Positions 1 through 64,000 of a stretch of DNA of 64,000 nucleotides are shown one piece after another (the first letter of the stretch is position 1; every line of letters starts with the position of its first letter). The notes beneath the pieces are model-generated. The model was given only the letters and a program-made list of their open reading frames with translations, was not told the origin of the DNA and searched no databases. The DNA is from an uncultured bacterium (GTDB taxonomy: Bacteria > Planctomycetota > UBA1135 > GCA-002686595). The DNA lies in the NCBI GenBank assembly GCA_943787795.1, contig CALSNU010000002.1, forward strand, positions 352,001-416,000, in the 5' to 3' direction. Made by a program: the position numbers and the translations under genes.

Positions 1-525
1 GCAGCGCCGCGGGCCGCCGCGCAGCCCGTCGATCGTGCAGATCACAGCCAGGGTCCAGAGAGCAGCTGCAGGTACATCTGGACGTACCTCCAAGGACTTC
101 TCCACGAAGAGGAGCGTCGTGGCGTGCAAGGCCACAGCGACGGCCGGGATCAGACCGGTGCTCAATCGGCGGGCCAGCGAATAGGTGAGCCAAAGGCCAG
201 CCGCTGCCGTCACGGCCATCAAGGCCCGCGATGAGATAAGGGCGGCCCAACTGGCACCGATCAGATCAAGGGGCCACGACAAGAGCCACGCGAACCACGA
301 GGAGTGGTGCTCGAAGTAGTCCACGTGCGGCGTGAGCCCACGGCTGATGCTGTAGGCGCCGTGGAGATGCTGCATCTCATCCGGGTCGAAGTCCCTGGAG
401 AGCAGCAGCGGGATCCGATGGAGGACAAGGACGCCGATAAAGAGCAACAGGCACCAGCCCCCTCGGCCCTTCCGGATGTCTCCGGCGGCCTGCGGATCTG
501 GATGCGCGTCGGTGGTCGTCTTCAA
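1..525 (-). CDS. GT-C fold membrane glycosyltransferase (ArnT/GT39-like), N-terminal part; runs off the left edge
   Basis: Not in the ORF track; translated by hand. TTG start at 525 with GGAG about 5 nt upstream. MKTTTDAH...WCLLLFIGVLVLHRIPLLLSRDFDPDEMQHLHGAYSISRGLTPHVDYFEHHSSWF...EKSLEVRPDVPAAALW: a TM helix followed by a DE motif, a GxxPxxDxFEHH motif, further TM helices and an EVRPD motif. Confidence 0.7.
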   Translation of the reverse strand, partial: MKTTTDAHPDPQAAGDIRKGRGGWCLLLFIGVLVLHRIPLLLSRDFDPDEMQHLHGAYSISRGLTPHVDYFEHHSSWFAWLLSWPLDLIGASWAALISSRALMAVTAAAGLWLTYSLARRLSTGLIPAVAVALHATTLLFVEKSLEVRPDVPAAALWTLAVICTIDGLRGGPRRC

Positions 526-649
526 CGGTGCTCCATTCGCAGAGATGGCCAGAGGGAACTCAGCCGCCCTTGATAATAAGGACCGATCGCCACCACCGCG
601 TGGTGGTCAGCCCATGATCCCGGCTTGGACTCGAGCCCTCCGCCACGTC

Positions 650-1987
650 TCAAGCAGAACGGCGACCGCGATCCGCACCGCCCAGCCAGCGGCTGACGAT
701 GTCGTACAGATCGTCGATCTCGACCGGCTTGGAGATGAAGTCACTCATGCCGGCGTCCAGACAGGCCTGCCGATCGCCCCGCATGGCGTTCGCTGTCATG
801 GCGACGATGGGTGGCAGCGGCTTACCGGAGGCCCTCAGGGTCTCGGTCGCCTGAAGGCCTGAGCACTCGGGCATGTGCCAGTCCATCAGCACGAGGTCAA
901 ACTCGGACTCGAGCGTCGCGCGGACCGCCTCGTTTCCATTCTCCACCCAGGAGACCTGCAGCCCGAAGCGCTCCAACATCTTCTTGGCGACCTTCGCGTT
1001 CGTCAGGTTGTCCTCTGCCAACAGGACTCGGCCAGAGAGGGCTCGCCTCTCTTCAGCCGAGCTCTTCTTGGCCTCCTCCGCGGAGTCCGGAGACCCTTGA
1101 TCCGCTCTCTTGAGGGGCAGGTGGACGATGAACGTCGAGCCCTCTCCCTCTGTGCTCTTGGCCTCCACGCGACCGCCCATCTTCTCGGCCAGCAAGCGGC
1201 AGATGGTGAGTCCGAGCCCAGAGCCACCGAAGCGGCGCGTCGTGGACTGATCCGCCTGCGTGAAGCGCTCGAAGATGCGATCGAGCCGGTCGGGTCGAAT
1301 CCCAACGCCGGTGTCCGCGACCTCGATGACGATGTCCTCGGCTTCGACGCGGACCTTGATGGTCACCGACCCCTCGGCCGTGAACTTCAGCGCGTTCCCC
1401 ACCAGGTTCATGACCACCTGGCGGATACGGAGACCGTCCGCGATGAAGAGGCCCTTCGCCGACTTCTCGACATCAAGAATGAGCGAGAGGCCCCGCTCTT
1501 CAGCGCGACTTGAGAGCAGGCTGACCACCCGTCCGATCAGGTCCTCGAGGTCGGTCGGCGCCTCCTGGAGGTCCATCTGGCCGGACTCGATCTTCGACAG
1601 GTCCAGGATGTCGTTGATGATCCGCATCAGGAGCCGTGCCGAGTCCTCGATCACGCCGACGCACTCCTCCTGCTCCGTGTCCAGCAGGCCCTCGCGCATC
1701 AGGCTGACCATCCCGAGCACACCGTTCATCGGCGTCCGGAGCTCGTGGCTCATGTTGGCGAGGAACTCCGACTTGGATCGGGATGCCTCCTCGGCTTGCC
1801 CGACGGCCGTCCGCAGGGCCTCCGTCCGCTGGAGCACCTTCTCTTCAAGCTCATCACGCGCGCTGGCCAGGGACTGGTTCGCGAGCCACAACTCCGACGC
1901 CTTCGACTCCAGGAGGCCCTCAGCCTCCTGGCGTGCTCTCCGCTCTCTCCCGAGGCGAGAGATCCAGACGTCGTCGCTCGTGGACAT
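650..1987 (-). CDS. Soluble hybrid sensor histidine kinase (HisKA-HATPase-REC), H-NOX-associated
   Basis: H-box FLANMSHELRTPMNG, N-box NLVGNALKFT, G boxes DTGVGI and GGSGLGL, C-terminal receiver (LLAEDN...DLVLMDWHMP...KP). N-terminal coiled coil ERRARQEAEGLLESK with no TM segment. Starts 5 nt downstream of the H-NOX gene. Confidence 0.92.
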   Translation of the reverse strand: MSTSDDVWISRLGRERRARQEAEGLLESKASELWLANQSLASARDELEEKVLQRTEALRTAVGQAEEASRSKSEFLANMSHELRTPMNGVLGMVSLMREGLLDTEQEECVGVIEDSARLLMRIINDILDLSKIESGQMDLQEAPTDLEDLIGRVVSLLSSRAEERGLSLILDVEKSAKGLFIADGLRIRQVVMNLVGNALKFTAEGSVTIKVRVEAEDIVIEVADTGVGIRPDRLDRIFERFTQADQSTTRRFGGSGLGLTICRLLAEKMGGRVEAKSTEGEGSTFIVHLPLKRADQGSPDSAEEAKKSSAEERRALSGRVLLAEDNLTNAKVAKKMLERFGLQVSWVENGNEAVRATLESEFDLVLMDWHMPECSGLQATETLRASGKPLPPIVAMTANAMRGDRQACLDAGMSDFISKPVEIDDLYDIVSRWLGGADRGRRSA

Positions 1988-1992
1988 CTAAC

Positions 1993-2529
1993 TCAGCTGA
2001 CGACGAAGCGGCAGGCCGTGCCCTCTGATCCCTCGACATCCTCACGGCGAACCGATCGCGTCTCACCGAAGTGCTGCAGGCACCCCTCGATCAGGCCCTC
2101 CGCAAAGTCCGCAAAGGGCCGAGGCGAGGTGTACGTGAGGTCGACGCCCCCGCAGTCCATGATCTTCACGTCGAAGGAGGGCAACTCGGCGTCGGGATAG
2201 AGCTTGCGGACGGCCGTGTGAATGGTGTCCTCGATCCCGGAGAGGAACGTCGGCGCGTCATCGACCCCATCGAAGAACTCAGGGAACTTCTGATAGAAGC
2301 GGTCGAAAAGGTGCTCGCCGAAGGCCTTGATGAGCAAGGGCACGGGGATCCCTGACCGTTCCCCGAGCTTCTGCACGAGGGCGACGAGCTCCCGGAAGTC
2401 ATACGTCCCCACAGCGGTGTAGGCCCCACCGGTCGAGAGCTCGCATCCATCGACCAACGCGTCAACCTCGTCGAGCCCGTTCTGCTGCTCGATCATCTCG
2501 AAGAACTCGGTGAATACGATCCCTTTCAT
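1993..2529 (-). CDS. H-NOX (heme nitric oxide/oxygen-binding) protein
   Basis: Start moved to ATG 2529: MKGIVFTEF is the typical H-NOX N-terminus. Proximal His in IHTAVRKLYPDAELPSF and the YxSxR heme motif (YTSPR). Confidence 0.93.
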   Translation of the reverse strand: MKGIVFTEFFEMIEQQNGLDEVDALVDGCELSTGGAYTAVGTYDFRELVALVQKLGERSGIPVPLLIKAFGEHLFDRFYQKFPEFFDGVDDAPTFLSGIEDTIHTAVRKLYPDAELPSFDVKIMDCGGVDLTYTSPRPFADFAEGLIEGCLQHFGETRSVRREDVEGSEGTACRFVVS

Positions 2530-2777
2530 CACATGGCTCCCTTCAGTGAATGTGTCTGACCCTCCGCTACCTGGGTGCAACGGTGGACGCCTGGCTCCGT
2601 GTCCCGGCATGGGAAACATCGGGCCCAAAGCGCCCTTCCTTGAGACTTTTCGGCCCTCATTCATGACCACGCGTCTGGCCTCTATCCGTGGGAACGGCAT
2701 CCTCTTTTGCGTAGCTAGGGGGGCACAAGTGCCCCCGATAGCCGTCCCTTCCCAAGCTCCTTATTCGCCTCCAAGAG

Positions 2778-5700
2778 ATGAGAAGTCCCTGCCAACGCCT
2801 CTTCGTATTCGCCCTCGCGGGTGTCGCATCGTTCATCTGGACCCACGAGGCTGAAGGCCAACAGCGAACATTCCTGGGTGGAGGGGGCCCTGGCGGCCGC
2901 GGCGCCTTCACCTGGACCCAGCGGATCGACTTCGAGCAAGCGCCCGCCGGTACCCAGGTCACATCGGTGACCAGCAACGGAGGGTTCGGCCCCGTCACGA
3001 TCACCGGGATCAACCCGCTCCTCCCGGGTCAGAACGCCGCCGTGCTGTTCGACTCTGCCAACCCAACCGGCGGCGACTTTGACCTCGGAGCTCCCAATGA
3101 GGACTTTGGCGGTCCGGGGATCGGCGCGGGGGGAGGGCTCAACAGCCCGTTCGCGAACCAAAGGGCCCTCGGCAACGTCCTGATCGTCGCGAAGGACCTC
3201 GTCGACACCAACGGAGACGGGCTCATCGACGACCCCGACGACGCCGAGAACGCCGGCACGTCCATCGAACTCGACTTCGTGGCGATCGGCGAGGTCGACC
3301 TCGAGGCGATCACCATCCTCGACGTCGAGCCGAAGCAAACGAACGCCACGATCACCCTCTTCGATCCCACAGGTGCGTCGGTCGGGACTTACATGGTGCC
3401 CATGCCGGGCGACAACGGCGTGACCACCATCGACTTCCCCAACGTCCAGCGCGTGCGACGGGCTGTGATCTGGATGGACGGCTCAGGCGCGATCGACAAC
3501 ATCCTCTTCAACCCGCTGAACATCGGCAGGATCGGGGACACCGTCTGGTGTGACCTGAACAACGACGGGGCCCTCCAACCGGGCGAGCCTGGCATCCCTG
3601 GCGTTCGGGTCGACCTCCGCTGCGCTGGCCTCGACGGCGTCCTCGACACGGCCGACGACACGCTGGCCGACACCGTCTCCAACGCCAACGGGCGCTACCA
3701 GTTCACTGGCCTGCTGCCCGGCCTCTGCCGCGTGACCGTGGATACGGCCACCGTCCCCACGGGGAAGGTCCCCGGCCTCTGCCCTCTCGTCTACGAGGTC
3801 GACCTGATTCCCTTCGGCGTCTATCGCAAGGCAGACTTCTGCTTCATCGACGCACCGGCACGTATCGGCGACTTCGTCTGGTGCGACACGAACGACGACG
3901 GCGTCCAGGACCCCCTCGAGCCGGGCATCCCGAACGTTGGCGTCCGGCTCAACTGCGCCGGTCCGGACGGACAGCTCGGGACCGCGGACGACGTGATCCT
4001 CAACACGACCACGGACCCCTCTGGTCTCTACATCTTCGAGGGCCTGACGCCCGACCTCTGCTCCGTCACGGTGGACCCCTTCAGCGTCCCCTCGGACAAG
4101 ACTCAGGGCTCCAACTGCCCGACGTCCTACACGGTGACGCTCAGCGCAAACGGAGAGTTCCTCGACGCAGACTTCTGCTACATCCCGAACCGCGCGACCC
4201 TCGGTGACTTCGTCTGGTGTGACGAGAACGACGACGGCGTCCAGGATCCCACGGAGCCGGGTATCAGCGGCGTCGAGGTCACGCTCACATGCGCCGGACC
4301 GGACCTCCAGCTTGGCACCCCTGATGACATCATCAGCACGCAGCTGACCGACGCCAACGGCCTCTACCTCTTCACGGACATCACCCCCGGCACCTGCCGC
4401 GCGTCCGTCGACTTCACCGCGCCGCCCGCGAACAAGATCCCCGGCAGCAACTGCCCCCCGAGCATCACGACGGTGCTTGACCCCGGCGAGGCGTTCCTGG
4501 ACGCGGACTTCTGCTTCATCACCCCCGGGGAGATCGGCGATCTTGTCTGGTGCGACCTGGATAACGACGGCGTCTTCGACGCTGGCGAGCCTGGGATCGC
4601 GAACGCGACGGTTGACCTCGTCTGCGCCGGCAATGACGGCGTCATCGGCACGGCGGACGACATCGTCGATTCGACCGTGACCGACGCGAACGGCCTGTAC
4701 CTCTTCACCGGCCTCCCGGCGGGGCTCTGCCTCGTCTCGGTCGACTCCTCGACCGTTCCCGTCGGAAAGGTCCCCGGCGTGTGCCCCACGGAGTACACGG
4801 TCAACCTGCCCCTCGCGGGCTCCTTCCTCGACGCTGACTTCTGCTTCATCATCCCCGGCGAAGTCGGTGACTTCGTCTGGTGTGACGAGAACAACAACGG
4901 CCTGCAGGACCCCGGTGAGCCCGGCATCGCCGGCGTCTCCGTCGAGCTTCGCTGCGCTGGCCCGGATGGCGTCATCGACACGGCGGACGACGTGGTCGCC
5001 AGCACCGTGACGAACGCGTTCGGTCTGTACCTGTTCACCGACGTCTTTCCGGATGACTGCGTCGCGCGGGTGGACCCGTCCACCGCGCCCGCGGACAAGG
5101 AGGTCGGGGTCTGCCCCACGGAGGTGACCTTTAGCCTCGCGCCGTCCGAGTCCTTCCTCGATGCGGACTTCTGCTTCCGAAGCCGCCCGGCCTCACTCGG
5201 CGACTTCGTCTGGTGCGACCTCAACAACGACGGCGTCCAGGACCCCGGTGAACCCGGGATCGAAGGCGCCCTCGTCGAGCTCCGCTGCGCCGGGACGGAC
5301 AACGTGCTGAACACGGCGGACGACATCCTTGAGTCGCAGCTCACGGATGCGGCGGGCGCCTACCTCTTCGACCCTGTGGCCCCTGGCCTCTGCGTCGCGC
5401 AGGTCGTGCCCTCGAGCGTCACCGACAAGATCCCGGGCGTGTGCCCGATCAGCGTCACGCTGATCCTGTCACCCGGACAGGCGTTCCTCGACGCGGACTT
5501 CTGCTTCATCGAGCCCCCCGTGGGCAGCATCGGTGACTTTGTCTGGTGCGATGAGAACGACGACGGGGTCCAGGACCCCGGCGAGCCCGGTATCGAGGGT
5601 GTGCGCGTCGACCTCCGCTGCGCCGGCCCCGACACGATCCTCAACACGGCCGACGACATCCTCGACTCCATGGTGACCGGCCCGGCTGGGATGTACCTCT

Positions 5701-7757
5701 TCGAGGACGTCCCCGCAGGTCGGTGCATCGCCAGCGTGGATCCGGGCACCGCCCCGACGCCGAAGGTCCCGGGTACGAGCTGCCCACTCTCCTACGAGAT
5801 CGACCTCGCGGCCGGCGACGCCTACCTCGAGGCCGACTTCTGCTTCGTCGACCCCCCCGCCCGGCTGGGTGACACGGTGTTCTGTGATCTCGACAACGAC
5901 GGTTTCCAGGACGTCGGCGAGCCGGGTATCCCCGGCGTCCGCGTCGACCTGCGCTGCGCGGGTCCCGACGACCTCCTCGGCACCGCCGATGACGTGTTGG
6001 ATAGCCAGGTCACCGACGGCAACGGCCAGTACCTCTTCATCGACCTCGCCGCCGACCAGTGCGAGGTGACGGTCGATATCACCACGGCGCTCCCCAAGAT
6101 CCCGGGCATCTGCCCGACGACGGTCCTGGTGACGCTTCAGCCCGGCGACGAATTCCTCGACGCTGACTTCTGCTTCGTCGAGCTCAGCGCGGTCGGAGAC
6201 TTCGTCTGGTGCGACATCGACAACGACGGAGTCCAGGACCCCAATGAGCCCGGGGTGCCCGACATCACGATCGAGCTCCTCTGCGCCGGCCCGGACCAGA
6301 TCCTCGGGACGGCGGACGATATCGGCGACCAGATGGTCACCGATGCGAGCGGCGGGTACCTCTTCACGGACCTCTTGCCCGGCCCCTGCGTGGTCACGAT
6401 GGATCAATCGACCATCCCCGCCACCAAGGAGCTCGGCATCTGTCCGCCGCAGGTCACCGTCGCGCTACAGCCGGGTGAGGCCTACCTCGACGCTGACTTC
6501 TGCATCCGCTACCGCCAAGGCGGCGACTGCTGTGCCGACGGTCGACCCCGCTCGATCACCCTGCTCTACACCGGCCGGGATTGCTCCGCGACGGTGACAA
6601 GCCAGCCGAGTGACAAGTGGAACTGTGCCGGCGATCCGGGCTTCGCCCAGAACGTCTTCGTGCGGTCGAGCGATGACTCGGATCCGTTCGAGACGGACGC
6701 AGACATCTGGTTTGAAGGAGCGGTGACGCTCAACTCCGAGTTCGTGATCAACACCGCGAACGCCGGAGAAGATCGGTTCGGCTCGCGCACCTACGTGCAC
6801 GTCTTTGACTCGACTGGCACCAACCTTCTCCAGAGCGTTGAGTTCCATACCTCGTGCTCGCAACCGCTCTTTGTCGGTGACCAGTACGGGAGCATGCGGA
6901 TCATCACCTGCACCGGGGAGAACACGCCGATCCCCGGTGACTGCTGCTCGAACGGGCGGCCTGCGTCTCTGACGTTCATCTACACCGGAGAGAGCTGCGC
7001 AGCCACGAGCACGATGCAGGACCCCGGCAAGGTGGAATGCTCCGGTGATCCGGCGGGGGCCTCCACGGTCTACATCTTCGCCAAGGACGACGACCACGCG
7101 TTCCACTCCCACGGCAAGGTCTGGTTCCAAGGCCTCGTGAACCTCAACGAGCCGTTCATCCTCAGCGCGCAGAACGCGGGTGAGGACCGGCTCGAGAACG
7201 AGACGTTCATCCACATCTTCGATCCCACGGGTGCGACTCTGCTGCAGACGGTGGAGTTCCACACCTCTTGCTCTCAACCGCTTGCGGTCGGGAACCAGTT
7301 CGGCGCGAGCCTGCTGGTGGACTGCACCGGCGAGAACGAGCCCGTCCCTGGCGACTGCTGTGCCAACGGCAAGCCGCGGCAGCTCACCTTCACCTACACC
7401 GGTGATAGCTGCGCCGCGACGAGCACGACGCAGGACCCCGGCAAGGTGGAGTGCTCCGGCGATCCGGCGGCGCGACAGACGGTCTGGATCGTCGCCAAGG
7501 ACGACGACCACTTCCACCACAGCCACGGCCACTTCTGGTTCGAAGGACCCGTCACGCTCGGCGAGAACTTCGTCCTCGACGCGGCCAACGCCGGTGAGGA
7601 CAAGCTTGAGAACGAGACCTTCATCGCGATCTACGACGTGCAAGGCGGCACGATCTTGCAGCAGGTGGAGTTCCACACCTCCTGCTCGCAGCCCCTGTTC
7701 GTCGGCAATCAGTTCGGAGCCTCGCTGCTCGTCGACTGCGTGGGCGAGAACGAGTGA
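2778..7757 (+). CDS. Large secreted repeat protein: N-terminal domain, 9 SdrD-B/Cna-B-like repeats and 3 C-terminal FHTSCSQPL repeats; putative adhesin or surface protein
   Basis: Signal peptide (LFVFALAGVASFIWTHEAEG). Nine ~110-aa repeats GDxVWCDxxxDGxQDPGEPGI...GxYLF...DADFCF, then three ~135-aa repeats GDCC...FHTSCSQPLxVGxQxG. Confidence 0.85.
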   Translation: MRSPCQRLFVFALAGVASFIWTHEAEGQQRTFLGGGGPGGRGAFTWTQRIDFEQAPAGTQVTSVTSNGGFGPVTITGINPLLPGQNAAVLFDSANPTGGDFDLGAPNEDFGGPGIGAGGGLNSPFANQRALGNVLIVAKDLVDTNGDGLIDDPDDAENAGTSIELDFVAIGEVDLEAITILDVEPKQTNATITLFDPTGASVGTYMVPMPGDNGVTTIDFPNVQRVRRAVIWMDGSGAIDNILFNPLNIGRIGDTVWCDLNNDGALQPGEPGIPGVRVDLRCAGLDGVLDTADDTLADTVSNANGRYQFTGLLPGLCRVTVDTATVPTGKVPGLCPLVYEVDLIPFGVYRKADFCFIDAPARIGDFVWCDTNDDGVQDPLEPGIPNVGVRLNCAGPDGQLGTADDVILNTTTDPSGLYIFEGLTPDLCSVTVDPFSVPSDKTQGSNCPTSYTVTLSANGEFLDADFCYIPNRATLGDFVWCDENDDGVQDPTEPGISGVEVTLTCAGPDLQLGTPDDIISTQLTDANGLYLFTDITPGTCRASVDFTAPPANKIPGSNCPPSITTVLDPGEAFLDADFCFITPGEIGDLVWCDLDNDGVFDAGEPGIANATVDLVCAGNDGVIGTADDIVDSTVTDANGLYLFTGLPAGLCLVSVDSSTVPVGKVPGVCPTEYTVNLPLAGSFLDADFCFIIPGEVGDFVWCDENNNGLQDPGEPGIAGVSVELRCAGPDGVIDTADDVVASTVTNAFGLYLFTDVFPDDCVARVDPSTAPADKEVGVCPTEVTFSLAPSESFLDADFCFRSRPASLGDFVWCDLNNDGVQDPGEPGIEGALVELRCAGTDNVLNTADDILESQLTDAAGAYLFDPVAPGLCVAQVVPSSVTDKIPGVCPISVTLILSPGQAFLDADFCFIEPPVGSIGDFVWCDENDDGVQDPGEPGIEGVRVDLRCAGPDTILNTADDILDSMVTGPAGMYLFEDVPAGRCIASVDPGTAPTPKVPGTSCPLSYEIDLAAGDAYLEADFCFVDPPARLGDTVFCDLDNDGFQDVGEPGIPGVRVDLRCAGPDDLLGTADDVLDSQVTDGNGQYLFIDLAADQCEVTVDITTALPKIPGICPTTVLVTLQPGDEFLDADFCFVELSAVGDFVWCDIDNDGVQDPNEPGVPDITIELLCAGPDQILGTADDIGDQMVTDASGGYLFTDLLPGPCVVTMDQSTIPATKELGICPPQVTVALQPGEAYLDADFCIRYRQGGDCCADGRPRSITLLYTGRDCSATVTSQPSDKWNCAGDPGFAQNVFVRSSDDSDPFETDADIWFEGAVTLNSEFVINTANAGEDRFGSRTYVHVFDSTGTNLLQSVEFHTSCSQPLFVGDQYGSMRIITCTGENTPIPGDCCSNGRPASLTFIYTGESCAATSTMQDPGKVECSGDPAGASTVYIFAKDDDHAFHSHGKVWFQGLVNLNEPFILSAQNAGEDRLENETFIHIFDPTGATLLQTVEFHTSCSQPLAVGNQFGASLLVDCTGENEPVPGDCCANGKPRQLTFTYTGDSCAATSTTQDPGKVECSGDPAARQTVWIVAKDDDHFHHSHGHFWFEGPVTLGENFVLDAANAGEDKLENETFIAIYDVQGGTILQQVEFHTSCSQPLFVGNQFGASLLVDCVGENE

Positions 7758-7815
7758 CCCTTGAGCGCCCCTAGGGCTGTGAGTTCCGGCTGATGCCCGA
7801 GCTCGCGGCGACACA

Positions 7816-7849
7816 GAGAGGCGCCTGGCCCACCGGCCAGGCGCCTCTC
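7816..7849 (+). terminator. GC-rich hairpin after the repeat-protein gene, probable terminator or mRNA 3' stabiliser
   Basis: GAGAGGCGCCTGGCC-cacc-GGCCAGGCGCCTCTC, a perfect 15-bp stem with no clear U-tract. Confidence 0.6.
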
Positions 7850-8169
7850 AGCATTCTCTCATCTGACCTGCGGCCAGGGCGCTCGCCTTCCAACGGAGAG
7901 ATTCGGCGACCCCACACCGTCTGACCCGGGGGTTCACCCTGAGAGGGCAGGCGCCTCATTGCAGGCCCACCGCCAACTTCTGGCGACCTCAGGCGCACGC
8001 GGTCGGGGACCACTCCAAGATTGAGTGGATGGTTCTGGATGGCCGAGCTGGGAGTTTCTCACCAGGTCGCACGAACAATTCCGGACATCTACTGATCAAG
8101 AGCATGGGTCGGAGCGAAACCCTGGTGCCCTCCGGCCGACTCCCCATCTCCTCTTTCCACGTCCGTCCC

Positions 8170-9579
8170 ATGATCTCGCGCGTTCTCTCCATCGCTGCGT
8201 TCCTGACGCTCGCCTCTCCAACCTTGGCCCAAGGCCCTGGCTCGTCGATTCCCGCGACCCCCAGCGCCGCCAACGCCGTGCCCGGCCCCTTCGGCTTCGT
8301 CCGGTGCCTGACGCCGGACCTGGACCCCAACCAGTCGATGTTCCTGCCGCCCTCGGACTGCAGCGCGAACAGCACCAACCCGACCAGCGCGTACGACCCG
8401 GCGAACCTGGACGAGCTCGTCATCCCGGTCGTCTTCCACGTCATCCGGGACAACAACGGCGGTGGCAACGTCCCCAACGCCCGCGTCATCAGCCAGGTCG
8501 AGATCTTCAACGAGGACTTTGGCGCCCTCGCCGGCACGCCCGGCGCGCCGGGCGTGGACACGAAGATCCGGTTCGAACTCGCGACCAGCGACCCCCAGGG
8601 GCAGGCCTCGACCGGGATCATCCGGTACGACAACTCGAGCTGGTTCAACGACAACGGGAACTACTGGAACAGCATCGCGTGGGACCCGAACGTCTATCTC
8701 AACATCTACACCCTCGGCGCGCCGTCCGGCAGCTCCAACGTCCTCGGGTACGTCCCCTTCTTCCCCCAGACCGGGAACGCCGGCAGCGCCGCCGACCGGG
8801 TCGTTCTCCTGAACGGCACTGTCGGTCGTAACGCGCCGCTCGCCCCCTACAACCAGGGGCGCACCGGGACCCATGAGGTCGGCCACTACCTCGGCCTCTA
8901 CCACACGTTCCAGTCCGGCTGCGGCGGCTCCAACTGCTACAACTCCGGCGACCGGATCTGCGACACGAACGCCGAGTCGAACCCCGAGTTCAACTGCGCG
9001 GCCAACTCGTCCAGCTGCGGCAGCACGGACCCGGTTCGCAACTACATGAACTACAGCACGGACACGTGCATGACGAACTTCACCGAGGAGCAGGCGCGCC
9101 GGATGCGCTGCACCCTCGAGTTCTACCGCCCGACCCTGGGGACGCCCGTGGGGCCGATCCTTGGCGCGAACTACTGCGTCGAGACGCCCAACAGCACCGG
9201 CCTGCCCGCGACCCTCGTCGGAACCGGGACCAAGCTGATCGCCAACAATGACTTTGGGATTTACGCCCAGGGCCTCCCCATCAGCTCGCCTGGCTACTTC
9301 ATCTGCAGCCCGAACCAGGCCCAGGTGCCCGGTCCGGGCGGCTCACAGGGCACTCTCTGCGTGGGCAGCTCCACCGGGCGCTACCTGAGCCAGGTGGGCA
9401 ACGCCGGCATCTTCGGGATCATTCCGCTGACCGTCGACCTCACGGCCATCCCCCAGCCGACGGGCAACGTCGCCGTCCAACCGGGCGACACCTGGAACTT
9501 CCAGTGCTGGTATCGCGACTCGATCTTCGGCTTCCCGATCTCCAACTTCACCGACGGCTACACGATCACCTTCGAGTGA
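8170..9579 (+). CDS. Secreted M43 (pappalysin/ulilysin-like) zinc metalloprotease carrying the shared C-terminal WYRD module
   Basis: Start moved to ATG 8170, which gives a signal peptide (MISRVLSIAAFLTLASPTLA/Q). Metzincin motif HEVGHYLGLYHTF, Met-turn NYMNY, IPVVFHV and YLNIY motifs, and a pro-domain Cys (VRCL). Confidence 0.9.
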   Translation: MISRVLSIAAFLTLASPTLAQGPGSSIPATPSAANAVPGPFGFVRCLTPDLDPNQSMFLPPSDCSANSTNPTSAYDPANLDELVIPVVFHVIRDNNGGGNVPNARVISQVEIFNEDFGALAGTPGAPGVDTKIRFELATSDPQGQASTGIIRYDNSSWFNDNGNYWNSIAWDPNVYLNIYTLGAPSGSSNVLGYVPFFPQTGNAGSAADRVVLLNGTVGRNAPLAPYNQGRTGTHEVGHYLGLYHTFQSGCGGSNCYNSGDRICDTNAESNPEFNCAANSSSCGSTDPVRNYMNYSTDTCMTNFTEEQARRMRCTLEFYRPTLGTPVGPILGANYCVETPNSTGLPATLVGTGTKLIANNDFGIYAQGLPISSPGYFICSPNQAQVPGPGGSQGTLCVGSSTGRYLSQVGNAGIFGIIPLTVDLTAIPQPTGNVAVQPGDTWNFQCWYRDSIFGFPISNFTDGYTITFE

Positions 9580-9606
9580 TCACGAGGCGGAGCAAGCCCC
9601 CCATCA

Positions 9607-9655
9607 GAGAGCGGCCCGACGGCCGGCGCGGTGCGCCGGCCGTCGGGCCGCTCTC
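9607..9655. terminator. Long perfect hairpin between convergent genes, probable bidirectional terminator
   Basis: GAGAGCGGCCCGACGGCCGGCGC-ggt-GCGCCGGCCGTCGGGCCGCTCTC, a 23-bp stem between the protease stop and the bioA stop. Confidence 0.7.
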
Positions 9656-9668
9656 GTCCAGGCGAAGC

Positions 9669-10934
9669 TCAGCTCGACCAGGCGTCCACCATGGCCAGCA
9701 TCGCCCTGGAGATCGTCGCGCACTCCTCCTCCGTCGTGCACGCCGGCGGCAGCGCGTAGACCACGTTGCCGAGGGGCCGGAGCAGCGCGCCGTGCTCTCG
9801 GGCCACGTTGCGGAGCCGCGGCCCTCGCTCGCTGAGGTAGCCCGAAGCCCCCCCCGTCAGGTCAAACGCCACCATGCCTCCGAGGTGACGGAGGTCGGCG
9901 ACTCGATCGTCTCCCTCGAGGGACGAGAGTCCGCCAAGGATGCACTCGCCCACGCGCTGGAGCTGACCCGGGGTGTCGCGCTCCTCGTTGACCCTCAGCG
10001 ACTCCAGCGCGACGGCACACCCGGTGGGATTCCCGGTGAAGGTGTGTCCGTGGAAGAGCGCCCGTGTCCGTACGTCGCTCAGGAAGATCTCATAGAGCGC
10101 CTCCGTGGCCATGGTCGCCGAGAGCGGATACATCCCGCCGGTCAGCCCCTTGGCCAGACACAGCAGGTCCGGGGTCACTCCACAGGCCAGGCAGGAGAAG
10201 AGCGCGCCGGTCCGCCCGAAGCCGGTCATGACCTCATCCGCGATCAGGAAGACTCCGCGCTCGTCGCAGGCCGATCGGACGGCTCGCACGACGGCGGCGT
10301 CGTGGATCCGCATGCCCGCCGCCCCCTGCAGGCGCGGCTCGAGGATCACCCCCGCCGCCCGCTCGCCCAGCTCGTCCAGGGCGCCGACGATGGCCGCCGA
10401 CTCCGCGGGGACCCGCTGCACCTCGAACAGGAACGGCGCGAAGGGCATGAAGAAGGGGTCGGGGTCGCCCACCGCCATCGCGCCGAAGGTGTCGCCGTGG
10501 TAGCCGCCTTCGAGCGCCACGAAGACCCGGCGCTGCGGCTCGTCTCGCTGGGCGTGGGCCTGGAGCGCGATCTTCAGGGCGACCTCCACCGCGGTCGAGC
10601 CGTCGTCGCTGAAGAAGGTCCTGGTCAGCCCATCCGGGGCCACGCGGGACAGCTCCTCGGCGAGCGCGACGCCCGGCTCATGGGTGGCCCCGGCGAAGAG
10701 CACGTGATCGAGGCGCTCCATCTGGGCCCGCGCCGCCTCCACCAGCCGGGACTCCCCGTGGCCGTGCAGGGTCGCCCACCAGGAGGAGATCCCGTCCACC
10801 AGCTCGGTCCCGTCATCGAGCACCAAGCGAGCGCCGCTCGCCGCGCGGACAGGGATCGGCGCCGGCTCGGTGGCGGCCTGGGTGTAGGGGTGCCAGACGT
10901 GTCGTGCGTCCCGTGAGATCAGATCATCGGCCAT
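9669..10934 (-). CDS. bioA: Adenosylmethionine-8-amino-7-oxononanoate aminotransferase
   Basis: VWHPYTQ, DGISSWW, DDGSTAVEVALK, YHGDT, IADEVMTGFGRTG, LAKGLTGG, HGHTFTGNP, LRPLGN; lies in the bio operon. Confidence 0.95.
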   Translation of the reverse strand: MADDLISRDARHVWHPYTQAATEPAPIPVRAASGARLVLDDGTELVDGISSWWATLHGHGESRLVEAARAQMERLDHVLFAGATHEPGVALAEELSRVAPDGLTRTFFSDDGSTAVEVALKIALQAHAQRDEPQRRVFVALEGGYHGDTFGAMAVGDPDPFFMPFAPFLFEVQRVPAESAAIVGALDELGERAAGVILEPRLQGAAGMRIHDAAVVRAVRSACDERGVFLIADEVMTGFGRTGALFSCLACGVTPDLLCLAKGLTGGMYPLSATMATEALYEIFLSDVRTRALFHGHTFTGNPTGCAVALESLRVNEERDTPGQLQRVGECILGGLSSLEGDDRVADLRHLGGMVAFDLTGGASGYLSERGPRLRNVAREHGALLRPLGNVVYALPPACTTEEECATISRAMLAMVDAWSS

Positions 10935-10937
10935 GGT

Positions 10938-12815
10938 TCATTCCCTCCTGATCGCGTCAGCGAGCGGGTGTTCGGCGAGCCAGGCGTCGATGGCTCCCGG
11001 GTCGAGAGGCGCCAGCGTCGGCAGCTCGAAGAGGTGGTCCACGTGGGCTGCGAGGGTCGCCGCGTTCTCCGCGTGGGGCTCGCCCACGAGGATGAGCGCC
11101 GAGGGCGTCAGCCGCCGGGCTCGCAAGGCCTCGAGGGTCAGCAGGGTGTGATTGAGGGTCCCGAGCCCGGAGCGAGCGATGAGCACCACGCGCGGCCGCT
11201 CCCGGGCGAGCCAGTCCGCCTGCGTGTAGGACGCCGTCAGCGGGACGTGCAGGCCGCCGGCGAGCTCGACGACGAGCGGGGCGGGGGCAGCCTCCCGCAC
11301 ACGATCCCCGAGCGCCACGTGGAGCACCTCGGGATCGATCACCGCACCCGCCGCCGCCGCCGCGGTGTGGGGGGAGGCGGGGAGCGGGAACTCGTAGGCC
11401 GGCGCGGCGATCACGCGCGCCGCGTCAGGCCGGGGACCGGCGAGGCGCTCGACGGTCCTCGAGTCGCTGTCTTCACCCGTCTGGACGGGCTTCCAGTAGG
11501 GAGCGTCGAGGGCCCGAGCCACCGCAGCTGCGGCCACCGTCTTGCCGATGTCCGTGTCCGTGCCAACGATGAACACCGGGGGCGGCGGAACCGTCAGGCT
11601 CGATGGCGATGACACCGTCTCCACCGCTCGCTGAGCCCCGTCGGTGTCCCCGGCGCGGACCGTTCCGTCCCCAGCGCCAAGGATCGGCGCGAGGCCATCG
11701 AGGAGCGCGTCGATGTCCTGGGACCGGTGCTGTGCATGACAGGCCACGCGCAGCTGCGCCGCTCCGGGGCGGACGGTGGGCTGCCGCACGGCGCGGACCC
11801 CGAGGCCCCCTGCGCGCAGCGCCTCGGCGGCCGCGACGGCGCGGCGCTCGTCCCCGATGAGGATGGGAACGATGGCCGCGCTGGGCTCCGGGGCGCCCGC
11901 GGCGGCCGCAATCCTCACGGCGTGGGCCCGGAGAATCTCCCGCGCTGGATCGGCGTCCGCGACCAGGCCGATGGAAGCCTCGAGGGCCCCGACCACCGCA
12001 GGTGCCACCGCGGTCGAGAACATGAACCCGCGCCCCTTGTGGATGACGGCCTCCACCAGGGCCTGAGACCCCGCGATGAACGCCCCCGCAGCCCCGAGGG
12101 CCTTCCCGCCGGTGACGATCTGCGCCACGAGCGGAGCAGATGCCGCCCCGGAGGCCGCGAAGCCTCCCCGACCGCGAGGACCCACCACGCCCACGGCGTG
12201 GGCCTCATCCACGATCAACCCGGCTCCCAGCCGGGCACAGGCCTCCGAGAGCTCCACCAGCGGCGCCCGGTCACCGCCCATGCTGAACACCGACTCGGTG
12301 ACGCAGAGGACTCGACGCGCGCCGCGGCTCTCCTCGAGCAGCGCCGCAGCGTGCTCGGCGTCCGCGTGCCGGAAGACCTTGACCGTGGCACGGGACAGGC
12401 GGAGCCCGTCGATGAGGGAGGCGTGGTTGTCCTCATCGGACACCACCACGTCCCCGGGCCCGGCGATGGCCGCCATGAGGGTCAGGTTGGCCTGGTATCC
12501 AGAGGGAAGCAGCAGCGCGGCATCGGCTCCGAGCCAGCTCGCGAGCTGATGCTCCAGGTCAGCGGTCTTCGGGGAGCCGCCACCGAGGAGGCGCGCGGCC
12601 CGGCCTCCGGCTCCGTGCTCCCTGGCCGCCTCGGACGCAGCAGCGCAGACCGCGGCGTTCCCCGCCATGCCGAGATAGTCGTTGCTCGTGAAGTCCACGG
12701 CGACCCGCCCGTCGGTCCCTCCGCCACCCACGGAACGGCCCAGCCCACGCCGCCGCCAGTCCGCGACCTCTGCCGCGAGCGCGCGGTCGACCTCGTTCAG
12801 CTCACCGAGACCCAT
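10938..12815 (-). CDS. bioF-bioD: Fused 8-amino-7-oxononanoate synthase (BioF) and dethiobiotin synthetase (BioD)
   Basis: Start moved to ATG 12815, overlapping the bioB end. N-half: [47 protein letters not shown]-half: [41 protein letters not shown]. One uninterrupted frame. Confidence 0.9.
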
Positions 12816-13836
12816 CGGCGAGAGGGCGCAGGCCAACGCGGGCCAGGAGCGCGGCGTCCGAGGTCGGCTCGGGGTTCGGCGTTGTGAGGAGCGCGTCCCC
12901 CACAAAGATGGAGTTGACGCCTCCGAGGAAGCACAGGGCCTGCGCCTCCTCGGTCATCTCCTGCCTCCCCGCGGAGAGGCGCACGGCGGCCCGCGGCATG
13001 AGGATCCTCGCGACCGCGCAGACGCGCACGATCTCGTCCCAGGGGAGCGGCTCGGATTGCTCGAGCGGGGTGCCCTGCACGGGCACCAGCGCGTTGATGG
13101 GGACGCTCTCGGGGGGCGGGTCGAGCACCGCAAGCTCGGCGAGGAATGCGGCGCGGTCCTGGCGCGACTCGCCCATGCCGAGGATCCCCCCGGAGCAGAC
13201 CTTCATGCCCGCCGACCGCACGTTCTGGAGGGTCTCGAGGCGATCGTCGTAGGTCCGGGTCCCGATGACCTTCTCGTAGTGCTCGCGGCTCGTATCGAGG
13301 TTGTGGTTGTAGTAGTCGAGCCCGGCGTCGGCCAGACGCGCGCCGTTGGCCTCGTCCACCATGCCGAGGGTCGCGCAGACCTCGAGACCGAGGTCCTTGA
13401 CCCCGCGGACCATGTCGAGCACGCGGTCGAAGTCGTTGCCGCAGCGGACCTCACGCCAAGCGGCGCCCATGCAAAAGCGATCGGCTCCGGCGTCCTTGGC
13501 CCGCTGCGCTGCGGCGACCACCTCGCCCGTCTCCATGAGCGCCTCCCGGGTCAGGCCCGTCGAGTGCCTCGCGCTCTGCGAGCAGTAGCCGCAGTCCTCG
13601 GGGCACGCGCCGGTCTTGATGGACAGCAGCTGCGCGCACTGGATGCGGGAGGGGTCGTGGTGCTCCCGGTGGACCCCTGCCGCCTCGTAGACGAGGTCGA
13701 GGAGGGGCCGGCCGAGGAGCTCGAGGGCGCGCGCCTCGAGGGCGGCGCGGGGGGCCTCCGGCGAGGCGCCGGGAGCCGGATCGGCGGCGGCGGCGAGGGG
13801 AGCGTCGTCGACCGAGGAGGGGGAAGCGCTGTCCAT
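12802..13836 (-). CDS. bioB: Biotin synthase (radical SAM)
   Basis: [61 protein letters not shown]. Confidence 0.97.
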
Positions 13837-13942
13837 GGCGGAGAGGTTAGCCCTTCAAGCGCGAACGGGGCAGCCGACCGCCGATGAACTCGCGGCCGGG
13901 GAGCGGGTCTCACCGGGACGCTCGACGGCCGCTGCGGCCGAC

Positions 13943-14509
13943 CTACCGCGCGTGGTCCCCTGGAGCCTCCAGCTCCAGGCGTTCGAACCCATTGGGGTGG
14001 AGCACGTTGAAGCCGCCGTCCCCGTTCTCGTCCGCCGTATGGAAGCCGTCGTGGGCGCGGCGAGCGAGGTAGACCCGGACCCGCTGGCCCGGCTCGGGCG
14101 TCCAGCCGCGGTGCCCGGCGGAGCTGAGCGGCGGGGTCCCGTCGCTCCACCACCATCGCTTGCGGAAGGCGCGGGTCATCCAGCGCACGTAGACCGGCCC
14201 CTCGGGCAGCACCTCCGAGGACCACCCAGACCCTTGCGGTGCCTTCTCAACGCCGTCCACCCGGAGCTCCGCCACGTGCTCCCCCACGTCCCATCGGCCG
14301 TCCCGCTCCTCGGACAGATAGACCCGCTGGACCGTCCCGGTGACCACGTGGGTGGCCCCCGAGCGCAGCATCTCGGGCGGCCTCATGGGGATCTCCGGTG
14401 CCGCCAAGGAGGCGGCCACCGGAACCGCGGCGCAGGCCAGGAGCAGGGCGGCCAGGACCAGCCGCATCCGCCCCCTGGCCCGCGCCGGGAGATCCCCCAG
14501 GGGGATCAT
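13943..14509 (-). CDS. Hypothetical secreted protein
   Basis: ATG 14509 overlaps the upstream stop (TGATG); an alternative start is at 14467. Signal peptide RMRLVLAALLLACAAVPVAASLA. The segment ATHVVTGTVQRVY...GQRVRVYL is reminiscent of an OB/TIMP-like fold. Confidence 0.6.
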   Translation of the reverse strand: MIPLGDLPARARGRMRLVLAALLLACAAVPVAASLAAPEIPMRPPEMLRSGATHVVTGTVQRVYLSEERDGRWDVGEHVAELRVDGVEKAPQGSGWSSEVLPEGPVYVRWMTRAFRKRWWWSDGTPPLSSAGHRGWTPEPGQRVRVYLARRAHDGFHTADENGDGGFNVLHPNGFERLELEAPGDHAR

Positions 14510-15570
14510 CAGTGCCACCAACCCCAGTCGTTGGAGGCGGATTCGATGCGCGCGCGCATGGCGAGCGCCTCCTTGTCCTTGGGGAAGTCCGCGAGGACGG
14601 TGTTCACCGAGGCGTTCGCGTCGTTGAACTGGCCCGTGGTCAGGCTCAGGCTCGCCAGGGAGAGCAGGCAGTCGTGCCACCCGGTGGTGGCCTCCTTGCT
14701 CAGGCTGAGCAGCTCCTTGCCCAGGGCCTCGTCCTTCCGGCCGGCATCAGCCATCTTGGCGACGCTCTTGCGCGCCCGGTCGAAGTAGGCGACAGCGTTC
14801 TTGAGGTCCCGGCGCGACTTCGCCTGGTTCTTGGACTCGAGCAGGCCCTTGCGGCGGTAGCCCTCGCCGTCCTTCACGGCCTTGCGGATGGGCTCCACCT
14901 TGCGCTCCATGTCCGCCGCCAACCTGGCGTCCTTGCGGGCCTCCTTCTTCGCCTCACCGGCGGCCTTGCGCGCGGCGATCCCCTGGTCCAGGGAGTCCAT
15001 GAGCTGCTTGCGCTGGGCGTCCGTCATGTCGCTCCCGCGCTTGGTGAGCAGGCGCCGGACACCGGTCCGCGCGTCCCCGACCTTGCCCGCCTCGCAGAGC
15101 GAGACGATGATCTTGTTGGTCAGGTCAAGGGAAGCGGACTTGAGCTCGGGGGACAGGGGCGTCCCGGCGACCTTGGCCGAGTGGGCCATGAAGCGGAGCT
15201 CCTTGCGAGCGGCGTCCACGAGCCCCTTGTCGAAGGCGAAGACGGACAGGTCGAGCATGCCCTGGTAGTCGTCGGCGGCGAGCCCGGTGCGGCGGAGCTC
15301 CACCTGGGACTTGTCGTCGAAGGCAGAGAGGTCGTACCAGGCCTCGCCGGAGCCGCCGGACACCATGACCTTGAGCCGGACGCGGTCGCCGTCGAGGGCG
15401 ACGACCGAGGCGCGGACCGCCTTGCCGCCCTTCATGACGTAGCGGCGAACCTCCGCACTGTGGTCCTCCTGGGTGGCCGAGGTGGGAGCGTGGACCACCG
15501 GAAGGTTGGTGGCAGAGACGAGACCGAGGGTCGCTGAGGCGAGGAGGATGGTGAGCTTCATGGGCCACAT
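14509..15570 (-). CDS. Hypothetical secreted Lys/Ala-rich helical protein, possibly TPR-like at the C-terminus
   Basis: Signal peptide MKLTILLASATLGLVSA, strong GC3 codon pattern, amphipathic helices, ends in DWGWWH. Confidence 0.75.
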   Translation of the reverse strand: MWPMKLTILLASATLGLVSATNLPVVHAPTSATQEDHSAEVRRYVMKGGKAVRASVVALDGDRVRLKVMVSGGSGEAWYDLSAFDDKSQVELRRTGLAADDYQGMLDLSVFAFDKGLVDAARKELRFMAHSAKVAGTPLSPELKSASLDLTNKIIVSLCEAGKVGDARTGVRRLLTKRGSDMTDAQRKQLMDSLDQGIAARKAAGEAKKEARKDARLAADMERKVEPIRKAVKDGEGYRRKGLLESKNQAKSRRDLKNAVAYFDRARKSVAKMADAGRKDEALGKELLSLSKEATTGWHDCLLSLASLSLTTGQFNDANASVNTVLADFPKDKEALAMRARIESASNDWGWWH

Positions 15571-15678
15571 GATGCCGTCTCCGCCAGGGACGGGGTGGGG
15601 GTGATCGAGGTCATCCTTGCGTTACCCCGCGGAACCCTCCGCTAAACTCCGAGGGGTGCCACCAAGGCTCCTTTCTTC

Positions 15679-17172
15679 ATGCTAAGAACCCTCCTGCTGA
15701 CCGCCGCCCTCGCCGCCTTCTCCACCGACCCGCTCGCCGCGCAGGTCCACTACTTCCCGGACGGCAACCCCTGGAAGCGACAGGCCCGCAAGGGACCCGA
15801 CGCCGAGGTGGAGGGCTGGCTCTATAACCTCGGCGTGACGGGCATCCGGGTGAAGCTCGTGGAGGAAGAGCCGACCCACCTGGTGGTCGGTCACGTGTTC
15901 AAGGACAGCCCCGCGGAGGGGAAGATCCGCATCGGGGACCACATCGTCGGCGCCCGCGGCTTCGACTTCGAGACGCCGCACCGCAACGGCTACGGCATGA
16001 AGGTCTTCGGACCCCAGGGCCCCATCGAGGACTTCGCCGACGCCCTGGACCGCGCGCTGCAGTCCAAGAAGCACGTCCTCAAGCTCAAGGTCGAGCGGGA
16101 CGGCAAGCGCAAGCCGGTGGACCTGAAGCTCTCCAAGAAGATCGATCCCTACGCCAAGTCCTTCCCCTTCGACTGCGATCGCACCGAGGAGGTGCTCGAG
16201 GGGCTCTACGAGGTCCTCGTGGAGAACCAGCGGCAGAACGGGTCCTTCGGCGACCAGGTCCTCGACACCTTCGCGCCCCTCGCCCTGCTCTCCAGCGGCG
16301 AGCGCAAGTACAGAAAGGCCGTCGAGCGCAACGTCCGCTTCCACGCCCAGAACACCTCGCGCGAGGACACCTCCGGGCTCGTGAACTGGAAGTACATGGC
16401 CGCGGCCATCGTCATGAGCGAGTGGTACCTCGAGACCGGGGACCGCTGGGTCATCGAGGAGCTCCAGGAGGTCTACGACTTCCTCTGCACCACCCAGTAC
16501 CTCGACCTCTCCCAGGTGAGCGAGAAGGTCAAGGAGAGCCACCCCGACGCCTACCCCAAGAACGCCAGCCAGCAGCACGGGGGCTGGGGCCACAACCCCG
16601 GCTTCGAGGGCTACGGCCCCATCGCGATGATCACGGGTCAGGGCGCCCTCGCCTTCTCGATGATGAAGCAGTGTGGCATCGAGGTGGACGAGACCCGCCA
16701 CCGCGCCGCCTACGACTTCCTCAGCCGGGGCACTGGGAGCAACGGCTACGTCTGGTACGGCGACTCCGTGGCGGGCGAGACCAACTGGGCCGACATGGGC
16801 CGCACCGGCGCCTCGTGCATCGCCCACCTGATGAGCCCCTTCCGCGGGCACAAGAAGCTCGCCAGGCAGAACATCGCCATCATGTCGGAGCAGCCCGACA
16901 GCTTCCCCGACACCCACGCCTCGCCGCTGATGGGCATGGGCTACGGGGCTCTCGGGACCTTCGGGGACCAGAAGGCCTTCAAGAGCCTCATGGCCTCGAA
17001 CCGCTGGTGGTTCCTGCTCTCAGAGTGCCCCGACGGCACCTTTAGCTACCAGCCGAACCGCGACAGCAACGGCTACGGCAACTCCTCCAGGCTCCTGGCC
17101 ACCGCGACCACCGCCTTCATCCTGTCTCTCCCCCAGGAGAACCTGGTGATGACGGGCAAGCGCCCCCGCTGA
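15679..17172 (+). CDS. Secreted protein with a PDZ-like N-terminal domain and an alpha/alpha-barrel-like domain (DUF6288-like)
   Basis: Signal peptide. YNLGVTGIR...VFKDSPAEGKIRIGDHIVG is PDZ-like; QRQNGSF, GGWGH, GYVWYG and DGTFSYQP resemble prenyltransferase/QW-type repeats. Confidence 0.7.
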   Translation: MLRTLLLTAALAAFSTDPLAAQVHYFPDGNPWKRQARKGPDAEVEGWLYNLGVTGIRVKLVEEEPTHLVVGHVFKDSPAEGKIRIGDHIVGARGFDFETPHRNGYGMKVFGPQGPIEDFADALDRALQSKKHVLKLKVERDGKRKPVDLKLSKKIDPYAKSFPFDCDRTEEVLEGLYEVLVENQRQNGSFGDQVLDTFAPLALLSSGERKYRKAVERNVRFHAQNTSREDTSGLVNWKYMAAAIVMSEWYLETGDRWVIEELQEVYDFLCTTQYLDLSQVSEKVKESHPDAYPKNASQQHGGWGHNPGFEGYGPIAMITGQGALAFSMMKQCGIEVDETRHRAAYDFLSRGTGSNGYVWYGDSVAGETNWADMGRTGASCIAHLMSPFRGHKKLARQNIAIMSEQPDSFPDTHASPLMGMGYGALGTFGDQKAFKSLMASNRWWFLLSECPDGTFSYQPNRDSNGYGNSSRLLATATTAFILSLPQENLVMTGKRPR

Positions 17173-17297
17173 TCCGGCCCTGGACCGAGTGGCCCCCCCC
17201 GCCCACGGTTAGGCTTGACCTCTGAGTCCCCCCCAATTCTGCGCGTGGCGGCCCGCTCCCCCGGGTCCGAGCGACGAGGCGACCTCCACCCCGCCCG

Positions 17298-18899
17298 ATG
17301 ATGCGAGACCTACCTGCTCTGCTGTGCGCCACCGTCGCCGCCGTCGCCGCCGCCGCCCTCGGCTGTCGAGCGATGACCGAGCCATCGCCCCTCCCCTTGG
17401 AACGGGCCTCAGGGCACGTCGAGGCCTGGCTCGACAGCCACCGGGATCAACCGCCCATGGTCCGGGCCTTCGTCCAGCGGATGCCCAAGGGCGGGGACCT
17501 GCACAACCACCTCAGCGGCGCCGTGTACGCAGAGGCGTACGTGAAGTGGGGCGCGGCGGCCAACTACTCCCTGGACCCCGCAACGAACGCGCTGATCCCG
17601 CCCGGCTCCCACGCGCCCGGGATGATCCGCCTGCGCGATGTCCTGGAGGATGCGACCGCCTACAGCAAGCTCATCGATCACCTGTCCACGCGGAACCTCG
17701 CCTACGACGGCCAGTCCGGCCACGACCAGTTCTTCCAGACCTTCGGCGAGTTCGGATCGGTCTCCTGGAACCACGGCGCAGACATGATCGCCAGGCTCGC
17801 CAGCCGCGCCGCCGACGAGCACATCCAGTACCTGGAGCTGATGGTGACCGTTCACTCGGAGAGCATGGACGCCGCGCTCAAGGCGGACACCTCGGGCCTG
17901 AGGGAGGCCCTCGGCGCAGCAGGGAGCAGCACCCCTCCAGCGCAGCCCGACTTCGCCAAGGCGCTCGGACGCCTGGACCAGCTCGGGCTGTCGCAGTGGA
18001 TCGAGGAGGGGCGCGCCAGCCTCGAGACCATGAGCCGGTCCGCTCGCTCCAAGCTCGAGCAGGGCGACCGAGGGCGTGACGTCCACATCCGGTACCTCCA
18101 GCAGTCCAACCGCGTCCTGGAGCCCGAGCAGGTGTTCGCTCAGCTCGCCTTCGCCTTCGCGCTGGCCGAGGCGGACCCGCGGGTGGTCGGCATCAACCTG
18201 GTCGCCCCGGAAGACAACCGCGTCGCGCTGCGTGACTACACGCTACACATGCAGATGGTCCGGTTCCTGGGCACGCGGCACCCCGGCGTGGGGGTCGCCC
18301 TCCACGCCGGCGAGCTCACCCTCGGCCTTGTCCCGCCGAGCGATCTGCGCTTCCACATCCGGCAAGCCGTGGAGATCGCCGGCGCCCGACGCATCGGGCA
18401 CGGCGTCGATGTGTTCTACGAGGACCGAGCCTTCGAGCTCCTGGAGCACATGCGAGACGACCGGATCGCTGTCGAGATCTGCCTCACGAGCAACGATGTC
18501 ATCCTGGGCGTCGAGGGTCGGAACCACCCCTTCCTTCACTATCGCGCGGCCGGGGTGCCCGCCGTGCTCGCATCGGACGACGCCGGGGTCTCCCGGATCG
18601 ACCTGAGCAACGAGTACCTGCGCGCGGTCCGGGACTACGGGCTCGGCTACGAGGACCTGAAGGAGCTCTCCCGCAACAGCCTGGAGTACAGCTTCATCCC
18701 GGGCGAGAGCCTGTGGGAGACCACGAGCCCGTTCACCATGGTCGAGGCCTGCGCAGGTGATGAGCCAGGCGCAGACGCCTGCACACCGGCCTGCCGCGCC
18801 TTCCTCGACGCCAGCGAACGGGCGGCGCAGCAGTGGCGACTCGAGGCGGCCTTCGTAGAGTTTGAACGCCTGCCCTGGCTGCAGCCGAGCGCTGATTGA
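17298..18899 (+). CDS. Adenosine deaminase family protein (ADA2/ADGF-like), probable lipoprotein
   Basis: MPKGGDLHNHLSG, YLELM, LHAGEL, RIGHG, EICLTSN, SDDAG; lipobox-like AALGC. Confidence 0.88.
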   Translation: MMRDLPALLCATVAAVAAAALGCRAMTEPSPLPLERASGHVEAWLDSHRDQPPMVRAFVQRMPKGGDLHNHLSGAVYAEAYVKWGAAANYSLDPATNALIPPGSHAPGMIRLRDVLEDATAYSKLIDHLSTRNLAYDGQSGHDQFFQTFGEFGSVSWNHGADMIARLASRAADEHIQYLELMVTVHSESMDAALKADTSGLREALGAAGSSTPPAQPDFAKALGRLDQLGLSQWIEEGRASLETMSRSARSKLEQGDRGRDVHIRYLQQSNRVLEPEQVFAQLAFAFALAEADPRVVGINLVAPEDNRVALRDYTLHMQMVRFLGTRHPGVGVALHAGELTLGLVPPSDLRFHIRQAVEIAGARRIGHGVDVFYEDRAFELLEHMRDDRIAVEICLTSNDVILGVEGRNHPFLHYRAAGVPAVLASDDAGVSRIDLSNEYLRAVRDYGLGYEDLKELSRNSLEYSFIPGESLWETTSPFTMVEACAGDEPGADACTPACRAFLDASERAAQQWRLEAAFVEFERLPWLQPSAD

Positions 18900-19004
18900 G
18901 CCCTCCCGTCCCGCCAGCGGGGCCCTCATCGGCGCGCGGTCGCCGGCTCTCGCGCGAGAGCCCATCACGACGCGGAGCCCCCTCCACTCACACAGCCGCT
19001 GACC

Positions 19005-19913
19005 ATGACTCCTCGAGAAGGGCGCCCGAGGACGGGGCTCACCCCCGCGCTCGGGGCCGCCATCGGGTGCGCGGTCATCTGGGGGGTCAACGTGCCGGTG
19101 ATGAAGGCGGGCCTGCAGGAGGTCGATCCGTTCTTCTTCAACGCGGCGCGGCTGACGTTGAGCGCGGCGGCGCTCGGGCTCCTGGATGCTGCGGAGCGGC
19201 GGGGGCGGGCCAAGGTGCCAACGCCTTGGCGGAAGGTGGTCACCCTGGGCCTGCTCTCGAGCCTCGTGTACCAGGTGCTGTTCCTGCTGGGGATGGACGC
19301 GACGAGCGCTGGCAACACCGCGATCATCGTCGCCAGCGGGCCGCTCTGGACCGCCATCATCGAGAGCCTGATGGGCGTCGACCGACACCCGGGCCGGGCC
19401 TGGGGAGCCCTCGGGGTGGCGTTCGTGGGCACCATGCTGGTGACCCTGACGGGGATCGATGATCCGACTGGCGGCGCGACGCTGCTGGGCAACCTCGTGA
19501 TGCTCGCCGCCATGGGGACCTGGGCCTTCGCCACGGTGCTCAGCCGGCCGCTGCTCGAGACGTTCCCCGCCACGCGGCTGGCGTTCCTGGCGGTGCTCGT
19601 CTCGCTCCCCGGACACTGGGCCCTCGCGCTGCCGGGGCTCGACCTGTCCTCGGTCGGGCGGCCCGGCTTCGTGGCGTCCACCATCGCCTACTCCGGGATC
19701 CTCTCCACGGGCGTGGCGTACGCGCTCTGGAACCGCTCGGTGAAGGACCTCGGCGCGGCGCGCACCGCCGCGTTCAGCAACCTCGTGCCCGTGGTCGCGC
19801 TGGCCGTGGCATGGGTCTACCTCGGGGAGCAGCCGCGCCTCCTGCAGCTCGCCGGCGGCGCGCTCGTGGTGGCGGGGCTGCTCATGTGGCGCACGGCGCG
19901 CCGGTCCACCTAG
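19005..19913 (+). CDS. DMT/EamA family transporter
   Basis: About 10 TM helices; IWGVN...K, TSAGNTAII...PLW, and NLVPVVA...LGE. Confidence 0.9.
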   Translation: MTPREGRPRTGLTPALGAAIGCAVIWGVNVPVMKAGLQEVDPFFFNAARLTLSAAALGLLDAAERRGRAKVPTPWRKVVTLGLLSSLVYQVLFLLGMDATSAGNTAIIVASGPLWTAIIESLMGVDRHPGRAWGALGVAFVGTMLVTLTGIDDPTGGATLLGNLVMLAAMGTWAFATVLSRPLLETFPATRLAFLAVLVSLPGHWALALPGLDLSSVGRPGFVASTIAYSGILSTGVAYALWNRSVKDLGAARTAAFSNLVPVVALAVAWVYLGEQPRLLQLAGGALVVAGLLMWRTARRST

Positions 19914-19915
19914 GT

Positions 19916-19954
19916 CGAGCGCCCCCCTCCGCGTGCATCGGAGGGGGGCGCTCG
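19916..19954. terminator. Hairpin immediately after the EamA stop codon
   Basis: CGAGCGCCCCCCTCCG-cgtgcat-CGGAGGGGGGCGCTCG, a 16-bp stem between convergent genes. Confidence 0.65.
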
Positions 19955-20049
19955 GGGTGGGGCTTCGCGTCTGAGAACCGCGTCGCCCCGAGGAGAGAGA
20001 GAGGAGGGATCCTGCTCGCGCGGGCCGCCTTGGGCAGCCCACGTTGGGC

Positions 20050-20289
20050 TCAGGCGCTCATGCGGCGCTGGGCGACGGCGGTCTGCCGACGGCCGTCCTT
20101 GCGGGGGCGGCCCCCCTTGGGCTTGCGGGCTTCCATGCGCTCCTGGAAGGTGCCCCAGTCAGCCTCGGACATGAGGCGCACCTCGCCTCCACACTCGATG
20201 CAGTAGCTGCGGTCGATGCTGGCGAGGTAGCGGACGTAGGTCTCGCAGCAGGGGCAGTACTTGGTGTCGTTGTGGAAGGTGTTGCTCAT
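20050..20289 (-). CDS. Small (79 aa) zinc-ribbon protein with an AT-hook-like basic tail
   Basis: Start moved to ATG 20289. MSNTFHNDTKYCPCCETYVRYLASIDRSYCIECGGEV...RKPKGGRPRKDGRR: two CxxC knuckles plus GRPRK, with a strong GC3 bias. Confidence 0.75.
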   Translation of the reverse strand: MSNTFHNDTKYCPCCETYVRYLASIDRSYCIECGGEVRLMSEADWGTFQERMEARKPKGGRPRKDGRRQTAVAQRRMSA

Positions 20290-20330
20290 GGTGGTGCTCG
20301 TTGTTCGGTGCGGCGGACGAGGGAACAGGG

Positions 20331-20346
20331 AGCACAGCGGTTGCCA
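20331..20346 (-). promoter_or_regulatory. Candidate sigma54 (-24/-12) promoter for the Zn-ribbon gene
   Basis: The minus strand reads TGGCAACCGCTGTGCT: exact GG-N10-GC spacing, close to TGGCAC-N5-TTGCW, about 40 nt upstream of the ATG. Confidence 0.6.
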
Positions 20347-20443
20347 GGTGGCCGATGGCTCCCCCAAGGAAGCCGCAAATGAAATCAGCGCAACGGCTTA
20401 CGTCTCCCGCGCCGCCCCGGACGCCCCTGACCCCCGCACGGAC

Positions 20444-20633
20444 CGCGTCCATTCCCATGGACACGGATGGCGCACTCGAGCACCCAACTGTCGCCGGCCA
20501 GGCCCCGTTCGACCGGCGCAGCCGGGCAAGAAGACGCCTCAAGGCACTCCAAACAAGCATCTTGCGTCGCGCCGACGGCGCACGTCCAACCCGATGGACG
20601 TGACCGGGCCCCACGTCCACTTTTGTCGACGCC
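20444..20633. promoter_or_regulatory. Three dyad sites CGTCCA-N6-TGGACG (candidate transcription-factor or enhancer-binding-protein sites)
   Basis: 20446-20463 CGTCCA-ttccca-TGGACA; 20581-20602 CACGTCCA-acccga-TGGACGTG (perfect); 20612-20631 CACGTCCA-cttttg-TCGACG. Confidence 0.55.
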
Positions 20634-20679
20634 CCGGAAGCCGGCCCCGGAAGCCAAACCCGGGAGGGGCGGCGCCGCT

Positions 20680-21570
20680 ATGGTCAGCGCCGTGATTCAG
20701 TACGAAGGCACCCTCTACCGTCCCCCCTCCGAGGCGGACAGCCTGATCCTGCAGGCGACCATCGGCTGCTCGTACAACCGGTGCACCTTCTGCGCCATGT
20801 ACCGGGAGAAGCGCTTCCGCGTCCGCCCCATGGACGAGCTGGTCCAGGAGATCGCCTGGGCGCGCCAGCACCTGGGCGACGTGCGCAAGGTCTTCCTCGC
20901 CGACGGGGACGCCCTCGTCGCCAAGACCCGCTTCCTCTCCGAGCTGCTCGGCCACCTCGGCGAGGCGTTCCCAGACCTGCGGCGCGTCTCCGCCTACGCC
21001 TCCCCCCAGTCCATCGAGATCCGCACCGACGCGGAGCTGCACCAGCTGCGCGAGGAGGGGCTCACCCAGCTCTACCTCGGCGTGGAGTCCGGCGACGACG
21101 AGGTGCTCACCTGGCTCGACAAGGGCGTCGACGCCGAGGACATGATCCGCCTGGGCCGCAAGGCCTCGGCGGCGGGCATGAAGCTCTCCACCATGATCCT
21201 GCTGGGCGCCGGCAACCGGGCCCGTTCGCTGGAGCACGCCCGCGAGAGCGCACGGGTCATTAACGGCATCCAGCCGCGCTTCGTCAGCACGCTGGTCATG
21301 ACGCCAGTGGAGGGGACGCCGCTCATGGACTCGGCCAACGCGGGCGAGGTGGACGAGCTGACCCCCACCGAGCTCGCGCGGGAGCTGCGGGAGTTCATCG
21401 AGCACCTCGACCTGGAGAGCTCGATCTTCCGCTCCAACCACGCGTCGAACACCCTGGCCCTCAAGGGCGTCTTCCCGAAGGACCGCGAGGCCCTGCTCGA
21501 GGTGCTGGACAGCGTCCTCGAACGCCCCGACCGCGCGCCCTTCGTCCCGAACTGGCTGCGCGCCCTCTGA
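20680..21570 (+). CDS. Radical SAM protein of unknown function
   Basis: Start moved to ATG 20680 (or GTG 20692). YEGTLYRPPSEADSLILQATIGCSYNRCTFCAMY (CxxxCxxC), FLADGDAL, YLGVESGDD, FRSNHASN. Confidence 0.88.
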   Translation: MVSAVIQYEGTLYRPPSEADSLILQATIGCSYNRCTFCAMYREKRFRVRPMDELVQEIAWARQHLGDVRKVFLADGDALVAKTRFLSELLGHLGEAFPDLRRVSAYASPQSIEIRTDAELHQLREEGLTQLYLGVESGDDEVLTWLDKGVDAEDMIRLGRKASAAGMKLSTMILLGAGNRARSLEHARESARVINGIQPRFVSTLVMTPVEGTPLMDSANAGEVDELTPTELARELREFIEHLDLESSIFRSNHASNTLALKGVFPKDREALLEVLDSVLERPDRAPFVPNWLRAL

Positions 21571-21604
21571 GCCCTCTGAGCCCCTGAGCCCTCTGAGCCC
21601 TGAG
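21562..21604. repeat. Short imperfect tandem repeat of GCCCTCTGA, about 5 units
   Basis: gccctctga gccctctga gcccctga gccctctga gccctga, starting at the last codons and stop of the radical SAM gene. Confidence 0.8.
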
Positions 21605-21620
21605 CGCCCCCGGGGACCGG

Positions 21621-22260
21621 TCAGATCGTCGGGCTGGAGATCTGGTCGATGGGGACGTTGAGCAGCGCCCGCTCCTCCCACCCGTCGCAGTCGAAGTGCC
21701 ACCACTCCGAGCTGAGCACCCGGAAGCCCTGGGCCGCCATGGCCTCGATCAGGACGCGACGGTTGGTGCGCATGGGCTCGAGCACCTCGGCGTCCGCCCG
21801 CGCCTCCGGGACGAAGGCGTCGAAGTCCGTGGGCATCGGGAGCCGGCTGGCCCCGCCCGTCCACGAGCGTCACGTCCACGGCCATGCCCCGGTTGTGCCG
21901 CGACCCCTTGCTCGGGTCGGCCACGTAGTCGGGGTCACCGATCACCTCCCACATGCGCTGGGTCACCGACCAGGGCCGGTACCCGTCGAAGACCATCAGG
22001 CCCATGCCCTGGGACTCGAGGGCCGACTGCACGCGAGAGAGGCGCTCCATGGCCGAGCGCCGCAGGAAGATGCGCGGCTCGGGGTAGAGGGTCTCCCCCA
22101 CGAAGTTGTCCGGGGTGGCGTAGACCGCGAGCACGCGAATCCGCGAGTCCATGGCGGCCACCTCCACCAGGGGATCCTCGGTCGGCGGCACGGTCTCGAG
22201 GACGAGGCCCGTCGAGGCGCAGGACGAAAGGGCTAGGAGCAGGGGCGCGAGGAGCTTCAT
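21621..22260 (-). CDS. D-alanyl-D-alanine dipeptidase (M15D, VanX/DdpX family) lipoprotein; one apparent +1 frameshift near 21842-21860
   Basis: Lipobox LALSSC. YATPDNFVG, FDGYRP and SRHNRGMAVDVTL are in one frame; MPTDFD...SEWWHFD is in the next frame (ORF 21621..21836). Confidence 0.85.
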
Positions 22261-24554
22261 CGGGCGTCGGGGTAGATGAGGTAGGGCTGGCGCAGGCGGC
22301 GGAACGCCTCGACGTCAGGCGCCCATGAGCCCGGGACGGAGCGCCAGTCGGGCGAGAGGAGCAGGGCCTCCCAGGTGGACGCCGAGCGCAGCCGCGCGTC
22401 CCCATCCGCCGCGTCGAAGGCGCGACCGAAGAGTCGGTCCAGGTGCCACATGATCGCGAGGCCAGAGGCGACCGGCCGCAGGGCGCCGCGGTCCGTCACC
22501 GTCACGTGCACGCCCTGGCACAGCTCGTCCTTGAACTTGGAGGCGTCGGGGGTGAACTCGATGGGCGTGAACTCGAGCCCCGGGAGCGCCGCGGCCCGCA
22601 GGGCGTCGCACAGGCGCGGGCCGTCGATCCACGGGGCCCCGAAGAGCTCGAAGGGCTCATCGGTGCCGCGGCCCACCGAGAGGTTCGCGCCCTCGAGCAG
22701 CCCGGTACACGGGTAGAGGACCGTCTGGTCCGGGTTGCGCATGTTCGGCGAGGGGTTGATCCAGCGCACGCCGGTCTGCTCCCACCACATGTCCCGGGTC
22801 CACCCCGCCATGGGCACGACCTCGAGCTCGCACTCGATCCCGCCCCACTCCTCTCGGAACATCCGCGCAAGCTCCCCGACGGTCATGCCGTGGGTCACCG
22901 GCAGGGGGCGCCACCCGATGAAGGACTGGCGGTCCGCGTCGATGATCGGCCCCTCCACCCGGCGGCCCGTGATCGGATTCGGCCGGTCAAGCACGACCAC
23001 CCCCACCCCCGCCTCGCCGCAGGCCTCCATGGCGAGGCCGAGCGTCGAGATGTAGGTGTAGTAGCGCACCCCGATGTCCTGGATGTCGAAGACCACCGCG
23101 TCGATCCCCGCCAGCATCTCCGCCGTCGGCCGCCGGGTGGCGCCGTAGAGGCTGAAGACCGGCAGCCCCGTGGCCTCGTCCCGGCCGTCCCCCACGTCGC
23201 CCTCGAGCTTGGCGAAGAGGCCGTGCTCCGGGGAGAACAGGCGCACGAGCTCGACGCCGTCGGCCGAGTGCAGGGCGTCAATGGTCCGCCGCCCGTCCCG
23301 GCAGCGGCCGGTCACGTTGGTGATGAGCGCGAGGCGCCGCCCCTTGAGCCTGGCGAAGTCCTCATCGACGAGCACGTCCACGCCGGTCCTCACGTGGGGC
23401 GCGCCCGGCGCGGCGTCGACGCCGGCCGCGGCGGCCACCGCGTCTGCCACCGCCCGCCGTAGCGGGCTCATGGAAGGGCCGGGATCCACCTGGAGGCGAC
23501 TCACGAGCAGCAGATACCACACGCCCGACGACCGATCGACCCAGTAGCAAGGCCCCGTGAAGCCGGTGTGTCCGAGGGAGGCGTACCGAGGGAAGCGCGA
23601 GCCGCGCGGGGAGTCATAGGCCGACGCCACGTCGATCCCCAGCGCTCGCGCCACGGCGCCGCCCTCGAGGATGCGCGGGCGCACGAGCTCGGCGAGCGCG
23701 CCGGGCTCCAGGGGCGAGCCTTCCCCTGCAGCGCCGGCGAGCATGCCGCAGAAGCGCGAGAGGTCGGCCGCGGTGGAGAACACGCCGGCGTGCCCCGCCA
23801 CCCCGCCGAGCGCGCGCGCGCGCGGATCATGCACGACTCCACGCCCCGTTCCGTCCGGTGAGGTCGCGGCGCAACGGTCCAGGCGGTCGCCGTCGAGGGG
23901 ACCGTAGCTCGTCTCCCCCATGCCGAGCGGGCCGTGCACCTGGCGGGCGCAGAAGTCCTCAAGGGGTTCACCAGCCACCGCCTCCACGATCTCGCCCAGC
24001 AGGATGTACCCGAGGTCGCTGTAGATGAACTTCTCACCCGGCGGAGAGGAGAGCTCACGCGCGCAGATCCGCGCCACCGCCGCCGACGGACCGTCCGCGT
24101 AGTCGTCCAGATGGTTGACCGGCGAGAGCCCCCCCGTGTGGAGCAGGAGCTGCTCCACCGTGACCTCGTCCTTGCCTCCCCCCGTGAACGCCGGGACGAT
24201 CAACGAGACGCGATCGGTGAGCCGCAGCTTCCCTTGCTGGACCAGGACCATGATCGACGAGGAGGTCGCCACCGACTTGGTCAGGGACGCCAGATCGAAG
24301 ACCGTGTCGAGGGTCATGGGCACCCCCGGCGCACGCTCGCCGTGGGCGGAGCGGTGCAGGACGTCGGCGCCGCGGCCGACCACGAACACGGCGCCGGGGA
24401 TGGTCCCTGAGCCGATGGCCGCTTCGATCGTCCCGCAGGCCTCGGTGAAGTCGAGGCCAGGATTCGGGCCAGGATTCGGGTCAGGTTCCGGGGCGGAGTC
24501 TGGCGCGGGGGCGCTCTGGACGGCGAGGCTGAGGGCAGCGAGGACGGCGAACAT
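22257..24554 (-). CDS. Fusion of a serine hydrolase (beta-lactamase/AmiE-like) and a DUF1343/NamZ-type exo-beta-N-acetylmuramidase
   Basis: Signal peptide. N-half FDLASLTK (SxxK), YSDLGY, GHTGFTG. C-half LFSPEHG, FDIQDIGVRYYTY, LDRPNP, HGMTVGELA, PSPNM, GRGT. Confidence 0.9.
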   Translation of the reverse strand: MFAVLAALSLAVQSAPAPDSAPEPDPNPGPNPGLDFTEACGTIEAAIGSGTIPGAVFVVGRGADVLHRSAHGERAPGVPMTLDTVFDLASLTKSVATSSSIMVLVQQGKLRLTDRVSLIVPAFTGGGKDEVTVEQLLLHTGGLSPVNHLDDYADGPSAAVARICARELSSPPGEKFIYSDLGYILLGEIVEAVAGEPLEDFCARQVHGPLGMGETSYGPLDGDRLDRCAATSPDGTGRGVVHDPRARALGGVAGHAGVFSTAADLSRFCGMLAGAAGEGSPLEPGALAELVRPRILEGGAVARALGIDVASAYDSPRGSRFPRYASLGHTGFTGPCYWVDRSSGVWYLLLVSRLQVDPGPSMSPLRRAVADAVAAAAGVDAAPGAPHVRTGVDVLVDEDFARLKGRRLALITNVTGRCRDGRRTIDALHSADGVELVRLFSPEHGLFAKLEGDVGDGRDEATGLPVFSLYGATRRPTAEMLAGIDAVVFDIQDIGVRYYTYISTLGLAMEACGEAGVGVVVLDRPNPITGRRVEGPIIDADRQSFIGWRPLPVTHGMTVGELARMFREEWGGIECELEVVPMAGWTRDMWWEQTGVRWINPSPNMRNPDQTVLYPCTGLLEGANLSVGRGTDEPFELFGAPWIDGPRLCDALRAAALPGLEFTPIEFTPDASKFKDELCQGVHVTVTDRGALRPVASGLAIMWHLDRLFGRAFDAADGDARLRSASTWEALLLSPDWRSVPGSWAPDVEAFRRLRQPYLIYPDAR

Positions 24555-24593
24555 GGGCCCCCTGTACCACAGACAGCCGGAAGTGGCCTCCGA

Positions 24594-25913
24594 TTACAGG
24601 CGCCGCTCCACGCCGAGGACCGCCCGACCGACGACCTCTCCGAGGTCAGCGAAGAAGCGGTCCGCCCGGCCGTAGTCGTAGACGCCATCACCGACCACCC
24701 CGTTCGGGTTGGTGTATAGCGTCGCGGCGAGGAAGAAGCTCCGGCCGGTCCGGCGGTCCACGACCTCAGAGTTGGTGATGCTGAAGCCGTAGGCGCGGCC
24801 GACCTTGTCGCGCACCACCAGCTCCTCGGCGGCGCGGAGCCGCAAGAGGCCCGGCAGCAGGAACTTTGAGTAGTCGTCCGGGTAGGACGACGGGTCGTAG
24901 CGCGGGTCCGCGGACGCCCCAGGTGTGGAGGCCATCGCCTCACGGATGAAGTCTCGGTCCACCTCTGACAGGCCAAAGCCCGCGCGCGCTGGCCCGCCAC
25001 GCAGGCGATCGAGCGCGGGCTGAAGGTCCGGCCGCAGGAGCATGATGTTCATGTCCACCAGGTCCTCCAGCGGCATGAAGTTCTTCCGGTCGAAGCTCAT
25101 GGGCCCCTCGATCAACTGCGTCCCGAGGGTGTGAGCGCGGCCGAACTCAACGCCATCCAGGAAGGCGTTCGTACCCGGAGACGACGCGGTGCGGGAGGGG
25201 AGGCTGGCGATCACGCGGCCCCGATCGTCCAGGAGGTCGATGGCGGGCACCCTGAGCTGATCCTCCGGGGCGCGGAACTCCGCGAGCCGGTGGAAGATTC
25301 GCGTGTGCGCCAGCCCTGCGGCGCGCAGCGAGCCGTTGACCCCGTCGTTGCCCGCGAGCTCGTAGAGCCGGTTGTAGGCCGCGTTGTCAGAGACGAGCAG
25401 CACCTTGCGGGCCTCGTGCCCCGCGGTGATCGCGCCACCGTCCACGTGGCTGGGGTCCGCCACCTCGAGCACATCATCGTCAAAGAGGGGGTGGAAGCGC
25501 AGCGCCGTGGAGCGCGAGATCGGCGCCCCCGCGGCCGGCCCCGGCTGCCAGCCAGCGGCCTCCGGCGCGCTCAGCTGCTCGAAGGCCGCGATCACCGCCG
25601 CCGTCTTCACCGCGCTCGCGGGATAGAAGTACTCAGGGCCCCGGTCATAGGCGTGCCGCTCGAGGGTGGGCCCGGCGGCGCCCTCCTCCACGACCACCAG
25701 CTCGATCTTGATCCGGTGGGCGTCCGCCTCGTCGAGCAGGTCCGCGAACAGGTCCGGCCGGGACTGGAGGAGTCCGGCGAGCCGCTCGTCCAGGCGGGGC
25801 GCCGCTTCCTGCGGCGGGGCGGCCGCGCAGGCCGCCGCGGCCGTGAGCGCCACAAGGCCGAGGGCCAGGCGGAGCCGCTGCCCAGGCCGCCCCCGGAGGC
25901 CACCTCCCCTCAT
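24594..25913 (-). CDS. Serine hydrolase of the beta-lactamase/transpeptidase fold, probable lipoprotein
   Basis: YFYPASAVK (SxxK), SDN (VSDNAAYN), KVG triad (DKVGRAYGF); signal peptide ending AAAC. Confidence 0.8.
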   Translation of the reverse strand: MRGGGLRGRPGQRLRLALGLVALTAAAACAAAPPQEAAPRLDERLAGLLQSRPDLFADLLDEADAHRIKIELVVVEEGAAGPTLERHAYDRGPEYFYPASAVKTAAVIAAFEQLSAPEAAGWQPGPAAGAPISRSTALRFHPLFDDDVLEVADPSHVDGGAITAGHEARKVLLVSDNAAYNRLYELAGNDGVNGSLRAAGLAHTRIFHRLAEFRAPEDQLRVPAIDLLDDRGRVIASLPSRTASSPGTNAFLDGVEFGRAHTLGTQLIEGPMSFDRKNFMPLEDLVDMNIMLLRPDLQPALDRLRGGPARAGFGLSEVDRDFIREAMASTPGASADPRYDPSSYPDDYSKFLLPGLLRLRAAEELVVRDKVGRAYGFSITNSEVVDRRTGRSFFLAATLYTNPNGVVGDGVYDYGRADRFFADLGEVVGRAVLGVERRL

Positions 25914-27145
25914 CCCAGGGCCTCTTGCTCGAGGGCCAGTAGCTGGTTGGGGTCCATGGCCGGGCGCGCGAGCAGTGTGGACCCGTCAGGGTGAATCACG
26001 ACCTCGGCCGGGAGCGGGCGCGAGTTGTAGCAGGAGGCCATGGCCGCGCCGTAGGCCCCGACGTCGTGGATCACAAGCAGCTCCCCACGCTCGAGATCTG
26101 GCAGCTCCTGGGGCTCTGGGGCGCCACCCTTCCCCTGGGTGAAGACGTCGGCGCTCTCGCAAAGGGGCCCCGCGACCATCTTCGGGGTGGTGGGCCGATC
26201 TCCGCCTGCGAGGGCGCTGATGCGATGGAATGAACCGTAGAGCAGGGGTCGAATCATCGTGTGAAAGCCCGCGTCCACGAGGACGAAGCTCGACCCCTCG
26301 CGTCCCGTCGACTTCACGCCGCAGACCTCGGTCAACAGGACCCCCGCGTCGGCCACGAGCAAGCGGCCCGGCTCGGCCTCCAGCTGGATCGGACGTCCCA
26401 GCGACCTGGACCAGCGCTCACGACCCACGGACCAGATCGCCGCGAAGCGCTGCATATCAAACGGCGTCGCGCCGGGCCGGTAAGGGAACGACATGCCGCC
26501 GCCGCACGAGACGCGCAAGAGGGTCTCACCGAAGAGGGCGACCGCGGGGTCCATGGCCTCGACCGTACGCTCGATGAACCGCCCCTCCAGCCCGGATCCG
26601 ATGTGCACATGCAGCCCGGTGACCCGCAGCCCGAGCGCTTCAGCCCGCCGACGAACGGCAGGGAGTTCCTCGTGCCAGATGCCATGCTTGGAGTGGGGGC
26701 CACCCGTCGTGACCTTCATGTCGTGCCCTTCGCCGAAGCCCGGGTTCACCCGGAGGGTCACGTCCACTGCGCCTCGGAGCTCCGCGATGTCCTCGAGCAT
26801 CGACGCGCTCCCCGCGTTGACGTGGAGCCCCAGCTCGGCGACGAGCTCGCGCGCGCTCCGATCCATGAGGTCGGCGGTGTAGACCATCTCGTCAGGTTCG
26901 AATCCCGCCGCCCGGGCGCGCTCGATCTCACCCGCTGAGACCACCTCGCAGCGCGCCCCTCCGTCCCTCAGGGTCCGGAGCACCGCGAGGTTTGAATTCG
27001 CCTTGACGGCGTAGCGCACCGAATCGAAACACTCGAAGGGCTCGAGGTTTCGACGAACCGCCGCCAGGTCGTAGACGTAGAGCGGCGTGCCGTGGGCAGC
27101 GGCGAGCTCGGTGAGGAGCCCTTGGCGTTGGAGGCGTCGGTCCAT
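25910..27145 (-). CDS. lysA: Diaminopimelate decarboxylase
   Basis: TPLYVYD, YAVKANSN (PLP Lys), TGGPHSKHGI, HVHIGS, EPGR, GPLCESADVF, GAYG...YNSRP. Confidence 0.92.
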   Translation of the reverse strand: MDRRLQRQGLLTELAAAHGTPLYVYDLAAVRRNLEPFECFDSVRYAVKANSNLAVLRTLRDGGARCEVVSAGEIERARAAGFEPDEMVYTADLMDRSARELVAELGLHVNAGSASMLEDIAELRGAVDVTLRVNPGFGEGHDMKVTTGGPHSKHGIWHEELPAVRRRAEALGLRVTGLHVHIGSGLEGRFIERTVEAMDPAVALFGETLLRVSCGGGMSFPYRPGATPFDMQRFAAIWSVGRERWSRSLGRPIQLEAEPGRLLVADAGVLLTEVCGVKSTGREGSSFVLVDAGFHTMIRPLLYGSFHRISALAGGDRPTTPKMVAGPLCESADVFTQGKGGAPEPQELPDLERGELLVIHDVGAYGAAMASCYNSRPLPAEVVIHPDGSTLLARPAMDPNQLLALEQEALG

Positions 27146-27230
27146 GGACCAGATTCTCCCTCATTGGGAGCCAAGTTCAATCCTGGAGGCCCGGCGAGGT
27201 CGCCGAGTTCTGTGTACCTTCCAAGGCGGC

Positions 27231-28343
27231 ATGCAGCGTCTGTCCCAACTCGGCCGATCGGCCACACTCGTCGCGACCCTCGGCCTCGCCGCCGTGGCCG
27301 CCGTGCAGCTCGAGACCACCGCGGGGGCCGCCCTCGGCGGCAGCGGCGCACCCCGGAGGATCTTCGTCGATGCGGGTCATGGCGGGACCGACCCCGGGGC
27401 GATCGGCAATGGCATCGTCGAGAAGGAGCTCAACCTCGAGGTCGCCCTGCGCCTCCGGGACCTGCTCGAGGCCGACACCGAGGACACGTCAGGTGGCGGC
27501 GAATGGGAGGTCATGATGACGCGCACCACCGACGCGTCGGTGCCGCTCTCGAGTCGGACCAACGCCGCGAACAACTGGCCCGCTGACCGCTTCGTCTCGA
27601 TCCATCACAACGCGTTCGGCAGCTCGATCGCGAGCGGAACGGAGACGTTCTCCTTCGCCAACGGGACGGCCGGAGCGGACCTGCGGGATCGGCTCCAGGA
27701 GGAGCTCCTCAGCGCCATGGGGCTTGTGGACCGGGGCCCCAAGACCGCCAACTTCTTCGTGCTCAGGGAGACCCTGATGCCCGCCGCGCTCACGGAGGCG
27801 GGCTTCCTCAGCAACCCCGGCGATGCCGCGGCCCTGTCCGCACCAGGGGCAGTGGAGGCCCTCGCCCTGGCCCACCTGTTCGGCATCCAGCGCCACTACG
27901 GCATCCCGCCCCACATCCCAGTGGACGGCCCCTCCACCTACTGCTTCCCCAAGACCGCCTCGGCAGGCTGCGTCCCGTCGATCGAGGCAGCGGGCACACC
28001 CTCCGTCAGCCAGAGCGACTTCGTGGTCGCCTGCGATCAGGTCCTCAGCCAGCAGTTCGGGATGCTCTTTTGGGGGCGTCAGGGGCTGGAGTTGCCGCTG
28101 CTCGGCGGATTCCTCTGTGTGGGCGGGCCCCTGATGCGCACGCCCGTCCAGTTCTCCAATGGCCTCGGCCCCGGCAATTGCTCCGGGCGCCTCGAGCTCC
28201 AGATGGACAGCGGCTTCCTCAGCGCCAACGGGATGCTCCCGGGGGACGAGATCTTCTGCCAGTGGTGGTACCGAGACCCCGGGCTCCTGCCCGCGACGCC
28301 GGTCGGGCTCTCCGACGGCCTCCGGTTCACCGTGCTCCCCTAG
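27231..28343 (+). CDS. N-acetylmuramoyl-L-alanine amidase (Amidase_3) with a divergent copy of the C-terminal WYRD module
   Basis: Start moved to ATG 27231 (signal peptide). IFVDAGHGGTDPGA, EKELNL, FVSIHHNA, FFVLR, ALTEAGFLSN; C-terminus TYC...LCVGG...CQWWYRDPG...LSDG. Confidence 0.88.
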   Translation: MQRLSQLGRSATLVATLGLAAVAAVQLETTAGAALGGSGAPRRIFVDAGHGGTDPGAIGNGIVEKELNLEVALRLRDLLEADTEDTSGGGEWEVMMTRTTDASVPLSSRTNAANNWPADRFVSIHHNAFGSSIASGTETFSFANGTAGADLRDRLQEELLSAMGLVDRGPKTANFFVLRETLMPAALTEAGFLSNPGDAAALSAPGAVEALALAHLFGIQRHYGIPPHIPVDGPSTYCFPKTASAGCVPSIEAAGTPSVSQSDFVVACDQVLSQQFGMLFWGRQGLELPLLGGFLCVGGPLMRTPVQFSNGLGPGNCSGRLELQMDSGFLSANGMLPGDEIFCQWWYRDPGLLPATPVGLSDGLRFTVLP

Positions 28344-29074
28344 GGGAGCCGCCAGTCGCCCCAGCGCGTCGCGGGGACAAACCCAAGGCGCTTCGCCAGC
28401 GCGACCGAGGGCCCGTTGGTCGAGGCCACCGACCAGATCGGCGCGAGCCCCGCTTCCGCCCGCTCCAGCATGAGGGCCGCGGCGGCGCTGGCGCCGAAGC
28501 CCTCACGGCGGAACGGAGCCGCCGTCTCCACGGATACGTCCCAGAGGGTCTCGGTCTCCACGAAGGCATAGGCGAAGGCCACGGGCTCGCCCCCCGCCAG
28601 CGCCACCGCGGTCGCAGGCCAGGACTCCAGCGCCTCCAGTTCTCGCCGCATGGGAGCGGGGAGTTCCTCCACGGCGGGGTCCCCAGCTCCGATGATCTTG
28701 ACCTCATGGCGACCGGCCTGCGCCGCGAGGATGTCGGGGCTCCCTCCCCATGAGAAGACCTCCACCACGCCGGCCTTCGCCGCAGCCCCCTCCGCAGACC
28801 ACTCCTCCATCACCTCAGGCGCGGCGCGCAGCCGGAGGCGCCCTTGCTCGATACCTGCCGCGCGCGCGGCCGCGGCCAGCCCATCGGCGAGCCCCGGCTC
28901 CGGCGCGCCGATACCCACGGCGAGGTCATGGTCCGGAGCCAAGGCGAAGCCGGCCCCCGCCCGCTGCTGGCTCATCACCAGGGACGTCCCGCGGCGGCGG
29001 AGCAACCCACGCACCTCCACGAGCGCAGGGACATCCTCCAGATGCGCAAGGAGGTCAGCCTTGGTGGGTTCCAT
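28340..29074 (-). CDS. GNAT family acetyltransferase
   Basis: VSVETAAPFRREGFGA (motif A) and NGPSVALAKRLGF. Confidence 0.8.
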   Translation of the reverse strand: MEPTKADLLAHLEDVPALVEVRGLLRRRGTSLVMSQQRAGAGFALAPDHDLAVGIGAPEPGLADGLAAAARAAGIEQGRLRLRAAPEVMEEWSAEGAAAKAGVVEVFSWGGSPDILAAQAGRHEVKIIGAGDPAVEELPAPMRRELEALESWPATAVALAGGEPVAFAYAFVETETLWDVSVETAAPFRREGFGASAAAALMLERAEAGLAPIWSVASTNGPSVALAKRLGFVPATRWGDWRLP

Positions 29075-29119
29075 GGGCCAGAGGGTACGGGCGCGGCGTG
29101 GTCAGGATGAAATGGGCCG

Positions 29120-29560
29120 ATGAACGTCGTCCACCATCAGGAACGCCGCGCGATCGAGACGCCGGGACGAGGACTCACCGATATCACCCTCGAGGTCTCG
29201 TCCATCGTCGCCCGGTCCGGCGTGGAGACCGGGCTGGCGGTCGTCTACTGCACCCACACCTCGGCCAGCCTCCTGATCCAGGAGAACGCGGACCCCAGCG
29301 CTGCGCGGGATCTGCTGGCGTGGTTCGAGCGCCTGGCACCGGACGGGGACCCGCGCTACACCCACACGCTGGAGGGGGAAGACGACATGCCCTCCCACCT
29401 GCGGGCGTCGGTCACGCGGACCTCGGAGACGATCCCGGTGGCAGCCGGGCGTCTTGTCTGTGGCCGTTGGCAGGGGCTCTTCCTCTTCGAGCACCGGACC
29501 ACGCCCCAAAGGCGAGACCTGGTGGTGCATGTTCACGGTGTGGGCTCTTCGGCGACCTGA
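29120..29560 (+). CDS. yjbQ: YjbQ/UPF0047 family protein (secondary thiamine-phosphate synthase)
   Basis: HTSASLLIQENADP, HTLEGEDDMPSHLR, GRWQGLFLFEHR. Confidence 0.9.
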   Translation: MNVVHHQERRAIETPGRGLTDITLEVSSIVARSGVETGLAVVYCTHTSASLLIQENADPSAARDLLAWFERLAPDGDPRYTHTLEGEDDMPSHLRASVTRTSETIPVAAGRLVCGRWQGLFLFEHRTTPQRRDLVVHVHGVGSSAT

Positions 29561-29587
29561 ACCGCCGAGGTCCCGCGGCGGCTTCCG

Positions 29588-31207
29588 TCAGCGCTCGGAC
29601 GCGCCGTCGTCGGTGGCCAGGCGGGCGAGACCCGGGTCGCCCGCGTCGTAGCGGCTGACCCGGAAGATCGCGTGGGAACTCTGCGGCCCACCGCCGCGGC
29701 GGCCGCCGGGGGAAACTCCAGGGGAACCTCCGGGGGGACCTCCTCCCGGAGGACCACCCCGGTCGGGGCGGCCCTGGGGCGGGCCGCTACGTCCGGCCGG
29801 TCCGCCCCGCTCGGACCCCTCGTCCGGCTTGAAGTCCTGCAGGTACTCCCAGACCACCACGTGGTCGGGGGTGACCTCCAGAACGCGGCCCTCCTCCCCG
29901 AGGCAGACGAGCGTGTTGCCGCTCTCAAGCCTCTGGACTCCGCTGATGTGCCCGTTGAAGATCGGCTCATCGCCGCCGTCCCAGGTCCAGGCGAGCTCAG
30001 GCTGGGCGGGGAGGCCATCCCCGAACCCGCCATCCTCGGTGAAGGGGATCGCGAACACGTCCGCGCTGGAGCGGTCGCCGCCCGGCCGGCCGCTGCCGTT
30101 GTTGAACACGGAGAGCTCGATGGCGCCCGCCGCGGCAAGGAACTGCGGGTCGTGCTGGTTGAACAAAACCTGCCCACCGTCCGCTCCCCAGGACGCGGGC
30201 CGCCCGAATCGATGGAGCAGATCGCCGCCGCGACCGCGCCGGCCGCCCTCGCCTGTGCGCGCCTCGGCCGTGGTAGTCGAGTGGTCGATGAACCAGATCT
30301 CGCTCGCTGAGCGGACGCTGATGGCGATCAGGTCGGTGACGGGGTCGTAGTCGATCCCGTTGGTGTGCATCCAGTCCGCTCCGCCGCTGCGGCCCCCGCG
30401 CCCGCCACGCCCGCGCCGCCCCCGGCGGGGCTCGTCGCCCCCCCCGCCGTATCCGAGGCCCCGCAGGCGCTCCTGCTCGGCGGCCTCGCGCTCGAGCTCC
30501 GCCGCCGTCCGGGGTCGCTCGCGGCGGTCGAAGTTCACGTTGATCCGGTACGGGTGCTCCGCGGGGTCGCCGTAGTTGGGCTTCTGCGGGTCACGGTCCT
30601 GGACGAGGTGATCCCACGCGTGCCACTCCCAGACCACCTCCGCCTCGGAGGCGCCAACCGGCTTGAGCTCCAGGACCGCGTCCGGCCAGATCCCGCGTTC
30701 GCCGATGCTGCCGGCGTCGCGACCGGCCGCGATGGCGTCCTCAGTGGAGACGCCCTCCCAGACGATGGCCAGGACGTTCCCGTTCGGCAGCGGCTCGATG
30801 TCGTGGTGCTGGCGGCGGCGGCTGTTGGCGAGCTGATAGTCCCACAGGAGCTCTCCGTCCCAGCCGATCCGCTGGATCCGGCCCCCCTCACCCCCGCCGC
30901 GGTACGGCGCGCTGCCCGCGTCCTTGCCACAGCGCAAGAGCGAGCCGTCCTCCAGCAGATAGGCCGAGTTGCCTGGCGTCCACTCACTGGGCCAGGAGTG
31001 AAGGGTCTCGCCAGCAACGTCCACCAGGTAGGTGGTCCGGGAACGAAGCGGCGCCACCAGCGTGGCACCACCGCCAGCCCCCTCGAGGGAGCGGAGTACT
31101 CCACGCTCCGGCTCCAAAGGAGGCCCTGGGCGAGCGCCTTCCTGGGCACTAGACGTTGAGACGAGCAGGCTGGCGAAGAGAGCGGCGGAGAGCTGAACTG
31201 GCGACAT
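29588..31207 (-). CDS. Secreted aryl-sulfate sulfotransferase (ASST)-like beta-propeller protein
   Basis: Start moved to ATG 31207 (signal peptide ending STSSA/Q). QHHDIEPLPNGNVL, VVWEWHAWDHL, DWMHTNGIDY, NQHDP, FNNG, SGVQRLESGNTL. Confidence 0.85.
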   Translation of the reverse strand: MSPVQLSAALFASLLVSTSSAQEGARPGPPLEPERGVLRSLEGAGGGATLVAPLRSRTTYLVDVAGETLHSWPSEWTPGNSAYLLEDGSLLRCGKDAGSAPYRGGGEGGRIQRIGWDGELLWDYQLANSRRRQHHDIEPLPNGNVLAIVWEGVSTEDAIAAGRDAGSIGERGIWPDAVLELKPVGASEAEVVWEWHAWDHLVQDRDPQKPNYGDPAEHPYRINVNFDRRERPRTAAELEREAAEQERLRGLGYGGGGDEPRRGRRGRGGRGGRSGGADWMHTNGIDYDPVTDLIAISVRSASEIWFIDHSTTTAEARTGEGGRRGRGGDLLHRFGRPASWGADGGQVLFNQHDPQFLAAAGAIELSVFNNGSGRPGGDRSSADVFAIPFTEDGGFGDGLPAQPELAWTWDGGDEPIFNGHISGVQRLESGNTLVCLGEEGRVLEVTPDHVVVWEYLQDFKPDEGSERGGPAGRSGPPQGRPDRGGPPGGGPPGGSPGVSPGGRRGGGPQSSHAIFRVSRYDAGDPGLARLATDDGASER

Positions 31208-31286
31208 CAGACCGAGCCTAGACGCCTGATCGCTGCCCCGCCCGTCCATCCTCAGGGTCGCTTCATCGACCGCTCCGGGGAGCCCT

Positions 31287-32546
31287 TCAAAGTCGAGCGT
31301 GGAGCTTCTCGAAGACGTTGGCGCCGTCCGCGCGCAGCCCGTCGTGCTCGTGCTCGTTGGTGATCCAGGGCTCGAGCCCCTTGATCCTGCCCGCGGTCTC
31401 GATGGAGAGGTCGGCGGGCACGAACATGTCGTCGTGGTAGACAAGGGCCGCCACCGGGACCTTGTTTCGCCCGAGGACCTCGGGGTCGTACAGCGCGGGC
31501 CAGTCCGACTTCGCGGCGAGCAGCTCCCCCACCTCGGCGAGGCTCTGCAAGGCGCTGAACTGCTCCAAGAACCAGGGGTACACCATCTCGCCGGTGAACA
31601 TCGGCGCGCGCGGCGCGACCGACGGTGCGAACTCGGGGTGCTCCTCGCGCACGCGATGGGCGGCCCAGGCGGTGGGCCCTCCCTGGGCGTAGCACGCCTC
31701 GTGGAGGATGGCGTAGAAGGGGTTCGTATCGAAGGACTGAAGACCCTCGACCCCGCGCAAGAAGGAACGTGAGAACGAGTCCGTCCCGGGAACGAAGGCC
31801 CGCTCGAACAGGTAGTGAAGCTGGGCCGCACCGTACGAGAAGCCGAGCTGGCTCCCCACGAGCTGGAGGCGCTCGGGGGTGAGCGCATCGCCGCAGGGGA
31901 GGGCGACGCCCCCGCGCTCAAGGCGCTCGAAGACGGCGCGCGCGCGCCCCTCCAGCTCAGGAAAGCGCTCGAAGAGCTGCTGGTTCTTGGTCCGGGTGAG
32001 CGGGTAGGTGCGCCGGTAGACGTCCTCTGCCCCCGTATCGAGGCCCGGCAGGCCGCCGGTGATCATCACGCCGGCGAGGCCGTCGGGAGCGGTGGAGAGG
32101 TAGTGCACCGCACAGAAGCCGCCGAAGCTCTGGCCTAGCACCGTCCAGCGCTCGACGCCGAGCTCCTCACGGATCGCCTCACAGTCGCGAACGATGGCGT
32201 CCGCGCGGAAGCGCGCCAGGTGCTCTGCCTGCGCCGCGGCGCCGCTGATCGCGGTGATGTTCTCCGGAGTCTGGGGGGTGCTCCGTCCGGTCCCCCGCTG
32301 ATCCAGCAAGAGGACCCGATAACGCTCGATGGCCTTGCTCAACCACCCGCCGGACGCGAGCGGACGCGGGCTCTCGAACCCCGGGCCGCCCTGGAGGAAG
32401 ACGAGCCACGGGCGGTCGCGGTGCGCCCCGTCCCCCGAGAGGACCTCGCGGCCGAAGACCTCGATCGCTCCGCCCGCAGGGTCGTCGTGATCCAGGGGCA
32501 GGCGGAAGAGGTGGTCCTCGAAGTGGAAGCCGGGGATGCGATACAT
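31287..32546 (-). CDS. pip: Proline iminopeptidase (S33, alpha/beta hydrolase)
   Basis: FLQGGPG, LDQRGTGRS, FRADAIVRD, GQSFGGF nucleophile elbow, YHDDMFV, EHDGLR. Confidence 0.88.
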   Translation of the reverse strand: MYRIPGFHFEDHLFRLPLDHDDPAGGAIEVFGREVLSGDGAHRDRPWLVFLQGGPGFESPRPLASGGWLSKAIERYRVLLLDQRGTGRSTPQTPENITAISGAAAQAEHLARFRADAIVRDCEAIREELGVERWTVLGQSFGGFCAVHYLSTAPDGLAGVMITGGLPGLDTGAEDVYRRTYPLTRTKNQQLFERFPELEGRARAVFERLERGGVALPCGDALTPERLQLVGSQLGFSYGAAQLHYLFERAFVPGTDSFSRSFLRGVEGLQSFDTNPFYAILHEACYAQGGPTAWAAHRVREEHPEFAPSVAPRAPMFTGEMVYPWFLEQFSALQSLAEVGELLAAKSDWPALYDPEVLGRNKVPVAALVYHDDMFVPADLSIETAGRIKGLEPWITNEHEHDGLRADGANVFEKLHARL

Positions 32547-32606
32547 GGGAGAGGAGCGGCCCGCGAGAGGCGGCGCTGCGCCGACAGTATGACCGGCCCG
32601 CGAGGA

Positions 32607-33806
32607 TCAGGTCCGAGAAGCCTCTCCCTCGGCCACCAGCCCCGCCGCGAGGCGCTCGTAGTCCGCGCGGTCATTGTAGACCTGAGCCGAGATCCGGACC
32701 CAACGCCGACCCTTGACGGGCCAGTGCACGATGGGCACCTCGACCCGATGCCGCTCGAAGAGGGCGAGCTGAAGGGGATCCACCCGCCCGCTGGGCGGGG
32801 CGTCTGCGGTGGAGGCTGGGAGCGGAAGCGTCACGAGGGAGCCCCGCATGGAATCCGGCGCCGGAGGCTGGACCCCGAGGGCCTCGCAGAGGATCCCCTG
32901 GCCCTCGAGAACCAGGGCTCGGTTGTGGGCTCGCACCGCGGGGAGGCCACCAGGCAGGACCCCCTCCAGGAAGTCGATGGCGCTGGGCACCGCGAGGAGC
33001 GGGGAGGGGTCGAAGGTGCCGGTCCAGTCAAACTCTGCGATGAAGCGCGAGCGGCCGGGAGCGGGGGTGTTCGCCGCGTGGCTGATGACGCACGGGCGGA
33101 CCGAGCCCTGGAGCTCGGGGCGAACGTGGAGGAAGCCCGAGACCTTGGGGCCGCACAGCCACTTGTGCAGGTTGCCCGTGGTGTAGTCCGCGCCGACCTG
33201 CTCCAGGTTCATGGGGAGCATCCCGGGCCCGTGGGCCGCGTCCACCAGGGTCCGGATGCCCCGCGCCCGGGCCGCTCGGACGATGTCGTCCACCGGCAAG
33301 ATCAGCCCGGTGGGGCTGGTGACGTGGTCCACCAGCAAGAGCCGCGTTCGCTCGCAGCACGCCGCAGCGATCGCCGCTGCCGCCTCGGCGGGGTCCTCGA
33401 TGGGAAAGGGGATCTCGGCCACCGAGACCTCCGCCCCCGCGCGCTCGGCCACGTAGCGCGCCGCGTTGCTGCAGGCGTTGTACCCGTGGCTGGTGATGAC
33501 GATGCGGTCGCCTGCCTCGAGCTTGAACGAGCGCAGCACCGCGTTGACACCGTCGGTGGCGTTGCGGACAAAGGCGAGGTCCTCGGCGGGACACCCGAGG
33601 AGGCCCCCGAGGCGCGTCCGCACCGCGTCCAGCTTCCCGTAGAGGCTGCGCTCCGGCGCGAGATAGTGGATGGGATCCCGCTCCTGAGCGTCCCGCTCTC
33701 GCCGCTGGGCCTCGAGCACCACGTGGGGCGCCGCGCCGAAGGAGCCGTGGTTCAGGAAGGCAACCTCAGGATTGAGGCTCCAGTGTCGAGCGAGCGTCTG
33801 ATTCAT
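32607..33806 (-). CDS. Class V PLP aminotransferase-fold enzyme (isopenicillin N epimerase/C-S lyase-like)
   Basis: FLNHGSFGA, NATDGVN, DHVTSPTG, VDAAHGPG, GNLHKWLC, WTGTFD, RISAQVYN. Confidence 0.88.
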   Translation of the reverse strand: MNQTLARHWSLNPEVAFLNHGSFGAAPHVVLEAQRRERDAQERDPIHYLAPERSLYGKLDAVRTRLGGLLGCPAEDLAFVRNATDGVNAVLRSFKLEAGDRIVITSHGYNACSNAARYVAERAGAEVSVAEIPFPIEDPAEAAAAIAAACCERTRLLLVDHVTSPTGLILPVDDIVRAARARGIRTLVDAAHGPGMLPMNLEQVGADYTTGNLHKWLCGPKVSGFLHVRPELQGSVRPCVISHAANTPAPGRSRFIAEFDWTGTFDPSPLLAVPSAIDFLEGVLPGGLPAVRAHNRALVLEGQGILCEALGVQPPAPDSMRGSLVTLPLPASTADAPPSGRVDPLQLALFERHRVEVPIVHWPVKGRRWVRISAQVYNDRADYERLAAGLVAEGEASRT

Positions 33807-34594
33807 CGGGTCCAGGTGAGGTGGGCGATCAGCGGGATGTGGTCCGAGCAGCGGAAGGAGTCCATCCAGGCCGCGTGGACCGGTACGAGGCCCCGGACGA
33901 AGAGCCGGTCGAGGTGCAGGCGGTGGTCCAAGCCCAGGGTCTCCCGCGCCTTGCGCAGCGGGATCCGGCCCTTGGTCCCCCCCGGGAAGTCCGGAGCGAC
34001 CTCCTCCAGATCGAGGGCGTGAGCGAGGTCCTGGACCGCCCCCATGCGTCGGTCGTTCCAGGTATTGAAGTCACCCGCGACCACCACCGGCCCGCGGAGG
34101 TGAGCCACCCGCTCCCGGAGCTCGCCCAGCTGTCGCGCCAGCTGACGTCCGGTGGGATCAAAGTTCAGCCCGTGGACGTTCACGAGGCACAGCTCTCGAC
34201 CGTCGCTGAGGGGGAGCTGAGAGATCAGCGCCGCCTTGGGCGTCAGGAGGCGCAGCTCGCGCTCGGAGGAGCGCACCCGGTGGGCCGTCCGAACCGCCGC
34301 GCGAGCGACGGTCATCACGCCCTCCTCCGGGCCCACGAGGCCGCGACGGAAGCTGGTGGCGTGGTGACCGGCGAACCCGACGGGGATTGGCAGCTCCGGG
34401 CGCGCCTCCTGCAGGGCCAGCACGTGGGGGGCGCGCTCCTCCACGAGGCGCCCGAGCTCGGCTGCGAGGCCAGGGTCCAGGGCCTTGTGGATGTTCCACG
34501 AGACCACGCACAGGTCCTCGTCCGTGCGAATGAGCGGCTCGGAGCGGCCGGCCTGGAGACCGACGGGCGTCGCGTCAGCCTCACCCGGCATCAC
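33803..34594 (-). CDS. Endonuclease/exonuclease/phosphatase family protein (YafD-like)
   Basis: SWNIHK, LQEA, NVHGLNF, AGDFNTW, LDRLF, SDHIPL; overlaps the topA stop. Confidence 0.88.
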   Translation of the reverse strand: MMPGEADATPVGLQAGRSEPLIRTDEDLCVVSWNIHKALDPGLAAELGRLVEERAPHVLALQEARPELPIPVGFAGHHATSFRRGLVGPEEGVMTVARAAVRTAHRVRSSERELRLLTPKAALISQLPLSDGRELCLVNVHGLNFDPTGRQLARQLGELRERVAHLRGPVVVAGDFNTWNDRRMGAVQDLAHALDLEEVAPDFPGGTKGRIPLRKARETLGLDHRLHLDRLFVRGLVPVHAAWMDSFRCSDHIPLIAHLTWTR

Positions 34595-37380
34595 GACTCG
34601 TCAGCGGCTCCCTCGTTGGCGGCTCCCTCGTTGGCGGCTCCCTCGTTGGCGTCGCTGGCGTTCGCGGCCTTCTTGCGCGTGGGCGCCTTCTTGGAGGCCT
34701 TCTTCTTCGAGGTCGACTTCTTGGCGGCCTTCTTCTTGGTCGTCTTCTTCTTGGCGGCCTTCTTCTTCGCGGCCTTCTTCTTGGTCTTCTTCTTCTTGCC
34801 CTTCTTCTCGCGCTGCACCGCGAGCAGCTCGAGGGCGTGGTCCACCGTCAGCGACTCGGGGTTCTCCATGTCGCGCGGCAGGGAGGCGTTCACCTCGCCA
34901 TCGCTCACGTAGGGGCCGTAGCGCCCCTTCAGGAGCTTGATCGAGGCGCCGTCGAGGGCCTCGACGTTCTCGAAGACCTTGATGGGCTCGGGCGTGGAGC
35001 GGCCACGCCCCTTCTTCTCCTGGGCGAGGAGCGCGAGGGCTCGCTCGTTCGTGATCGAGAGGAGGTGATCCTCCGCTTCGAGGCTCCGGGTGTCCGCGCC
35101 GCGCTTGATGTACGGGCCGTAGCGACCGTTATGGGCGAGGATCTCCACGCCGTCCGCGTCCGTCCCGAGGTTCCGCGGGAGGGATGCGAGGGCGATGGCC
35201 ACCTCGAGATCGACGTCCTCGACGCCCATGCCCTTCAGGAGCGAGACCATCTTGGGCTTCTCCTTCTTGTCCTCGGTCTGGTCGCCGAGCTGGACATAGG
35301 GCCCGTAGCGGCCGGTCTTGATGTAGATCGGCAGGCTGCTCTCGGGGTGGTGGCCGATGGGCTCGTCGCCCTTGGCCTTGGCCGCCAGGATCTTCTCGGC
35401 GAACTCCACCGTGACCTCGTCGGGCGCGGTCTCATCCGGGAGCGGAGCGGTGGTCTCACCGCGCTGGAGGAACGGGCCGTAGCGGCCGACGCGGACGATG
35501 ACGTCCTCACCGTCGGCGTTCTTGCCGATGGCGATGGAGCACACCGTACGCGGGTCGATGTCCTCGGCCTTCTCCTCGAGCATGGGGCGCAGCCCGGGGG
35601 AGACGTCGAGGCCGCTCTCATAGAACTTCCGCAGGTACGGGAGCATCTCGTCCTCGCCGCGGGAGATCGCGTCGAGGGCGGCCTCCATGGAGGCGGTGAA
35701 GCTGGGGTCGATCAGGTGACCCATGTGCTGCTCCATGAGCGACACCACGGCGAAGGCCGTGAAGGTCGGCACCAGGGCCGACCCCTTCTTGAAGGTGTAG
35801 TCGCGCCGGAGAATGGTGTCGATGATCGAGGCGTAGGTGCTCGGACGACCGATCCCCTCTTCCTCGAGCATCTTCACGAGGGTCGCCTCGGTGAGCCGCG
35901 CGGGCGGCGAGGTGTGGTGCTCCTCGGCGGAGATCTCGGACCCCTTCGCGGTGTCGCCCTGAGCGACCGGCGGGAGCACGGTCTCCCGCTCGGCGAGCGC
36001 GGAATCAGGGTCGTCGGCGCCCTCGACGTAGGCCCGGAGGAAGCCGGGGAAGTCGATCACGTTGCCGTTGGCCTGGAAGACGGCCTGGATCGTCCCATCC
36101 GCCTCGCCGACCTTGAGCACCATGCGGCGCCCCTTGGCGTCCTTCATCTGACAGGCGAGCGTGCGCTTCCAGACCAGGTCGTAGACCTTCGCCTCGTCCT
36201 CGCCGAGCACCTTGCGGATCTCGGAGGTCGGCACGATCTTGTCGCCCGCCGGGCGGATGGCCTCGTGGGCCTCCTGCGCGTTCTGGACCTTGCCCTTGTA
36301 CATGCGCGGCTTGTCCGGGAGGAACTCGGCGCCGTACGTGGACTCGACCGCGTCCCGGGTCAGCTCGATGGCGAGCGTCGAGAGCGTCACCGAGTCGGTC
36401 CGCATGTAGGTGATGAAGCCGTTCTCGTACAGCCGCTGGGCGGCCCGCATGGTGCGCTTCGCATCGAAGCGGAGCTTGCGGTTCCCCTCCTGCTGGAGCG
36501 TGGAGGTCGTGAAGGGCGGCGAGGGGGTGCGGGTGAAGGGCTTCTCCTCGGCCGAGATGACCTTGAAGTCGCCGGCGTCCAGCTTCTCCCGGAGCGCCTT
36601 GGCCCCCGCCGAGTCCAGCAGCGTCACGTCATCGCGCTTCAGCTTGCCGGTGTCCGGGTCGAAGTCCTTGCCGCTCGCGACGCGCTTGCCGCCGAGCGAG
36701 TTCAGGCGAGCCTCAAACTCCTTGCCTTCGCCGTCGCCGCTGGTCGCGGTGAAGCGCGCCGTGAGGTCCCAGTACTCCGCGTCCACGAAGCGCATGCGCG
36801 CACGCTCGCGGTCCACGATGATCTTCGTGGCGACGCTCTGGACCCGACCGGCCGAGAGGCGCGGCTTGATCTTGCGCCAGAGGATGGGCGATACCTCGTA
36901 GCCATAGAGGCGGTCGAGGATGCGTCGACTCTCCTGGGCCTCGACCATGTCCTTGTCGATCTCCCGGGTGTCCTGGAGGGCCTCAAGGACCGCGCCCTTG
37001 GTGATCTCGTGGAACACCATGCGCTCGTAGGGGACCTTGAGCCCGAGCACCTCGACGAGGTGCCACGAGATCGCCTCGCCCTCACGATCCTCATCCGTCG
37101 CCAGCAGGACGCGGTCGACATCGGAGAGCATCGACTTCAGCTCGGAGATCTTCTTCTTCTTCGCCGGCTGGACAACGTAGAGCGGCTTGAAGTCGTCCTC
37201 GACGTTGACGCCAAGCCTTGCCCACTTCTCCTTCTTGAACTTGGCGGGGATCTCCGCCGCGTTCGCCGGGAGGTCACGGATGTGCCCGACGCTCGACTCG
37301 ACGATGAAGTCCTTACCCAGGAACTTCTTGAGGGTCTTCGCCTTGGTGGGCGACTCGACGATGACGAGGGTCTTGGACAT
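34591..37380 (-). CDS. topA: DNA topoisomerase I with Zn-free C-terminal repeats and a Lys-rich tail
   Basis: LVIVESPTKAKT, ATDEDREGEAI, SAGRVQS, ITYMRTDS (catalytic Tyr), AQEAHEAIRP, GIGRPSTYA; four GRYGP repeats. Confidence 0.97.
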   Translation of the reverse strand: MSKTLVIVESPTKAKTLKKFLGKDFIVESSVGHIRDLPANAAEIPAKFKKEKWARLGVNVEDDFKPLYVVQPAKKKKISELKSMLSDVDRVLLATDEDREGEAISWHLVEVLGLKVPYERMVFHEITKGAVLEALQDTREIDKDMVEAQESRRILDRLYGYEVSPILWRKIKPRLSAGRVQSVATKIIVDRERARMRFVDAEYWDLTARFTATSGDGEGKEFEARLNSLGGKRVASGKDFDPDTGKLKRDDVTLLDSAGAKALREKLDAGDFKVISAEEKPFTRTPSPPFTTSTLQQEGNRKLRFDAKRTMRAAQRLYENGFITYMRTDSVTLSTLAIELTRDAVESTYGAEFLPDKPRMYKGKVQNAQEAHEAIRPAGDKIVPTSEIRKVLGEDEAKVYDLVWKRTLACQMKDAKGRRMVLKVGEADGTIQAVFQANGNVIDFPGFLRAYVEGADDPDSALAERETVLPPVAQGDTAKGSEISAEEHHTSPPARLTEATLVKMLEEEGIGRPSTYASIIDTILRRDYTFKKGSALVPTFTAFAVVSLMEQHMGHLIDPSFTASMEAALDAISRGEDEMLPYLRKFYESGLDVSPGLRPMLEEKAEDIDPRTVCSIAIGKNADGEDVIVRVGRYGPFLQRGETTAPLPDETAPDEVTVEFAEKILAAKAKGDEPIGHHPESSLPIYIKTGRYGPYVQLGDQTEDKKEKPKMVSLLKGMGVEDVDLEVAIALASLPRNLGTDADGVEILAHNGRYGPYIKRGADTRSLEAEDHLLSITNERALALLAQEKKGRGRSTPEPIKVFENVEALDGASIKLLKGRYGPYVSDGEVNASLPRDMENPESLTVDHALELLAVQREKKGKKKKTKKKAAKKKAAKKKTTKKKAAKKSTSKKKASKKAPTRKKAANASDANEGAANEGAANEGAADES
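34605..34650 (-). repeat. 15-nt tandem repeat (x3) encoding ANEGA at the TopA C-terminus
   Basis: ggctccctcgttggc repeated three times on the + strand. Confidence 0.85.
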
Positions 37381-37472
37381 GGGTGGGGAGAGTGGTCCAG
37401 GGCGTCCGAACCAAAGGCGGCTCGGGGTCTGGGGAGGGGCGGCGCTTGGCGTCTATATACACGAACCTGGCA

Positions 37473-37606
37473 GGCGCCCCTTTCGACTGGCGGAAGGGGC
37501 GCCCCCGTGGATGGAGGCGCGGGAGTCTAGCGCTCCTTTCGTCCTCGGGGGGTCCATCTCTCCTGTGGACGGAAACCAGTGGCTTTTCTCCCTCGCTCGC
37601 CTGGAA
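37473..37606 (+). promoter_or_regulatory. Candidate structured leader of folE2 with ZMP/ZTP (pfl) riboswitch-like elements
   Basis: GACTGGCG at 37485-37492, a short GGGG-cg-CCCC stem followed by GTGGA, and GCTCGCCTGG near 37595-37604, whose CGCC could pair with GGCG. A -10-like TATATA lies at 37454-37459. The predicted P3 stem is weak. Confidence 0.35.
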
Positions 37607-37725
37607 CTTCGCTCTGGCCTCGCGGCCGGCCCCACCTCAGGCCCGGAATCGAGAAGCGGACGACTCCCGCGCGGGTTCACAAGAGATTGCGCCTCCCTCG
37701 TCGCCATCCCGGCGAAACTTTGACC

Positions 37726-38649
37726 ATGTTCAAGGATTCAGACCTCGTCGACGCGCCCAGCCGCGTCAGTGCCCAGGCTTCCAGTTCCATCCCCATGAGC
37801 GATCCCCGTCGCCTCTCCGAGAGCGCGAGCCGCCCCGAGAAGACCCCCGTTGGCCCGCTAGAAGACGTCCAGGGCCGCGGTGACGTCCGGGGAATCCGAC
37901 TCGAGTGCGCCGGCGTCACGGACGTGCGCTACCCCGCGACCGCGGTCGACCCCGACGGCATCGAGCGCTCAACCATCGTCAAGATGGAGATGTCCGTCGT
38001 CGTGCCGCCCGAGTCCAAGGGCACGCACATGAGCCGCTTCATCGAGATCGTGCAGGCCGACGACCGGCAGCTGGGTCCCGAAGCCGTGCTCCGCATGCTC
38101 CGCGAGATGCAGGGCCGGCTCGACGCCGCAGAGGCGCGGCTCGTCCTCGAGTACCCGATGTTCATGGAGCGCGAAGCACCGGTCTCGAAGTCCAAGGGCA
38201 TGATCGACATCGACTGCGGATTCGTGGGCCTCATCAACGGGGACGAGATCGACCTGGTCCAGAAGGCCGTGGTGACGGTCACCAGCCTCTGCCCCTGCAG
38301 CAAGGAGATCAGCGACTACGGCGCCCATAACCAGCGCGGCGCGGTCACCGTCGAGGTCCGGACCCTCAAGGACAAGAACGGCACCCCCGTCACGCTCCCC
38401 ATGGGCGACCTCATCTTCGCCGCCGAGGAGAGCGCCTCCTGTCGGATCTACCCGGTGCTGAAGCGCCCCGATGAGCGCTGGATCACGATGGAGGCCTACG
38501 AAAACCCGGTGTTCGTGGAGGACATGGTCCGTGGCGTCGCCGAGCGGCTCCAGGCCGACGAGCGCGTCGCCTCCTTCCGGGTCCACGCCCGGAACTTCGA
38601 GAGTATCCACGGCCACGACGCCTTTGCGGAGACGTCCTGGAGCCGCTGA
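37726..38649 (+). CDS. folE2: GTP cyclohydrolase IB
   Basis: Start moved to ATG 37726 (or 37795). DVQ, KGTHMSRF, TSLCPCSKEISDYGAHNQR, LKRPDE, NPVFVEDMVR, ESIHGHDA. Confidence 0.95.
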   Translation: MFKDSDLVDAPSRVSAQASSSIPMSDPRRLSESASRPEKTPVGPLEDVQGRGDVRGIRLECAGVTDVRYPATAVDPDGIERSTIVKMEMSVVVPPESKGTHMSRFIEIVQADDRQLGPEAVLRMLREMQGRLDAAEARLVLEYPMFMEREAPVSKSKGMIDIDCGFVGLINGDEIDLVQKAVVTVTSLCPCSKEISDYGAHNQRGAVTVEVRTLKDKNGTPVTLPMGDLIFAAEESASCRIYPVLKRPDERWITMEAYENPVFVEDMVRGVAERLQADERVASFRVHARNFESIHGHDAFAETSWSR

Positions 38650-38697
38650 AGGCGCGCCGGTCGGCGGCGGGCGGAATCGAGTAGCTTCTGAGGCGCG

Positions 38698-39681
38698 ATG
38701 ATTCCCCCGCTCCACCGCCCGCGTCGCAGCCGCCGCACCCCGGCGCTGCGTGACCTCGTCCGGGAGACCACCCTCTCGGCCCACGACCTCGTGTACCCGG
38801 TGTTCCTGCACGCTGATGAGGAGGACGTGGACATCGAGGCCATGCCAGGTCAGACCCGTTGGTCCCCCGACGGGCTGCTGCGAATCGCCGAGCAGACGCT
38901 CGAGGCGGGCGTCCGAGCCATGGTCTTGTTCCCCAAGATCGACGACGGCGCGAAGGACTCCACTGCGACCGAGGTCAGCAACGAGGACGGGCTCGTGCCC
39001 CGCTCGCTACGGGCGCTGAAGGCGCGCTTCCCGGAGCTGGTCCTCTTCACGGACGTCGCCCTGGACCCTTACAGCAGCGATGGCCACGACGGGATCGTGG
39101 ACGCCGCTTCAGGGGTCATCCTCAACGACGAGACGGTCGAGGTCCTCTGCCGTCAGGCCGTGGTCCAGGCGCGGGCGGGCGCGGACGTGATTGCCCCCAG
39201 TGACATGATGGACGGCCGCGTCGGTGCCATCCGCGAGGCCCTCGACGCCGAGGGCTTCACGGAGGTCTCGATCCTCTCTTACACCGCCAAGTACGCGTCT
39301 TCGTTCTACGGCCCCTTCCGCGGTGCGCTCGATTCGGCGCCCAAAGAGGGAGACAAGAAGACCTATCAGATGGACCCGGCCAACGCCCGAGAGGCGACAC
39401 GCGAGCTCTTTCTGGATGAGGCGGAGGGAGCCGACATGGTGATGGTGAAGCCTGCGGGCCCCTACCTCGACATCGTGAGAGCCATTCGTGAGGCGACGAC
39501 CCTGCCCGTGGCCGCCTACCAGGTCTCCGGCGAGTACCTCATGATCGAGGCTGCCGCGCGCTCCGGCTGGCTCGATCGCCGGGAGGTGGCCCTTGAGAGC
39601 CTGGTCGGCATCAAGCGAGCAGGCGCCGACATGATCCTCACCTATCACGCCCTCGACGCCGCCGCCTGGCTGGCCGAGTGA
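38698..39681 (+). CDS. hemB: Porphobilinogen synthase (delta-aminolevulinate dehydratase), Zn-independent type
   Basis: RPRR, DVALDPYSSDGHDG (Asp-rich rather than Cys-rich metal site), APSDMMDGRV, YTAKYASSFYGPFR, YQMD, MVKPA, YQVSGEY. Confidence 0.97.
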   Translation: MIPPLHRPRRSRRTPALRDLVRETTLSAHDLVYPVFLHADEEDVDIEAMPGQTRWSPDGLLRIAEQTLEAGVRAMVLFPKIDDGAKDSTATEVSNEDGLVPRSLRALKARFPELVLFTDVALDPYSSDGHDGIVDAASGVILNDETVEVLCRQAVVQARAGADVIAPSDMMDGRVGAIREALDAEGFTEVSILSYTAKYASSFYGPFRGALDSAPKEGDKKTYQMDPANAREATRELFLDEAEGADMVMVKPAGPYLDIVRAIREATTLPVAAYQVSGEYLMIEAAARSGWLDRREVALESLVGIKRAGADMILTYHALDAAAWLAE

Positions 39682-39684
39682 GCG

Positions 39685-40293
39685 TCAGGGCGTGAGGATG
39701 CCTGCCTCTCGCAGGAGCCGGGCGGTCGCCAGCAATGGCAAGCCGATGATCCCCGTGTGATCATCACTTCGAATCTGCTCGAAGAGGCGGATCCCCTCGT
39801 CCTCGATGCGGTAGCCACCCGCGCAGTCGAGCGGAGCGAAACGCTCCACGTACGCGGTCGCCTCGGCGCGATCGAAGGGGCGCATGGTCAGCTGCTGACG
39901 GTCGACGGTCTCCAACCGCTCCCCCGTGGCCTCAGACATGAGCACGATCCCGTTCACCAGCGAGTGGGTCCGGCCCGAGAGCTCCATGAGCTGCTCCACA
40001 CAGCGCCCGGAGGTCCCTGGCTTGGTGAGCTGCCGACGCGCCCCGTCCGGCGCCTCCAAGACCCCGACCTGATCAGCGCACAAGAGCCAGCGCGAGCCAC
40101 CCTCCCGCCAGATGGCCTGGGCCTTGGCACGGGCGAGGATGAGCGCGAACTCCCCCGGCAAGGAATGCTCAAATTGAGCATCAAAGGCCCTCTCATCCAC
40201 CTCAGGGGACTCCTGGGTGAAGCTCACGCCAAGCTGCTCGAGGAGCTTGGCCCGATATGAGGACGACGAGCCGAGGACGAGCAGTTGGTTCAA
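39685..40293 (-). CDS. Maf family nucleotide pyrophosphatase (YceF-like)
   Basis: Real gene is the 3' part of ORF 39685..41049; TTG start assumed at 40293. LVLGSSSSYR, SPEVDE, LARAKA, ADQV, KPG, LSGRTH, CAGGYRIE, IIGLPL. Confidence 0.88.
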   Translation of the reverse strand: MNQLLVLGSSSSYRAKLLEQLGVSFTQESPEVDERAFDAQFEHSLPGEFALILARAKAQAIWREGGSRWLLCADQVGVLEAPDGARRQLTKPGTSGRCVEQLMELSGRTHSLVNGIVLMSEATGERLETVDRQQLTMRPFDRAEATAYVERFAPLDCAGGYRIEDEGIRLFEQIRSDDHTGIIGLPLLATARLLREAGILTP

Positions 40294-40368
40294 AAGAGAC
40301 CCTTCGGTGCCTGAAAGAGACCCGCTGATGTAGGGGAAGCCCTCAGTCGGGTAGATTTCAGTCATACC

Positions 40369-41394
40369 ATGAGAACGCCGCCGAACTCCACCGCCGTGCT
40401 CGCGATGGTCGCCACTGCGACGGTCGTCTCGGGAGCCCTCCTTGCCCTCTCTGCGGGCTCCGAGAGCCCTCGAGCCGCGTATGCCGTGGAGAGAACGGAG
40501 ATCGCTTCGGTGACGGTGGACGAGGTCAGCGCGCCCGTGGCGCAGCTCGTGGAGCGCGACACGACGGCCTCCTCGCCCGCGCCGGCCGACTCTTCCAGCG
40601 CCTTCGCGGTCCAGCTGCTGGTGCTCGACGGGGCCACCGGGCTCGTCGTCACGGGTGCCACCGTGACCCTTGGAAGCAAGGTGGAGCGCTTCGAGCCTGT
40701 AGGCCGACTCCCCCTGACGCTGGAGGTCCCGCGTCCTGGCGAGCCCCTGCTGGTTGCCGCCGCCGGATTCGAACCGCGCATCTTCACCGCCGAAGGTGAG
40801 GGACCCCAGGAGGTCCTCCTCTCTCGTCGCACCGCCCTCCGCGGCGTGGTCCGGAACGCCCACGGAGCTCCGCTGCCCCACGCCAAGGTCCAGCTGATCG
40901 TCGACGGCGACGCGGCGAACGCCAGTCCGGATGCCGCCAGCCCGCGCCACGCAACGCTCCGGCGCACGGACGCCCGTGGCGCCTTCACCTTCGACGCCCT
41001 CAGGCCAGGGACCTACCGGACCGCGGTCGAGATCGCTGGCATCACACACCTCTCACAGCCGCGCGAGCTGCGGGAGGGAGAGTGGGCAGAGGCGGACCAC
41101 CGGCTCGTCAGCTCGTCCTCTCTGGTCGTCCAGGTCGACGGCGCCCTCGGCCTCCCCGCCGAGCGTGCCCGGCTCCTCGTTCAGCGCGACGACGGTGAGG
41201 CTCCCCTGACTCGCTACACGGACGACCGTGGCCGGGCCGAGATCCGACCGCTCCCCGCTGGCTCCTACCAGCTCACCGTCCAGAGCGACAAGGGCACCTC
41301 AGACCCGCGCTCGTTCAAGATCAAGGAGGGGGATCAAGGACTCATCGACCTCCGCGTCCAGCTCTCTGCGGCACCGCTCGACCCCCAGCACTGA
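40369..41394 (+). CDS. Membrane-anchored or secreted protein with carboxypeptidase-regulatory-like (transthyretin-fold) repeats
   Basis: Hydrophobic N-terminus; LRGVVRNAHGAPLPHAKV, TDARGAFTFDALRPGTY, TDDRGRAEIRPLPAGSYQL. Confidence 0.75.
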   Translation: MRTPPNSTAVLAMVATATVVSGALLALSAGSESPRAAYAVERTEIASVTVDEVSAPVAQLVERDTTASSPAPADSSSAFAVQLLVLDGATGLVVTGATVTLGSKVERFEPVGRLPLTLEVPRPGEPLLVAAAGFEPRIFTAEGEGPQEVLLSRRTALRGVVRNAHGAPLPHAKVQLIVDGDAANASPDAASPRHATLRRTDARGAFTFDALRPGTYRTAVEIAGITHLSQPRELREGEWAEADHRLVSSSSLVVQVDGALGLPAERARLLVQRDDGEAPLTRYTDDRGRAEIRPLPAGSYQLTVQSDKGTSDPRSFKIKEGDQGLIDLRVQLSAAPLDPQH

Positions 41395-41404
41395 CCAGCG
41401 ACAC

Positions 41405-42664
41405 ATGAAAGCAACCCGCAGCCACAGCCTGATCACCGCTCTCTCCGCGCTGACCCTCATCGCCGCCGGATGCGGTGGCGGGGGCTCGTCGAGCTCGGCC
41501 GTCAACCCCACGTCCTCGCTGAACGAGATCGACACCTCCGGTGAACCGGACGGCGTGGTCCCGCTTCCCGGGACCGTGGACGCTCGTATCCGGGCGGTCT
41601 TCGACAAGTACTCCAACCTCGACGCCCCCGGCGGCGAACGGATCCACTTCCTCGGGCAGCCGGGCGTCTCCGATGAACGCATGTTCCGGGTCAAGGCCAT
41701 CTTCGAGCAGCTGGTCACCGACGTTCCTGGGAGCGCCCTCGGCGCGGAGAAGGGCGACGTCTTCGATGCCGTGGCGGCACTGGACACCACGATCGTGGTG
41801 GTGGAGGGGCAGCAGGCCTTCGATGTCACCGACGCCCCCGTCGCCTCCTTTGTGGCCTTCTTCGACGGGCTCTACGCGAGCGTTGACTGCTCCAAGGTCG
41901 TTCAGGAGGGGAGCCCTGAGTACCTCAACCCCGACCCGGCGATCGACGGCACCCTCTCCGAGACCTCCGGGATCCTGCTCCGGTTCGGGCTCGGGGCGAC
42001 GATCCCCCAGTTCTCCGCAGCGCTCACCGCCGCTCGAACAGCGGCTGAGATCCAGGGGATCTACCAGCCCGAGTCGGCCCAGCCCCAGGGCCTCGCCGAC
42101 TCCAACTACCTCGGCCTGATCCTCTCGGTCTACTACGGAGTCTGGGCCCACGACCCGTCCAGCCAGGGCACCGCGGGGACCGCGGACGTCTACGACTTCT
42201 GCGACCGGGACGCCATGGCGGCTGGTGACCCCGACGCGATCGCGCTGATCGAGTCCTTCTTCTCGCCCCGTCAGAGCTTCCCTGCCTACCTCTCGACCTC
42301 CTTCAGCGGGACCTTCGAGATGCAGTTTGATCCGGCGATCGCCTACACACACCGCTCCCGCTACCTCGAGCGGGTTGGCTTCCGAGGCGCCGTGACCGGG
42401 CGCATCAACGGCAACGAATTCGACAACACCTTCCTGGGTGGAGACCTCGCAGATCAATTCGAGGGACGCGGCGGCAACGACAAGATCGAGGGCGACCTCG
42501 GGGCGGATGAGGCCTTCTTCAGCGGCCCCAGGGCCGAGTACACGATCGTCCCGCTGGACGCCACGGTGACCCGTGTGTCCGACACCGTCGCCGGCCGTGA
42601 CGGCGAGGATGACGTCCGGCAGATCACTCGCCTCCACTTCTCGGACATGATCATCGACCTCTGA
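41405..42664 (+). CDS. Lipoprotein with a C-terminal RTX/serralysin-like Ca-binding region
   Basis: Start moved to ATG 41405. Lipobox IAAGC then GGGGSSSS; GNEFDNTFLGG...GRGGNDKIEGDLGAD; ends DGEDDVRQITRLHFSD. Confidence 0.75.
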   Translation: MKATRSHSLITALSALTLIAAGCGGGGSSSSAVNPTSSLNEIDTSGEPDGVVPLPGTVDARIRAVFDKYSNLDAPGGERIHFLGQPGVSDERMFRVKAIFEQLVTDVPGSALGAEKGDVFDAVAALDTTIVVVEGQQAFDVTDAPVASFVAFFDGLYASVDCSKVVQEGSPEYLNPDPAIDGTLSETSGILLRFGLGATIPQFSAALTAARTAAEIQGIYQPESAQPQGLADSNYLGLILSVYYGVWAHDPSSQGTAGTADVYDFCDRDAMAAGDPDAIALIESFFSPRQSFPAYLSTSFSGTFEMQFDPAIAYTHRSRYLERVGFRGAVTGRINGNEFDNTFLGGDLADQFEGRGGNDKIEGDLGADEAFFSGPRAEYTIVPLDATVTRVSDTVAGRDGEDDVRQITRLHFSDMIIDL

Positions 42665-42793
42665 GCTCACACACGGCTCCGAGCGACTCCATGCAGGGCC
42701 GCACGCCTCGATCTCGGGTGTGCGGCCCGCTTCGTTGGCAGTCGCCTCGGCCCCACCCTTCAACTGGGGCCTCCGATGTTCCATCATGCGGCC

Positions 42794-43576
42794 ATGCGGT
42801 TCGAACTTGGGGGGCGACGGGCGCTGGTCACAGGCGCGTCCGCCGGGATCGGGCTGGAGATCGCCCGCGAACTCGCCGCCCGCGGCGCTCACCTGACCCT
42901 GGCAGCTCGGCGCCTCGACCGGCTTGAGGCGCTGTCCCGTGAGCTTGAGGCCGCCCACGGCATCGAGGTCGACGTCCTCCCAGCCGACCTCGCCCACCCG
43001 GACGGCGCGCGAGAGCTCATCGCCGCGTGCAGCGACACCCCCGACATCGACGTACTCGTCAACAACGCCGGCGTCGGGATGCACGGCGACGGGGTCGGTC
43101 ACGCCTGGGAGAGCGAGCGGGGCATGATCCAGCTGAACGTCGTGGCCGTGGCCGAGCTCACCAAGCACTTCGCTGGCACCATGCGGGAGCGGGGCTGCGG
43201 CCGGATCCTCCAGGTCGCCTCGACGGCGTCGTTTCTGCCCTGCCCGGGCTACGCCGCCTACGGTGCGACCAAGGCCTTCGTCCTGCACCACGCCGAGGCA
43301 CTTGACGAGGAACTACGAGACTGCGACGTGCGAGTCCTGGCTCTGTGTCCGGGGAGCACGAACACCGACTTCTTCGAGATCTCCGGCAACGTCCGTGGCC
43401 GCGCGCAGGTCGCCACGAGCCTCGACCCCGTGGACGTCGCACGCCTTGGCGTGGACGCGATCCAGCGCGACCGGCGCGTCACCGTCCCTGGCCTCGCCAA
43501 CAAGCTCACCACCGCGGGGCTACGCCTGATCCCGCGCCGCCTGCAGGCCACGCTGGCCCGAATCGTCCTCGAGTGA
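42794..43576 (+). CDS. Short-chain dehydrogenase/reductase
   Basis: TGASAGIG, VNNAG, YGATK, LCPG; start moved to MRFEL. Confidence 0.92.
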   Translation: MRFELGGRRALVTGASAGIGLEIARELAARGAHLTLAARRLDRLEALSRELEAAHGIEVDVLPADLAHPDGARELIAACSDTPDIDVLVNNAGVGMHGDGVGHAWESERGMIQLNVVAVAELTKHFAGTMRERGCGRILQVASTASFLPCPGYAAYGATKAFVLHHAEALDEELRDCDVRVLALCPGSTNTDFFEISGNVRGRAQVATSLDPVDVARLGVDAIQRDRRVTVPGLANKLTTAGLRLIPRRLQATLARIVLE

Positions 43577-43586
43577 CCCCATCACC

Positions 43587-44765
43587 ATGAACTGGAAAAC
43601 CCTCCCCGCCGTCCTCGCTGCAGCCACCGCACCGGCCTGCTCGCTCTTCCAGACCGCCCCCGCCGAGCCGGACTACGGGCGGCCCCTGGCGCCGGGCGCC
43701 GCCGCCCTGATCGAGCTCGGGCCGGACGAGCGCCGCCCCGACATGCGGGGCACCTGGACCTGGCCAGAGCGCGAGGAGCTCGTGCCCGCCCTCGAGCGTT
43801 CCATCAGCTGGACTCGCTCGAAGCACTCCGAACAGTTCTTCCCCATCGCGGGGATCACCCACGAGCGGGCCCTCGCGAGCCTCGAACGCTTCCGGGAGCT
43901 CCTGGACGAGGCTCGCAACGCCGACGAGTTCGCCGCCGCCTTCGAGGACGAGTTCGCGGTCTACAAGAGCGCCGGCTGGGACGGTCGAGGGGGTGGCGTC
44001 CTCTTCACCGGCTACTGCACGCCGCTGCTGCCGGGGAGCCTGGTCCGCACGGCCCGGTATCGTCACCCGCTCCACGCGCTGCCCCAAGACCTGGTCAAGG
44101 CCAAGGACGGCACGACCCTGGGTCAGGCCACGGCCGCGGGACTCCGCAGGTACCCCGATCGCAGGGCGATCCTCGCCGACGCCAGCTACCGTGACCTCGA
44201 GATCATCTGGCTCGCCGATCCGGTGGACGCCTACATCGCCCACGTGAACGGCTCCGCCTTCGTAGAGCTCGAAAACGGCGAGCTCGTCCGCTTCGGGTAC
44301 GCGGGAAAGAACGGGCGGCCCTACACCTCCCTCGGCAAGGAGCTCATCGCCGCGGGGCGCGTGGCGGCGGAGGACATGAACCTGGCGGCCATCCGCAGGT
44401 GGGCGGCCACCCACCCCAGCGAGGTGGAGTCCTTCCTCGCCCGCAACGAGTCCTACGTCTTCTTCACGCCCATCGAAGGGAACCCACGCGGGAGCCTGAA
44501 CCTCGAGGTAGCCACCGAGCGGACCATCGCCACGGACAAGACCCTCTTCCCGCGCGGCGCCCTCTGCTTCGTGGAGACGGCGCTGCCTGGTGCGGCTGGC
44601 GGGAGCCGGCCCTTCACCAAACTGATGCTCGACCAGGACACGGGTGGAGCCATTCGGACCGCCGGTAGAGCGGACCTGTACCTCGGCGTCGGGCCGCAGG
44701 CAGAGCAGCGCTCCGGCGCCACCAGCGCGACCGGCCAGCTGTACTACTTCTTCCTCCGCCAATGA
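43587..44765 (+). CDS. mltA: Membrane-bound lytic murein transglycosylase A (MltA and 3D domains), lipoprotein
   Basis: APAC lipobox; FTGYCTP, HVNGS, YAGKNGRPYTSLG, NESYVFF, DQDTGGAIR...RADLYLG. Confidence 0.9.
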   Translation: MNWKTLPAVLAAATAPACSLFQTAPAEPDYGRPLAPGAAALIELGPDERRPDMRGTWTWPEREELVPALERSISWTRSKHSEQFFPIAGITHERALASLERFRELLDEARNADEFAAAFEDEFAVYKSAGWDGRGGGVLFTGYCTPLLPGSLVRTARYRHPLHALPQDLVKAKDGTTLGQATAAGLRRYPDRRAILADASYRDLEIIWLADPVDAYIAHVNGSAFVELENGELVRFGYAGKNGRPYTSLGKELIAAGRVAAEDMNLAAIRRWAATHPSEVESFLARNESYVFFTPIEGNPRGSLNLEVATERTIATDKTLFPRGALCFVETALPGAAGGSRPFTKLMLDQDTGGAIRTAGRADLYLGVGPQAEQRSGATSATGQLYYFFLRQ

Positions 44766-45223
44766 GCCAGGCGGCCGAGATCGTCGCCGTCTGCGTGGGG
44801 CCAGGCGGCATCCCCAAGCCCCAGGTCGAGACCTGCGCCGTCACCGTCGAGGGGCTCGAGGGGGACGGACACCGTTACGAGAGTCACGGGGGGCCAGACC
44901 GGGCCGTCTGCCTTCTGGCGCTCGAGGTCTACGAAGCGCTCCGTGAGGACGGCGTGGCGTGCGACGAACCGGGGACCTTCGGCGAGAACGTCCTGACCCG
45001 TGGCCTCGACGATCGGGAGCTCGAGGCGGGCGACCGGCTCCGCTTCGGCGAGGGCCCGGTGGTTGAGATCCATGACATCCGCGCTCCCTGCCTGACGCTC
45101 AAGTCCGTCGACCCGCGCTTCCCCGAGCTGTTGGTGGGACGCAGCGGCTGGGTCTGCCGCGTCGTCGAGCCAGGGATTCTCCGGCGCGGCGCCACCATCG
45201 AGCACTTGCCGGCGAACGCCTAG
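44762..45223 (+). CDS. MOSC domain protein (YiiM-like)
   Basis: GGIPK, GLEGD, HGGPDRAV, PGTFGEN, RAPC; ATGA overlap with mltA. Confidence 0.88.
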   Translation: MSQAAEIVAVCVGPGGIPKPQVETCAVTVEGLEGDGHRYESHGGPDRAVCLLALEVYEALREDGVACDEPGTFGENVLTRGLDDRELEAGDRLRFGEGPVVEIHDIRAPCLTLKSVDPRFPELLVGRSGWVCRVVEPGILRRGATIEHLPANA

Positions 45224-45295
45224 ATGCTGGCCCGGCCGCCCCTGATCGGGCAAGATCGGCCGCGCCGCTCCGCTCCACCCCTTCCACACCACCAG

Positions 45296-45538
45296 ATGTC
45301 CGAGTTCGAAGTCGTCTCCTACACCATCGAGCCCGTCGAGGGTGACGCCCAGATCGCGATCACGATCCATGCCTCGGACGGGAACAAGTGGGAGTACGGC
45401 GTGCCCTACAGCCCGGATACGGGCCGCTTCACATTCGAGGAGCTGGACGTGCTCGCGACCGACTTCGGCGAAGACTTCGCGGAGGAGCTCGAGGAGAAGC
45501 TCGAAGAAGCCGTCCGCAAGGTGATCGACGGGGACTGA
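45296..45538 (+). CDS. Small acidic hypothetical protein (80 aa)
   Basis: Start moved to ATG 45296 (MSEFEVVSY...); strong GC3 codon usage; 22 Asp/Glu versus 5 Lys/Arg by manual count. Confidence 0.7.
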   Translation: MSEFEVVSYTIEPVEGDAQIAITIHASDGNKWEYGVPYSPDTGRFTFEELDVLATDFGEDFAEELEEKLEEAVRKVIDGD

Positions 45539-45615
45539 GTCTTCAGCGGAGGCCCAGGGCTTCGGCGCGGACCGGGCCCTCAGCGCAGACCGGGCCTTGA
45601 TCCCGGGCCCGCATG

Positions 45616-46650
45616 TCAACGCCGTTCAGCGCCGTCGACGGTCTCCGGCTGGGACGCGCCACCCGGAGGATCCCCGGCCGAGTCTTCGGTCGAGCCTCCG
45701 GTCGAGTCTCCGGTCGAGCCTCCGGCAGAAGGCACCCTCACCCCCCCGATCAGGGCGGCCTCCGCTTCCGTGAGGTTGAGCCCCAGGGCGTGCTCGATGA
45801 TCGCCTCGGCATCGCCGTCGCGTCCCTCCAAGAGGAGCGCCGCGGCATACGCGGCGAGCGCCGGAACGTCGCCCGGGTCCGACTCCGCGGCCCTCGCCAG
45901 GTGAGCCATTCCATCCACCCGCCGCCCGCCGGCGAGCTCGGATTGGCCCGTGCGCCAGAGGGCCTCGGTGTGCTGGGGATAGGCACGGAGCAGCGGCGCG
46001 AGCCAGTCCGCGCACCTCGGGTCGCTGCCCAGGAGCCGCGCCGCCTCGAGGCGGCGCCCCAACGACGAGGCCGCCACGCTCTCTTCCCCGCGGAAGGCGG
46101 CCCCGAAGGCCTCAGCAGCGAGCTTCATCTGGCCCGTGCTGGCCCAGGCCACGCCCAGGCCGAACTGCGCGTCCCGGTCGCTCGGATCCAGCCCGACTCC
46201 CCGGACCAGGCGGTCGAGCCCCTGATCGAGATTGCCGTCCGCCACGTCCAGAGCGCCCAGCCTCGAGAGCGTCCTGGGCAGGTCTGGATCGGCAGCGAGC
46301 GCCGCCTCATAGTCCGCGCGCGCCGCCTCGGGGCGGCCCAGCTCCTCCCTCGCGCAGCCTCGCATCTCCAGCAGCTGCGGGTCCCCGGGCGTCCGAGCGA
46401 GAAGGTCATCGAGGCGCACAAGGGCGTCGTCGGGGCGCCCGGCCACGAGGGAGGCTCGGGCCGCCAGTCGGCCGGCCTCGAGATCCCGAAGACCCGAGTC
46501 GAAGTAGATCTGAGTCCAGAGCCCGGCCGCCTCGGACCACGACCCCACGCGCTCGTAAGCCTCGGCCCGGACGAGCCTCGGGTCGTCGACCTCCGTGGTC
46601 ACGCATGAGACGCACTGCAGAAGGCAGACGCCCGCCATCAGCGCGGGCAT
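45616..46650 (-). CDS. Tetratricopeptide-repeat lipoprotein
   Basis: Start moved to ATG 46650 (MPALMAGVCLLQCVSC). TPR patterns AEAARADYEAALAADP and AQFGLGVAWASTG; tail encoded by 12-nt tandem repeats (GSTG/DSTG). Confidence 0.78.
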   Translation of the reverse strand: MPALMAGVCLLQCVSCVTTEVDDPRLVRAEAYERVGSWSEAAGLWTQIYFDSGLRDLEAGRLAARASLVAGRPDDALVRLDDLLARTPGDPQLLEMRGCAREELGRPEAARADYEAALAADPDLPRTLSRLGALDVADGNLDQGLDRLVRGVGLDPSDRDAQFGLGVAWASTGQMKLAAEAFGAAFRGEESVAASSLGRRLEAARLLGSDPRCADWLAPLLRAYPQHTEALWRTGQSELAGGRRVDGMAHLARAAESDPGDVPALAAYAAALLLEGRDGDAEAIIEHALGLNLTEAEAALIGGVRVPSAGGSTGDSTGGSTEDSAGDPPGGASQPETVDGAERR

Positions 46651-46683
46651 GATGCCCAGGCGCCCCCGGGCGCGCTCTCGAAG

Positions 46684-47436
46684 ATGACCAGAGCCCTCCT
46701 CCTCGACTTCGGCGGCACGCTCGCCATCGAACGTACCGGCCGCGCGGCGATCTACGCGGAAGCCGCTGCGCGACGAGGGGTCGAGGTGCGCCCTGCCGCG
46801 ATGGCCAGGTTGATGGCCGAGACTCACGCGACCCTCCCTGTCACGATTTCGACGGCGCAGGGAAGCGCCTTCAGATACAGCCGCGAGTGGTTCGAACGCT
46901 TCATCGAGGTCATCTTCGCCGAACGGCTCGGGCTGTCCAGCACAGACGTTGCTTGCGCCCAGGAGCAGCTCTTCTCTGTGTTCGAGGACGCCCGAACCTT
47001 CCGGCTCTTCCCGGGCGCCGCGGATCTGATCGAGCGCGCTCAGGCCAGCGGGTGGCGCGTCGGGGTGGTCTCCAACTGGAGCTACGCCCTGGAGCCCCTG
47101 CTCCATGACCTCGGTCTACGACCAGACACCGTCGCCTGCAGCGCCGTCGAGGGAGCAGAGAAGCCAGCCGAGGTCCTCTTCCGGCGGGCCCTGGAGCGGC
47201 TGCAAGCGAGCCCAGAGGGCTCGCTGCACGTCGGAGACTCCCGGGAGAACGACGTCCTGGGCGCCCGCTCTGCGGGTATCGAGCCCGTGTTCCTGACGCG
47301 GGCGGAGGCCCCGAAAGACCCCGGTGTCCGCTCGATCCGATGCCTGACCGAGCTACGGCTCCAAACCTCTCAGTCCGTCGTGATCGACCCGCCGGCTCCC
47401 GGAGACAGGAACTCCGGGTTGAGCTCGACCGAGTAG
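46684..47436 (+). CDS. HAD superfamily hydrolase (IA variant)
   Basis: LLDFGGTL, VVSNW, EKP, HVGDSRENDVLGA. Confidence 0.88.
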   Translation: MTRALLLDFGGTLAIERTGRAAIYAEAAARRGVEVRPAAMARLMAETHATLPVTISTAQGSAFRYSREWFERFIEVIFAERLGLSSTDVACAQEQLFSVFEDARTFRLFPGAADLIERAQASGWRVGVVSNWSYALEPLLHDLGLRPDTVACSAVEGAEKPAEVLFRRALERLQASPEGSLHVGDSRENDVLGARSAGIEPVFLTRAEAPKDPGVRSIRCLTELRLQTSQSVVIDPPAPGDRNSGLSSTE

Positions 47437-49475
47437 ACGTCCGGCAACGCCAGCGTCGCATCGGGGGCCGCGTCGCCCTCGAGGGTCTGGAGCCCGTCGA
47501 ACCGGAGGAGCTGTCCGCTCGCGCGTTCAGCGACCCAGAGCGTGTCCCCATTCCAGGCAACATCGCCCGGGTCGTCGAGCTGGGTGCTGGGCCCGGCGAC
47601 CGTGGTCGCGACCGGGACGAGCCCGCTGGAGGTCCTGGCGGCCTCGATGACGTAGATCGCCCCGTCGCTCCCGCTCCCTGACGCTCCCCCCACGTCCGTG
47701 AGCACCAGCAGGTCTCGCTCTGCGTCGTGGACGATGCCGTGCAGGTCCGTCGAGACCTGCACCGCCCCGAGAGGGTCGCCAGGAGTGATCGTGCGATCCG
47801 GCAGGTCTCCGGGCACCGCGACGAAGTCCTCGTAGACGAAGACGGCGCCGCTGGAGCAGGCCACGTACAGGGTGTCGGACCCGAAGTCGTAGTCGAGCCC
47901 CTGGGGCACGTTGACCCCGGTGGAGAAGCCTGCAAGCAGGCGCCGCGTCGCGTTGGCGGCCGGGCCCGCGGTCTGGCCGAAGACCCAGATCCCCGGCAGC
48001 CCCACGTCCGCGATCAGCAGCAGGCCCTCCCGGTCGTCCACCTCGACCGCCACCGGCTGAACGATCGGGTCCGGGGGATCGAAGGGTCCAAGCACGTTCT
48101 GAACGAGCCGGTCCCGGGAGGGGTCAAAGGCCACATCCAGCGCCTCGCCCCGCTGCTTCGCGAAGCGATTGACCACCGCGACCCCGCCGGGATAGCCGAC
48201 GTAGGCGTCCCCGGCGACGTCGAGCGTGGCGAAGGTGATCGCCTGACCGACGTCGAAGGTCGCGACGGGAGGCGACTGGAGGTCGTCCGCCAGCCGGAAG
48301 AGGCTCCCGGTCCCCAGGGCAGGGCGGGTGGTCGCCACGAGGCCGGTGAGGGCCGTGGAAGGATCGTCCACGTCGCTCACGCCCGCGAGGCGGGGCGCAT
48401 CGATGGGCTCGATGACGATCCCGTTCGCGTTCTGGAGGGTGCTCACCAGGGCCGGGGTCGCCGCGAAGCGCGAAGGGGAGTCCAGAGGATTGAAGAGCGA
48501 GAGCCGGTCCGCGCTGGGATCGGCAACGCGCAGCCGACCGTCGGACGCGAGGACCAGGTCCGAGGGGTCCATGAGGCCGCTGGCGGGGTCGTTCATGACC
48601 AGCGCGGGGAGCGTCAGCCCGCTGGCCGTGGACGCGCCATCGATGAAGATCAGGGATCCGTCGACACCGGCGGCCTCTCCCTCGACGCCGATATCGCAGA
48701 CGATGAGCTGGTCGGCGAACCTGGCGGTGGTGTGGATGATCCCCCTCAGGCTCGTCCCCGAGGGGTCCACGCCGTTCTCCGAGGGGATGATGACGCGGCT
48801 AGGAGCCGCTGGCCTCGTCGCGAGGAAGTCGTCGAAGACCGCGATGGTGCCGTCCACGAGGGCGGCGTAGAGGCGGTCGGAGGGCTCGTCCAAGGCCACG
48901 TCCCACGCGGGGGCTGGGACGGCAGAGGTGAACGTGGGGGCCACATTCCCGGCTGCGGCGCTCCCCCAGACCTTGACCTCCGGGTCGCCTGCGTCCGCGA
49001 CGATCATGAACCCGGCGACCTGCGCCAGCTCCACCGCCTTCGGCTCCACGAGGGTCGTCTCGGAGGTCGCGCCGGGGTTGAACGGGTCGAACTTGAAGCC
49101 GAGGTCCCTGTCCCGGTCGAGGCGCAGGACGACGCTCTGGGTCGCCTGTGACCGGGCCCGCACGCGCCCGAGGATCCGCACCGTGGCAGGCAGGTCCGGC
49201 GTGTCAGAGGCCTGGAAGGCGTTCCCGAAGTAGTCGAGTACGAGGCCCTCATCAGCCTCACCGATGATGGAGAACGACCCCGACACGAAGTCCTTGTCCC
49301 CCCGCATGAGGGATCCCAGGAGGACCTGATCGCCCCCAAGTGTCACGAAGTCACGCTCGAAGCCGGCGTAGGTCGTCAGGGCCGCTCCGGAGTCCACCGG
49401 TGCGGGACCGCCGCCCCCACCACAAGCGGCGATGAGGGGCAGGGCGCAGAACGGGAGGAGAGGTGACTTTGCCAT
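47370..49475 (-). CDS. Large lipoprotein with an internally duplicated NHL/beta-propeller-like domain
   Basis: Start moved to ATG 49475. Lipobox LIAAC-GGGG. Two homologous halves: DRLYAA...VFDDF...LRGIIH...LIVCDIG...DGSL and DTLYVA...VYEDF...LHGIVH...LVLTDVG...DGAI. Confidence 0.75.
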   Translation of the reverse strand: MAKSPLLPFCALPLIAACGGGGGPAPVDSGAALTTYAGFERDFVTLGGDQVLLGSLMRGDKDFVSGSFSIIGEADEGLVLDYFGNAFQASDTPDLPATVRILGRVRARSQATQSVVLRLDRDRDLGFKFDPFNPGATSETTLVEPKAVELAQVAGFMIVADAGDPEVKVWGSAAAGNVAPTFTSAVPAPAWDVALDEPSDRLYAALVDGTIAVFDDFLATRPAAPSRVIIPSENGVDPSGTSLRGIIHTTARFADQLIVCDIGVEGEAAGVDGSLIFIDGASTASGLTLPALVMNDPASGLMDPSDLVLASDGRLRVADPSADRLSLFNPLDSPSRFAATPALVSTLQNANGIVIEPIDAPRLAGVSDVDDPSTALTGLVATTRPALGTGSLFRLADDLQSPPVATFDVGQAITFATLDVAGDAYVGYPGGVAVVNRFAKQRGEALDVAFDPSRDRLVQNVLGPFDPPDPIVQPVAVEVDDREGLLLIADVGLPGIWVFGQTAGPAANATRRLLAGFSTGVNVPQGLDYDFGSDTLYVACSSGAVFVYEDFVAVPGDLPDRTITPGDPLGAVQVSTDLHGIVHDAERDLLVLTDVGGASGSGSDGAIYVIEAARTSSGLVPVATTVAGPSTQLDDPGDVAWNGDTLWVAERASGQLLRFDGLQTLEGDAAPDATLALPDVYSVELNPEFLSPGAGGSITTD

Positions 49476-49752
49476 GGGGGGTCTGGGGCGCAGGCGGTCA
49501 GGGGATGGGGCCGTGATTCTGCAGGCCCCGTCCGCCCCGGTCGCGTGCCCCCGGGTCCCTTGAGCGAAGATTGATCGACGTCTAACCGCCCCCACACGGC
49601 GCAGGCTGCGGCGCGGCCCCTCGGGCTCCGCCCCACGACGAATCGAGAACCTCCCATGGGTGATAGATCGGTCTCGCGGGATCTGGTCTACTTGGGAAGT
49701 TTGGCCGACTCGGCTGAACACCGCGCCCCCCACCTCAGCCCCCAATCGCGCG

Positions 49753-52700
49753 ATGCCCCGTCGAGACGACCTCGAGTCGATTCTGATCATTGGAAGCGGA
49801 CCGATCATCATCGGTCAGGCCTGCGAATTCGACTACTCCGGCACCCAGGCCTGCAAGGCGCTGCGAGAGGAGGGATACCGGGTCATCCTGGTGAACTCCA
49901 ATCCGGCGACGATCATGACGGATCCGGAGATGGCCGATGCCACGTACATCGAGCCCATCACCCCCGAGGTCGTCGAGCGCATCCTCGAGAAGGAGAAGCC
50001 GGACGCTGTCCTGCCGACACTGGGCGGCCAGACCGCCCTCAACACGGCCCTCGCGCTCCACGACCGGGGCACCTTCGAGCGGCTGGGCATCGAGATGCTC
50101 GGCGCCGACGCCCACGTCATTCGCAAGGCCGAGGATCGCGACCTGTTCCGGGCTGCGATGACCAAGGCGGGCCTCGAGTCCGCGCGCTCGGGGATCGCCA
50201 ATGACCTGGACGACGCCCGCCGGGTCCTGGCCCAGATCGGCCTGCCCTGCGTCATCCGCCCCGCCTTCACCATGGGCGGCGCCGGCGGCGGCATCGCCTA
50301 CAACGTGGAGGAGTTCGAGGACATCGTCTCCCGCGGCCTCTCGCTCTCCATGAACTCCGAGGTCCTCGTGGAGGAGTCCCTGGTGGGCTGGAAGGAGTTC
50401 GAGATGGAGGTGATGCGCGACGGCAAGGACAACGTCGTCATCATCTGCTCCATCGAGAACCTCGACCCGATGGGCGTCCACACCGGCGACTCCATCACGG
50501 TTGCCCCGTCGCAGACCCTCACCGACCGCGAGTACCAGGCCCTGCGCAACGCGTCGATCACGATCATGCGCGAGATCGGGGTCGAGTGCGGCGGCTCCAA
50601 CTGCCAGTTCGCCATCGACCCCAAGTCGGGCCGCATCATCGTCATCGAGATGAACCCGCGGGTCTCGCGGTCGTCGCGCCCTGGCCTCGAAGGCGACCGG
50701 GTTCCCGATCGCCAAGATCGCCGCCAAGCTCGCCGTCGGGTACTCGCTCGACGAGCTCTCCAACGACATCACCCGGCAGACCCCGGCGTGCTTCGAGCCG
50801 ACGATCGACTACTGCGTCACCAAGATCCCGCGCTTCGCCTTCGAGAAGTTCCCGAGCGCGGACCCGACCCTCACCACGCAGATGAAGAGCGTGGGCGAGA
50901 CCATGGCCATCGGGCGGACCTTCAAGGAGTCGCTCCAGAAGGCTCTGCGTGGCCTCGAGACCGGCCTCGCCGGGTTCGGCCTCCATCCCAAGGCGCCGAT
51001 TGACTCAATCAACCCGCCGGCCCAGGACGAGCTGTCGCGCAAGCTCCGCGTCCCCAACGCCGAGCGCATGGTCTATCTGCGCGAGGCGTACCGCGCTGGC
51101 TGGAGCACCGAGGAGATCCACGAGGCCACCCACATCGACCCGTGGTTCCTGGAGAACATGCGTCAGCTCGTGGAGTTCGAGCAGGAGCTCGCTGGCTCCC
51201 TGCTCGACGAGCCCCTGCTGCGCCGCGCCAAGGAGCTACGGCTACAGCGACGCGCAGATCGCCCTGGCCGTCGGCACCGAGGCCCAGGCGGTTGAGGCCG
51301 CCCGGCGCGAATTCGGCATCGAGCGTGTCTACAAGCTCGTGGACACCTGCGCCGCAGAGTTCGAGGCCGTGACCCCGTACTACTACTCGACCTATGAGCG
51401 GGAGACCGAGGTCCGCACCAGCGACACCGAGAAGATCATGATCCTCGGGGGCGGTCCCGAACCGGATCGGCCAGGGGATCGAGTTCGACTACTGCTGCGT
51501 GCACGCCGCCTTCGCGGCCCAGGAGATCGGGTACGAGGCCGTGATGGTCAACTCGAACCCCGAGACCGTCTCCACGGACTACGACACCTCGGACCACCTG
51601 TTCTTCGAGCCGCTGACCCACGAGGACGTCATGAGCATCGTCCACGCGGTGCAAGCCCAAGGGGATCATCGTGCAGTTCGGAGGCCAGACGCCGCTGAAC
51701 CTCGCGAGCAGCCTCGAGAAGGCCGGCGCCCCCCTGATCGGCACGTCGGTGGACTCCATCGACCGAGCCGAGGACCGGGAGCGGTTCCAGAAGGTGCTCG
51801 CCGACCTGGGGCTGCGCCAACCGCCCAACGGGATCGCCAAGAGCGTTGGCGAGGCCTTCGAGGTCGCTCGCACCATCGGGTACCCCGTGCTGGTCCGCCC
51901 CAGCTACGTGCTGGGCGGCCGCGCCATGGAAATCGTCTACGACGACGAGGCCCTCGACCGCTACATGACCCACGCCGTCCAGGCCTCGCCGGACAAGCCC
52001 ATCCTCGTGGACAAGTTCCTCCAGGACGCCATCGAGGTGGACGTCGATTGCATCTCTGACGGCCACCAGGTGGTCCTGGGCGCGATCATGGAGCACATCG
52101 AGGAGGCCGGGATCCACTCCGGCGATTCCGCCTGCGTGCTGCCGCCGTACACCCTCTCCGACGCCCTCCAGGAGGAGATCTCACGGGCCACCAAGGCCAT
52201 GGCCAAGGAGCTCGGGGTCATCGGCCTCATGAACGTGCAGTACGCCGTGAAGGACGGCGACGTCTACGTCATCGAGGTCAACCCGCGGGCATCGCGTACG
52301 GTCCCCTTCGTGGCGAAGGCCATCGGCGTCCCGCTCGCGAAGCTCGCCGCCAAGGTCATGATGGGCAAGACTCTCGATGAGCTCGGCTTCACCGAGGAGG
52401 TCACCCCGAAGCGCTTCAATGTGAAGGTGCCGGTGTTCCCGTTCAACAAGTTCCCCGGCACGGACATGCTCCTGTCGCCCGAGATGCGCTCCACCGGCGA
52501 GGTCATGGGCTCGGACACCGAGCTCGGTTACGCCCTCGCGAAGGCCTACGAGGCGGCGGGCATGCGCCTCCCCCTGCGCGGCCGCGTCCTCCTGACCGTC
52601 AAGGACGGGGACAAGCGCGCCATCGTCTCCGAGGCTCGGACCCTGGCCCAGCTCGGCTACGAGCTGCTGGCTACGGGCGGCACCTGGCGGGCCCTGCGCG

Positions 52701-53005
52701 CCGCGGGGCTCCCGGTCGAGCGCATCAACAAGGTGCATGAGGGGCGACCGCACATCGTGGACGCCATCAAGAACGGGACCATCGACATGGTCTTCAACAC
52801 ACCGTCGGGCATCGGCTCGCGGCACGACGACACCTATATCCGCTCCAGCTCCATCACCCAGGGCATCCCCTGCGTGACGACTATCTCGGGGATCCAGGCC
52901 GTCGTCAGCGCCCTGAACGCCCTCCACCAGGGGCCGATCAGCGTGCGCCCAATCCAGGAGGGCCGCCCCGCCGCGGCTCCCACCAACGTCCCGGCCGCGA
53001 AGTAA
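49753..53005 (+). CDS. carB: Carbamoyl-phosphate synthase large subunit; four apparent +1 frameshifts (about 50677, 51234, 51457, 51654)
   Basis: MPRRDDL...[74 protein letters not shown] and the MGS domain are spread over five successive frames. Confidence 0.93.
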
Positions 53006-53031
53006 TCAGCGCAGGCCGCCTAAGACGAAGA

Positions 53032-53068
53032 GCGCGCGCGGGGTCGGTCCAACCGGCCCCGCGCGCGC
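53032..53068. terminator. Hairpin between convergent carB and protease genes
   Basis: GCGCGCGCGGGGTCGGT-cca-ACCGGCCCCGCGCGCGC, a 17-bp stem with one G-U pair. Confidence 0.65.
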
Positions 53069-53086
53069 GTTCACATCACCCTTCGA

Positions 53087-54850
53087 TCACTGAACGAGGA
53101 CGTCGTCCACGTAGCCCCGCTCGTTCTTGCGGTTGGCGTTGGTGTCGAACGTGATCTCCACCGCGCCGCTCACTCCGGTGAGCGTGACGGACTCGCTCCC
53201 CCAGCTTGTGCTGCTGTAGCTCACGACCTGTGGTCCGCCGGCGCCTCCGGTGATGGTGGCCTGAAGCCGCTCACCGCTGTCGTACCCGCTGGTGCGCCAC
53301 GCCCAGCTGACGGTGACCTCCGTCGCCCCGGTGCTCACCGAGGTGGCGATCGCCGTGGACTTGCGAAGTTCGGCCGCATAGGTCCCAGTGAGCGAGTTCG
53401 TGCCGACCCGCGCGTCGTTGTTCTGACGAGACCAGTTGGCGAACGTCCCGGACTCGAAGCCGTCGGCGAAGATCACGCCGCCTCCTCCACCGCCGCCGCC
53501 GCCGCCGGCAGCGGTCGTGAAGCTCCAGCTGGAGCCTCCGGTGACGCCGTTGGCGTTCTCGGAATCCACGCGCCAGTAGTACGTGGTGCCGTCCGCCAGC
53601 GTCCCGGGGTCATAGGACGTCCCGGACTGGTTGGAGGAAACGAGGGGCGGGTTCGTGGACGATCCGAAGTACACGTCGTACTGGGTCGCGCCGTTCGCGC
53701 TCGCCCAGGAGAGCGTGGTCGAGGCGGCCACGTCCGTGGCGCCGCTCGACGGCGTGCCGCCAGCTACCTGGTCCGGCGCTGTACCGCCGCCGCCTCCGCC
53801 GCCACCGTTCTCCCAGGTGGTGAGGTTCACTCGCCAGTTCTCCAGCGTGCAGCGCATGCGCAGCGACTGGTCCAGGGAGAAGTGATCCATGCACGCGTCC
53901 TCGGAGTAGTCCATGAAGTTGCGAACCGGGTCCGGGCTCCCGCAGGTGGCACGCTCCGTCGAGGAGCAGGCCGAGTAGTTGGGCGAGCTCTCGGGGTTGG
54001 TATCGCAGCAGAGGTCTCCGCTGGCGTAGCAGTTGCTCGTGCCGCACCCACCCTGGAACGTGTGCTGGAGGCCCAGGTAGTGACCCACCTCGTGAGTCCC
54101 TGTGCGCCCCAAGTCATAGGGGGAGTAGTTGGTGTAACCAACGGCGCGCCACAGGAGCCGGACTCCGTCGAAGTCGGAACCCACAACGCCCCCGCCGTTA
54201 GGGAGGTAGGCGTAGCCCAGGTTCCCGCCGGCCGTGTTGGTGTAGATGTTGAGGTAGCGCGTTGTGTCCCACCCGATCGTGGACGCGTAGCTCCCGCGGT
54301 CGTTGTACCAGCTCTTGCTCCGGTGCCTGGTGATCCCCGTGGTCGCGTTGCCACTGGGGTCGATCGTGGCGAGGTGGAACTGGATCTTGGAGTTGGTCAG
54401 GGCGGCGAAGTCCGCGTTCAGGATCGCCACCTGCTCGAAGATGCGCGCGTCCGGGATGTTCCCGGTGCCGTTGTTCGAATAGAGCACGTGGAACACGACC
54501 GGGATGTCATAGACGACAGCCGCCGAGCCCGACGGGTCGTACCCCGGATTGGGCACCGTCACCGAGTTCGTGCAGTCACTCTGGGAGCCGATGAAGGCCA
54601 CCGACGGCGGCATGTTCAGCGCGTCGATACCGCAGCGCTTGCCGTTCCTCATGAAGAACGGAGACGCGAGGTACTCGTCCCAGTCGGCGAAGAGGTAGGT
54701 GCCCTGGATGTCATGGGCGAGGATGGAACCGTCCTCGAGCTCCGTGACAGAGTTGCGCTGGGTCGGTGAGCTTTGGTTCTGCTGTGCAGAAACAGGAACG
54801 GCGAGCAGGAGAACTGCCGCCGCCCCCATTGCGAGCGTGTGTTGGATCAT
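53087..54850 (-). CDS. Secreted M43 zinc metalloprotease with an FN3-like domain and a C-terminal beta-sandwich domain
   Basis: Start moved to ATG 54850 (signal peptide ending VSA/Q). KRCG pro-domain Cys, IPVVFHV, HEVGHYLGLQHTF, NFMDY; poly-Gly linkers; LSW...YDVYFG...TYYWRVD...WSFTT; IFADGFESG...YVDDV. Confidence 0.9.
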   Translation of the reverse strand: MIQHTLAMGAAAVLLLAVPVSAQQNQSSPTQRNSVTELEDGSILAHDIQGTYLFADWDEYLASPFFMRNGKRCGIDALNMPPSVAFIGSQSDCTNSVTVPNPGYDPSGSAAVVYDIPVVFHVLYSNNGTGNIPDARIFEQVAILNADFAALTNSKIQFHLATIDPSGNATTGITRHRSKSWYNDRGSYASTIGWDTTRYLNIYTNTAGGNLGYAYLPNGGGVVGSDFDGVRLLWRAVGYTNYSPYDLGRTGTHEVGHYLGLQHTFQGGCGTSNCYASGDLCCDTNPESSPNYSACSSTERATCGSPDPVRNFMDYSEDACMDHFSLDQSLRMRCTLENWRVNLTTWENGGGGGGGGTAPDQVAGGTPSSGATDVAASTTLSWASANGATQYDVYFGSSTNPPLVSSNQSGTSYDPGTLADGTTYYWRVDSENANGVTGGSSWSFTTAAGGGGGGGGGGVIFADGFESGTFANWSRQNNDARVGTNSLTGTYAAELRKSTAIATSVSTGATEVTVSWAWRTSGYDSGERLQATITGGAGGPQVVSYSSTSWGSESVTLTGVSGAVEITFDTNANRKNERGYVDDVLVQ

Positions 54851-55062
54851 GGCTTCTGGACGTAAGGAGTCTCGGCAGGCAGTCCGAAGAGCCGGGTGCC
54901 TCAAACACGAGGCTATACGCGACCCTCGATTCCAAGAAGGTCCGGTCTCAATGAATGAGAGAAGCGCCGGGCTCGCCGCCACCTTGTGCCCCAGAGGAGC
55001 CCTATGGCGAGCCCGGGGTGTCCGACCCTGGGGCACGGGAGCCCCTGCGTACACTCAGGCCC

Positions 55063-55845
55063 ATGAAGACCTTCCGCAAGGCCCTCGTGACGGGCGCCTC
55101 CTCGGGGCTGGGTCGCGCGATCTGCAAGGAACTCGCAGCTCGTGGGACCGAGGTCGTCGCCTGCGCGAGGCGGGCTGACCTACTGGGAGATCTGGTTCGA
55201 GAGCTCGAGGCCGCGGGCGCCACGGCCTCTGCGGTCCCCCTCGATGTGACGAGTCCTGACGCCGTGCGCGAGGCGGTGGCCTCGGCGGCCGCGGACGGTC
55301 CGCTGGACCTCGTCCTGGCCGGCGCTGGGGTGGCCGAGCACTCCGTGGAGGCCCCTGATCGCGCGACGAGGACGCTGCGACTGCTGGACGTCAACCTCGG
55401 TGGAGCGGTCACCACGGTCGAGGCCGGGATCGACGCCATGGCCCAGAGCGGCGGCACGGTCGGGGTCCTCTCCAGCCTCGCCGGGACTCGAGGCCTCCCG
55501 GGCGCGGCCGCCTACTGTGCGAGCAAGGCTGCGATCTCGACCTACCTGGAGGCTCGCCAGATCGAGCTGGCAGGACGGCCCGTCCGGCTCGTCGATGTCC
55601 AGCCCGGGTTCGTCAAGACCCCGATGACCGCGCCCAACCGATTCCCGATGCCCTTCCTGATGGACGTCGAGGACGCCGCCCGGCGCACGGTCGAAGGCCT
55701 GGCAGCGGGCCGCTCCGTCGTCACCTACCCCAGGCGGCTCGGCTGGCCGCTCCGGGTCGTGGCGCGGGTCGCGCCGCGGGGGCTGTGGCGGAGGCTGCTC
55801 GCCCAAGAAGCCCAGCGCGGCAACGGCGGTCCAGCCGAGGGCTAG
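55063..55845 (+). CDS. Short-chain dehydrogenase/reductase
   Basis: Start moved to ATG 55063; TGASSGLG, SSLAG, YCASK, PGFVKTPMT. Confidence 0.92.
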   Translation: MKTFRKALVTGASSGLGRAICKELAARGTEVVACARRADLLGDLVRELEAAGATASAVPLDVTSPDAVREAVASAAADGPLDLVLAGAGVAEHSVEAPDRATRTLRLLDVNLGGAVTTVEAGIDAMAQSGGTVGVLSSLAGTRGLPGAAAYCASKAAISTYLEARQIELAGRPVRLVDVQPGFVKTPMTAPNRFPMPFLMDVEDAARRTVEGLAAGRSVVTYPRRLGWPLRVVARVAPRGLWRRLLAQEAQRGNGGPAEG

Positions 55846-56678
55846 CCCTCCAGGAGCCTGTCGAGGGCGTCGATTGTCTTCTCCGGCCGGAAGAGGAGCC
55901 ACTCGTGGCTGTTCTCCTCCTCCAGCACCTCGAGCTCGACCCGGTCGAAGGCCTGGAGCAGCCCGCCCTCGATGCCCGCGTGCGCAGGATAGAACTCGTC
56001 CCCGCACCCATAGAGCACCCGGACGAGCGGGGAGGTCCCCGCTCCGTCCCTGACCCAGCGGGCGAGGCGCTCGTACCGGAAGGCTCGCAGCCCACCGATC
56101 AGCTCGAAGGCCGGTCGCGGCCTGCTCAGCCAGTTCCGATAGAAGCGGCCGGCCCCCTCGGAGAGCACGGCCCGGGCCGTGGCGCCGTCTCCCGCCAAGC
56201 CGAGGAACATCTTCGTGTTCATCCACGCCGAGCGGAGCATGAAGGTGACCGGGGCGCTCGAGGACGGCTGGACGGGGTTGATCGCCAGCACCGCCGAGGG
56301 CCCCGGCTCCAGCCTTGCGAGGGTATAGCTGACCGCGGCCCCCGTGGAGTGGCCGAAGACCGGCGCGCCCGGGGTCAGAAGCCCGTCGCCGATCAGCCGC
56401 TCCACCGTCCGCGCCGCGAGGGCTGCGCAGGACCAGAAGTGGCGCGGCGGGGTCTGCAGGCCGTTGTTGCCGAACAGGAAGGGCGCGACGACCCGCCAGC
56501 CCCGGCTCCCGGCCTCCTCGAGCACCAGCCGGTAATCCAGCGGGTGGCGGGCATAACCGTGCAGGAACAGAACGTCGCGCGGCGCCGCAGCACCCTCGCC
56601 CTGCGCGGGCTCCACGACCGTCACCGGCACGGACTCACCGCGAACGCGCAGCGTGATGTGGGTCGTGGATGTCATCAC
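55842..56678 (-). CDS. Alpha/beta hydrolase
   Basis: LFLHGY, GHSTGA nucleophile elbow, YGCGDEF, SHEW. Confidence 0.82.
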   Translation of the reverse strand: MMTSTTHITLRVRGESVPVTVVEPAQGEGAAAPRDVLFLHGYARHPLDYRLVLEEAGSRGWRVVAPFLFGNNGLQTPPRHFWSCAALAARTVERLIGDGLLTPGAPVFGHSTGAAVSYTLARLEPGPSAVLAINPVQPSSSAPVTFMLRSAWMNTKMFLGLAGDGATARAVLSEGAGRFYRNWLSRPRPAFELIGGLRAFRYERLARWVRDGAGTSPLVRVLYGCGDEFYPAHAGIEGGLLQAFDRVELEVLEEENSHEWLLFRPEKTIDALDRLLEG

Positions 56679-56827
56679 AGAGGAAGACGATAGCGGACCG
56701 GCGCTCAGTCCCTTGCAACCAGACGCCGTGGCGGGTCTCCTTCTTGGGTCCGAATGGCCGCCGCGACCTGCTCGTCCCGGCTCGAGGCCCTCCTTTGAGA
56801 CCCTGACTCGGCATCCAACCGACTCGT

Positions 56828-58438
56828 ATGAACCTCGGAATCCCCAAGGAATCCCACCCCGGCGAACGCCGCGTGGCCGCCTCTCCGGCCGCCGCGAAGC
56901 GCTTCGTAGAGCTCGGCTTCGACGTCACCGTCGAGGCCGGCGCCGGCGATGGCGCGTCCTACCCTGACTCGGCCTACGAGTCCATCGGCGCCAAGATCGG
57001 CAGCGCGGAAGACGCGTTCGGCGCGGACGTCATCCTGAAGGTCCGCGCACCGCAGGACGCAGACGGCGCTCGCGAGCTCGACCTCATCCGTGAGGGCGCG
57101 ACTCTGGTGAGCTACGTCTTCCCCGCCCAGAACGAGGACCTCGTTGCGGACCTCAAGGCGCGCAAGATCACGACCCTGGCCATGGACTGCGTGCCCCGCA
57201 TCACGCGCGCCCAGAAGGTCGATTCGCTCAGCTCGATGGCCAACATCGCTGGCTATCGCGCGGTGATCGAGGCGGCCAACGAGTTTGGCAGCTTCTTCAC
57301 CGGGCAATTCACCGCCGCGGGCAAGGTCCCGCCGGCCAAGGTGCTGGTCATCGGCGCGGGCGTCGCCGGGCTCTCCGCGATCGGCGCGGCCCGCGGCCTC
57401 GGCGCCATCGTCCGCGCGTTCGATACGCGCGAGTCGGTTCGCGACCAGATCAAGAGCCTCGGCGGCGAGTTCCTCACCGTCGAGATCGAGGAGAGCGGCG
57501 AGGGCGGCGGCGGCTACGCGAAGACGATGAGCAAGGAGTTCATCGACGCCGAGATGGCCCTCTTCCGTGAGCAGGCCAAGGAGGTCGACATCGTCATCAC
57601 GACGGCGCTGATCCCCGGCAAGCCCGCCCCCAAGCTCTGGCTCAAGGACATGGTCGAGGCCATGAAGCCCGGCTCGGTGGTCGTCGACCTTGCCGCGGAG
57701 CAGGGTGGCAACTGTGAGGTGACCGAGCCCGGCGCCCGCGCCGTCCACTCGGGCGTGAAAATCCTCGGCTACACCGACATGCCGAGTCGCATGGCGAACG
57801 TGGCCAGCGACCTGTACGGCACGAACCTGGGGCACCTGCTCGACGAGCTCGGCGGCGCGGGCTCGTTCTCGGTGGACCTCGAGAACGACATCATCCGCGG
57901 CGCCATCGTCACCCACGATGGCGAGATCCTCTGGCCGCCCCCGGCGGCCCCCGAGCCCTCACCCGCCGCCAAGCCGGCGCCCAAGCCCGCCGTAGAGCCG
58001 GCACCCAAGCCCGCGGCGGCGGCGGCTCCGAAGGCCGATGCCCCGGCGGCGACCTCGGAGGGCAGCGGCTTCTCACGCAAGGCGCTCATCGGCGTGGCCC
58101 TCACGGCCCTTTGGCTCTGGCTCCGCTTCGGGAGCGGGGCCAGCGACGCCGTCGGCGAGACCGAGAGCGAGTTCCTGCAGCACGTGACGGTCTTCATCCT
58201 GGCCTGCTTCGTCGGCTGGCAGGTCATCTGGAGCGTCACCGCGGCGCTCCACACCCCGCTCATGAGCGTCACGAACGCCATCAGCGGCATCATCGTCGTG
58301 GGCGGCCTCGTGCTCGCCACCGACGAGGTCCCCCAGACCGCCGCGATCATCGGTGCCGTCGCCATCCTCTTCGCCACGATCAACATCGTCGGCGGCTTCA
58401 TGGTCACGCGGCGCATGCTGCGGATGTTCAACAAGTAG
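56828..58438 (+). CDS. pntA: NAD(P) transhydrogenase subunit alpha
   Basis: GIPKE...[37 protein letters not shown], and the membrane part [15 protein letters not shown]. Confidence 0.96.
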
Positions 58439-58450
58439 CGCGCCAGCACC

Positions 58451-59854
58451 ATGGAAACGGCACTCATCACCCTCGCCTACCTCACGTCGGCGGTCCTGTT
58501 CATCCTCAGCCTGCGCGGCCTCTCCAGCCAGGAGACCGCGCGCTCGGGGAACACCTACGGCATGCTCGGCATGGCCATCGCGATCTTCGCGACGGTCACC
58601 GCCGACGGCATCAACCGCTACGCGTTCATCGCGGTCGCCCTCGTCGTCGGCGCCTTCATTGGGCGCAACATGGCCGCCAAGGTCGCCATGACGGCGATGC
58701 CCGAGCTGGTCGCGCTGCTCCACAGCTTCGTGGGTCTTGCGGCGGTCCTGGTTGGCTACGCGACCTACCTGGCGCAGCCCAAGTCCGGCGCGGTCTTCGA
58801 GACGGAGATCTTCGTCGACGTCTTCATCGGCGGGATCACGTTCACCGGGTCGGTCATCGCCTATCTCAAGCTCAAGGGCAGCCTCAGCGGCAAGCCCCTG
58901 CTGCTCCCCGGCAGGCACATGCTGAACCTGGCCGCCGCCGTCGCGGCGGTGGGCATGGGCTACTGGTTCACCACCTTCGACGGCGCCGAGGGGCTCCTCC
59001 CCCTCGCCGTCATGACGGTGATCTCCTTCGCCCTCGGCGCGCACCTCGTCGCCGCCATCGGCGGCGCCGACATGCCCGTCGTCGTCTCGATGCTCAACAG
59101 CTACTCCGGCTGGACCGCCTCCGCGGCGGGCTTCATGCTCGGCTACGACATTCTCATCATCACCGGCGCCCTCGTTGGCAGCAGCGGCGCGATCCTGAGC
59201 ATCATCATGTGCAGGGCCATGAACCGCTCGATCGTGAACGTGATCTTCGGCGGGTTCGGCACCGGCGGCGGCGCTCCGGCGCCCGCGGCTGGAACCGCTG
59301 CTGCCGTGACCGGCGACATCCAGGAGACCGACGTGGCCGAGATTGTCGAGCGGCTCGCGAGCGCCAAGAGCGTCATCGTCGTGCCCGGCTACGGCATGGC
59401 GGTCGCCCGCGCCCAGCACAAGGTGCAGGAGATGACCGAGCTGCTGCGCGACCAGGGGGTCAACATCCGCTTCGGCATCCACCCCGTGGCAGGCCGCCTG
59501 CCCGGGCATATGAACGTGCTCCTGGCCGAGGCCAACGTGCCCTACGACATCGTCCTCGAGATGGACGAGCTCAACGACGACTTCGCGTCCACCGACGTCG
59601 TGCTCGTCATCGGCGCCAACGACATCGTCAACCCCAGCGCCATGACGGACGAGTCGAGCCCGATCTACGGCATGCCGGTCCTCGAGGTCTGGAACTCCGA
59701 CTTCGTCGTGATGATGAAGCGCAGCCGAGGCACGGGCTACGCCGGGGTCGACAACCCCCTCTTCGTGGAGCCCTGTACCCGGATGCTCTTCGGGGACGCG
59801 GGTGACTCCATGGACGGCATCGTGGGAGCCCTCCGCGAGCGCGCCGGCTCCTGA
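58451..59854 (+). CDS. pntB: NAD(P) transhydrogenase subunit beta
   Basis: [69 protein letters not shown]. Confidence 0.97.
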
Positions 59855-60140
59855 CCTGGCCCTGGCCCGAGCGGACGGCCGCGCTTCCCTGGAGGGAGGC
59901 GCGGCCGTCCCCGTTTGAGACGAGCACCTGCGAGCCGGGCGCTGCGCGGAGCGCTCAGCTCGCGAATTGAGCGGCGCGGGCCCCCCTGGGCACCTCCCTA
60001 CGCAGCTCAAACCCGCACGCCGCGCTCCGGCCCCTCACCGACGAATCGGGTTGCGCTACTTTCGGGCGCCGGTCCAACCGCTCGCGCCTCCCACGCGCCG
60101 CCGCAGTGGCCCGCCTCCCCCGAAGGACCCCCCCATAGAA

Positions 60141-61421
60141 ATGATGCTCCAGCACCTTCCCTACGCCCCCGCCCTCGCCGCCGCGCTCCTCGCCACCTCG
60201 GCCGCTGGCCAGTCTGTCTTCATCAACGACGACTTCGAGACCGACACGTCCGCCGACTACATCATCACGAACGACGGGACGCCCGACGGAACGCAGACGT
60301 TCGCCTACGACTACATCGCGGCGGGCATCCCGCTCGCCCCCAACTCCTCCCCCGGGGAGACCGGCGGCCTGAGGCTCACCGCCAACGACACCGCCGGGGC
60401 CAGCGACGCCTGGACCCTGTTCCACACGAACCCGATCGCCGCCGACTTCTATGTCCTGACGGTCGACGTCTGGATGAACTTCACCTCGGGTTCAGGGACC
60501 ACTGAATACGCGGAGGTCGGCGTCGGCGGCGACGGGGCGACCTACAACTCGGTCTTCCTCCCCATCGAGGGCTCAGGTGCATTCCTCGCCTTCACCGGCG
60601 ACGGAGGGTCCATCTCTGACTTCCGCTGGTTCCGCGCCGTGCCCAACACCCCCATGGGCGACTCGAACAACACGACGCTGCCCAACAACCACCCGAGCTA
60701 CCTCGGCCACGGCAGCGACGGGTCCGGGTCTTTCTTCCAGGGCCTGTTCCCATCTCCTCCCGCCACCACGGCGGGCTCGCCCGGGAACATCTGGACCACC
60801 GTCCGGGTGGAGGTGGACAACGTGGTCGGGCAGATCTCGTTCTACTTCGATGACCAGCTCACGTTCCAAGGGGACTTCGCGAACGACTTCAACGGCTTCG
60901 CCAGCCTGAGCGTCGCCGATGTCTTCTCCTCGGTGTCGACGGCGAACAACTTCACGCTGTACGACAACTTCCGCGTGGAGGTGCCCACCAACACCATCGG
61001 GGCGAATTACTGCACCGCCGCCGCCAACTCCACCGGCGCCGTCGGCGTGGTCTCCGCCGTCGGAAGCGAGTTTGTGTCGGACAACCTCGTGACCCTCTCG
61101 GCGAGCGACCTCCCCGCGAACTCGTTCGGCTTCTTCCTGACCGGCCAGAACCAGGGCTTCACCGGAAACCCCGGCGGCAGCCAGGGCAACCTGTGCCTCT
61201 CTGGCTCCATCGGTCGCTATGTGGCGGCTGGCCAGATCAAGAACTCAGGGGGCGCGGGGACCTTCGACCTCACCCTCGACCTCAACCTGACTCCAACGCC
61301 GATCGGTCTGGTCAGCATCGCCGCCGGCGAGACCTGGAACTTCCAGGCCTGGTATCGAGACGCCGTCGGTGGCGCGGCCACGTCCAACTTCTCCGACGGG
61401 CTCTCGATCGGCTTCCTCTGA
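60141..61421 (+). CDS. Secreted beta-rich protein of unknown function carrying the shared C-terminal WYRD module
   Basis: Start moved to ATG 60141; signal peptide ending TSAAG/Q. N-domain (DDFE...FAYDY...GIPLAPNS...YDNFRV) looks lectin/LamG-like; C-terminus GANYC...WNFQAWYRD...SNFSDGLSIGFL. Confidence 0.8.
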   Translation: MMLQHLPYAPALAAALLATSAAGQSVFINDDFETDTSADYIITNDGTPDGTQTFAYDYIAAGIPLAPNSSPGETGGLRLTANDTAGASDAWTLFHTNPIAADFYVLTVDVWMNFTSGSGTTEYAEVGVGGDGATYNSVFLPIEGSGAFLAFTGDGGSISDFRWFRAVPNTPMGDSNNTTLPNNHPSYLGHGSDGSGSFFQGLFPSPPATTAGSPGNIWTTVRVEVDNVVGQISFYFDDQLTFQGDFANDFNGFASLSVADVFSSVSTANNFTLYDNFRVEVPTNTIGANYCTAAANSTGAVGVVSAVGSEFVSDNLVTLSASDLPANSFGFFLTGQNQGFTGNPGGSQGNLCLSGSIGRYVAAGQIKNSGGAGTFDLTLDLNLTPTPIGLVSIAAGETWNFQAWYRDAVGGAATSNFSDGLSIGFL

Positions 61422-61470
61422 GCGTTGAGGCGGAGCGCATCACCGCGATGCGCTCCGGCGAGCGCCTGCA

Positions 61471-61513
61471 CTGAACGGCCCCGCCGCCCCCTCGGGACGG
61501 CGGGGCCGTTCAG
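61471..61513. terminator. Hairpin between convergent genes, probable bidirectional terminator
   Basis: CTGAACGGCCCCGCCG(c)CCC-ctc-GGG(a)CGGCGGGGCCGTTCAG. Confidence 0.7.
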
Positions 61514-61529
61514 CTGGATCGCGGCCGCT

Positions 61530-62720
61530 TCACGCGGCGTCCGCGTCCTCGACAGGCGTGACCCTCACCTGGACGGAGGGGCTGATCGCACCCGAGTCCG
61601 CCGAGCTGCCCAGCCGCTCCAACATGCTGACGGAGATCACGTTGCCGCGCGCAACAATGAGAGTGCCGGAGCTGGCATAGACATCCTCGTCGATGATCAT
61701 TCCGACGTGGAGCTCTCGGACGCTCATCCGCTGGACGACCCGCTCCTGGCCCGGGAGCTTTGCCGAGCCGAGGAGCTTGAGGACCCGGGAGTCGAAGCGC
61801 CCCGCGTCGCGGGCGAGGCTCGAGGCGGCTGACTCCGGTGAACGTCCACCGACCACCAGCTCGTCAAAAGCCAGCGCCGCAGAGAGCGCGCTGGCACCGA
61901 CCCGCACGGTCCTCGGCACCGGACCCAGAGCGGGATCATCCGCCCGAAGCCCCTGGTGAGCGACGATCTCTGCCACCTCCTCGAGTCGCGGGATCTTGCA
62001 CAGCAGGTCCCGTGCCACCGAGGCATGTCGACCGAGCATGCGCTCGGCGTGAGCGGAGAGCGGCTCGCCATGGGACCGCCGGTGGAGGATGTCAGGGGGC
62101 ACCGCAATGTGACCGATCTGTGAGAGCAGCGCCGCGGTCTCGAACCTCCACGAGTCCGCAAGGCCGAGGCCCGCGGCGACCTGGCCGACATAGTGCCGAA
62201 CACGGCTCGAACGCCCGAAGGTCTCGGGGCTGGAGAGGGCGAGGACCTCCACGAGCACCTCGATGCTCCCGCGGACCGTCTCCTCCAGCAGGAGGCGCTC
62301 CGCCTCGTGCAGCGCGTACTGCTCGAGGCCCGCGTCGACCGCGGTTCGGAAGGTCTGGGGCGGGCAGGGCTTGGTCAAGAAGCGGAAGATATGCCCCTGA
62401 TTGACCACCTCGATCGCGGCATCGAGGTCCGCGTTTCCTGACAGCATGAGCCGGACGGTGCTGGGCGACAGCTCCTGCGCCTGCTCCAGGAACTCGGCGC
62501 CGTTCATGTCCGGCATCTGATAGTCGCAGATCACCACGGCGAACGGCCCGTCCTGCTCGAGCGCGTCGAGACCAGCACGAGCGCCACAGGCCACCTTGAT
62601 CTCGTACGACTTGCGGTGCACCCGACGGATGCCATCGAGCAGGCTCTGCTCGTCATCTACCACGAGGATCCTCCGGCCCGAGGCGTTGCTCGAGGACGGT
62701 GCTTCGGAGTGCATTGACAT
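61530..62720 (-). CDS. Response regulator with a degenerate HD-GYP-like domain
   Basis: REC: ILVVDDE, VICDYQMP, FLTKP. HD-like region GRSSRV...AALLSQIG, with SQ in place of HD and no GYP motif. Confidence 0.85.
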   Translation of the reverse strand: MSMHSEAPSSSNASGRRILVVDDEQSLLDGIRRVHRKSYEIKVACGARAGLDALEQDGPFAVVICDYQMPDMNGAEFLEQAQELSPSTVRLMLSGNADLDAAIEVVNQGHIFRFLTKPCPPQTFRTAVDAGLEQYALHEAERLLLEETVRGSIEVLVEVLALSSPETFGRSSRVRHYVGQVAAGLGLADSWRFETAALLSQIGHIAVPPDILHRRSHGEPLSAHAERMLGRHASVARDLLCKIPRLEEVAEIVAHQGLRADDPALGPVPRTVRVGASALSAALAFDELVVGGRSPESAASSLARDAGRFDSRVLKLLGSAKLPGQERVVQRMSVRELHVGMIIDEDVYASSGTLIVARGNVISVSMLERLGSSADSGAISPSVQVRVTPVEDADAA

Positions 62721-62725
62721 CGTCC

Positions 62726-63901
62726 CTAGGCGGCCTCGGCCCCTTCAGCTCCGTTGGCTTCGTTAGCCACGTCAAACCGGCGGGCGATCGCGCGCCACTC
62801 CTCCAGGCGCCCCAGCACGCCGATGCGCTGGAGGTGATCCTCATCCATCGCCTTGGTCGCACCGTCCCGTTCAGGTTGAAGCTCGTGGGCGAGCACGTCC
62901 GCCACGTGAACCGCGGTCACGACGCCAAAGCTGTCAGGCTCCGCGGCGCCGGGGTCATGGTGGTGTCCGACGGCATCGACCACGGAGAGCGGAATGCCCC
63001 AGAGCGTCAGCAGATAGGCCCCGACGCTGGCGTGAGGCGCGGCCTCGTCGCCGCTCGTGGCCTCATCACCGACCCCGACGGAGGCGAGCACGACCCTCCC
63101 GACATCGTGGAGGAGGCCCGCGAGGAAGAACCGATCCGCGAGCTCCCGGTCGTCCGTCAGTTCACGAGCGATGTTCGCCACGAGGGACCCGTGCGCCTGC
63201 TCCCGCTCCAGCGAGAACCCCGGCTGTGATGCGGCCGCGCTGAAGCGCTGGTGCACCTCGGCTGAGAGGACGAGCATCTTCACGAGGTTCATTCCGAGGT
63301 AGGACGCCGCGTCCCGAACGCTATCGACCCGCTGTGCCACGGCGAACATGCTCGAGTTCACGAGCTGGATCAGCTTGGTGCTGATTGCCGCGTCCTCCTC
63401 GATGATCGCCGCCACTTCGTTGAGGCCTGCATCGGGGTCATTCATGACCCTCGTCAGTCGGGTGTAGATCTCCGGGACCGACGGGAGCGACCCGAGCGAC
63501 CCTGCGAGCTCCCGCATCTGGTCCGTCCCCAAGGTGAGGCGCGTACGAAACGCTCGCTCGATCGCCTTCCGAAGCTCGAGTGGATTGCACGGCTTCGAGA
63601 AGGACTGGTGAGCTAGGAGCGCCGCCGGGAGCGTCGACTTCACGCCCGCTGCCCCGGTGAGCATCAGGCGAACCGTGCCGGGAGAGCGCTCCTGAACCGC
63701 CTTGAGGACGGCCTCGCCATCCATGGGCGCCATGTTGAGGTCGGTCATCACCACGTCCGTGGGATGCTCGGCCATGAATGCGAGGGCGTCCTCCCCCCTC
63801 TGGAAGTAGTGAGAGTCCCAGTCCTTCCGCGTCGAGCGGAACTGGCGCTGGATCGCGTCGAGAACCAGCTGCTCATCGTCGATGACCACGAGCCGCTTCA
63901 T
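62726..63901 (-). CDS. Response regulator with an HDOD domain
   Basis: REC: VIDDE, TDLNMAP, SKP. HDOD: LPSVP, DAAISTKLIQLVNSSMF, AGLLHDVG, HASVGAYLLTLWGIP. Confidence 0.9.
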   Translation of the reverse strand: MKRLVVIDDEQLVLDAIQRQFRSTRKDWDSHYFQRGEDALAFMAEHPTDVVMTDLNMAPMDGEAVLKAVQERSPGTVRLMLTGAAGVKSTLPAALLAHQSFSKPCNPLELRKAIERAFRTRLTLGTDQMRELAGSLGSLPSVPEIYTRLTRVMNDPDAGLNEVAAIIEEDAAISTKLIQLVNSSMFAVAQRVDSVRDAASYLGMNLVKMLVLSAEVHQRFSAAASQPGFSLEREQAHGSLVANIARELTDDRELADRFFLAGLLHDVGRVVLASVGVGDEATSGDEAAPHASVGAYLLTLWGIPLSVVDAVGHHHDPGAAEPDSFGVVTAVHVADVLAHELQPERDGATKAMDEDHLQRIGVLGRLEEWRAIARRFDVANEANGAEGAEAA

Positions 63902-63999
63902 GAGACCGCCGCCAGCTCTCGCCCGAGGGGTAGACGAATGATGAAGGTGGTCCCCACGCCGACCTCACTCTCCACGGAGATCGTCCCGTGATGCTCCTG
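63898..63999 (-). CDS. C-terminus of a sensor histidine kinase; runs off the right edge
   Basis: Hand translation QEHHGTISVESEVGVGTTFIIRLPLGRELAAVS* is the end of a HATPase domain; ATGA overlap with the REC-HDOD gene. Confidence 0.85.
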   Translation of the reverse strand, partial: QEHHGTISVESEVGVGTTFIIRLPLGRELAAVS

Positions 64000-64000
64000 G

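Follow-up and report, generated by a model that had tools for sequence, protein, structure and literature searches.

The closest described counterparts of the C-terminal module analysed here are tags and domains of exported proteins from several bacterial lineages. The type A CTD of the type IX secretion system (T9SS) of Bacteroidota (Por_Secre_tail, TIGR04183/PF18962) is a folded Ig-like beta-sandwich in which tens to hundreds of otherwise unrelated Sec-exported proteins per genome (proteases, glycosidases and adhesins) end. The PEP-CTERM/exosortase system (TIGR02595, PF07589; PF09721) uses a ~25-residue motif with a TM helix and an Arg cluster as a lineage-wide tag of many exported proteins, and the MYXO-CTERM/myxosortase system (TIGR03901, TIGR03382) uses a short Cys motif with a TM helix and an Arg cluster in another phylum. 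GC-type dockerins (NF041540) are C-terminal anchoring domains, present on M43 protease homologues, several of them from sources named as Planctomycetota, and PPC domains (PF04151) are C-terminal beta-sandwiches of secreted peptidases. To our knowledge, how proteins are placed on or beyond the outer membrane in Planctomycetota is largely unknown.

An earlier note on the window (the whole 64,000-nucleotide stretch of DNA analysed, from a marine Saltatorellus-like planctomycete) had claimed that three secreted proteins with unrelated N-terminal domains end in the same module. All three ORFs and their coordinates are confirmed (Table 1), and the shared module is borne out by HMM and BLASTP homology. 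The passengers are indeed unrelated: an M43 catalytic domain (PF05572, E 1.6e-19) and an Amidase_3 domain (PF01520, E 1.1e-45) were identified by Pfam search, and the 270-aa passenger of the third protein has no family in Pfam and NCBIfam searches and 247 homologues at E<=1e-5. Orthologues of the M43 protein are 469-472 aa long (e.g. P0156, 96% identity), and those of the amidase are ~370 aa long (92% identity). The M43 and the third protein start with a signal-peptide-like segment, which in the M43 protein is MISRVLSIAAFLTLASPTLAQ, and the amidase starts with a hydrophobic helix. In all three this N-terminal hydrophobic, signal-peptide-like stretch has an A-x-A/Q-like end, which agrees with the signal peptides noted earlier as judged solely by a heuristic of our own.

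Table 1. Coordinates of the three module-bearing genes and their module copies in the window
Feature	Position	Strand	Details
M43 zinc metalloprotease gene	8170..9579	+	469 aa from ATG at 8170; longest ORF start 8029
Module copy 1 (M43 protein)	9163..9576	+	138 aa, up to last residue, stop directly after
N-acetylmuramoyl-L-alanine amidase gene	27237..28343	+	368 aa from ATG at 27237
Module copy 2 (amidase)	27930..28340	+	137 aa, divergent subclass, extra cysteines, stop directly after
Unknown-function exported protein gene	60189..61421	+	410 aa from ATG at 60189; longest ORF start 59967
Module copy 3 (unknown-function protein)	60999..61418	+	140 aa, core type, stop directly after

The three C-terminal modules are one homologous ~138-aa domain. 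Copies 1 and 3 share 44% identity (BLASTP, E 3e-41), and copy 2, described earlier as a divergent member, is 25-27% identical to the other two (E 2e-5 and 3e-8). For a non-circular test, an HMM was built from 20 other genomic copies together with copy 3 and run on the 43,969 six-frame ORFs of the genome. This core-only HMM recovered copy 1 at E 5e-49 and copy 2 at E 1.8e-5 (25 bits, positions 3-135 of 139 aligned). In the module tree copy 2 falls into a deep clade with L080, and modules from distant genera of the same family are 36-41% identical to it. In the AlphaFold model of the full-length amidase (pLDDT 89; 82-95 over copy 2) the strands of copy 2 follow one another in the order and at the spacing seen in the core module.

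An alignment of 97 copies shows that the motifs listed in the earlier note are the conserved columns of the module, i.e. YC, NSTG, PGGSQGxLC, GRY, WNFQxWYRD and SNF[TS]DG. Cys5 and Cys66 are both kept in 88 of the 97 copies, further conserved aromatic and polar residues are W113, F115, Q116, W118, R73, R120, D121 and N130, and the long penultimate strand is conserved on both faces. No conserved linker or cleavage motif was found upstream of the module. The AlphaFold2 model of copy 3 (pLDDT 97.8, pTM 0.91) is all beta with 11 strands, and the module is devoid of a TM helix, as had been stated. In fold comparisons this model resembles Ig-like sandwiches in general. Among the top matches is the part of the T9SS sortase PorU that holds its CTD (Z 8.0, rmsd 2.7, 99 residues aligned), but its Z-score is tied with those of many unrelated Ig domains, so the check by structure prediction suggested in the earlier note yields an Ig-like fold that includes the PorU CTD region and proves nothing on function.

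At the sequence level, the module is an uncatalogued family with respect to Pfam, NCBIfam and PDB, in line with the earlier failure to assign it to a characterised one. No Pfam or NCBIfam family recurs among the 97 copies at E<=1 (15 Pfam families each match just one copy, with E 0.004-0.43), and a profile search of PDB sequences gave nothing below E 0.3. Known carbohydrate- or cell-wall-binding modules (CBM families, SLH, PPC) were rejected as assignments, as none gave a recurring Pfam-A match in the 97 copies.

The expectation of many more copies genome-wide proved correct. The HMM detects the module in 100 of the 43,969 six-frame ORFs, always as a single copy, and the core-only HMM recovers the same 100; among crude gene calls, 99 of 3,352 (~3%) bear it. 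In 98 of the 100 ORFs the module ends within four residues of the stop codon. A global protein library contains 19,681 clusters with the module, and in 149 of the 150 best representatives it lies 0-1 residue from the C-terminus; none of these 150 has two copies. The claimed placement at the extreme C-terminus is therefore the general rule, with a rare layout (L032 in this genome and P0137 elsewhere) in which the module directly follows the signal peptide and precedes another domain, so that a free C-terminus is not strictly required. The ~100 passengers are otherwise unrelated, as the diversity seen in the window had suggested. Domain searches identified peptidases (M43, M12, S8, trypsin, M14 and S9), GH16, Endonuclease_1, SASA esterase, C-type, legume and LamG lectins, FG-GAP adhesin-like proteins and the peptidoglycan amidase, and three ORFs (L026, L045, L062) consist of the module only. 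A lenient heuristic assigned signal-peptide-like starts to 83 of 100 proteins, a strict one to 55 of 99. A cargo of this kind is characteristic of proteins that are secreted or lie at the surface. The module genes are scattered in the genome, and no neighbour family recurs beside them.

Comparison of close homologues of the three passengers shows that, in other lineages, established C-terminal sorting tags occupy the junction at which the module is attached. Among 120 homologues of the M43 protein (55-60% identical), 47 carry the module, three carry the T9SS CTD PF18962 (P0190 scores 39 bits on TIGR04183), and 14 have a ..CP end like that of GC-type dockerins (P0209 scores 50 bits on NF041540). 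Among 120 homologues of the third passenger, the module forms the C-terminus of 81 and PEP-CTERM that of 36, with scores above the TIGR02595 cut-off in three of the four PEP-CTERM ends tested; the tag starts straight after a common strand, FTLYDNLxVxV. Among 120 amidase homologues, 67 end in the module and 29 in a Cys+TM+Arg tail, for which TIGR03901 (MYXO-CTERM) is above cut-off in four of five tested.

In spite of this shared position, the module belongs to none of these systems by sequence. It resembles the T9SS type A CTD in its Ig-like fold, its place at the extreme C-terminus, its broad Sec-exported cargo and in passengers with the T9SS-associated galactose-binding domain PF23759. Unlike that CTD, it has ~138 aa, 11 strands and a conserved Cys pair (the TIGR04183 model covers 72 positions), and its hosts are Planctomycetota. 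None of the 97 copies matches TIGR04183/PF18962 or the type B model TIGR04131 at E<=1, and hhalign of the 97-copy profile against four T9SS tails gave a probability of 0.2%. Like PEP-CTERM, the module is attached to many exported proteins throughout a lineage, but it is a folded 138-aa domain; membership was rejected on the lack of a TM helix, of PEP-CTERM-like ends and of an exosortase match in the genome. The short Cys motif, TM helix and Arg cluster of MYXO-CTERM set it apart in the same way. One subclass of the module terminates in ..FCP, reminiscent of the ..CP ends of GC-type dockerins, yet the dockerin model has ~67 positions, the hhalign probability is again 0.2%, NF041540 has no matches in five genomes of the family including this one, and no module copy matches it. 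Similarly, none of the 97 copies matches PPC in Pfam, and the module, unlike PPC, is not restricted to peptidases.

The module was found in 23 of the 24 other genomes of its family, and related genomes of the family encode 70 to more than 100 module proteins each; of 16 genomes from the other families of the order, two gave one weak match each. Conversely, exosortase (EpsH, PF09721) is above cut-off in 11 of these 16 genomes vs one (G012) of the 24 other genomes in the family. In the genome under study exosortase has no match, and none of the 43,969 ORFs has a PEP-CTERM-like end by regular expression. Exosortase and module are thus nearly complementary across the order; this complementarity follows one clade split and so amounts to a single evolutionary event.

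We propose that this uncatalogued, disulfide-stapled Ig-like beta-sandwich probably serves the Sec-exported proteins of Saltatorellus-family planctomycetes as a common C-terminal tag for sorting or surface anchoring. In such a scheme, the signal peptide would take the precursor across the inner membrane, and the module would fold in the periplasm, where the Cys5-Cys66 pair would oxidise. The folded module would then be recognised by a putative envelope component that would either translocate the cargo across the outer membrane, like T9SS with its CTD, or hold it at the surface. The tag swaps at the module junction and the exosortase distribution, both new here, strengthen this reading, which we still infer. 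For the sorting or anchoring role advanced in the earlier note they are indirect support, whereas the export or attachment machinery itself was not found. The models for the PorU sortase, the PorV shuttle and the SprA translocon (NF033707, NF033710, TIGR04189) have no match in this genome, which is 85% complete, and neither have FadL-like families; no control genome reached the PorU or PorV cut-off, and none matched SprA. As for the co-occurring envelope genes that the earlier note had proposed to look for, none of ten candidate envelope proteins (L195, L181, L184, L191, L198, L214, L215, L212, L209, L216) tracks the presence and absence of the module. The peptidoglycan amidase is an awkward cargo for an outer-membrane export tag, as the normal workplace of such enzymes is the periplasm.

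The missing machinery speaks for a rival reading of the module as a ligand- or carbohydrate-binding domain, CBM-like or adhesive, that would bring enzymes and lectins to a common external substrate (e.g. the surface of prey, particles in the sea or an exopolymer made by the cell itself) with no signal read by a machine. Conserved aromatic and polar residues on a beta-sandwich would suit this role, many of the passengers are hydrolases or lectins, and the rare proteins with an N-terminal module are compatible with it. We nevertheless regard it as unlikely, since the 97 copies give no repeated match at E<=1 to a CBM or any other binding family, and the module is single, never tandem and nearly always formed by the last residues, whereas the position of typical CBMs is more variable. 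Moreover, what stands in its place on homologous passengers is a sorting or anchoring tag (T9SS CTD, PEP-CTERM, MYXO-CTERM, GC-type dockerin) and not a CBM, and the module is also carried by non-enzymes and by the peptidoglycan amidase.

The replacement of the module by GC-type dockerins on M43 homologues could also be read as a sign of docking or self-assembly, with tagged proteins plugging into a repeated scaffold in cohesin-dockerin style, or into each other, to form a protein coat over an outer membrane that is fragile in these shape-shifting bacteria. The share of crude gene calls with the module (~3%) would fit a coat, conservation on both faces of the penultimate strand could mean a protein-protein interface, and outer membranes are described as fragile in a preprint on Saltatorellota (10.1101/817700). 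This seems quite improbable to us, as no scaffold with repeated receptor domains was found, the neighbouring 1659-aa repeat protein consists of ordinary SdrD_B and DUF7467 repeats with no link to the module, and module genes have no recurring neighbour family. Many proteases carry this C-terminal beta-sandwich, which would suggest an aid to folding or stability comparable with the PPC or P-domains of secreted proteases; such an aid would help folding or inactivity and then be removed, with no address information. This is very improbable given ~100 structurally unrelated passengers, many of them non-enzymes (lectins, FG-GAP), which make a passenger-specific chaperone role unlikely, the existence of module-only ORFs, and a module identity of 35-64% among M43 orthologues (57-77% in their passengers), an indication that the module itself is under selection. 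On one M43 homologue, P0255, PPC (PF04151) is found in the region where the module sits.

Returning to the sorting or anchoring tag, we consider it possible, albeit doubtful, that the Saltatorellus family has an outer-membrane secretion or surface-attachment system of its own, wholly undescribed, whose cargo the module marks. This system would take the place of exosortase/PEP-CTERM in the sister families and of T9SS in Bacteroidota, with one or more readers of no known family. As the module tags ~3% of genes across a whole family, and stands where T9SS, PEP-CTERM, MYXO-CTERM or dockerin tags stand elsewhere, it offers a concrete handle on surface placement in planctomycetes. Saltatorellus ferox Poly30, a cultured and fully sequenced member of the family, makes localisation, cleavage and pull-down experiments possible. 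A Pfam/NCBIfam model for the module is warranted and would single out, in marine metagenomes, thousands of proteins that are likely secreted or at the surface. As for the third gene of the window, short contigs from metatranscriptomes lie on positions 60320-61500; they come from two RNA-Seq runs of a single study and hint weakly at transcription.

The open reading frames called in the window bear out the description, in an earlier note, of three proteins with unrelated N-terminal parts and a common C-terminal module: the final residue of each protein is the end of a ~138-aa domain. The sharing of this module among the M43 protease (copy 1), the Amidase_3 protein (copy 2) and the third protein (copy 3) is real and far above chance. 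Copies 1 and 3 are close (44% identity, E 3e-41) and copy 2 diverges from them, as had been noted (25-27% identity, E 2e-5 and 3e-8 to copies 1 and 3). Despite this divergence copy 2 is a genuine member of the family, since i) a core-only HMM of 20 core copies, with copies 1 and 2 left out, recovered it near full length among 43,969 ORFs (E 1.8e-5), and ii) in the full-length AlphaFold model of the amidase (mean pLDDT 89, 63-sequence alignment) the strands of its tail follow one another as they do in the core module. The large exported protein encoded directly upstream of the M43 gene is without the module, and no link between the two was found.

Features of the window and of the genome that contains it (G000)
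Feature	Location	Strand	Remarks
Exported protein upstream of the M43 gene	window 2778-7757	+	1659 aa; nine SdrD_B-like and three DUF7467 repeats
M43 protease with module copy 1	window 8170-9579		ATG chosen for a 469-aa product, as in orthologues
Amidase_3 protein with module copy 2	window 27237-28343		ORF
Protein without Pfam or NCBIfam family, with module copy 3	window 60189-61421		ORF
L032, ORF with N-terminal module	G000 C6:243723-244898	-	111-aa tail after the module
L026, short module ORF	G000 C1:317489-318097
L045, short module ORF	G000 C1:288825-289328
L062, short module ORF	G000 C6:155450-155902
L212, candidate envelope component	G000 C2:595368-601094		1909 aa; no Pfam family
L216, candidate envelope component	G000 C4:422692-426531		1280 aa

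The prediction that many more copies would be found genome-wide proved correct. When every six-frame ORF of G000 (4.71 Mb in 8 contigs, 69.6% GC, 85% complete) was searched with an HMM, 100 proved to have the module, with a single copy in each, and the core-only HMM returned the identical set. The module genes are scattered over all contigs and account for 99 of 3,352 crude gene calls. The module was said to stop always at the extreme C-terminus; this holds for 98 of the 100 ORFs, where it ends at most 4 residues from the stop, and fails in L032, in which the module stands straight behind the signal peptide and precedes a tail that has a CxxCH motif but matches no Pfam family. The other exception is a fragment. 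This rare arrangement is also seen outside G000, in P0137, where the module again adjoins the signal peptide but the downstream domain differs from that of L032. A free C-terminus is therefore not strictly needed by the module. Three short ORFs (L026, L045 and L062) hold little beyond it, with only 16-63 residues ahead of the module, and may represent either modules that stand alone or the remains of genes.

In the alignment of 97 copies, the near-invariant positions are C5, N10, G13, G22, P39, G63, C66, R73, G87, G110, F115, Q116, R120, D121 and N130, and the cysteine pair C5 and C66 is complete in 88 copies. Two N-x-S/T motifs are also conserved, namely N10-S-[ST] at positions 10-12 (77 of 97 copies) and N130-x-[ST] at positions 130-132 (88 of 97, position 132 being S or T in 96). 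These motifs raised the idea of N-glycosylation and led to a search for an STT3-type oligosaccharyltransferase, which had no match in G000 while an archaeal control was positive; the conserved sites could be either structural or modification sites. A subclass of modules ending in ..FCP (L081-L086, L090 and others) has an extra cysteine just ahead of the domain start, which suggests a second disulfide joining both ends of the domain. This ending is similar to the ..GCP of GC-type dockerins.

Neither the three window copies nor the 97 aligned copies have a recurring Pfam or NCBIfam family at E<=1, and a sequence profile search of PDB with the module gave no match, in agreement with the earlier note, which could not place it in a characterized family. 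AlphaFold2 applied to the 97-copy alignment produced a confident model (pLDDT 97.8, pTM 0.91) of 11 strands and no helix. The suggested structural comparison returned nothing at E<=1e-3 in Foldseek against PDB, and a VIA wide search found only generic Ig-like/FnIII-like sandwiches with tied Z scores of 7-8 and ~90 of 140 residues aligned. Among them is the chain region of the type IX secretion (T9SS) sortase PorU in which its own C-terminal domain lies (CTD; 6za2_B), with a Z of 8.0 that unrelated Ig domains equal. The module thus has a fold class in common with T9SS CTDs, which says little about function; its layout and cargo resemble theirs, yet it belongs neither to their family nor to any other catalogued one. 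In the literature on Saltatorellus and on planctomycete C-terminal sorting and secretion we found no description of the domain, and the main text of the Saltatorellota preprint (10.1101/817700) has no mention of C-terminal, secretion, proteomics, signal peptide or S-layer terms.

A Pfam census of the 100 module ORFs revealed diverse passengers, including peptidases (M43, two M12, two S8, trypsin-like, two M14, and S9), other enzymes (Amidase_3, GH16, Endonuclease_1, two glucose/sorbosone dehydrogenases, and a SASA esterase), and lectin- or adhesin-like proteins (C-type, legume and LamG lectins, lamin-tail, NIDO, collagen, and many FG-GAP). About ten passengers have PF23759, a galactose-binding domain that is T9SS-associated according to its Pfam name, and more than half of the ORFs have no passenger Pfam family at all. 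By in-house heuristics, signal-peptide-like starts were called in 83 of 100 ORFs under lenient settings, some of them implausibly deep in the ORF, and in 55 of 99 under strict ones. The module tree is partly in step with passenger families, with one clade for FG-GAP and another for PF23759 proteins, a pattern that indicates duplication of whole genes; elsewhere in the tree unrelated passengers are intermixed, and the window copies fall in three separate clades. Between M43 orthologues, identity is 35-64% in the module versus 57-77% in the passenger; the module is conserved, yet freer to change than the catalytic domain.

The role of the module was approached through the tails of homologous passengers. 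Of 120 listed homologues of the M43 catalytic domain, 47 have the terminal module, and others have in the same place PF18962 (three), an end in ..CP (14), an unnamed ~115-aa tail (31), a single PPC or a single PKD; the M43 homologues compared are 55-60% identical. P0190 reaches 39 bits on TIGR04183, and among three ..CP homologues searched against NCBIfam, P0209 is over the NF041540 cut-off with 50 bits, P0210 stays below the cut-off at 26 bits and P0274 has no match to that model. For the copy-3 passenger, 81 of 120 listed homologues have the terminal module and 36 have PEP-CTERM at the same place, beginning right behind the shared strand FTLYDNLxVxV; the latter forms (52-62% identity) include proteins of Pirellulimonas nuda, Lacipirellulaceae and Bythopirellula, and three of four tested exceed the TIGR02595 cut-off. 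Likewise, 67 of 120 listed amidase homologues have the terminal module, whereas 29 end in a cysteine, a hydrophobic helix and an arginine cluster, four of five tested being over the cut-off of TIGR03901 (MYXO-CTERM). All three passengers thus bear elsewhere an established sorting or anchoring tag in the place of the module. In five module-negative relatives an M43 orthologue was not found with this query, and in such relatives the amidase query matched through the module alone.

The unnamed M43 tail (P0192-P0273) ends in ..TQALLLG..LTNAxDLVxGN. It had no NCBIfam match in two members tested and was considered as a distant relative of the module, but the hhalign probability was 0.14% and we treat it as unrelated. 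Five amidase homologues (P0463, P0467, P0471, P0473 and P0485) have a look-alike end, ..QALV..LSNGAAF... The M43 tail may itself be a further uncatalogued tag family.

On balance, the module is probably a C-terminal tag, folded and oxidised in the periplasm, by which exported proteins are directed to the cell surface or held there. The targeting or attachment role proposed in the earlier note is supported in part, by the exchange with established tags at the same junction; the dedicated machinery it supposed was not found among T9SS parts and ten candidate proteins. It is also possible that the module binds a common ligand, serves as a docking or coat unit, or aids folding.

The distribution of the module among relatives bears on its proposed role as a surface tag. 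Among 41 relatives screened, the Saltatorellus family, to which G000 belongs, is represented by 24 further genomes, and 23 of these are module-positive, with 71 to at least 100 matches each (at most 100 were scored per genome, and before scoring one genome gave 732 candidates); G024 represents a genus of this family without the module. The 16 genomes of the order's other families have zero or one weak match. Conversely, exosortase (PF09721) is over the cut-off in 11 of these 16 genomes and in one of the 24 family genomes, and G000 has neither an exosortase match nor a PEP-CTERM-like ORF end. This complementary distribution is consistent with a tag role but is not proof of it, because it reflects a single clade contrast rather than many independent events.

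No match to PorU, SprA, PorV or FadL-like barrels was detected in the 85%-complete G000, and five family genomes have no GC-type dockerin. The 501 genes within three genes of a module gene in G000 include as recurring neighbours only general large families (sulfatase-like, PSCyt/PSD, ABC ATPases, and ECF sigma factors). Ten outer-membrane-like and large exported proteins were scored as candidate recognition components in module-positive (G012, G021, G194, G268) versus module-negative genomes (G024, G225, G040, G033), and none tracks the module. The lipoprotein L195 (1186 aa) is in 40 of 41 relatives, module-negatives included; the second Omp85, L181, is in 0 of 5 genomes and L215 in none of those tested; L184 (DUF3187) is in G024, G021 and G040, L191 (alginate-export-like) in G040 only, L209 in G012 and G040 only, and L198 (TPR secretin) is strong in G024, G225, G194 and G040; L214 is also in module-negative G225 and G033 and absent from module-positive G194. 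The nearest is L212, which is in all four module-positive genomes, yet also in module-free G225. It is a large family-specific protein without a Pfam family: five of the six family genomes tested have it, and two genomes of another family in the order gave no match. L216, found in G012, G225 and G033 only, has Sortilin/BNR-like repeats, a PDZ domain and a C-terminal FlgD_ig-like domain; the latter matches the T9SS Por_Secre_tail model marginally (21.4 bits; 23.3 with neighbours) and is the sole match to this model in six family genomes.

In a sample of 301 genomes of the phylum, each at least 85% complete and with 13 candidates per genome scored, the module was matched in 18, including seven of eight family members (G225 being a second in-family genus without it) and ten genomes outside the family with 1-5 matches. 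Within the best 80 of 597 confirmed loci, close copies come from Planctomycetota MAGs and the cultured Saltatorellus ferox Poly30 (NZ_CP036434.1). A 'Paracoccaceae bacterium' MAG has several contigs with module genes 61-64% identical to the query (L115, L123, L137, L172) and with an M43 orthologue (P0163) 71% identical to that of the window; these sequences look planctomycetal, and the bin appears to be mislabelled. Among 1.84 billion cluster representatives the module profile matched 19,681 proteins at E<=1e-3, of which 3,772 reach E<=1e-30, and in the best 150 the module lies 0-1 residue from the C-terminus in 149 and is duplicated in none. Public runs with a queried module gene belong to 12 studies and are metagenomes of marine, seawater or plankton origin, and short metatranscriptome contigs of one study map to the copy-3 gene, a weak hint that it is transcribed.
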